Source: a virus (taxonomy: Duplodnaviria > Caudoviricetes). From it: a stretch of DNA of 32,002 nt. Where the stretch lies: IMG/VR virus record IMGVR_UViG_3300005805_000287, positions 1 through 32,002 of that record; one strand, given 5' to 3'. Of the stretch, positions 1 to 32,002 are shown in pieces; the first letter of the stretch is position 1; the number at the start of each line of letters is the position of its first letter. Both the position numbers and the translations under genes were made by a program. Below the pieces are notes generated by a model. It had not been told where the DNA came from. It worked only from the letters and a program-made list of their open reading frames with translations, and ran no database searches.

Positions 1-35
1 GGGATACAAGGTGAAGGGTGGGGGGATTTGGGTGG

Positions 36-80
36 TTGCAATCCTGCGGGCGATGGGCTTATACTTGAACCATCGGGATA
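36..80 (+). promoter_or_regulatory. Conserved promoter copy P1 (TTGCAA-N18-TATACT-N5-CATCGGGATA)
   Basis: TTGCAA 36-41, TATACT 60-65, CATCGGGATA 71-80; same architecture recurs four more times, each upstream of a small-gene cassette. Confidence 0.8.
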
Positions 81-108
81 AAGGAACACCCGAAGAAAAG
101 GGAACAAA

Positions 109-300
109 ATGACAAACGCAACATTCAACAAAGATGGTCAGACTTGGCGCATCCGCGAAATCATGGAAACCAATTCAGTCATTCGTGATTTGGGTTGGAC
201 ACATTGCGCAATGGTGACACGCCCGAACGGGAAGAAGGCTTACTACGCAAACCTGCAAATCAATGAAGGTGCAATCATCGCTTCTGTGGTGGTGTGCTAA
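109..300 (+). CDS. Hypothetical protein (63 aa), first gene of cassette 1
   Basis: ATG follows P1 and purine-rich AAAGGGAAC leader; stop overlaps next ATG (TAATG). Confidence 0.75.
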   Translation: MTNATFNKDGQTWRIREIMETNSVIRDLGWTHCAMVTRPNGKKAYYANLQINEGAIIASVVVC

Positions 301-569
301 TGGCACGCGAAATTATCCGCAAGACACCGCAGTTCACAATCCGCATCACCGATGTTGTGCTTGCTGATTGCCCTAGCGATGGCGGGAAGTGGGCTTTGAT
401 GTGTGAACATCTTGATATCGTTTCGGGCGAATGGTTCAATGGGGGCATCATTCAGGACACAAACAAAAAGCGTCTTGCTGGTCATCGCTCAGAAGTTCGC
501 GGTGCTGGCTTCTGTGATTGGTGTCCTGCTTGCCAAGCGGCGCACGATGAAGAAATAGCGGGTGCGTGA
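300..569 (+). CDS. Hypothetical Cys/His-containing protein, possible zinc binder
   Basis: ATG at 300 coupled to upstream TAA; CEH and CDWCPAC motifs; TGATG coupling to next gene. Confidence 0.7.
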   Translation: MAREIIRKTPQFTIRITDVVLADCPSDGGKWALMCEHLDIVSGEWFNGGIIQDTNKKRLAGHRSEVRGAGFCDWCPACQAAHDEEIAGA

Positions 570-1207
570 TGAAGGTGCGTCGCCCGATTGATGTAGTGAA
601 GCCGATTGCTGCGCAGTTGGTTGAACATTTCGCATCGCAAGGATTGGTGTGCGAAGTGGGCGGGTCTATGCGTCGGCAATGTGCAATGGTTGGCGATTTG
701 GATATTGTTGTGCGCTGCGAAAGTCTGCAACGGATTGTGTTGCCTGATTGGGTTTTGTTTCATCGGTTGGGTGAACAAGTTGCGCAAGGTGGTGTGATGT
801 TGTCTGATGGTTCGGAATTGACGGTTGATGTTTGGGCGGCTACGGAACGGCAATGGGGCGCGTTCTTGTGGTACATCACGGGCAGCAAAGAATTGAATGT
901 GAAGATGCGGCGGATGGCTTCGGCTGCTGGTTTGAAGTTGTCGCAATTTGGTTTGTTTCGTGGCGATGTTCAGATTGATGATGGTACGGAAGAAGGTGTT
1001 GCTGCGGCTTTGGGTATGGATTGGATTGACCCGATTGCGCGAAGTTTGGGTGTGCGTCAGGATGCGATGCGGTCATTCGTTGTTCCTTCTTCATCTGGTC
1101 ACGGTTCTTATGTGGTGCAGGAAACGGAACGCGGTTGGGTGTGTGATTGCCCGCATCACAAGTATCGTCATGTTGAATGCAAACACATCGCGTCGGTGCG
1201 TGTGTGA
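569..1207 (+). CDS. polX: Minimal family X DNA polymerase/nucleotidyltransferase with C-terminal SWIM zinc finger
   Basis: GSMRR..GDLD, VDVW (third Asp), YITGSKELNxxMRR, GLKLSQFGLF match Pol beta/PolX palm and C-terminal motifs; C-terminal CDCPHHKYRHVECKH fits SWIM CxC..CxH. Confidence 0.85.
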   Translation: MKVRRPIDVVKPIAAQLVEHFASQGLVCEVGGSMRRQCAMVGDLDIVVRCESLQRIVLPDWVLFHRLGEQVAQGGVMLSDGSELTVDVWAATERQWGAFLWYITGSKELNVKMRRMASAAGLKLSQFGLFRGDVQIDDGTEEGVAAALGMDWIDPIARSLGVRQDAMRSFVVPSSSGHGSYVVQETERGWVCDCPHHKYRHVECKHIASVRV

Positions 1208-1274
1208 CCATTTCCCCCTGCGGGAACGGTGCGGGCATCCGCCCGCCTGCATCGTTCCTGACAGGGGATGTGGT
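1207..1274 (+). terminator. Long hairpin closing cassette 1
   Basis: GGGAACGGTGCGGGC (1222-1236) pairs with GCCTGCATCGTTCCT (1245-1259) allowing G-U; outer CCCCTG/CAGGGG and ACCA/TGGT; no clear U-tract. Confidence 0.55.
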
Positions 1275-1302
1275 TCAATATGATGGGAAAAGGATGTGAT
1301 GC

Positions 1303-1776
1303 ATGGGTGGCAAAGGCTCAGGAAGAAAAGCGAAACCTGTTGAACAGCACATTCGCTTAGGCAATCCATCAAAGAAGAAGTTGCCCACGAAACAGGAACT
1401 TGCGCAAATCATGCAACTACCTACTGCGGTTGTGCCTGAACCGCATCGCCCGCTTGGGCAGACGGGTCGCGGATTGTGGGAACAAATCTGGTCATCGGGT
1501 GCTGGCTGGTTGTCGCGTGGCATGGATACCGAAGTGGTGTTGCTTGTCTGTGAAGCATCGGATGAGCGCACGCGGCTTCGCGTGAAGTTGCAGCAACAGC
1601 CCGATGCGTGGCGTGATAGGCGTGCGTTGCGCGAATTGGAACGGCAGATTATTTCTTTGCTGTCGTTGATTGGGTTTTCGCCAGCAGACCGCGCTTCTTT
1701 GGTGACGGGTACGCCACAGGGCGAGAACTTGACCGACTTGCATAAACGCATCGCGGATAAGCGTGCTACCCGATAA
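1303..1776 (+). CDS. terS: Terminase small subunit (P27-like)
   Basis: N-terminal GRKAKP..GNPSKK, C-terminal IGFSPADRASL; immediately upstream of terL. Confidence 0.85.
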   Translation: MGGKGSGRKAKPVEQHIRLGNPSKKKLPTKQELAQIMQLPTAVVPEPHRPLGQTGRGLWEQIWSSGAGWLSRGMDTEVVLLVCEASDERTRLRVKLQQQPDAWRDRRALRELERQIISLLSLIGFSPADRASLVTGTPQGENLTDLHKRIADKRATR

Positions 1777-3244
1777 GTCTTGGCAGCCCGCATATTTCAC
1801 GCAGCGGATTGATGAAGCATCTGATGGTGATGAACTGATTGCGTTTGCCAATCAGCATTTCAAAGTGTTGAAAGGTTTTCGTGCGGGTGAACCTTTGGAT
1901 TTTACAGATTGGCAGAAATGGTTGTTGCGTTCGTTGATGGAACGACGCAAGACGGATGGGAAGTTGCGTTATCGTCGTGCGCTGATTGGTTTGCCACGCA
2001 AACAAGGGAAGTCGTTGATGGGTTCTGCGTTGGCTGTGTATTCAATGATTGCTGGTGAAGCAGGTTCAGAAATTTATGCGGTGGCTTCTGACAAAGACCA
2101 AGCACGCATCATCTTCGGTGAAGCGAAGCAACAAATCTTGTCGTCACCTGTGTTGTCTGCGGAAGCGCGTGTGTTGCGCGATGCGATTGAGATGCCGCGC
2201 TTCGGTTCGGTGTTCCGTGTGTTGTCATCTGACTTTCGCGGGCAAGCGGGGTTGAACCCGTCATTGGTGCTGTTTGATGAATTGTGGGCGCAGAAGTCAA
2301 GTGACCTTTTTGAACAGATGGTGCAGGGTTCGGGCAATCGTCTTGAACCTTTGATTGTGAGCATCACCACCGCAGGTTATGACTTGGACACGCTTGCGGG
2401 TCAGATGTATCAATATGGGAAACGGGTTTCGGCTGGTGAAGTTGATGATGCGTCGTTTGGGTTTTGGTGGTGGGAAGCGAATGCGGATTGCAAGATTGAT
2501 GACCCGAAGCAATGGCGCAAAGCAAATCCGAACATTGCGGAAGGTTTGATGAGCGAAGAAGATTTGCAGGTTGCGGTGAAGGCTTCGTTTGAAGGTTCGG
2601 AAATGAGCGTGCGCAGATGGCGTTTGAACCAATGGGTTCGTTCGCAGGAAAGTTGGTTGCCTGTGGGGGCTTGGGAACAATGCCGTTCTGATTTGGAATT
2701 GTCTGCGGATTTGCCTGTGTGGGTTGGGATTGATATGGCTTTGAAACATGACAGTATCGCGGTGGTGATTGCGCAGCCGCAGGATGAACGGGTGGTGGTG
2801 CGTTCAAAGATTTGGCAACCGAAGGATGAAGGTGTTGATGTTGCGGATGTTGAAAAGTATTTGCGTGAACTGCATCATGCATACGATGTTCGCGAATTTG
2901 CGTTTGACCCTGCCTACTTTCAGCGGTCAGCGGAACACTTATCGGATGAAGGTTTGCCGATGGTTGAATTCCCGCAGAACGGTTTGCGAATGATACCTGC
3001 GTGCGGGCAAGCCTACGAATTGATTGTTGGCGGAAAAGTTGCGCATGATGGTTCACCGACTTTCACAGACCAAGTGCTTTCCGCTTCGCAACGCTTCACG
3101 GATAGTGGTTGGCGATTGAGCAAAGGCAAAAGCAAACGAAAAATTGATGCGTGTATTGCTATGGTTATAGGGTTAGACAGGGCAACCCGAAAGCAAACAC
3201 CCATCATTGACAATGCCCCGATGGTGGTGAATGTGTGGACATGA
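1763..3244 (+). CDS. terL: Terminase large subunit
   Basis: Walker A PRKQGKS, Walker B LVLFDE, ITTAG motif, nuclease GIDMA...KIDACIA. Confidence 0.95.
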   Translation: MLPDKSWQPAYFTQRIDEASDGDELIAFANQHFKVLKGFRAGEPLDFTDWQKWLLRSLMERRKTDGKLRYRRALIGLPRKQGKSLMGSALAVYSMIAGEAGSEIYAVASDKDQARIIFGEAKQQILSSPVLSAEARVLRDAIEMPRFGSVFRVLSSDFRGQAGLNPSLVLFDELWAQKSSDLFEQMVQGSGNRLEPLIVSITTAGYDLDTLAGQMYQYGKRVSAGEVDDASFGFWWWEANADCKIDDPKQWRKANPNIAEGLMSEEDLQVAVKASFEGSEMSVRRWRLNQWVRSQESWLPVGAWEQCRSDLELSADLPVWVGIDMALKHDSIAVVIAQPQDERVVVRSKIWQPKDEGVDVADVEKYLRELHHAYDVREFAFDPAYFQRSAEHLSDEGLPMVEFPQNGLRMIPACGQAYELIVGGKVAHDGSPTFTDQVLSASQRFTDSGWRLSKGKSKRKIDACIAMVIGLDRATRKQTPIIDNAPMVVNVWT

Positions 3245-3402
3245 AGAACATCTTGCAGCAATTCACGCGAAGTCGGGTGACAACCGCGATGGAATTGGTT
3301 GGGTTCGGTCTGGTTTCGGTTGGAATTGGGTTCATTTCCATTCCGATTGCGCTGATTGTGGCTGGTGTTCTTTTGATTGCCGCAGGGATTACAGCAGCAT
3401 GA
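3241..3402 (+). CDS. Small membrane protein (53 aa) between terminase and portal, not in ORF track
   Basis: MKNILQQFTRSRVTTAMELVGFGLVSVGIGFISIPIALIVAGVLLIAAGITAA; ATGA overlaps at both ends. Confidence 0.7.
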   Translation: MKNILQQFTRSRVTTAMELVGFGLVSVGIGFISIPIALIVAGVLLIAAGITAA

Positions 3403-4859
3403 GCATCCTTCGCAAGCGCGAACAACGCGCACTTCCTTCCACGATTGACCCTTATGGCGTAACTGCACGCCCATTCTTCAACAACTATTCAGGCGAAGTA
3501 GTGAATGAAGTTACTGCGTTCGCGCATTCGGCTGTTCTTGCCGCTGTCACTTTGTTGGCTGACAGCATCGCATCAATGCCGCTTGAATTGACGCGCACAC
3601 GCGGCGGAAGAATTGAACGCTTGCCAACCCCATCGGTACTTATCAAACCGAATGAAAACCAGACGATGTTTGAATTCGTGCATCAAACGATGGTGACACT
3701 TGCTATTCATGGCAACGCTTACATCTATGCACCAAAAGGAAACAACGGGCTTCCTGTTGAGATGCGCAATCTGCATCCGCACGAAATCAAGAATGTTGTC
3801 TATAACGACATTGGGGAAATCATCTATGAAGTTGGTCGCAACAAATATACGAACAAAGAAATCCGACCTATTCATTGGCTGATATTGCCAAACCAGCGGC
3901 GCGGCATTTCGCCATTGGAAGCGATGCGCAACACAATCGGAATGGGAATTGCGATGGACAGATTTCTTGCGCAGTTCTACGGTGAAGGCGCAACCCCGCA
4001 ATCAGTTTTGGAAACCGACCAACCGATAACTACCGACCAAGCCGCAGTTCTGCGTGACACTTGGGAAGAAGCGCATTGGAAGCATCGCCGCCCCGCAGTT
4101 CTTTCTGGCGGTTTGAAGTGGCGTTCCATCACCACTAGCGCAGCCGATATGGAAATGATTGCGCATCGTGAAGCAATCGTTCGCGATATCGCACGCGCCT
4201 ATCGCATCCCATTGTTCTTGCTTGCTGGTACGGGTGGCGATACGCAAACATATTCCAATGTGGAAAGCACAGGTTTGAATTTTCAAAGATATACATTGCT
4301 TGCTTGGCAGCGTCGTCTTGAAGATTGCTTTTCTGAGATGCTGCCAATCACGCAGCGTGTTCGTTTCAACAGCGATGAATTCACACGCGCCGATTTGCTG
4401 ACCCGCGTAAAGGCACAGCAAACGCAAATCATGTCTGGCACATTGACACCGAATGAAGCACGCGAAATTGAAAACCGTGAACCGTATGAAGGTGGCGACC
4501 AATTCGTGATGGGTGTTGCAGGAACGGCAATTGCTGGTGTTGAAGGTGGCGACTTGCCAACATTGGGAACTGACCAAATGCCACCAGAACGCAGTTACAG
4601 GAACGAAGTGGTTGTGAACCATGCGCCGATGCCAACACCGCTTGTTGTGCATGAAACACCGCAGAACATAAGCATTCAATATCCTGAACAGACGGTGAAT
4701 GTGGAAGCACCGATTGTAAAGTTTGAACCGCAGACAATCAACATTCCCGAAACAGTTGTGAATGTGCAAGTGCCTGAACCGCGTTTCGTTCGTCGTACAG
4801 TTGAACGCGATGCTGATGGGCGTGTGTCGGCAATCATTGATGAAAGGATTGATGACTAA
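3399..4859 (+). CDS. Portal protein, HK97 family, with C-terminal extension
   Basis: IASMPL, PNENQT, HGNAY, GISPL, IARAYRIP, TPNEAREIEN motifs; start re-assigned to ATG 3399 (ATGA overlap). Confidence 0.92.
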   Translation: MSILRKREQRALPSTIDPYGVTARPFFNNYSGEVVNEVTAFAHSAVLAAVTLLADSIASMPLELTRTRGGRIERLPTPSVLIKPNENQTMFEFVHQTMVTLAIHGNAYIYAPKGNNGLPVEMRNLHPHEIKNVVYNDIGEIIYEVGRNKYTNKEIRPIHWLILPNQRRGISPLEAMRNTIGMGIAMDRFLAQFYGEGATPQSVLETDQPITTDQAAVLRDTWEEAHWKHRRPAVLSGGLKWRSITTSAADMEMIAHREAIVRDIARAYRIPLFLLAGTGGDTQTYSNVESTGLNFQRYTLLAWQRRLEDCFSEMLPITQRVRFNSDEFTRADLLTRVKAQQTQIMSGTLTPNEAREIENREPYEGGDQFVMGVAGTAIAGVEGGDLPTLGTDQMPPERSYRNEVVVNHAPMPTPLVVHETPQNISIQYPEQTVNVEAPIVKFEPQTINIPETVVNVQVPEPRFVRRTVERDADGRVSAIIDERIDD

Positions 4860-5242
4860 TGGCAACAGGAATTTCTGACTATCTTGCGGATGCATTATTG
4901 GATGCGGTTGGAAACAACACTTCGTTTGCTGTTGCAACCGTGTATGTGAAACTTCATGTGGGCGACCCATCAGCAACAGGAACAGCAAACCCTGCCGTTG
5001 AGACAACCCGCAAATCAGTTTCGTTCGCAGCCGCATCATCGGGTGTGCTTGCATCTGATGCTGCTGTGACTTGGACAAACATTGCAGGTTCGGAAGATGC
5101 AACCTTTTTCACCGCTTGGGATGCTTCTACTTCTGGCAACTTTCTTTGTTCGGGAACGATAACTGCGAACCCTTATACCGCAGGGGATACCTTCACAATT
5201 GCTTCGGGTGATTTGACAGTTTCACTTACTATCGCTTCATAA
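4859..5242 (+). CDS. Putative virion structural protein (beta-rich, 127 aa)
   Basis: YVKLHVGDP, AWDASTSGNFL pattern typical of small phage fibre/decoration proteins; coupled to portal. Confidence 0.6.
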   Translation: MATGISDYLADALLDAVGNNTSFAVATVYVKLHVGDPSATGTANPAVETTRKSVSFAAASSGVLASDAAVTWTNIAGSEDATFFTAWDASTSGNFLCSGTITANPYTAGDTFTIASGDLTVSLTIAS

Positions 5243-5263
5243 AGTCATCGGGCAGTTCGCGCC

Positions 5264-6109
5264 ATGACAACCAACTTTCGGTTCATCGTTGATACGAACG
5301 AATTGGATGATGCGCAAGTTGGATTGGGTTCACCGTTTGTAAATCTTGAACGGTTCGCGTTGGATGCGTCATCGTTGAATGATGAAGGTTTTGGTTTGGA
5401 TGGTGATTTGTCATTCAAGGTTGTTGGTTCAGCGGATAGCGAAGCGGGTAGTTTGGTTGCTCAGGCTTCGGGTGAAATCATTGTCACGGTTGTTGCGTTG
5501 GCGGAAGGGGATTGGGGTGATGCGTTAGGTCAGGCAACTGCGACAGTTGAACATGATGGTTCGGCTGAAAGTTTGTTTGGTGGTTTGACCGCTGCTGCTT
5601 CTGCTGACATTGATAATCCTGCGACGGGTGAAGCGTCGTTGGGTGCTGTGGTTGCGTCTGCATCTGCGACAGTTGAACATTCTGCGGAAGCGATGTCACA
5701 GTTCGGAACGCTGGATGCGTCGGGTGAAGCATTGGTAATTGTCAATGCTTCGGGTGTCACAGTTGTTCCTGCGTTGGTTGCGTCGGCAGATGGTGTTGTT
5801 GTTCCTGTCGGTGAAGGAATTGCGGATGCACCGCTTGGTTCGTTGGATGCATCTGCGTTTGCATCGGTGACGAAGAAGGCTGCTGGTGGTGCGGGTGGTC
5901 GCGTGCGCTGGTTGGAACAGTTGCCACCGAAACCGATTGTTGTTGCGAAAGATATTCCGCAAGAAGTTGAAACGATTGTTGTTGAACGCGAACCTGTTTT
6001 GATTTTTGCTACTGCATCAATTGGTTTGGGTGTGGTTCGTGCGCGGGCTTTTGGTGGGGTTTCTTGGGTCGCGGAACGGGATGATGAAGAACTGTTGCTG
6101 CTGTTGTGA
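5264..6109 (+). CDS. Acidic Ala/Gly-rich repetitive protein, putative head fibre/structural
   Basis: Repeated A-x-A-x-FG-x-L-x-A-x-A-x-G segments; C-terminal DDEELLLLL. Confidence 0.6.
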   Translation: MTTNFRFIVDTNELDDAQVGLGSPFVNLERFALDASSLNDEGFGLDGDLSFKVVGSADSEAGSLVAQASGEIIVTVVALAEGDWGDALGQATATVEHDGSAESLFGGLTAAASADIDNPATGEASLGAVVASASATVEHSAEAMSQFGTLDASGEALVIVNASGVTVVPALVASADGVVVPVGEGIADAPLGSLDASAFASVTKKAAGGAGGRVRWLEQLPPKPIVVAKDIPQEVETIVVEREPVLIFATASIGLGVVRARAFGGVSWVAERDDEELLLLL

Positions 6110-6149
6110 TGGGCTGAAAAAGGCTGTTTTTATTGGGGTTTTTGAATAG

Positions 6150-6194
6150 TTGCAATCCTGCCCGAAACCTGCTTATACTGAATACATCGGGATA
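6150..6194 (+). promoter_or_regulatory. Conserved promoter copy P2
   Basis: TTGCAA 6150-6155, 18-nt spacer, TATACT 6174-6179, CATCGGGATA 6185-6194. Confidence 0.8.
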
Positions 6195-6227
6195 ACAATA
6201 AAGCCCGCAACGAAAGGAACAGTCCAC

Positions 6228-6395
6228 ATGAACACAGCAAAAGAAATCCAGAAGCAACTTGAAGTTCAACAGGGCAATCTTGCAATGTTGCAAGACTTCA
6301 AGCCAAATTCCCCATTGGTTCTTCAAACCATCAAAACCATCATCAGCCTTTGCGCAACGCTTGAAACAATGAATTCAAATGGGTCGGTGAAATAA
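6228..6395 (+). CDS. Hypothetical protein (55 aa), cassette 2
   Basis: ATG 6228 after GAAAGGAAC; the track's TTG 6150 start is the -35 box of P2. Confidence 0.65.
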   Translation: MNTAKEIQKQLEVQQGNLAMLQDFKPNSPLVLQTIKTIISLCATLETMNSNGSVK

Positions 6396-6397
6396 CA

Positions 6398-6637
6398 ATG
6401 AACACAGCAAACAAAACCCAAATCAAGCGCGTTATCAAAATGATGAACGAATACTTTGGTTCAACGCTCACATCCGAAGCAATCGTTGATGGAAACCTGA
6501 TTAGTTGGGAAGGCAACTACGAATGGAATGAAAGGTTCAATGATTGGTTTCACCGCAACAAGGCATTCTTCAACTGCGGAAATCTTTGGTACGAAAATCA
6601 GAACGGTTACAGCATCCGCGTTTATTGCGGTTGGTAA
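6398..6637 (+). CDS. Hypothetical protein (79 aa), cassette 2
   Basis: Tightly packed after previous stop; aromatic/Asn-rich; A/C-rich DNA. Confidence 0.7.
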   Translation: MNTANKTQIKRVIKMMNEYFGSTLTSEAIVDGNLISWEGNYEWNERFNDWFHRNKAFFNCGNLWYENQNGYSIRVYCGW

Positions 6638-6644
6638 TCAAAAG

Positions 6645-6698
6645 GGGTGACTAGAAAGCAGGGAAGTGCAAGCCTTCCCCACCCACAAGGCGAAAGCC
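6645..6698 (+). ncRNA. tRNA-elbow-like RNA element A
   Basis: GGGTG/CACCC stem stacked on GGGAAG-TGCAAGC-CTTCCC T-arm-like hairpin; ACTAG in linker; followed by ACAA and a GGC-GAAA-GCC tetraloop. Confidence 0.55.
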
Positions 6699-6735
6699 GA
6701 ATATCAAAACCAACAACAAAAAAGGAAAAGGAACA

Positions 6736-7149
6736 ATGGAAACCAAAACAGAAATCATCAATCCATCAGTCGGGGTGGATGTAACGAAACACATTGGAAG
6801 CGACGCATACCACGAAATCGTTGTGGCGACTGCCCGCAACTACCGCATCATCTACACCATGAGCGCACGAAGCGTTCTTGGCAATCTGACACTTGACACT
6901 TGGAAATCACTTCCAAATTCAATTCGTCGCAAGCACGCACGAAATGCTTGGTTGAATGCACTAAGCAATTTACGAACCGATACGGAAACCATGTACGACA
7001 ACGAAGAACAAATCAAATCAGTTGTTGATAGATGGAAAGCAGCCCATGCCTACACACTTCGCAAGGATGGCTACTACACCAGCAAAGGGCGCAATAGCGA
7101 TTATTTGAAAATAGACAGCACCTACCAATACCTTGACCCGAACTTTTAG
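6736..7149 (+). CDS. Hypothetical protein (137 aa), cassette 2
   Basis: A-rich leader AAAAGGAAAAGGAACA-ATG; ends YLDPNF. Confidence 0.8.
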   Translation: METKTEIINPSVGVDVTKHIGSDAYHEIVVATARNYRIIYTMSARSVLGNLTLDTWKSLPNSIRRKHARNAWLNALSNLRTDTETMYDNEEQIKSVVDRWKAAHAYTLRKDGYYTSKGRNSDYLKIDSTYQYLDPNF

Positions 7150-7158
7150 GTCATGGCG

Positions 7159-7208
7159 ACCCGCCCCTAGTGGGCAACGCGCAGGTGCAATCCCTGCGGC
7201 GGGTACAA
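7159..7208 (+). ncRNA. tRNA-elbow-like RNA element B
   Basis: ACCCGCC/GGCGGGT 7-bp stem plus GCAGG-TGCAATC-CCTGC T-arm (12-bp stack), CCCTAGTGGG in linker, 3' ACAA. Confidence 0.6.
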
Positions 7209-7258
7209 ACAAAACATCGGAACGCTAGTGTTGGCTTGACATAGGAAAGCGGTGTGCG

Positions 7259-7522
7259 ATGTTGGGCTACAAAGTGACCGTCACAGATGAAGTGACGCTA
7301 TTGATTGCGGCAGATGATACGAACCGCTACGCATATTTCAATATTGTCGGGAACAAGGTGCTTGCATTGGGCGGTGCGTCGGTCACTTTCGCTACGGGTT
7401 TGCAAGTCGCGAAGCACACCGCACCAATGGAAATCTTTGTTCCTTTGGGTGAAACGCTTTACGCTATTTGCGACACAGACGATAGTGATGATGTTCGCGT
7501 GCTGCTTCCGAATGTGGATTGA
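7259..7522 (+). CDS. Hypothetical protein, probable small virion beta-sandwich protein
   Basis: AGGAAAG upstream; beta-strand-rich; coupled to protease gene. Confidence 0.65.
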   Translation: MLGYKVTVTDEVTLLIAADDTNRYAYFNIVGNKVLALGGASVTFATGLQVAKHTAPMEIFVPLGETLYAICDTDDSDDVRVLLPNVD

Positions 7523-9357
7523 TGGCGATGCCTTACGGGATTTCAGAAAACCAACCTGATTGTTCGCGTTGGGCTGCGGTTGTGCAGCGTGAAGATGGTT
7601 CATTTGAAACGCTTGCTTGTTATGACACGAAACAGGAAGCGATTGACCGCATGGTTGCGCAATCGTTGGCGGAAGATTTAGAACCTATCGGTGAAGTTGG
7701 AACACGGGAACTTCCCGACAATTACCGACCAGCACTTACTGATGATGTGCCAGAAGGTAGGGCGTGCGGGAACTGCGTTTTTTATGATGAAACAAAAGTT
7801 GTTGGTGAAGGTGATGAACTTCGCGCCTACTGCGAAAAGTGGGATGAATATGTGAACGGCGGTTTCTATTGCAATGCTTGGCAACCGAAAGCCGAAATGG
7901 ATGACGATGATGATGAACCAGAAGAAGAAGGTGTTGCTGTTGAAGAAAGACAAATTAGTTTGATTGCCCCCGATTTCATGGCGGCTTCGGCGCGTCGCGG
8001 TTTGCGTTTGCATGAAGAAGGTTTTTCTGGTGATGGTCTAGTTCCTGCAACTGTTGCAGATGCGCGACGGATGGCGAACGGTCAAGCATTATCAGAAGCC
8101 AAGTGGCGGAAAATACCTGCGTGGATTGCCAGACACATCGGGGATTTGGATGCTGTGCAAGGTGACGAAATCACCGCTGGTTTGGTTGCAATGTTGTTGT
8201 GGGGTGGTGGCGCATCCAAGACTTCTGCACGCAGAACACAGGCTTACGCGCAACGCATCGTGGACACTTTGAATGCGGAAGAAGAAGAACGCGCTGATGC
8301 ACCAGCACCACCGAAAGACCAAATCACAGGTTCAGAAACAAACCCTGCTGGTTCTGCCGCAGACAAAACGGGTGACATCACACTTTCGGATGCAGTTGAA
8401 ACCAGCCTTCAAAAGAAGGCAGATGACCACAACAAACGAATGAACGAAGAAGATAAACCCGTGTGGACAAAGGTGCGGGTTGGGGCTTTGCGTTCGGTAT
8501 GGCGTAGGGGGGCTGGCGCATTTTCAACATCGCACCGACCCAACATGACACGCCAACAATGGGCAATGGCTCGCGTGAATGCGTTTCTATATCTTGCGGA
8601 AAAAGGCAAACCAGAAAATTCAAAGTATGTAACCGACAACGACTTGCTTCACCCCGAACATCCAAAGTATTCCGAAGCCGATAGAAATGCAATCCGCAAA
8701 GATGTAATCTGTTCAACATCTATGGCTGAACTACGCGAAGCAATTGCTGACCCAACCGAAGTTCGTTGGTGTGTGAAGAAGGCTGACGAAAAACGGTTTG
8801 TTGCTTTCACCAATTTGGAAGCACGCCAAGACGGTGAAGGAAACAAGTTGATTGGCTATGCATCAGTATTTGATAGCCCTTCTGAACCGATGCCCTTCGT
8901 TGAATATGTGCGCAGGGGTGCGTTCGCAAAGACGCTGAATGATGGTGCGGATGTTCGGTTGCTCATTGACCATGAAGGCGTGCCGCTTGCCCGCACCAAA
9001 TCTGGAACTTTGATGTTGGAAGAAGATGACAGGGGATTGCGTGTAGAAGCATCACTTGACCCCGCGAACCCCGATGCGGCGCGTGTCATTTCTGCAATGA
9101 AACGCGGTGACATTTCGCAGATGTCCTTTGCTTTCCGAACCATCAAAGACAGTTGGAATAGTGATAGGTCGGTGCGCGAATTGAAGGAAGTGCAACTTTA
9201 CGATGTGTCAGTTGTGACCTTCCCCGCGTATGAAGAAACGGTTGCAGAAATCCGTAGTGGACAAACCGCGCAGGAAGTCGCTACTATCGTGAACATCGCA
9301 TCCGTGCGTTTGCGTTCTGCGCAAATCGCATTGGCGCGTAGGCACAGCCGCGATTGA
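7522..9357 (+). CDS. Multidomain HK97-type prohead protease (long N-terminal extension)
   Basis: C-terminal GYASVFD, FVEYVRRGAF, LLIDH, QMSFAF, LYDVSVVTFPAY (S78 protease); about 430 aa of extra N-terminal domains; start could be 7522 or 7528. Confidence 0.9.
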   Translation: MAMPYGISENQPDCSRWAAVVQREDGSFETLACYDTKQEAIDRMVAQSLAEDLEPIGEVGTRELPDNYRPALTDDVPEGRACGNCVFYDETKVVGEGDELRAYCEKWDEYVNGGFYCNAWQPKAEMDDDDDEPEEEGVAVEERQISLIAPDFMAASARRGLRLHEEGFSGDGLVPATVADARRMANGQALSEAKWRKIPAWIARHIGDLDAVQGDEITAGLVAMLLWGGGASKTSARRTQAYAQRIVDTLNAEEEERADAPAPPKDQITGSETNPAGSAADKTGDITLSDAVETSLQKKADDHNKRMNEEDKPVWTKVRVGALRSVWRRGAGAFSTSHRPNMTRQQWAMARVNAFLYLAEKGKPENSKYVTDNDLLHPEHPKYSEADRNAIRKDVICSTSMAELREAIADPTEVRWCVKKADEKRFVAFTNLEARQDGEGNKLIGYASVFDSPSEPMPFVEYVRRGAFAKTLNDGADVRLLIDHEGVPLARTKSGTLMLEEDDRGLRVEASLDPANPDAARVISAMKRGDISQMSFAFRTIKDSWNSDRSVRELKEVQLYDVSVVTFPAYEETVAEIRSGQTAQEVATIVNIASVRLRSAQIALARRHSRD

Positions 9358-9433
9358 GCCGCGCTACATTCAGCGCACTTTGTTATCGCACTAGGCGACA
9401 ACATCCCAACTATTCCCCAAAGGAAACCATCCC

Positions 9434-10738
9434 ATGAAAGACAAACTGATTGAAAAGCGTGACGCAGTTCTTGCCCGCGCCGAAGCCATTGTTGCTGCTG
9501 CCAAGACGGAAGCACGCGATTTGACCGCTGATGAAGATGCGGAAATTGCCAAGTCGCTTGACGAAGTTCGCGATTTTGATGCACAGATTGAGCGTCACGC
9601 AGAACTTGAAAAGCGTTCAAAGGAAGCCGCTGACCTGCGAGCAAAGAACCAGATTGCAGAAGTCACCAGCAAAGTGACTAGCGAGCCACGCACCTACCGT
9701 TCCAACGGTCAGCATTCATTCATTTCGGATGCATATGCTGCACAATTCAACGGTGACTTCGCAGCCCGCGAGCGTCTCGCCCGCCACATGAACGAAGAAA
9801 AGATTGAACGACGCGATGTGACCAGCGCAAACTTTGCTGGTCTTGTTGTGCCACAATTCTTGACCGACCTTGCAGCACCGTTCGCCCGTGCTGGTCGCCC
9901 ATTCATGGATGCTTCACGCAAGCATCAACTGCCAGATGCAGGCTTGACGCTGAGCATCAGCAAAGTCACCACAGGTTCAGCAACCGCTGTTCAAACCGAA
10001 GGTGCAGCAGTTCAGGAAACCAACATGGATGACACCAAACTTGATGTTTCGGTTGTCACCGTTGCTGGACAACAGAATGTTTCGCGTCAGGCTTTGGAAC
10101 GCGGTACGGGAATTGACAGCCTTGTTATGGCTGACCTTGTTTCCGCTTACCACACGAACCTTGATAGTTTGAATGTGACGACATCAGCAACTTCGCTGAC
10201 GAACACAATCACGCAAGTCGTGACCTACACCGATGCATCGCCAACGGTGGCTGAACTGTATCCGAAACTTTTGGATGCCATTCAGCGTGTGCAAACCAAC
10301 TACTTCCAAACCCCGAACTTTATTCTGATGCACCCGCGTCGTTTGGCGTTCATCTTGGCTGCCGTTGATAGCACGAACCGCCCATTGGCTGTTCCAACAC
10401 CATACGGTTTCAACCCGATTGCAACAGGTAACGGTGCTGCACAGTACGCGCAAAGCGGCTATGCGATTGCAGGAATTCCTGTCATCAGCGACGCGAATGT
10501 AATCACCACGAATGGTGCAGGCTCAAACGAAGATGTCATCATTGTTGGTCACACTTCGGAAAGCCACCTGTGGGAACAGGGCGACGGTTCACCAATGATG
10601 CTTCGCTTTGAAGATGTCAAGTCGGCTGAACTTGAAGTGAAGATGGTTGTGTACGGATATTCCGCATACACTGCCAACCGTTACCCGAACGCATTTGCGC
10701 TGGTCGGTGGAACGGGATTGGTTGCACCAACCTTCTAA
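9434..10738 (+). CDS. Major capsid protein, HK97 fold with N-terminal delta domain
   Basis: Coiled-coil N-terminus (RDLTADE), GLVVPQ, VSRQALE, ILMHPR, GIPVISD; follows protease; AAGGAA RBS. Confidence 0.92.
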   Translation: MKDKLIEKRDAVLARAEAIVAAAKTEARDLTADEDAEIAKSLDEVRDFDAQIERHAELEKRSKEAADLRAKNQIAEVTSKVTSEPRTYRSNGQHSFISDAYAAQFNGDFAARERLARHMNEEKIERRDVTSANFAGLVVPQFLTDLAAPFARAGRPFMDASRKHQLPDAGLTLSISKVTTGSATAVQTEGAAVQETNMDDTKLDVSVVTVAGQQNVSRQALERGTGIDSLVMADLVSAYHTNLDSLNVTTSATSLTNTITQVVTYTDASPTVAELYPKLLDAIQRVQTNYFQTPNFILMHPRRLAFILAAVDSTNRPLAVPTPYGFNPIATGNGAAQYAQSGYAIAGIPVISDANVITTNGAGSNEDVIIVGHTSESHLWEQGDGSPMMLRFEDVKSAELEVKMVVYGYSAYTANRYPNAFALVGGTGLVAPTF

Positions 10739-10750
10739 TTGCGTTTCTGA

Positions 10751-10787
10751 TTTTGGTGGGGGCGGCGAATAACCGCCCCCGCCAGAA
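10751..10787 (+). terminator. 15-bp hairpin after capsid gene
   Basis: TTTTGGTGGGGGCGG / CCGCCCCCGCCAGAA with 7-nt loop; no downstream U-tract. Confidence 0.6.
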
Positions 10788-10802
10788 GTAGGATGATGCG
10801 TT

Positions 10803-11009
10803 ATGAAACAAAACAAATGGGTTGCGGGCTTGCTCGCTGAACGCGAAGCGTATGTGCGTCGTGGTTTGCGTGACAAGGTGCGCATGGTTGATGAAGCACT
10901 TGCCGCTTTGGGTCATCGTGCTGATGATGTGGTGGTGGAAACTGCTGCCGTTGATGTAGATGTTGAGCAAGCGAAAGTGGTTCGTGGGCGTAAGCGGAAG
11001 AAGGCTTAG
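10803..11009 (+). CDS. Hypothetical protein (68 aa)
   Basis: Helical N-terminus, basic tail; between capsid and connector. Confidence 0.7.
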   Translation: MKQNKWVAGLLAEREAYVRRGLRDKVRMVDEALAALGHRADDVVVETAAVDVDVEQAKVVRGRKRKKA

Positions 11010-11011
11010 CG

Positions 11012-11608
11012 ATGGCGATAGCGAATGGTTACTGCACGCTGAATGAAGTGAAAGCCGCGCTTCGCATTAGTGACAACACGGATGACACCCTGCTTGAAAA
11101 ATCCATTGAAGGTGCATCGCGCCGCATTGATGGTTACTGCGGGCGCAGGTTCTATCAGCAGACAGCAACCATTCCGCTTTATGCGGTGGACAGTTACACA
11201 TTGCCAACGCAAGAAGATTTGGTTTCTGTTACGACTTTGAAAACCGATGACAATGGCGATGGCAGTTTTGAAACGACTTGGACAACGGGTGTTGATTATC
11301 AACTTGAACCGCTTGACAGGGGGATTACAGGTCAGCCGATACGCACGGTGACAGCGATAGGTGGCAAAACCTTTCCATTGTTTAGCGTGCCAGCGTTACC
11401 TTCTGCACAGATTGTGGGCGTGTGGGGTTGGTCTGCCATCCCGAATGATGTGCGTGAAGCGTGTGTGCTTCTGGCGATGCGCGGGTTTGCGCGTTACAAC
11501 GCAGCACTTGGCGTTGTCGGTTTTGCTGACATGGCTATTCAGGTGCGTGCAATTGACCCTGATGTGCGCGACTTTCTGAACCCCTACCGCAAGTTCGGGA
11601 TTGCCTGA
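11012..11608 (+). CDS. Head-tail connector/adaptor (gp6/gp15-like)
   Basis: YCTLNEVKAAL, DDTLL, ASRRIDGYCGRRF, GWSAIPNDVREAC. Confidence 0.85.
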   Translation: MAIANGYCTLNEVKAALRISDNTDDTLLEKSIEGASRRIDGYCGRRFYQQTATIPLYAVDSYTLPTQEDLVSVTTLKTDDNGDGSFETTWTTGVDYQLEPLDRGITGQPIRTVTAIGGKTFPLFSVPALPSAQIVGVWGWSAIPNDVREACVLLAMRGFARYNAALGVVGFADMAIQVRAIDPDVRDFLNPYRKFGIA

Positions 11609-12015
11609 TGGCGGCGACACCTTCGGAAGTGATGACAGGTTTGAAGAACCGTTTGGCAACGATTACAGGGTTGCGCACTTTTAGTTATCAGCCTTCTTCG
11701 CTGAACCCGCCTGTCGGGTTTCCTGTTATCAATCGCGTGGAATATCACGGCGCGATGGGCGGCGGTTTGGTCATTTACGATTGCACCGTGTATGTGATTG
11801 TCGGGCGTTATACCGATGACAGGGCTTTTGATTTGGCTGATGATTTCCTTGCTTATTCTGGAACAAAGTCAATTCGTGCAGCGATTGAAGGCGATGAAAC
11901 TTTGGGTGGCAAAACGCAATCTTTGACGGTTGCTAGTGCGGCAAACATTTCTTCGGTGAATGTGGCTGACCAAGATTTTCTTCAAGTCGCTTTACAAGTC
12001 ACGGTGAATGGGTAA
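11608..12015 (+). CDS. Putative tail terminator/completion protein
   Basis: Position, size, SIRAAIEGDETLGG motif. Confidence 0.65.
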   Translation: MAATPSEVMTGLKNRLATITGLRTFSYQPSSLNPPVGFPVINRVEYHGAMGGGLVIYDCTVYVIVGRYTDDRAFDLADDFLAYSGTKSIRAAIEGDETLGGKTQSLTVASAANISSVNVADQDFLQVALQVTVNG

Positions 12016-12025
12016 GATGGTGGGC

Positions 12026-12196
12026 ATGGCACAGTTCAAAGTTGTTTCAAATCGTTTGGTTGGTCACACACAGGGTTCACTTGTGAGCGAAGCAGAACTT
12101 GACGGTGCTAATATTGCCGCGTTGATTGAAGCAGGTCATATTGCTGAAATCGGTAGCAAGCCTTCCAAATCCAAAGATACGAAAGAACAGGAATAA
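12026..12196 (+). CDS. Small hypothetical protein before tail tube
   Basis: MAQFKVVS..NIAALIEAGHI; start could be 12008, 12017 or 12026. Confidence 0.65.
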   Translation: MAQFKVVSNRLVGHTQGSLVSEAELDGANIAALIEAGHIAEIGSKPSKSKDTKEQE

Positions 12197-12198
12197 CT

Positions 12199-12606
12199 AT
12201 GGCAATCATTGCTTTCAAAAATGTTGATTTCACCGTGAATGGTGTGAACCTAAGTGACCGCATGAACGCGGCAACCCTGACATACGAAATTGAACAGCAG
12301 GATGCAACCGTGATGGGCGGCAACCGCGCATTCGTCGGTGGCATTCAGAACAACACTTTGGAAGTGACGCTGTATCAAGATTTTGCAGCAAACGAAGTTG
12401 AAGCCACAATTTTCCCATTGGTGGGAACAACTACCACCGTGACACTTCGCGCAGGCGCACAAGCAACCGCAGCAGATAATCCACTCTATACCATTACGGG
12501 GGCGTTCCTTTCTTCACATACACCGATTGCGGCAAGCGATGTTGGTGCAACTTCACCAATAACGCTGAGTTTCACGGGCGGAACTTTGGTCAAGACGACA
12601 TCTTGA
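12199..12606 (+). CDS. Major tail (tube) protein
   Basis: VNGVNLSD, FVGG, YQDFAA, NPLYT; upstream of chaperone and tape measure. Confidence 0.75.
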   Translation: MAIIAFKNVDFTVNGVNLSDRMNAATLTYEIEQQDATVMGGNRAFVGGIQNNTLEVTLYQDFAANEVEATIFPLVGTTTTVTLRAGAQATAADNPLYTITGAFLSSHTPIAASDVGATSPITLSFTGGTLVKTTS

Positions 12607-12639
12607 TTTATTCGTATTCACAACTAGAAGGGGATTGCA

Positions 12640-12915
12640 ATGCAAATTGATTTGCGTGTTTTGTTTATCAACGGTCAAACCGCTGATGTTGATGCGGTGT
12701 TTGCTGACTTCATTGCGTTTGAAAAGGAACGCAGGCGCAGCGTTGTTCGTCTGGATGCCGATATGCAATTGACAGATTTGGCTTGGTTGGCGTGGCACGC
12801 TGAAAAGCGTTTGGGGAAAACGGCTTTGAAGTTTGAACCCGATTGGGTTTCTACTGTGAAAAGCGTGGAAGTTCGTGCGAATGATGACGGTGCTGCCCCT
12901 TTGGACAGCAAGTAA
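12640..12915 (+). CDS. Tail assembly chaperone (G-like)
   Basis: DFIAFEK, DLAWLAW; slippery heptamer near 3' end. Confidence 0.75.
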   Translation: MQIDLRVLFINGQTADVDAVFADFIAFEKERRRSVVRLDADMQLTDLAWLAWHAEKRLGKTALKFEPDWVSTVKSVEVRANDDGAAPLDSK

Positions 12916-13067
12916 GCGATAGGAATTCTGCGCATTGGCAGATTGCCGCGCTTGCTTGCGAAACAGGAATTGCACCACAGCATTTGATTGATGCTGGTGA
13001 TTTGATGATTGATGCGATGTTTGATTATTTGAAGCATCGTGCAGAAAAGCAAAGACAACGAAAGTAG
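12897..13067 (+). CDS. -1 frameshift extension of tail assembly chaperone (GT-like)
   Basis: C CCT TTG heptamer 12897-12903; -1 frame open to TAG 13065-13067 encoding ..HWQIAALACETGIAPQHL.. Confidence 0.7.
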   Translation, partial: PFGQQVSDRNSAHWQIAALACETGIAPQHLIDAGDLMIDAMFDYLKHRAEKQRQRK

Positions 13068-13082
13068 TACGATGGGCGCACT

Positions 13083-13661
13083 ATGGCTGAAAACTTCAAC
13101 CCATCAAAGCGAAACTTTTTTCAACATGATGTGCGCGTTGATGTTACGGGCTTGAAGGAAACCCTTGCCGAACTGCGCCAATACGACAAGGAACTTTATA
13201 AGAAGGTCGCAGACCAATTGAAGGGCATTGCAACACCTTTGGCAGCGGAAGTTGGGCGTTCATTCCCTATGGTTTCCCCGTTGCAACGCTGGCACATTGA
13301 AGGCGAGCGTCGCGGCAAGTCGCGAATGCCACCGTACAATCCTTCTACTGCGGCGCGTGGTGTGAAGCCAATCGTGTATTCGGGCAATCGCTTCATTGGA
13401 AAGAATGTGGGCATTCTGCGTTTGCAACAAATGGATGCGGGTGGTCAAGTGTTTGATGGTGCTGGTTCGCAATCGCCGCGTGCGGGGATGGTGCAGAACC
13501 TTGACAAGTATCGCGCAACGAAATCGGCTGGTGGCGGTTTCCGTTCGCGTGTCATGTACGGCGCGACGAAGCGCGGGTTGCCGCTGATTGAAGATGCCAT
13601 CAATAAAGCAATTGAAGATTTGAATACGATAGTTGTTGCACGGATTGTAAGCGGGTACTGA
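13083..13661 (+). CDS. Putative tail completion/neck protein (HK97 gp10-like)
   Basis: VDVTGLKETLAELRQ N-terminus; basic; tail module position. Confidence 0.55.
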   Translation: MAENFNPSKRNFFQHDVRVDVTGLKETLAELRQYDKELYKKVADQLKGIATPLAAEVGRSFPMVSPLQRWHIEGERRGKSRMPPYNPSTAARGVKPIVYSGNRFIGKNVGILRLQQMDAGGQVFDGAGSQSPRAGMVQNLDKYRATKSAGGGFRSRVMYGATKRGLPLIEDAINKAIEDLNTIVVARIVSGY

Positions 13662-13662
13662 T

Positions 13663-16344
13663 ATGGCATTAGGCATCAACATCGTTTCGGGCTTTGATGG
13701 TCGTGGTCTTGAAAAGGCTGTCAAAGAATTTGCGAAATTAGAAACGACAGGACAGCGGGCGCAGTTCGCTATTCAGAAGGCGGCTTTGCCTGCGGCTGCG
13801 GCGTTGGCTGGTTTGGGTTTTGCTGCTGTCAAAGCAACGCAGGCGGCGATGCAAGAAACGCAAGAAATGGCGGTGCTTGCATCAACGCTTCGCCAAGTAA
13901 CAGGTGCATCACAGACCACGATTGATGCGAATGAAAATTTCCTTGCGTCAATGCAGAAGGCAACGATTTACAGCGACAGCGAGATGCGCCCCGCGTTGGC
14001 TTCGCTTGTTCAGGGAAGCGGTGACTTGGCACGCTCGCAACAGGATTTGCAACTTGCTATGGATATCGCTACTGCGACAGGCTTGCCGCTTGTTCAGGTA
14101 TCTGATGCGTTGAGCAAAAGTTACAACGGCAACTTCAAATCTTTGAAGGCGTTGTCACCTGCGTTGAATGACAACATCAAGGAAGGTCAATCGCTTGATG
14201 CAATCTTTCGCGAACTGAATGCAACCTTTGGTGGTGCTACTGCTGCGGCTACGGATACGGCAGCAGGAAAGATGAAGCAATTGCAAAATCAGGTTTCCGA
14301 TTTGCAAGAAAGTATCGGAATGGCTTTGCTTCCGATTGTGGAAAAAATAGTTCCAATCTTTTCATCTATGGCTTCCGCAATTAGCGAAAACCAAACCACC
14401 TTCCTTGTGGTTGTTGGTGCAATTGCTGCGTTTAGTGCAGCAATCATTGCAGCGTCGGCAGTCATCAAAGTTCACACCACCTATCAAAAGTTGATGGGGA
14501 TTGAAGTTGTGAAGAACAGCGCAATATTCAAAGGTGCAACTGCTGCGGCGATTGGATTTGGTGGGGCATTGGGAACGCTGATGGTGGCACAGGCACTTGC
14601 GCCCGTCATCAACAATTTGACGGGTGCGACGGGTCGCGCCAATGATGCGTTCAAGAAAACTGCTGCATCTGTTGATGACTTTGCGAAGAATGCTGGAAGT
14701 TCTGAACAGGTGTTGCGCGATTTCATCAATACGGTTCAAAAGGATTTGCAGAAGTTTGACCCATTGGGAACGATTGGGGATGTTGCAACCTTTGAAGGTT
14801 TTGGTCGCGAATTCAAATTGCTTGCCGATGGTGTGAAACTTGATATTGAAGCAATGGATGAAACCTTCAAACGGTTTGCGAATGAAAGCCCCGAAGTAGC
14901 AGGTCAAATTGTCAATGCGATGAAGGCACAGTTGGCTATCACCGACCCGACAAGCCGCGCCTATAAAGATTTGCAGGCTGCGATTGCGCGCTATGAAGGG
15001 CAGGTGCGAACGGCAACGGCAGCACAAAATGCTTTGACGGGTGCTATCAACAACAGCCCTAGCGTAATTCCTTTGACGGGCGCAATGGCGAAACTTGCTG
15101 GTCAAACATCACGCGAATTCTTTGCACGACAACAATCAGCGAACGCTTTGCAGGATTGGAACGCAAAAGCAACAGCCGCTTTTGAAGCAACAAAATCTGG
15201 TGCGGCAAAGATACAAACAGCGAAAGAAAAGTTGGAAGAATTCACAAGTGCATTGCGTGGAAATTTTGATGCGCAACGGTCATTGACCAGCGCACAACGA
15301 AACACGATTTCCGCAAACAACAATTTGAAACAGGCTGTTGAAAGCACAGCGAAAGCACAAGCATATTTCAACAATGTGACCAAAGGTTTCCCGCGTGATA
15401 GCAGGGAAGCGACACAGGCAACGGATGCCTATGCGCAGGCACAGAAGCGTTTGCGTGATGCGAACATTCGTTTGCGCGAAGCAACAGAAAATCAAACCAA
15501 TGCTGAAAAAGAACTAATCCGTTTGCGTCAAATCACCGCAAATGCAGAAGATGTTGCTGATGCCGAACGGGATTTGGAACGGTCAAAGTATGGTGTTGAA
15601 GAAGCAAACTTTGCGGTGACGGATGCCGAAGCGAAATTGGCGGAACTTCGTGCCGACCCGAAAGCATCTGCAATTGATATTCGTCGCGCCGAAATTGATT
15701 TAGCAGAAGCCAAATTAGCGGTCACAGATAGTGTTCGCCGCGTTCAGGAAGCAGAAACGGAACTTGCCAATCAGGTCAATCGGAAGGCAACTGCGGAAGA
15801 AATTGCCGATGCTGAACGCGATTTGCAGAAAGCCAAGATGCAGGTTGTTGATGCGACGGAAGAAGTTGAAGATGCGACCAAGAATGAAATTGTTGCGCAG
15901 GCAATTTTGAACCAAGTGTTGAACGGCGCGAAGGAAGGAACTGATGAATACCGTGAAGCGTTGGAAGATTTGACGAAGGCTAAGGAAACCGAAGAAGATG
16001 CGCGGCGTGGTGTCGCGGAAGCGATTTTGGCAGAAGCACAGGCAACACTTTCTTTGGCGAAAGCGGTTGAAGAATACAATGCGGTTCAAAAGAAAACCCC
16101 TGCTGGAATTGTTCGGCGTGGTCAGGAACAACTTGCAGGTATTTCCACAACTAATCCTGCATTGGAAATGTTGAACAATCCCAATCCAAATCAAACCAAT
16201 GTGACCAATATGAATATGACGGTGAACGCTGGAATGGGAACTGATGCTGACCAAGTTGCACGGGAAATCATTGATGTTCTGAAATATTATGAACGCTCAA
16301 ATGGTGTCATTCCGTTGATTACTCAGTTTCAAGTAGCGGTGTAA
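13663..16344 (+). CDS. Tape measure protein (893 aa)
   Basis: Longest ORF, Ala-rich helical, hydrophobic middle segment, coiled-coil C-terminal half. Confidence 0.9.
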   Translation: MALGINIVSGFDGRGLEKAVKEFAKLETTGQRAQFAIQKAALPAAAALAGLGFAAVKATQAAMQETQEMAVLASTLRQVTGASQTTIDANENFLASMQKATIYSDSEMRPALASLVQGSGDLARSQQDLQLAMDIATATGLPLVQVSDALSKSYNGNFKSLKALSPALNDNIKEGQSLDAIFRELNATFGGATAAATDTAAGKMKQLQNQVSDLQESIGMALLPIVEKIVPIFSSMASAISENQTTFLVVVGAIAAFSAAIIAASAVIKVHTTYQKLMGIEVVKNSAIFKGATAAAIGFGGALGTLMVAQALAPVINNLTGATGRANDAFKKTAASVDDFAKNAGSSEQVLRDFINTVQKDLQKFDPLGTIGDVATFEGFGREFKLLADGVKLDIEAMDETFKRFANESPEVAGQIVNAMKAQLAITDPTSRAYKDLQAAIARYEGQVRTATAAQNALTGAINNSPSVIPLTGAMAKLAGQTSREFFARQQSANALQDWNAKATAAFEATKSGAAKIQTAKEKLEEFTSALRGNFDAQRSLTSAQRNTISANNNLKQAVESTAKAQAYFNNVTKGFPRDSREATQATDAYAQAQKRLRDANIRLREATENQTNAEKELIRLRQITANAEDVADAERDLERSKYGVEEANFAVTDAEAKLAELRADPKASAIDIRRAEIDLAEAKLAVTDSVRRVQEAETELANQVNRKATAEEIADAERDLQKAKMQVVDATEEVEDATKNEIVAQAILNQVLNGAKEGTDEYREALEDLTKAKETEEDARRGVAEAILAEAQATLSLAKAVEEYNAVQKKTPAGIVRRGQEQLAGISTTNPALEMLNNPNPNQTNVTNMNMTVNAGMGTDADQVAREIIDVLKYYERSNGVIPLITQFQVAV

Positions 16345-16346
16345 TC

Positions 16347-17612
16347 ATGGCGACAGTTACGGCTTGGGGCGAGACGCTCACCGTATTGATGGAAATTGGC
16401 TTTCCTGTTGATGTGTTCACTTTGAATAGTGCAACTGATGGTGTGCTTGACAGCGACTTTTTGGATGGAACTTTGTTGGGTGATGATGTTTCCCCGTATG
16501 TTCAGAACATTCGCATCACACGCGGAAGGCAAGACCAACTAGCAAACTTTTCTGCGGGTTCATGTTCCATCACCCTTTTGAATAACGATAGAAGGTTTGA
16601 CCCGACAAATGAAAGTTCCCCCTATTGGGATATTGCGCTTGGTCAATCTGGTGTGACACCGCGAAGAAAGGTGACGGTGATACTTGGAAGTGAAACTGTG
16701 TTCGTTGGTTTGATTACGGATATTGATTTGTCTTACAACACAGGAAAATCAACCGACATTTCAACGGTGACAATCAACGCTGCTGATGACTTCGTGCTAT
16801 TGGCAAACACGGCTACGACCCAAGACCGAACCCCGACACAAGAACTTTCGGGTGCGCGTTTGAACTACTTGCTGCAACTTCCAGAAATTGCCTATACGGG
16901 CGCAACCGATATTGATGCAGGTACAGCAACATTGGGCGCATACCAACTTGACGCGAACACAAATGCGTTGCAGTATGCGCAAGCGATAGCCGAAAGTGAA
17001 CAAGGCTACTTCTTCGTTTCCCGTGACGGGAAACTAACTTTCACAGACCGCGTGACCAAAGCATTCACAACAGCAACGGCAGCCTTTTCGGATGATGGTG
17101 GAACGGATATCAAATACCAAACACTTTCAATCTTGTACGGGCAAGAATTCCTATACAACAAGGTTCTTGCTACCCGTGAAGGTGGCACACCACAGGTTGC
17201 AGATGATGCAGGAAGTCAAGCGGAATACGGCATTAGCACTTTGAACTTGTCTGGTTTGTTGTTGGCGGATGATGGTGCGGCGCAAGATTTGGCTGATGAA
17301 CTTTTGGATTTGTATGCTGAACCCGCATACAGGTTTGAAGCGATGTCGCTGCTGGTTTCTTCTTTCGGGTCGGGAACACGGGTGGCTTGTAATCAGTTAG
17401 AACTTGGGGATACGGTCACGGTGGAACGCAACTATCAGACAGGTTCACCCGCGCAGGTAATCAAATTTCAAACCATTGAACGCTTGAACAGGGTCATCAC
17501 CCCGAATGTTCACAGGCTGGAAATCGCCATGTCTGATGCATACATTATCTATCCGCTGCTATTGGATGACCCAATTTTTGGTTTGATGGATGCTGATAAT
17601 GCGCTTAGTTAG
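16347..17612 (+). CDS. Minor tail/baseplate hub protein
   Basis: Follows TMP; ITRGR, LNNDRRFDP, SEQGYFFVSRDGKLTF, LELGD. Confidence 0.75.
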   Translation: MATVTAWGETLTVLMEIGFPVDVFTLNSATDGVLDSDFLDGTLLGDDVSPYVQNIRITRGRQDQLANFSAGSCSITLLNNDRRFDPTNESSPYWDIALGQSGVTPRRKVTVILGSETVFVGLITDIDLSYNTGKSTDISTVTINAADDFVLLANTATTQDRTPTQELSGARLNYLLQLPEIAYTGATDIDAGTATLGAYQLDANTNALQYAQAIAESEQGYFFVSRDGKLTFTDRVTKAFTTATAAFSDDGGTDIKYQTLSILYGQEFLYNKVLATREGGTPQVADDAGSQAEYGISTLNLSGLLLADDGAAQDLADELLDLYAEPAYRFEAMSLLVSSFGSGTRVACNQLELGDTVTVERNYQTGSPAQVIKFQTIERLNRVITPNVHRLEIAMSDAYIIYPLLLDDPIFGLMDADNALS

Positions 17613-17655
17613 TGGCTATGCTTGCGGGCTGATAACAAAAAGGCAGGTGTGAAAA

Positions 17656-17934
17656 GTGGCTGGTGCTGGCGCGAAGTTGTTTGAAAGTGGGGCTGTGCTG
17701 ACAGCGGCGCAGGTGAACACTTTTTTGATGGAACAAACCATTATGCGTTTCGCTACTACTGCGGCGCGTGATGCAGCGTTCGGTGGTGTTGGCGAATTGA
17801 CACTTGCCGAAGGAATGTTTGCATATATTGACGACCAAAATTTGGTCTATTTTTATACAGGTTCGCAATGGCAACAATTCGGTGCTGTTGTGGATGATGA
17901 CCAGAACATTCTTGCAAATCAAATTTTCAGTTAG
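17656..17934 (+). CDS. Minor tail protein
   Basis: FESGAVLTAAQVNTFLM, FATTAARDAA, EGMFAY..YTGSQW. Confidence 0.7.
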   Translation: MAGAGAKLFESGAVLTAAQVNTFLMEQTIMRFATTAARDAAFGGVGELTLAEGMFAYIDDQNLVYFYTGSQWQQFGAVVDDDQNILANQIFS

Positions 17935-17943
17935 GATTGACAC

Positions 17944-18306
17944 ATGGCAACATTTAGCAAACTTACCCTTTCAGGTTCTACTGATGGCAGGCTTATCAAA
18001 GTTGCGGCAACCGCAACTGCTGGCACAACCATCCACACGGGTTCAGCAACAGCGACAACCTTTGATGAACTGTGGTTGTACGCAGTCAATAGTGATACAT
18101 CAGACCGCAAACTGACGATTGAATTTGGTGGCGTGTCGTCACCAGACGATTTGATTGAGTTCACTGTCAAAGCCGAGAACGGTTTGTATCTCATAGTCCC
18201 TGGGCTTGTCATCAAAGGCAACGCAACACCACTTGTCGTGAGAGCGTTCTGCGCTACTGCGAATGTCGTGATGATCGGCGGCTATGTGAACCGCATCACC
18301 GCATAG
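17944..18306 (+). CDS. Putative tail-associated structural protein
   Basis: Beta-rich, DELWLYAVN, GYVNRI; tail module. Confidence 0.65.
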   Translation: MATFSKLTLSGSTDGRLIKVAATATAGTTIHTGSATATTFDELWLYAVNSDTSDRKLTIEFGGVSSPDDLIEFTVKAENGLYLIVPGLVIKGNATPLVVRAFCATANVVMIGGYVNRITA

Positions 18307-18313
18307 GTGAGCA

Positions 18314-19105
18314 ATGCCTGACTTCATCAAGAACCGTTCGGGCAAGTCGCTTGCGACGACGCTTGCACCACGCTCAAAGCGTTCAGGTTCAGGGCAAGTG
18401 AACTCGCTGTGGGTTGGTGGCGCAAGCGAGATAGTCGCAACAGGTGGAACGATTACTTCGTACACCGTTGGCGGCATCAACTACAAGTCGCACACTTTTA
18501 CATCAACAAGCACATTCACGGTATCGGAAGTTCCTGATGGTGCGGTTGCTGATATCTGGGTTGTCGCTGGTGGCGGTGGCGCTGGATTTGACAGAGGTGG
18601 TGGCGGTGGTGCTGGTGGCGCAAAAACCGTAACTGGTATTGCTCTGAACGCACAGGCTTACACGATTACTATTGGCGGAGCGGGCGGTCTTGGAATAAAT
18701 GTCGCCCCAGGCTCTAACGGTGGTTCTTCTTCGGGTTTGGGTCAAAGCACTAGCGGTGGCGGATACGGAAGTGCAAACAACTACGCAGGTAATGTTGGTG
18801 GTTCGGGTGGCGGTCAAGCATCGGGTATCAGCGGTGAAGGAAACGCAGGTGGTGCGAATAATTCTGATGACGGTGCTGGTGGTGGCGGTAAGGGCGGCGC
18901 AGGTGCGTCTGGCGTTCCTGTTGGCAGCGGCAACGGCGGTGCTGCTGGCACAAACGATTATCAAGATGGAACAAGTCGTTCGTATGCGGCTGGTGGTGGT
19001 GGCAGCATCGGTACTTCACCAGCGTCAGAGTATGGTCGTGGCGGCAAAGGAAACACCAACGCAAGTATTCAGGCTGGTGTAGTCATCATCAGGTACAAGG
19101 TCTAA
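18314..19105 (+). CDS. Glycine-rich tail fibre/receptor-binding candidate
   Basis: ATGGTI..YKSHTFTSTSTF, VVAGGGGAG, GGGGAGG, ends GVVIIRY. Confidence 0.75.
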   Translation: MPDFIKNRSGKSLATTLAPRSKRSGSGQVNSLWVGGASEIVATGGTITSYTVGGINYKSHTFTSTSTFTVSEVPDGAVADIWVVAGGGGAGFDRGGGGGAGGAKTVTGIALNAQAYTITIGGAGGLGINVAPGSNGGSSSGLGQSTSGGGYGSANNYAGNVGGSGGGQASGISGEGNAGGANNSDDGAGGGGKGGAGASGVPVGSGNGGAAGTNDYQDGTSRSYAAGGGGSIGTSPASEYGRGGKGNTNASIQAGVVIIRYKV

Positions 19106-19107
19106 TC

Positions 19108-19467
19108 GTGGCTCACTTCGCTCAACTAGACGCAGACAACAAAGTCGTGAATGTCATCGTTTTGTCCGACGATGACTGTGGTGGTGGAGTATTCCCAGAT
19201 AGCGAACCTATCGGTCAAGCATTTCTCGCATCGCTCAACCTTGATGGCGTGTTCAAGCAAACTTCGTTCAACACCTATCGGAACTACGCATACACATACG
19301 ACGAAGAAAACCCGCCGAACATTGTCGGTGCGCAATATTTGGGAAGTGCACATCGCACAGGCGGCACACCGTTCAGGGGTCAGTACGCAGGTATCGGTGA
19401 CTTCTATGATGCTGACTTAGATGAGTTCGTGACACCTGAAAGCGAGACACAAGATGAAACTGAATGA
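19108..19467 (+). CDS. Partner protein of glycine-rich fibre
   Basis: MAHFAQLD..V..VIV, KQTSFN, FRGQYAGIG..YD..LDEF pattern commonly adjacent to Gly-rich fibres. Confidence 0.7.
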   Translation: MAHFAQLDADNKVVNVIVLSDDDCGGGVFPDSEPIGQAFLASLNLDGVFKQTSFNTYRNYAYTYDEENPPNIVGAQYLGSAHRTGGTPFRGQYAGIGDFYDADLDEFVTPESETQDETE

Positions 19468-19648
19468 CGAACAGAAACAAATGTTTGCTTCATATTTGCG
19501 TAGCGCGGTTGCTGCGGTTGCTGCGGTTGTTTCAACAGGGAATTATGCGGTGGAAGATATTGCGAAAGCGGCTGTTGCGGCATTGTTGCCACCTGTGTTG
19601 CGTTGGCTCAATCCAAAAGATGCCGCGTTTGGTCGCAGTAATAGTTAG
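19454..19648 (+). CDS. Putative holin
   Basis: Two hydrophobic segments, SYLRS and RWLNPKDAAFG; directly before endolysin. Confidence 0.65.
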   Translation: MKLNDEQKQMFASYLRSAVAAVAAVVSTGNYAVEDIAKAAVAALLPPVLRWLNPKDAAFGRSNS

Positions 19649-19651
19649 GAC

Positions 19652-20167
19652 ATGAACAATCCGCGCCCCTATACGGGAACGAATGATGGCATCGCCAAAG
19701 GGAAGCGCGAAGGCACAGAAGAATTTGTGCGACAGTTGAACTTTCTTAGTGATGGGGCGTTATGGGGCAATGGAACTTTCATTGTCAGAAAAATGAAAGG
19801 GAAAGAAAGCCTGTCGGTTCATGCGACGGGTCGGGCAATGGATATTTCCTACCGCAATATGCGTGACGGTAAGCGCGGGAAACCGAATGGGCGCAAGATT
19901 GCTTCGGAATGGTGTGACATTCTGAGCAAGAACGCTGCTGTGTTGGGTGTGGAAATGGTGATTGATTATGCGTTCGCAAAGTTTGGGCGTGCGTATCGTT
20001 GCGATAGGGATGCGTGGCAAACATACAGCAAGCCAACGGTGACGGGTGGCGGTAGTGCTTCGTCTGATTGGATACATATTGAGATTTCGCCGCGTGTTGC
20101 GGATGATGCTGGCAAAGTTCAACGCAAATTCCGTAAAGTCTTTTTAGGTGAAAATGACGGTGAATGA
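19652..20167 (+). CDS. Endolysin, M15-like zinc peptidase
   Basis: SVHATGRAMD (H-x6-D) and WIHIE zinc-ligand motifs. Confidence 0.75.
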   Translation: MNNPRPYTGTNDGIAKGKREGTEEFVRQLNFLSDGALWGNGTFIVRKMKGKESLSVHATGRAMDISYRNMRDGKRGKPNGRKIASEWCDILSKNAAVLGVEMVIDYAFAKFGRAYRCDRDAWQTYSKPTVTGGGSASSDWIHIEISPRVADDAGKVQRKFRKVFLGENDGE

Positions 20168-20430
20168 TGGATACGGGTTTAGCGGCGGTTCTTGTTGGTG
20201 TGATTACAGCCATCGGTGGAATTGTTGTTGCGGTCATTCAGTTGATGGGTTTGCGTGCTGAAAACAAAACAGACCATGCGATTGTTCAGGGTCAGTTGGC
20301 AAGCATTTTGAATTCGGTGTTCAGGGTGGATAGTAAGGTTGATGGGGTCACGGACAGATTAGACAAACACATTCAGGAACATAGCGAAGGGGCTTTTGGT
20401 GGGATTACTAGAAACAGAAGTTCGGAATGA
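20164..20430 (+). CDS. Membrane protein of lysis cassette
   Basis: N-terminal TM helix plus coiled coil ending RLDKHIQEH. Confidence 0.65.
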   Translation: MMDTGLAAVLVGVITAIGGIVVAVIQLMGLRAENKTDHAIVQGQLASILNSVFRVDSKVDGVTDRLDKHIQEHSEGAFGGITRNRSSE

Positions 20431-20644
20431 AATTGAGCAAACGAACCGCAACAAGAAACGGGTTCTGCAAGATATAGCCGATGCGTTGGATGATGATGAC
20501 CGCAAGGATTTCATTGTTGCGTTGAATGACAAGACGGTTTCCGCACAAGCGTTGTCGCTGGTTTTGAAGCGTCGCGGTTTCGTGGTTTCTAATTCGCTAA
20601 TCACTTTGTATAGGCGTGGGGGGTTGGCTTATGAAGTTCGCTGA
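20399..20644 (+). CDS. Hypothetical small helical (HTH-like) protein
   Basis: VSAQALSLVLKRRGFVVS..I..YRRG; overlaps phosphoesterase start; start uncertain (20396/20399). Confidence 0.6.
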   Translation: MGLLETEVRNEIEQTNRNKKRVLQDIADALDDDDRKDFIVALNDKTVSAQALSLVLKRRGFVVSNSLITLYRRGGLAYEVR

Positions 20645-21686
20645 TGAAGTTCAATCGGAAACGCACGAAGAAGTTTCAATTGTAAAGTTGCGGCGTGAAC
20701 GCGATTTTGTGCGTCGCGAAAATGAGCGTTTGACGAAAGCGGTAGATGAAGCAAACAAGGTCATTCGCATCATTGAGACAGCGAACGCATCTGAGATTGA
20801 ACCGCCACATTGGTTGTCGCCCGCGAAGCCGCGTTCATCGGCTGCAACGCTGGTTGCAATGCTTTCGGATACACACTTTGACGAAATTGTGAACCCTGAT
20901 GAGATGGAAGGGTTGAATGCTTACAATCGGGCGATTGCAAAACTGCGTCTTGAAAAGTGGGCAAAGGGTGTTGTGAAGATGGCGCGTCATTATTTGGCGG
21001 GTGTGAAGTATGACGGAATTGTTTTGATTTTGGGTGGCGACATTTTTTCTGGTGACATCCATGAAGAATTGAAGGATACGAATGAAGCGACGATGTTGGA
21101 AAGTTGTTTGTATTGGTCGGAACAGATTGCGGGTGCGATTGGTTTGTTGTCTGACGAATTCAAGAAGGTTCAAGTTGTCTGTGTCGTGGGTAATCATGGG
21201 CGCACAACCCGCAAGCCGCGAATGAAGCAGCGTGTGGTGACGAACTTTGATTGGTTGTTGGGGAAGATGGTGGAAAGATATTTTGCTTCCGACAATCGTG
21301 TTTCGTTTCTCATTCCTACTTCGGCGGATGCGTTCTTGAAGATTTATGAACATGGTCATTTGATTACGCACGGCGACCAAGTTCACGGTGGCGGCGGTAT
21401 CGGTGGTATCTATCCGCCAATTATGCGGATGCGCGCAAAGAAAGAACACAAGTATTTGCAGACGGGTCAGAATTTCAAGACGCTTTGGATGGGTCATTGG
21501 CACACCTACCTTTCAACACCGCATCTAATCATCAATGGTTCAACAAAAGGTTTTGATGAATATGCGATGCTTATGGGTTTCGGGTTTGAAGTTCCGCAGC
21601 AAGCACTAGCGATTGTCACACCTGAAAGAAACATCACGGTTCAAGCACCTATTTTTTGTCAAGATAGAAAGCGTGAAGGTTGGTGA
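20631..21686 (+). CDS. Calcineurin-like metallophosphoesterase with N-terminal coiled coil
   Basis: SDTH, GGD, GNH, HGD, GHWH motifs in canonical order. Confidence 0.88.
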   Translation: MKFADEVQSETHEEVSIVKLRRERDFVRRENERLTKAVDEANKVIRIIETANASEIEPPHWLSPAKPRSSAATLVAMLSDTHFDEIVNPDEMEGLNAYNRAIAKLRLEKWAKGVVKMARHYLAGVKYDGIVLILGGDIFSGDIHEELKDTNEATMLESCLYWSEQIAGAIGLLSDEFKKVQVVCVVGNHGRTTRKPRMKQRVVTNFDWLLGKMVERYFASDNRVSFLIPTSADAFLKIYEHGHLITHGDQVHGGGGIGGIYPPIMRMRAKKEHKYLQTGQNFKTLWMGHWHTYLSTPHLIINGSTKGFDEYAMLMGFGFEVPQQALAIVTPERNITVQAPIFCQDRKREGW

Positions 21687-21757
21687 TGTTGTGTCAATGC
21701 AAGTTGCGTCGGTGGATTGTTACCTGCGAAGGTGCGGATGATGACGACGACGAATGA
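21686..21757 (+). CDS. Possible 23-aa Cys/acidic micro-protein
   Basis: MLCQCKLRRWIVTCEGADDDDDE; TGATG coupling to upstream gene, fills gap to next gene. Confidence 0.4.
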   Translation: MLCQCKLRRWIVTCEGADDDDDE

Positions 21758-21995
21758 GCATTCACGGGTTCTAGTTGTTTGGCATGATGCGCACGCAATC
21801 AATGAAGGTGGTTGGTGTGAAGAAACTGACATTGATGATGAACCTTGTGTGGTGGAAAGTCTTGGCTGGTTGTTGGCTGATAGAAAGCGCGGTCATGTTG
21901 TGTTGGCGCAGTCAATAACGAACGATGGGAATTTGGATAGCGTGTTGGCTATTCCTGTGGGCATGGTTCAGAAAGTGGTTGTGTTAGGTTTTTGA
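21741..21995 (+). CDS. Conserved-looking phage hypothetical protein
   Basis: VVWHDA..W..C..SLGWL..VLAQS..IPVGMV pattern; ATG 21738/21741. Confidence 0.7.
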   Translation: MTTTNEHSRVLVVWHDAHAINEGGWCEETDIDDEPCVVESLGWLLADRKRGHVVLAQSITNDGNLDSVLAIPVGMVQKVVVLGF

Positions 21996-22032
21996 TTGCG
22001 CGTTGTTCCCCCCTTCGGCTTCGCGTCGGGTG

Positions 22033-22079
22033 CGGGTGTTGCACGCAGGTTTTGTTGCGTGCGCACCCGTTTCCTGTTT
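22033..22079 (+). terminator. Intrinsic terminator at end of late/lysis block
   Basis: CGGGTGT-T-GCACGCA / TGCGTGC-GCACCCG hairpin followed by TTTCCTGTTT. Confidence 0.6.
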
Positions 22080-22187
22080 GTGTCACAACTTATTTTTTGT
22101 AAATTTTTTGGGCGCGTGGATATTGGGGTTGGCGAAAAGATTTTTGGGGATTGCTTGTTTTGTGGGTGTTTTGGGGGTCTTTTGGAT

Positions 22188-22230
22188 TTGCGTGTTTGGT
22201 GTCATCCGATATACTGAACCCATCGGGATA
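22188..22230 (+). promoter_or_regulatory. Conserved promoter copy P3
   Basis: TTGCGT 22188-22193, 16-nt spacer, TATACT 22210-22215, CATCGGGATA 22221-22230; leader nearly identical to P1. Confidence 0.75.
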
Positions 22231-22258
22231 AAGGAACACCGATGGAAAAGGGAACAAC

Positions 22259-22645
22259 ATGAAAAACGAAATCAGCAATCTGACAAAAGGTGAAACCGTT
22301 TATTGGAAGCGGATGCCGCAAGGCGTATTCACCTTCTTGACAATTGACAGCGATGGTTCATTGCACATCGTCGGCGGTGAACGCGGTTATGCACGCAACG
22401 GACACAACGCACTTCCAGAAGATGTGTCGCTGCTTCCGTTTGATGGCGGCAAGGAAGCGGTCATCGCATGGTGCAGGAACAACATCTTCGCGGAAGTCAC
22501 CGTGAAGGAACTTGCTGCGATTGGCGAATGTTCAGAAGCAACCGTGCGTGCGCTCATCAATGACAGGCGCGACATCTTCCGAAAGTCGGAAGGTCGCAAG
22601 TACGAAGTGCGTGACCCGAAAGCCGACAGACAAAACGAAAAGTAA
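22259..22645 (+). CDS. Hypothetical protein with C-terminal winged-helix-like region
   Basis: EVTVKELAAIGECSEATVRALI..FRK..GRKYEV; first gene after P3. Confidence 0.7.
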   Translation: MKNEISNLTKGETVYWKRMPQGVFTFLTIDSDGSLHIVGGERGYARNGHNALPEDVSLLPFDGGKEAVIAWCRNNIFAEVTVKELAAIGECSEATVRALINDRRDIFRKSEGRKYEVRDPKADRQNEK

Positions 22646-22676
22646 TCAACAACAAACATCATTGGAAGGAACAACG

Positions 22677-23423
22677 ATGGCAACGAAACAAGCAAGATGG
22701 AAATGCCCGAAGTGCGATGACGGTGTTCTTGCACCGACACGCCCGCGAAAGGATGATGTGCGGCGGTACTGTCTGCCGTGTTCATCCGTGAACGGAAGAT
22801 TGGTGGAACGGATTGCACCTGCGTTGGAAGCGAAGCGCGAACAGCGCATTGCAAGCACCCGCGAGAAGGTGCGCCAGAAGCGTCAGGTTGCGCGTAGGCG
22901 CGAGCAACCGAAGAAGTTGCAGCAAAGGTGCGACGCAGTTCGCGAACGCATCATTCGCAAGGAAGCCGAACGCATCTGGAACTTGATGGCGGATTGGCAC
23001 AAAGGCAAACCGCTTCCGCGTATCAACATCGTTCGCGGCAGGAATTGGGGAAGCCAATATGGTCACGCGGAAGTTTGGCGCAACACAATTCAAGTGAATG
23101 TGGATGCTGAACAATCACAACTACGAAGTCGGCGTGTGTGGGCTGTGCTTGCGCATGAACTAGCGCACATCGCTTGCCCGCCAATCAGCAGGCGTGGCAA
23201 AACAGATGACACGCATCACCGCGTGTTCTATTACTGCTTGCGTCATGTTTGGGAAAAGCGATGGAAGTGCGCAATCTCATTTGGCGAAGTACGAACTTGG
23301 GGATACAGCGTGGATTACATCATTGAAGGTCAAGCCAGCAAGCACATCACCTTCACGCTTCCGAACCCCGTAACACCCCCAAAGCAAAATGAAACCATCA
23401 ACAACAACGAAGGGAACAACTAA
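22677..23423 (+). CDS. Zinc-ribbon plus SprT-like zincin metalloprotease
   Basis: CPKC..CLPC, basic coiled coil, VLAHELAH..THHRVF; start re-assigned to ATG 22677 after GGAAGGAAC. Confidence 0.75.
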   Translation: MATKQARWKCPKCDDGVLAPTRPRKDDVRRYCLPCSSVNGRLVERIAPALEAKREQRIASTREKVRQKRQVARRREQPKKLQQRCDAVRERIIRKEAERIWNLMADWHKGKPLPRINIVRGRNWGSQYGHAEVWRNTIQVNVDAEQSQLRSRRVWAVLAHELAHIACPPISRRGKTDDTHHRVFYYCLRHVWEKRWKCAISFGEVRTWGYSVDYIIEGQASKHITFTLPNPVTPPKQNETINNNEGNN

Positions 23424-24367
23424 TGCAACTAGTTACGAAAGCACAAGACCGAACCGAATGGTTGGCGCAACGCAAACGCACACCCGAAGGTTTGGTTTCA
23501 TTCGGCGGAAGCGACGCACCGATATTGATGGGGGCTTCACAGTTCCGCACACGCGGCGATTTGTTCGTTGAGAAAGCAACGATGGTCGTTGATGAACAAC
23601 CAGCGACAAGTGCAATGACCACAGGCAACTATGCCGAACCGATGCTGCTGCAATTTGCATCAGACAAACTTGGAACGAAGTTCATCACCCCGCCAACCTT
23701 GTATCGTGATGGTCAATGGCTTATCACCGCAGATGGTGTGGATAATGAAACCGCACCCGCAGTTTGTGTGGAATGCAAAACCACATCGCGTTATGCCATT
23801 CGCGATATTGAAGATGTGCCGCCAATGTATCTATGGCAGATGTGGTCACAGCAAATGGTTCTAGGTTGCCCCGTGTTTTTGTCGGTGCTTGACCGCGATT
23901 TGAAACTGTCGCTGATTGAATGCCCGACGAACACGGATGCGTTCAGCGCGTTGCGCTTGGAAGCGGAAGTGTTCGGTGAATGGGTGCTTCGTGGTGAACC
24001 GATGCCTGATGACATTGACAACTTTTCCGCTGAACAAATTTCGTCGTTGTTCAAGGTGCAAGCAAAGCAAGTTGAAATCGGTGCTGATGCGTTGGTATGG
24101 ATTGAAGCATTGAACGACGCACGGAAGATGGGTGCTGATGCGGATGCACTTGAAAAGAATGCCAAAGACCATCTTGCACGAATGCTGCTAGATGCAGAAG
24201 TTGGAACGGTCAATGGTGAAGTTGCTGTCACTTGGAAGCAACAGAAAGGTCGCGCAACAGTTGATGTTGCACGAATGCGGTCAAGTCATCCTGACTTGGT
24301 TGCACAGTATGAAAAAGAAGGTTCACCATTCAGGGTGTTCCGCACAACGAAGGGAAAAAAGAAATGA
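23423..24367 (+). CDS. YqaJ-like (lambda exonuclease family) recombination exonuclease
   Basis: EWLAQRK, GGSDAPILMG, GNYAEP, TADG, VECKT, Y.WQ..Q. Confidence 0.88.
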   Translation: MQLVTKAQDRTEWLAQRKRTPEGLVSFGGSDAPILMGASQFRTRGDLFVEKATMVVDEQPATSAMTTGNYAEPMLLQFASDKLGTKFITPPTLYRDGQWLITADGVDNETAPAVCVECKTTSRYAIRDIEDVPPMYLWQMWSQQMVLGCPVFLSVLDRDLKLSLIECPTNTDAFSALRLEAEVFGEWVLRGEPMPDDIDNFSAEQISSLFKVQAKQVEIGADALVWIEALNDARKMGADADALEKNAKDHLARMLLDAEVGTVNGEVAVTWKQQKGRATVDVARMRSSHPDLVAQYEKEGSPFRVFRTTKGKKK

Positions 24368-25032
24368 CATTTGAACTTGACGGATATCTAACCGTTGCTC
24401 AACGGATAGAACAATTGAAAGCGAAGTATCCAGAAGCGGTGCTTCGCCCATTCAATCCAGCAGAACCATTCACCATCAAAGAAATTGGTGGCAAGGAATT
24501 CATTGTGTATGTGGCGGCGTGCTACAAGACACCGAATGACCCGATGCCAGCAGTTGCGGTGGCGATTGAACCGTGCGTGCCGAAATCAAATTTCACCCGC
24601 GACAGTATGGTAATGAACGCTGAAACTTCGGCTTGGGGGCGTTGCATCATGGCTGCGCTTGCTTGCGATACATCGGGCAAGGTTGCTTCCGCTGATGAAG
24701 TGCGCAACCGTCAGCAAGGTGAACAGATTGCGACGGTCATCAAAGCATTCCCAACTGCGAAGGCACAGCAAGTGACAACATCTGCACCGCAAGCAAAAGG
24801 AAATGGGTTCATCACACAGAAGCAGATTGGGTTGCTTGGCAAACTGACACGCGAACGCAACATGAACAACAATGACCTTCTTGCGTATGTTGCCGATTTG
24901 ATTGGTCGCGATGTTGGCGGCAAGTTGGGCGAACTGACCAGCAAAGAAGCGTCTGATGTGATTAGCGCATTGATGAACGGTGAACAACCGACAGCACGCA
25001 AAGCCGCACCAGCAGATGAAGAACCCTTTTGA
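24364..25032 (+). CDS. Single-strand annealing protein (Sak/Rad52-like), partner of exonuclease
   Basis: YLTVAQRI..KYP, NAETSAWGRC, ASADEV; C-terminal TQKQI..LTSKEASDVI; ends EEPF. Confidence 0.7.
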   Translation: MTFELDGYLTVAQRIEQLKAKYPEAVLRPFNPAEPFTIKEIGGKEFIVYVAACYKTPNDPMPAVAVAIEPCVPKSNFTRDSMVMNAETSAWGRCIMAALACDTSGKVASADEVRNRQQGEQIATVIKAFPTAKAQQVTTSAPQAKGNGFITQKQIGLLGKLTRERNMNNNDLLAYVADLIGRDVGGKLGELTSKEASDVISALMNGEQPTARKAAPADEEPF

Positions 25033-25334
25033 TGGGCGTGCAAGCGTGGCGCGACGAAGCGCGATGTGTTGGAACAGCAACAGAAGTTTTCTTTCCAGAA
25101 GTATTGAAGGAAAACAGATTTGATGCAGCCATAAAACTTTGCAGCAAGTGTTCGGTATCGGAACAATGCTTGAAGTTGGTTATCTGGTTGGATGATGTTG
25201 ATGACAAGTGGGGCGTGTTCGGTGGTTTGACACCGCGACAGCGGCGGCTTGTTAGATACGAAATGGAACGCGGCAAATCGCTGACGGATGCTGTGAAGGT
25301 GGTGAACGATGTCGGGCGACCCAAGAAAGGGTGA
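25032..25334 (+). CDS. whiB: WhiB-family transcription regulator
   Basis: W..EARC..FFP..CxxCxxxxxC..GVFGGLT..R. Confidence 0.9.
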   Translation: MGVQAWRDEARCVGTATEVFFPEVLKENRFDAAIKLCSKCSVSEQCLKLVIWLDDVDDKWGVFGGLTPRQRRLVRYEMERGKSLTDAVKVVNDVGRPKKG

Positions 25335-25803
25335 ATGCGAAGGCAGACAAGACAACTGCAAGGTTGATGGATGCCCGCTGTTCGGTGGGCTTGGCAAACC
25401 TGCGCGTGATGGTAAGCGTCGCATCAAAGGATGCGGTGACGCTGTTGCGCGTGGGCGACGCTCACGAAGGAAAGGATTGAAGAAGCAGCGTGACGCACGC
25501 AAAGCGTTGGGTGTTGCCCCATCACACAAGTTTGGTGACGCGAACGAAGAACGCTGGAACGACCCAATCTTTGCCAACGAAGTCAAATCAGGAAAACAAA
25601 TTCAGCCTGCGGTGACAGCGTGGTTGCGGATAGAAAAACAGGTGCGTTCCAATGAAGCGGATTTTGGTTCACTTCGGAAACCTTGTCGCGCTGTGTTGAT
25701 GCCCGATGATTGGGGAAGCGAAGGTTTGGTGATGGTTCGTTTGTCGGTGTGGCGTGATTATGTTGCGCCCGCGCTCGCGGAATATTATGGACAAGGCGAA
25801 TGA
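25309..25803 (+). CDS. Hypothetical protein, Cys-rich N-terminus, possible PD-(D/E)XK resolvase-like
   Basis: Four Cys in N-terminus, basic helix, NEVKSG; nuclease call tentative. Confidence 0.55.
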   Translation: MSGDPRKGECEGRQDNCKVDGCPLFGGLGKPARDGKRRIKGCGDAVARGRRSRRKGLKKQRDARKALGVAPSHKFGDANEERWNDPIFANEVKSGKQIQPAVTAWLRIEKQVRSNEADFGSLRKPCRAVLMPDDWGSEGLVMVRLSVWRDYVAPALAEYYGQGE

Positions 25804-26309
25804 TTTACACATTGACAGACACAGAAATTGCAGCAGCGCATCAATGGGTCGCAGACAAACTTCGCATCAAAGATACGCACGATATTCGCGATAAGAAATT
25901 TGACCGCAACAACAGTTCACAGGGGGTTTCTTTGATTGGCATAATGGGTGAAATTGCTGGTTGTCATGCTTTGAATACGCAACCAAACTTGAAGGTGATG
26001 ATTGGTGGGGATGACGGAACGGATTGTGAAGCGTTTGGTTTGTATTGGCAAATCAAAACATCTTCGCTTCGTGCGCTCATCTTCAATTCGGAAGCAGATT
26101 TTGTGGCTGATGCCGCGTTGCTTGTTCGTCATGTGGCTGACAAACATTCCGTTGCAGACAATCCGACCTTTGAAATCATTGGTGGTGTCTCGCGCAAACG
26201 GTTCATGCGTCAGCACTTCCAACATGACTACGGCTATGGGTTGCGTCTGGTGATGAATGCAGATGATTTGACCCCGCTGGATACTTTGCTTTCGGTGGTG
26301 CGCAAATGA
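25800..26309 (+). CDS. Putative PD-(D/E)XK-fold nuclease
   Basis: GIMGEIA..DDGTD..QIKT pattern. Confidence 0.55.
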
Positions 26310-27106
26310 TTGTTCGTGGCGCACGAAAGACAACGAACTTCACCATCATCGGGAACGATGTGCTGCGAGATAAGCGGCTTTCCTATCGGGCGCGTGGGCT
26401 GCTTGCTTGCGTGTTGTCGCGACCTGATGATTGGCGAACATCGGCTGACAGCCTTGCGCGTGAAGGTTCAGAAGGTCGGGCTGCGATATTGACCGCTTTG
26501 AAGGAATTGGAAACCGCAGGCTATTTGATACGCACACGCATTCAGGATAAGCAAGGGCATTGGCGCACCATCTCAACCGTCTATGACGAACCACAGACAG
26601 GATGCGCAACCGAAGTTCAGTTTCCGAATGTCGGTTCACCGAACTTCGGTTTCCGCACTTCAATAGAAGAACTAGATACGAAGAAACTAGATATTGCGCC
26701 AGAAGCATTTGAAAACTTTTGGATGGCATATCCGCGCAAGATAGCCAAACGCGATGCACAGAAAGCATGGCAGCAAGTCATGCGTGCAGCAGATGCACCA
26801 ACGGTGGAAACAATCATGCAAGCGGTTGAGCAATACAAGACCGCACAGAAGGACAAAAACTACATTGCATATCCCGCAACTTGGCTTCGTGCTGGCAGAT
26901 GGGCAGACGAACTTGAAACCAAGTACGATGAAGGTACGGATGGGGAACGGAAAGTGTCACCGAATGTGGCACAAGCACAATCATTTGCGGCAGCGTATTT
27001 TCACACCCGTCGCAGTTTGGATGAATTGAAATCAGACATCGCGCATCGTGATAGCGAATATCAGGAAGCGGCGTTGCTTTGGTTTCAACAGATGAAAGCA
27101 GGATGA
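26306..27106 (+). CDS. Phage replication initiator (replisome organiser-type)
   Basis: [30 protein letters not shown]; [25 protein letters not shown]. Confidence 0.85.
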
Positions 27107-27633
27107 CCATGAAGTTCCTAGCGGGAATGGTTTTGGCTGGTTTGGTTTCGGTTGGGTTTGCAGTAGGTGCGTCGTCTAAGGCGGTTGCACCGATTGTTGT
27201 TGCTGCACCGATTGTTGAAACGACGACGACAACAACGACAACGGTTGTTCCGCTGGTGGTTGATGCTGACGCGAAGTGTGGGCAATGGTGGTCTGTTGCT
27301 GTTGCGTCTGGTTGGGATGAAATTGATTTGCGTGATTTGGATGAAGTGTTGTTTCGTGAAAGTCGTTGTGATGCGTCACAGGTGAATGCGAGCGACCCGA
27401 ACACGGTGGATGGTGTGAAGGGTTCTGTTGGGTTGGCTCAAATCAATGTGTTTTGGGTGCAGCCGACTAAGTGGTATCCGAAGGGATACTTGCAGACGCA
27501 CACCATCGTTTCGGGTGCGCATGATTTGTTTGACCCGTTCTTGAATTTGCGGGCGGCGAAGGCGGTGTTTGACTATGACCGAAGCGAAGGAAGGTGTGGT
27601 TGGTCGGCGTGGGCTTGGAAAGGCTGCGATTGA
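27103..27633 (+). CDS. Signal-peptide-bearing lytic transglycosylase (SLT/lysozyme-like)
   Basis: Signal-like N-terminus, poly-Thr linker, RESRC (catalytic Glu), GLAQIN, LFDP..N..AA, GWSAW. Confidence 0.8.
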
Positions 27634-27665
27634 TGTCTGTGGCGCGTTCTAATGCGGGCTGCAAT

Positions 27666-27698
27666 GGGTGGGGTGCAGATACCACCCCCACCCTTTTT
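27666..27698 (+). terminator. Intrinsic terminator
   Basis: GGGTGGGGTG / CACCCCCACCC hairpin then TTTTT. Confidence 0.7.
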
Positions 27699-27790
27699 GA
27701 ACGCTCTACGGGCTTCCTATTGCGTGCTTTTTCTGGAAACCGCATGGAATAAGGGTTTTGCAAGAAATTTGGGAAATCTGGCTGAATGAC

Positions 27791-27835
27791 TTGCAATCAG
27801 GTGGATGACGGGCTTATGCTGAACCCATCGGGATA
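27791..27835 (+). promoter_or_regulatory. Conserved promoter copy P4
   Basis: TTGCAA 27791-27796, 18-nt spacer, TATGCT 27815-27820, CATCGGGATA 27826-27835. Confidence 0.78.
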
Positions 27836-27850
27836 ACGAAGGGAACAGAC

Positions 27851-28300
27851 ATGAAAAACAAATTCAAGGGTCAATGCCACACTTGCAAAACATTCGTTGC
27901 CGCAGGTGAAGGCGAATACGAAGGTGGATACACCTTCTGTTCAGAATTCATTGGCACAAGCGATGCGCCACAATCATTGCGCGACACATTCAATGCATGG
28001 GGCTTCTCATGCATCAACGAATTGAACCGCAAAGCAGCAACATCATTTGCAAATCGTTTTGAAGTTCGCGCCGCGCGCCGCGCCGAAGAACAGGAAAGCG
28101 CACCAACTGCCGAAGAAATTGCCGCCAACAAAGCCGCAAGCGACCTTGCCAACAAGCAAGCCCGCGCTGCACGCCGCGCCGAACTTCAAGAATTGAAAAA
28201 AGCGAACATCTGCCCCCGATGCATGGGCGAAGGCGGTTCTGATGCATGGCGGGCGACAGGCTGGACTTGCAACCGTTGTCACGGAACGGGCAAGTTCTAG
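27851..28300 (+). CDS. Zinc-finger protein with DnaJ-type CxxCxGxG repeats
   Basis: N-terminal CHTC; C-terminal CPRCMGEG and CNRCHGTG. Confidence 0.75.
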   Translation: MKNKFKGQCHTCKTFVAAGEGEYEGGYTFCSEFIGTSDAPQSLRDTFNAWGFSCINELNRKAATSFANRFEVRAARRAEEQESAPTAEEIAANKAASDLANKQARAARRAELQELKKANICPRCMGEGGSDAWRATGWTCNRCHGTGKF

Positions 28301-28309
28301 AACCGATAG

Positions 28310-28352
28310 TTGCAATACATCAATCAACCGATATACTGAATACATCAGGATA
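28310..28352 (+). promoter_or_regulatory. Conserved promoter copy P5
   Basis: TTGCAA 28310-28315, 16-nt spacer, TATACT 28332-28337, CATCAGGATA 28343-28352. Confidence 0.78.
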
Positions 28353-28387
28353 GAAAACAACCAACAACAAAAAAGGAAAAAGGAACA

Positions 28388-29008
28388 ATGAAAAAAGCAG
28401 ACATCATCAAAGCAACAAGCAAGTTTGACACTTGCGCAATTTTTGAAGTTGCGCGAGGCGACAGCACTTGGAAGCGATATGCCCGATTGCTGACCGACGA
28501 AGAAAAAAATGCAATGACCGAAGGCAGGAATTCCTACCGATACAGCCGAACAGCACCATCAGTAATCATTGTGTATGTGAATGCAATTCACGCCAACGGG
28601 GAAAAATCTTCTTCGCCAAGCGCATACGCCGAAGATATGGTCACAGATTTTGTGGATGCACAAAACCATTATGGTCGCACCGATGCAGAAAGCGTGCCAC
28701 TTGCCCGCATCAAGCGATGCGTCAATGAGACACAATCGTTTGTGGATTTCTGGAACGCAGAAATCGTTGCGAAGAAAGATTTGGCAAAGCGTCAAAAGGA
28801 TGCCGATGAGCGAGCAAGGCAAGCCAACATCAATCACACAAACCGCATCCGCAACCTGAATGACCGCATCAATGAACTTGGCTTTGAAGAACGGGTAGGC
28901 AGCACATACAGTTCATACAAGCGTGAAGTGACCATCAGCGTTGAAACGCTCACCGAACTTGTGCGCCTAGCCGAACAAGCCAAGATGACCGACAAGGTAG
29001 GTGCGTGA
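28388..29008 (+). CDS. Hypothetical protein (206 aa), C-terminal coiled coil
   Basis: Follows P5 and A-rich leader. Confidence 0.78.
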   Translation: MKKADIIKATSKFDTCAIFEVARGDSTWKRYARLLTDEEKNAMTEGRNSYRYSRTAPSVIIVYVNAIHANGEKSSSPSAYAEDMVTDFVDAQNHYGRTDAESVPLARIKRCVNETQSFVDFWNAEIVAKKDLAKRQKDADERARQANINHTNRIRNLNDRINELGFEERVGSTYSSYKREVTISVETLTELVRLAEQAKMTDKVGA

Positions 29009-29010
29009 AT

Positions 29011-29181
29011 ATGGCAAAGGAACGGATACCAACCAACATTGAAATCGCAAGACGCAACGCAATTCTGTCGGCGGTGGATAAAATCGTTACGCACGAACTT
29101 GGCAATCATTGGACATTGGAAGCGCACATGGCACGCAAAGCCGCACTTCTGGAAATCATCAACAACAACGAAGGGGAATAA
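29011..29181 (+). CDS. Hypothetical protein (56 aa), not in ORF track
   Basis: MAKERIPTNIEIARRNAILSAVDKIVTHELGNHWTLEAHMARKAALLEIINNNEGE; fills the gap with 2-nt spacers on each side. Confidence 0.65.
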   Translation: MAKERIPTNIEIARRNAILSAVDKIVTHELGNHWTLEAHMARKAALLEIINNNEGE

Positions 29182-29183
29182 CA

Positions 29184-29390
29184 ATGGCAATCCTTATCAG
29201 CAACGACATCCGTATCATCTGCGACAAATGCGGCGCAGAACATCACAGCGACCATCAAACCGTTGGCGCAGCGCGACGCGAAGCAATGGAATTGGGATGG
29301 GGCAACAGCCGCAACCAAGACATCTGCACCAAGTGCCGACTACGCAAACCGAAAGGTTGGACAGATGAACGATGGGAACAAATCAAATGA
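29184..29390 (+). CDS. Small zinc-ribbon protein
   Basis: CDKC..GW..D.CTKC; AAGGGGA RBS. Confidence 0.7.
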   Translation: MAILISNDIRIICDKCGAEHHSDHQTVGAARREAMELGWGNSRNQDICTKCRLRKPKGWTDERWEQIK

Positions 29391-29590
29391 AGTTCACCAT
29401 CTTGGTCGCAGCAATGTTCGCAACAGCAATCCTTGCACCGAACAGCGAAAAGACCATTGGCGATGATTGGGCAATACACCCATTCAGCATCGCCATCACA
29501 ACGCTAATCATCATGGGCTGCTGGATACTTTCGGAAACCAATACACCCCCTAGATACAATCGCCGCAAAGGAAAGGAACACAAAAACTGA
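29387..29590 (+). CDS. Small membrane protein
   Basis: Two hydrophobic segments, basic tail; ATGA overlap. Confidence 0.6.
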   Translation: MKFTILVAAMFATAILAPNSEKTIGDDWAIHPFSIAITTLIIMGCWILSETNTPPRYNRRKGKEHKN

Positions 29591-29684
29591 TGAATGAATG
29601 TGTGGTGGCAAGCGCAAGCGAAAGCGCGTTAGTTCCTTCCCCGCGCCGCTTCGCCCGTGCAATTCGGGCGCACCACATCATTCA
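29591..29684 (+). ncRNA. tRNA-elbow-like RNA element C
   Basis: TGTGGTG/CACCACA stem stacked on CGCCCG-TGCAATT-CGGGCG; inner AAGCG/CGCTT and GCGCG/CGCGC stems with TTAG loop; outer TGAATGA/TCATTCA. Confidence 0.6.
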
Positions 29685-29702
29685 GAACGAAAGGCGATTT
29701 CA

Positions 29703-29858
29703 ATGGAACACCTATCACCACAACACTTGCACAACGCAATTGAATTCCTACAAAAAGTGTTCGTGGGTTCAGCCGATGAACAGCGGCTGGTGGAAACAAT
29801 CAACGCACTACATCGGGAACTGAAAAGGAAACAAAATGCAAAACGAAAACAAAGTTGA
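29703..29858 (+). CDS. Hypothetical protein (51 aa)
   Basis: ATG 29703 after GAAAGG; helical. Confidence 0.6.
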   Translation: MEHLSPQHLHNAIEFLQKVFVGSADEQRLVETINALHRELKRKQNAKRKQS

Positions 29859-30066
29859 TGGTCTGGTTGCAGAAACCGAAGCATGGCAAGCAAGATGCGA
29901 CGAACTGACAATTGCCAATGAGCAATTACGCGACCAGCGCGAAATCGCACGCAACCTTGCACAACGCTTGGAAGAAGCCTTGACCCAATCCGAAGAAAAG
30001 GTGAAAGAACTTTCGGCAACGGTGGACAGGCTCAGGTTGCACATTCAGCAAGGCGTGGAACTGTGA
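29836..30066 (+). CDS. Coiled-coil hypothetical protein
   Basis: AAAAGGAAAC RBS; heptad pattern. Confidence 0.7.
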   Translation: MQNENKVDGLVAETEAWQARCDELTIANEQLRDQREIARNLAQRLEEALTQSEEKVKELSATVDRLRLHIQQGVEL

Positions 30067-30149
30067 TGTTGGATGGCGTGCTTGTTATCGCAATTGTTGC
30101 CTTGTCGGGCATCCTTCTAGGTCTTGCGCTCAGGAACTTAGCGGAATGA
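30066..30149 (+). CDS. 27-aa single-TM micro-protein, not in ORF track
   Basis: MLDGVLVIAIVALSGILLGLALRNLAE; TGATG and ATGA coupling on both sides. Confidence 0.55.
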   Translation: MLDGVLVIAIVALSGILLGLALRNLAE

Positions 30150-30328
30150 AATGGGCGATGTATCTAGCGGGGATGGTCGTTGGTGGATGCGTTGGTTTTA
30201 TCGCCGCACAAATAAACGCAACAAAAAAACAGAACGCACAAGCGAAACAAACACAGGTAGTCATTCAGGAATTAGCGGGCTTGCGTGGCGAGATGCACGC
30301 AACACAACAAGAACGATGGCGGTACTAA
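30146..30328 (+). CDS. Small membrane-anchored protein
   Basis: N-terminal TM; coupled both sides. Confidence 0.6.
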   Translation: MKWAMYLAGMVVGGCVGFIAAQINATKKQNAQAKQTQVVIQELAGLRGEMHATQQERWRY

Positions 30329-30564
30329 TGCCAAGCGAAGTCGGTGACATCATCCCCGAAATGCCACGAACAATCCTTGAAGCCGACAGCGATGGCTGCG
30401 TGCGATGGATAGCACGACTTCATCCCGACAACACACACGGCTTAGAAGAACGCATTGATGTTCTGCTGTGGATGTGGGCAGACGGTTCAATACATCTAGC
30501 AACACGACCCGCAGCACATCCTGATTGGTCTTGGTCAATCCCAACCTTCCCTGACCGCGTATGA
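30328..30564 (+). CDS. Hypothetical Trp-rich protein (78 aa)
   Basis: TAATG coupling at 30328; ATGA overlap at end. Confidence 0.6.
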   Translation: MPSEVGDIIPEMPRTILEADSDGCVRWIARLHPDNTHGLEERIDVLLWMWADGSIHLATRPAAHPDWSWSIPTFPDRV

Positions 30565-30854
30565 ACGAACCAATGACCCAAGCAACCGAAGTGTTGGTGA
30601 ACGCATCCGTCATCATCAACAACGACAGAAATAACACATACGGTCATGTAGTTGATGACTACGAAAAAGTACGAACCATCTTCTACGGGCTGACAGGAAT
30701 AGAACTTGACTTGCATCAATGCCTGATGTTCATGGCATCCGTCAAACTTGCACGCATCAGAACCAACCTTGCACGCAACATCCTGCACAAAGACAGCCTG
30801 ACCGACCTGATTGGATACCTGTCACTTCAAGCAGAAATCACCAAACCAACATGA
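30561..30854 (+). CDS. DUF6378-like phage protein
   Basis: A..II..DR..TYG..M..VKLAR..HKDSLTDLIGY. Confidence 0.7.
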   Translation: MNEPMTQATEVLVNASVIINNDRNNTYGHVVDDYEKVRTIFYGLTGIELDLHQCLMFMASVKLARIRTNLARNILHKDSLTDLIGYLSLQAEITKPT

Positions 30855-31054
30855 CCACCATCATCTGCGATTGGTGCAAACAAATCCTGACCCATCAACC
30901 GCGTCGCATCATCGGATGCAACTGCGACCCTGACGCGCCGCAATGGTGCTACATAGACCTTGATGGAACACCCAAAGGATTGCGCGCTGCAAGATACACA
31001 ATCATCAACAAAGGGGAACAGAATGAACAAAATCAAAACACGAAGGAAACATAA
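30851..31054 (+). CDS. Small zinc-binding protein
   Basis: IICDWC..GCNC; ATGA overlap at 30851. Confidence 0.65.
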   Translation: MTTIICDWCKQILTHQPRRIIGCNCDPDAPQWCYIDLDGTPKGLRAARYTIINKGEQNEQNQNTKET

Positions 31055-31265
31055 GACGCGGCGACTACCTGCCGAACCGTTGATAAGTATGTTCAACGGT
31101 GAACTATCGGATGGACAGATTGCAGCAGCATTAGACGCATCACGCAGCCGCATCGCAAGATGGCGACGGAACGGAATACCTTTCTATCAAGCGGATGAAT
31201 TAGCCTGTCAGATAGGCGTTCACCCTTCACACATTTGGGGCAAACAATGGTGGCAATCCCAATAG
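31023..31265 (+). CDS. HTH DNA-binding protein
   Basis: IAAALDASRSRIARWRRNG..ADELAC.IGVHPSHIWG; AAGGGGAAC RBS. Confidence 0.72.
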   Translation: MNKIKTRRKHKTRRLPAEPLISMFNGELSDGQIAAALDASRSRIARWRRNGIPFYQADELACQIGVHPSHIWGKQWWQSQ

Positions 31266-31705
31266 ACGAACTGAAACCACACCCACGCAATGTGCGACAA
31301 GGTGACATCGGCGCAATATCGGTAAGCCTAGAAACCTTTGGACAATACCGACCCATCATCTATCAAAAGAAAACCATGCACATCATCGCAGGCAACCACA
31401 CATGGAAAGCCGCAAAACAATTGGGATGGAAAACAATCAACGCAGAACCATTTGATTGCGACAATGACACAGCACTACGCATCCTGATAGCAGACAATCG
31501 CGCAACAGACCTAGCCACCTATGATGAAACATCATTACTAGAAATCTTGAAAGAACTAGCCGCCACCGAAAAACAATTAGATGGAACATTGTTTGACCTG
31601 CAAGACCTGCAACAACTACAAGACGACACCACCCCACCACTACCACCCGAACCAACAACCATCATCTGCCCCGAATGCGGCGCACAAGTGAGACACCAAC
31701 CGTGA
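31247..31705 (+). CDS. ParB/Srx N-terminal-domain protein
   Basis: LKPHPRNVR, FGQYRPII, IIAGNH..AA..LG, IADNR; C-terminal CPECG. Confidence 0.85.
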   Translation: MVAIPIDELKPHPRNVRQGDIGAISVSLETFGQYRPIIYQKKTMHIIAGNHTWKAAKQLGWKTINAEPFDCDNDTALRILIADNRATDLATYDETSLLEILKELAATEKQLDGTLFDLQDLQQLQDDTTPPLPPEPTTIICPECGAQVRHQP

Positions 31706-32002
31706 TACATCGCCCATGCTTGAACTGCGGAACACTAAGCAACCACACCCGTTGCATCATCTGCCAACGCGCCCACGACAAAATCAAAAACAATAAACCC
31801 AAACCCGCACATCGTCGCGGCAGTTACAAACGACGCGCCAAACAAGTCGTTGCACAAGCAACCCATTGCTGGTTGTGTGGCAAGGCTGCAATCATCAACG
31901 ACCCATTCACGGCAGACCATGTGATAGCGGGCGACCCTGAAAGCCCCCTGCTACCCGCACACCGAAGTTGCAACAGCCGACGCGGAAACCGAACCCCAAC
32001 AC
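31702..32002 (+). CDS. HNH endonuclease (truncated by window end), not in ORF track
   Basis: GTG 31702; RPCLNCG..RCIIC, CWLCG..TADHV..PAHRSCNSRRG; no stop before the end. Confidence 0.85.
   Translation, partial: MIHRPCLNCGTLSNHTRCIICQRAHDKIKNNKPKPAHRRGSYKRRAKQVVAQATHCWLCGKAAIINDPFTADHVIAGDPESPLLPAHRSCNSRRGNRTPT

Follow-up and report, generated by a model that had tools for sequence, protein, structure and literature searches.

Here, we propose that three short elements (A, B and C) in the gene gaps of a tailed-phage genome are tRNA mimics with two uses: A and B would be cut sites for the tRNA-maturation nucleases of the host, and C would be excised as an antisense RNA. We give this reading a probability of roughly 0.6. 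It is based on fold, covariation, position, 3' signature and clade-matched complementarity, from which we infer transcription, cleavage, the identity of the enzymes, stabilisation and antisense action. The elements themselves are real. Recomputation over the window (the whole 32,002-nt stretch of IMGVR_UViG_3300005805_000287 that was analysed) returned the coordinates, folds, loops and stacks that a sequence-only reading had described (Table 1): acceptor/T stacks of 5+6 = 11 bp in A, 7+5 = 12 bp in B and 7+6 = 13 bp in C, 7-nt T loops (TGCAAGC, TGCAATC and TGCAATT, respectively), and an unpaired ACAA 3' of A and B.

Table 1. Positions of the elements, their parts and the neighbouring genes and signals in the window
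Feature	Position	Strand	Basis or detail
Predicted early promoter, A/B cassette	6150..6179	+	TTGCAA-18-TATACT, consensus match only
First A/B-cassette gene	6228..6395	+	no family match
Second A/B-cassette gene, 79 aa	6398..6637	+	no family match
Element A	6645..6686	+	40-nt acceptor/T fold 6645-6684 + 2 nt
A acceptor-like stem	6645-6649/6680-6684	+	fold
A connector	6650-6660	+	A6653 = position 18, G6654 = 19
A T stem	6661-6666/6674-6679	+	fold
A T loop	6667-6673	+	G6668 = 55, C6669 = 56
A inferred extra pairs	G6658-C6673, C6659-G6672	+	A-class covariation
A 3' end	A6685, C6686	+	discriminator-like, C74-like; predicted 3' cut after 6686
GGC-GAAA-GCC hairpin 3' of A	6689..6698	+	fold
Third A/B-cassette gene, 137 aa	6736-7149	+	no family match; ribosome-binding site 6724-6734
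Element B	7159..7206	+	7+5 bp stack 7159-7204; fold
B details	T loop 7186-7192; A7205, C7206	+	mini D hairpin with loop TAGT; fold
Gene with weak SprT-like match	start 22677	+	family scan; ribosome-binding site 22664..22672
Predicted early promoter, C-ending cassette	28310..28337	+	consensus match
Ribosome-binding-like GGAAAGGAAC + ATG just upstream of C	29570..29592	+	frame reads through C
Element C	29601..29679	+	7-bp acceptor-like stem; fold, 29601-29677 + T29678, C29679
C mini D hairpin GC-AAGC-GC	29608-29615	+	fold
C central arm, pyrimidine loop	29629-29641	+	fold
C T arm	29652-29670	+	fold
Conserved 51-aa gene	29703..29858	+	no known family

A descriptor of the fold, written after A, B and C had been seen, matched the window exactly three times, at the three elements and always on the coding strand. 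Of 200 dinucleotide shuffles, 1 reached three matches, and a looser loop raised this to 2 of 200. Taken without their flanks, the elements gave no significant signal in folding energy alone (z -1.5 to -1.65), and C with its flanks reached z -2.9. The earlier suggestion of a family of three holds for the shared architecture but not for one tight family, since B scores poorly under the A-class model (13.1 bits, E 0.23), which matches only the T arm of C. The YTAG that had been placed in the connecting loop needs correcting for C, where the TTAG (29629-29632) sits in the central arm.

By its sequence, A is one of many 40-nt tRNA mimics without an anticodon that make up a large family in actinophage gene cassettes, with 5-8 copies each in the cultured phages Lika, Send513 and Cuke. 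Covariation among homologues, which the sequence-only reading had named among its tests, is strong: across 73 non-redundant copies it stands at 0.742 against 0.170 in shuffles, with 98.7% of cells paired (31-47% in slid controls) and two-sided changes in 12 of 15 pairs. Pairs 7-13, 14-29 and 9-24, which the search did not impose, are all in the top 11 by corrected mutual information, pair 7-13 being missing from the window's own A (C-A there). Two further covarying pairs lack a tRNA counterpart, and the extra pairs 14-29 and 15-28 reach T-loop positions 59-60. The T stems hold 24 G-U against 5 A-C oppositions, an excess on the sense (RNA) strand.

The tRNA-type D-loop/T-loop elbow (18-55, 19-56) is present in the A class, and the compensated form of it proposed from the sequence was borne out. 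With a search pattern that permitted all four 18/55 states, 72 distinct copies divide into 19 with A18/G55 and 53 with G18/U55, and none is mixed; G19-C56 is invariant, G19 being partly imposed by the filter. A G1-C72 pair is found in 155/163 copies and the T loop of most relatives is TTCRA (one D-type subgroup has lost the canonical loop). The connector agrees with the D loop of tRNA-Leu and the T loop with its T loop, and GG(C/T)AGAC occurs among 105 host tRNA genes in tRNA-Leu only. Actinobacterial tRNA-Leu would be the likely ancestor of the class, although only tRNA-Leu has a D stem, an anticodon arm and a variable arm, and the A class has a 5-bp acceptor stem and a 6-bp T stem.

Among the three elements, only B can be drawn with the 7+5 bp acceptor/T stack of tRNA. 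An anticodon arm with a 7-nt loop is absent from A and B, and C has a 13-nt pyrimidine loop instead. ARAGORN found no tRNA or tmRNA in the window; elsewhere it called one A-class copy plus upstream sequence a tRNA-Arg (locus L452). The claim that the elements belong to no Rfam family agrees with our search of the window and 20 related loci under E-value thresholds, where nothing except a true tRNA reached a family cut-off. We found no description of the family in the literature searched. Fremin et al. 2023 (PMC10690425) report 10,006 unnamed candidates, including DNAVirus_1369 (42 nt, Streptomyces host), and this or others of them could be the same motif. We rejected self-cleaving ribozymes as an explanation of the UGCAA loop and the GAAA hairpin, since there was no Rfam match and no core arrangement of the twister-sister or hammerhead motifs.

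In light of this fold, what might happen at the 3' end of the elements? The A-class stem is followed by a purine in 160/163 copies and then by C in 158/163, with ACCA in only 8/163. C74 is present in all 105 actinobacterial tRNA genes checked, including 71/71 without CCA, and by our own count a cut directly after C is given for 43 of the 44 tRNA 3' entries of S. coelicolor in Table S4 of PMC4681348. These shared N-C ends and the S. coelicolor cuts after C make it most likely that A-class elements are cut by host tRNA-maturation nucleases, so that host-RNase processing would be the leading one among the functions first suggested. At the 5' side, U at N-1 (5/163 copies vs 24/105 host tRNA genes) and pairing of N-1 with the discriminator (8/163 vs 26/105) are both avoided, and a canonical RNase P site is therefore not favoured. 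The 11-bp stack of A is one short of that of tRNA, which counts against processing. A Streptomyces phage stretch compared with sequencing runs gave no RNA run among the matches listed.

Placement is also regular. A and B both lie inside one three-gene cassette behind a predicted promoter, similar copies of which (by consensus match only) occur near 37, 22200, 27790 and 28310. The stop codon of the second gene is 7 nt before A and that of the third gene 9 nt ahead of B, with which the cassette ends; the head genes follow. Across the A class, the distance from stop codon to element peaks sharply at 6-8 nt (73/163 copies), and the next start codon, with its own strong ribosome-binding site, mostly follows 30-59 nt past the element. 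A hairpin starts within 4 nt past the stem in 144/163 copies vs 485/815 shuffles, its energy being only modestly above shuffles (154/163 vs 655/815). In the window, 2 nt would separate this hairpin from the new 5' end that cutting leaves on the downstream message, and in relatives one of the GGC-GAAA-GCC type is also found 3' of B-type and other subtypes.

Copies form clusters of a single orientation, with 7-15 matches per record in 5 records, and reach about 15 per genome. Wider surveys returned less: the 80 capsid-gene loci fetched held one true copy, about 85% of matches to the bare tail pattern were unrelated, and a scan of a genome collection gave mostly chance matches and real tRNA genes. 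With 42 candidates scored per genome, the model search gave at least 1 match for 151 Actinomycetota genomes and at least 3 for 151 Acidimicrobiia-class genomes; phiC31 (22,000-41,491) gave no match. B is, on sequence, a short subtype related to the A class, and its type is represented by 5 distinct copies.

C forms a separate long class, and the sequence-only reading had overlooked both this and the predicted complementarity of its loop to phage ribosome-binding sites. Placed in the central arm and replaced by TTCG in the five closest relatives, its TTAG is ruled out as the D-loop equivalent, a role more likely filled by the mini-hairpin 29608-29615. A C-class element lies directly upstream of homologues of the 51-aa gene in 14/14 fetched loci. 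The C loop is partly complementary to the ribosome-binding-like region just upstream of it, and its best predicted target among start codons is the ribosome-binding site at 22664..22672 (9 nt, perfect). The arm of each clade finds its best match in its own clade's start regions (three clades only). Complementarity to the phage's own ribosome-binding sites is clear in clades 2 and 3 and weak in the window's clade: duplex prediction put 0/12 best sites at predicted starts in the window, compared with 4-7/12 in five relatives, and at clade-1 starts the match rate of clade-2 probes equals that of clade-1 probes (0.050 vs 0.051). A plain mimic of the 16S anti-SD was rejected, matches of at least 8 nt to the host 16S tail being found in only 0/151, 0/46 and 6/191. 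We consider the chances evenly balanced that C acts as an antisense RNA against the phage's early ribosome-binding sites, lowering early translation, with the case weakest in this genome. The 39 window proteins scanned (structural and tail genes lay mostly outside the scan) gave no match to an integrase or to the Ro60 family, and held no repressor or integrase as an immunity context for C.

In the mechanism that we propose, A and B imitate a tRNA (acceptor stem, T arm and elbow) between the genes of a predicted early message, where the cut would most likely fall directly after the conserved C past the stem. After a 3' cut by tRNase Z or the enzyme that replaces it in Actinobacteria, the upstream message would end in the tRNA-like fold as its cap and the downstream message would carry a hairpin 2-4 nt behind its 5' end, and each gene would thereby become a separately stabilised mRNA. 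Less certainly, RNase P may also cut at G1, freeing a piece of about 42 nt. C has the same chassis with an extra arm and would be excised as an RNA of about 79 nt, whose loop would pair with the phage's own early ribosome-binding sites and turn early translation down.

Several known RNAs resemble these elements. The small anticodon-less tRNA mimic mascRNA/menRNA is cut from a longer transcript by tRNA enzymes. Its model (RF01684) is the nearest in Rfam for one copy (Rockstar, at best 26.5 bits vs a cut-off of 42.5, with no match in the window); unlike the A class, it is longer and comes from vertebrate long non-coding RNA. The elements do not match tmRNA either, as they have no tag-coding module and gave no ARAGORN or Rfam detection. 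C4 (P1/P7) and CI (P4) act by an antisense mechanism. C is like them in being a short RNA in a phage operon with predicted processing by a host tRNA enzyme and a loop that could pair with messages of the phage itself (a prediction in the case of C, and a weak one in the window's clade), but its predicted targets are several early ribosome-binding sites, and the C4/CI Rfam models matched nothing in the window or related loci. P1 C4, which had been offered as a precedent, is a poor structural one, because M3, CI and C4 are without a T-loop equivalent according to PMC5499578 and C has a full T arm.

Plant mitochondrial t-elements resemble A and B in that they fold like tRNA without decoding, have a conserved T arm and stand where mRNAs begin or end, and Forner et al. 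2007 (PMC1920247) propose that they direct RNase Z and RNase P. As described there, t-elements are organellar, irregular, near tRNA size (74 nt for cox1) and have mapped ends, whereas the A class is found in genomes of bacterial phages, is uniformly 40 nt, repeats up to about 15 times per genome, and differs further in its stack of 11 bp, in the A18/G55 alternative to the usual elbow and in the new pairs that T-loop 59-60 enter. The YrlA Y RNAs are likewise actinobacterial and mycobacteriophage RNAs with D and T arms and an acceptor stem, that of M. smegmatis being cleaved by RNase P and gaining CCA; unlike the A class, YrlA has a Ro60-binding module and a permuted arrangement and occurs in Ro60-encoding genomes (Chen et al. 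2014, PMC4201824). Y RNA models gave no Rfam match in the window or related loci.

In mycobacteriophage L5, an 11-bp acceptor/T element ending A-C spans 51,226-51,133 and roughly coincides with the published, terminator-less 3' end of the stable Pleft RNA at 51,140-51,190 (PMC5712189). The A-class model matches only its T arm (13.8 bits, E 0.29), and the element is an analogue of the same architecture, not a scored family member. L5 transcripts drop by >90% downstream of it, and downstream stabilisation is thus not seen there. The 63-64 intergenic RNA of D29 gave no acceptor/T element. The Pleft RNA of L5/D29 is abundant and apparently essential. We hold only tentatively, as something rather doubtful, the broader idea of a 40-nt actinophage micro-tRNA that shrank from tRNA-Leu with a rewired elbow to become general punctuation read by host tRNA nucleases, its chassis being reused for regulatory RNAs, namely an anti-ribosome-binding-site RNA (C) that would shut off early translation and the L5/D29 Pleft 3' end.

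Other explanations have to be weighed against cutting by host nucleases. The released micro-tRNA could be a decoy that draws defence toxins, sensors or tRNA enzymes through their affinity for the elbow or acceptor, as is suggested by five A-class copies in L420 that are spaced about 100-140 nt and have no convincing gene in the intervals, by a similar fold just behind a promoter-like site in an Acidimicrobiia genome (L507), and by the likeness of the loops to tRNA-Leu, the sole GG(C/T)AGAC type among the 105 host genes. We judge this unlikely, given that most copies are single, at gene junctions and at a fixed distance from the stop codon, not strong stand-alone genes; that acceptor sequences differ freely within one phage, unlike a decoy for one tRNA identity; and that there is no anticodon for anticodon nucleases. 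As a decoy needs identical processing, it would add to host-nuclease cutting more than replace it. Alternatively, the elements might stay uncut and halt exonucleases (PNPase, RNase J) in the early message, either as compact roadblocks or as knots to which proteins bind. Pairs 14-29 and 15-28, which make a knot tighter than the tRNA elbow, the 11-bp stack and the L5 analogue at a stable 3' end all fit, but a roadblock needs neither an unpaired N-C matching host tRNA genes nor a tRNA-type G19-C56 face, and we find it quite improbable.

An effect of the elements on the ribosome or RNA polymerase, through translational coupling after termination or through antitermination, is very unlikely. A position 6-8 nt past the stop codon is about the edge of a terminating ribosome, and the sharp peak there is the attraction of this idea; however, the need to fold outside the ribosome explains that spacing equally well, the next start lies mostly 30-59 nt beyond with its own ribosome-binding site, and copies also close cassettes (B) or form gene-free arrays (L420). 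Antitermination, one of the original suggestions, has little in its favour, since put-type antiterminators occur once, near a promoter, and these elements repeat at many junctions. We give the least credence to DNA sites (cassette-recombination hairpins or operators) that merely resemble RNA. The repeats do lie between variable genes, in L003 a hybrid junction fuses the tail of one element with B's 3' half, and the loop TGCAAT is like this phage's -35 box. Against this stand three long-range covarying contacts, the sense-strand G-U excess, the tRNA loop consensus, TTCRA loops in most relatives that are unlike the -35 box, and the lack of an integrase among the scanned proteins.

If host-nuclease cutting at A and B and excision of C are correct, tRNA punctuation, so far a matter of organelles and a few eukaryotic RNAs, would extend to bacteriophage early gene expression. 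In T7, early gene expression makes use of RNase III sites, of which these elements would be the actinobacterial counterpart. With its compensated elbow and two new tertiary pairs, the 40-nt fold would be a tRNA mimic that nature has reduced to a minimum. It could help to establish which features tRNase Z and RNase P measure, and could be used in Streptomyces and mycobacteria as a portable processing part. The proposal would also give a concrete answer to how the most abundant RNA of L5 obtains its terminator-less 3' end.

Element A, one of three anticodon-less tRNA-elbow mimics in gene gaps of the window, belongs to an RNA family (the A class, a 40-nt acceptor/T-arm fold) that is real, widespread and, it seems, not yet named, and for which the structural evidence is unusually clean. 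All three elements fold as the sequence-only reading had described, and neither ARAGORN nor Rfam recognises them. A descriptor written post hoc matches only A, B and C in the window, three matches being reached in 1 of 200 shuffles, and each element ends in N-C. That the three form one family held in part: the architecture is common, but the A-class model gives B and C no significant score.

Relatives of A were gathered from IMG/VR and metagenomes using the sequence tail 3' of A, and a second pattern, with the acceptor fixed and positions 18 and 55 (tRNA numbering) free, returned at least 129 loci. All loci gathered in these ways comprised 73 distinct cores, 72 with at least five of six T-stem pairs; these 72 divide into 19 A18/G55 and 53 G18/U55 with none mixed, bearing out the postulated compensated elbow. 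A geometry-only descriptor run on 505 sequences (2.54 Mb), a set enriched by loci fetched for carrying the element, gave 166 distinct matches against 1, 1 and 1 in three shuffles, 75 of them with acceptors other than the one searched. After a connector filter removed three, 163 A-class copies remained (139 G18/U55, 23 A18/G55, one G/C). Both states coexist within single phages (fetched loci L384, L385 and L402, and Lika), which would argue against one inherited switch. Two pairs unknown in tRNA and not imposed by the search also covary: connector 7-13 in the element's own numbering (C-G 115, G-C 22, A-U 19), missing from the window's own A, and a contact between connector 14 and position 60 of the T loop (A-U 94, G-C 50, C-G 8, U-A 3). 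The covariance expected of such a family was found in 73 non-redundant copies (98.7% paired; covariation 0.742 against 0.170 in shuffles), the stems' share being partly by construction because the stems belonged to the search.

Coordinates of the elements and associated features (window unless another record is named)
Feature	Coordinates	Remarks
Element A	6645-6686, plus strand	
Element B	7159-7206, plus strand	
Element C	29601-29679, plus strand	
Cassette holding A and B	behind promoter-like site 6150	
Cassette ending in C	behind promoter-like site 28310	
Early-type cassette	6150-7250	inserted within head-gene module; gene content varies among L001, L003, L005, L006
Gene matching DNA polymerase beta (family X)	566-1207	thumb and palm
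Frame through C	29570-29823	ribosome-binding site, ATG 10 nt before C; 77 codons, crossing C and overlapping, in another frame, the gene that follows; comparable in L298, L299, L302, L303, L324, different frame in L297, none in clade 3
L5 element	51,226-51,135; with A-C, 51,226-51,133 (L620:8134-8227, minus strand)	11-bp acceptor/T element, longer interior, then A-C (C = 51,133)
D29 counterpart	48,084-47,979 (L624)	
Second short L5 acceptor/T-arm element	50,472-50,425 (L620:7426-7473, minus strand)	89-88 gap
Seven A-class copies	L420:4001-5440, minus strand	five ~100-140 nt apart without convincing gene; among GGCAW-like pentamer repeats
A-like folds, Acidimicrobiia-class genomes	L507:1501-1545 (G099); L508 (G248)	one directly behind promoter-like site, other in apparent integrated element
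Hybrid junction	L003:6215-6300	tail hairpin of one element fused directly to 3' half of B

The window is a complete 32-kb virus record. Beside terminase, portal, protease and capsid genes it has those for a RecE-like exonuclease, a replication initiator and, pointing to an actinobacterial host, a WhiB factor; its cassettes of small genes without known function are headed by repeated promoter-like sites. By blastn, 149 deposited phage records matched (127 with at least 80% of the query covered), chiefly phages of Streptomyces (113) and Mycobacterium (17). In the stretches fetched, the model found seven strong copies and one weak in Lika right-arm gaps, five in Send513 and seven in Cuke; Rockstar and Lupine yielded a single copy each, and phiC31 22,000-41,491 none. 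Five IMG/VR records hold 7-15 matches each, clustered and co-oriented. The B type (5 distinct copies) and two further short subtypes (4 and 33 pattern matches, at least one doubtful) take the same kind of position as A, often with the same tail. In five loci (L216, L267, L282, L330, L338) a subtype that conserves position, acceptor and tail has a GUCRYA loop in place of the T loop, and the L003 sequence suggests that its hybrid arose by deletion or recombination between elements. The ACAA plus GNRA hairpin seen after the elements, possibly a 5' stabiliser, also comes directly behind promoter-like sites in further phages (L101, L119, L124 and L139) without any tRNA-like element.

What might these elements do? 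Our main reading, to which we give a probability of about 0.6, is that they would act as host-nuclease punctuation of early messages. The A-class stem is followed by a purine (160/163) and then C (158/163); the two bases beyond vary freely, with ACCA in only 8/163, and 18 of 19 long-class (C) copies also end in N-C. C74 is present in 105/105 distinct tRNA genes of three actinobacterial genomes (10 ARAGORN calls discarded), including 71/71 without encoded CCA. Homologues of tRNase Z and RNase E occur in Streptomyces coelicolor, which cuts CCA-encoding tRNAs between the Cs, according to Romero et al. 2014 (PMC4681348); by our count in its Table S4, cuts for 43 of 44 tRNAs include one right after a C, which we read as C74. 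Both RNase P and RNase Z read the elbow (PMC4810234). Two features speak against a textbook RNase P site, the 11-bp length of the A-class stack and an N-1 base that is rarely U and rarely pairs with the discriminator; we therefore rank a 3' cut above a 5' cut. The element starts 6-8 nt past a stop codon in 73/163 copies and is usually followed by a hairpin within 4 nt, then a ribosome-binding site, a placement that would fit protection of both cleavage products. The D loop GG(C/T)AGAC, confined to tRNA-Leu (10 of the 105 host genes), suggests that the A class may derive from that tRNA.

An in vivo analogue occurs in mycobacteriophage L5 and in D29, whose element matches 90 deposited records; the A-class model scores only the T arm of the L5 element, which thus backs the architecture, not A-class membership. 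According to Dedrick et al. 2017 (PMC5712189), the non-coding L5 Pleft RNA is very abundant and stable, with a 3' end at ~51,140-51,190, where the L5 element lies, past which levels drop >90% with no evident terminator; deletions 51,195-51,619 and 51,195-51,407 were not purifiable and 51,407-51,619 was. By our coordinates both non-purifiable deletions remove the element's 5' strand. The two passages there mentioning 'tRNA' concern real tRNAs. The L5 case shows upstream, not downstream, stabilisation.

For the longer C class, with its extra central arm, an antisense RNA role has roughly even odds on sequence grounds. A C-like cloverleaf lies immediately 5' of a 51-aa protein gene in 14/14 loci fetched via that protein, and all 19 distinct copies, including pattern scans, have a UGCAA T loop, which the two later patterns imposed. 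The central arm bears a pyrimidine loop whose arm's perfect matches of at least 8 nt to pooled start regions are, in a comparison spanning three phage clades only, commonest within its own clade each time (0.051 vs 0.022, 0.014; 0.196 vs 0.050, 0.016; 0.106 vs 0.013, 0.059), the host 16S tail giving 0, 0 and 6. The first gene behind an early promoter is a frequent best target, and an SprT-like gene start is complementary to the loop in all three clades (window 9 nt; L297/L298 and L303, 11; L306, 8). In the window 0/12 best duplex sites fall at predicted starts, and the antisense case is weakest in this genome. Pairing of the loop in cis is a live alternative because a ribosome-binding site and ATG adjoin C upstream in clades 1 and 2; they are missing from clade 3.

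The elements do not qualify as tRNA, tmRNA, mascRNA, YrlA or C4. Rfam and the literature searched, with subscription papers mostly outside that search, hold no description of the family; an unnamed earlier listing, for example among the Fremin 2023 candidates, is possible. The A class would work like plant mitochondrial t-elements (PMC1920247), and element C would work like C4/CI phage RNAs.
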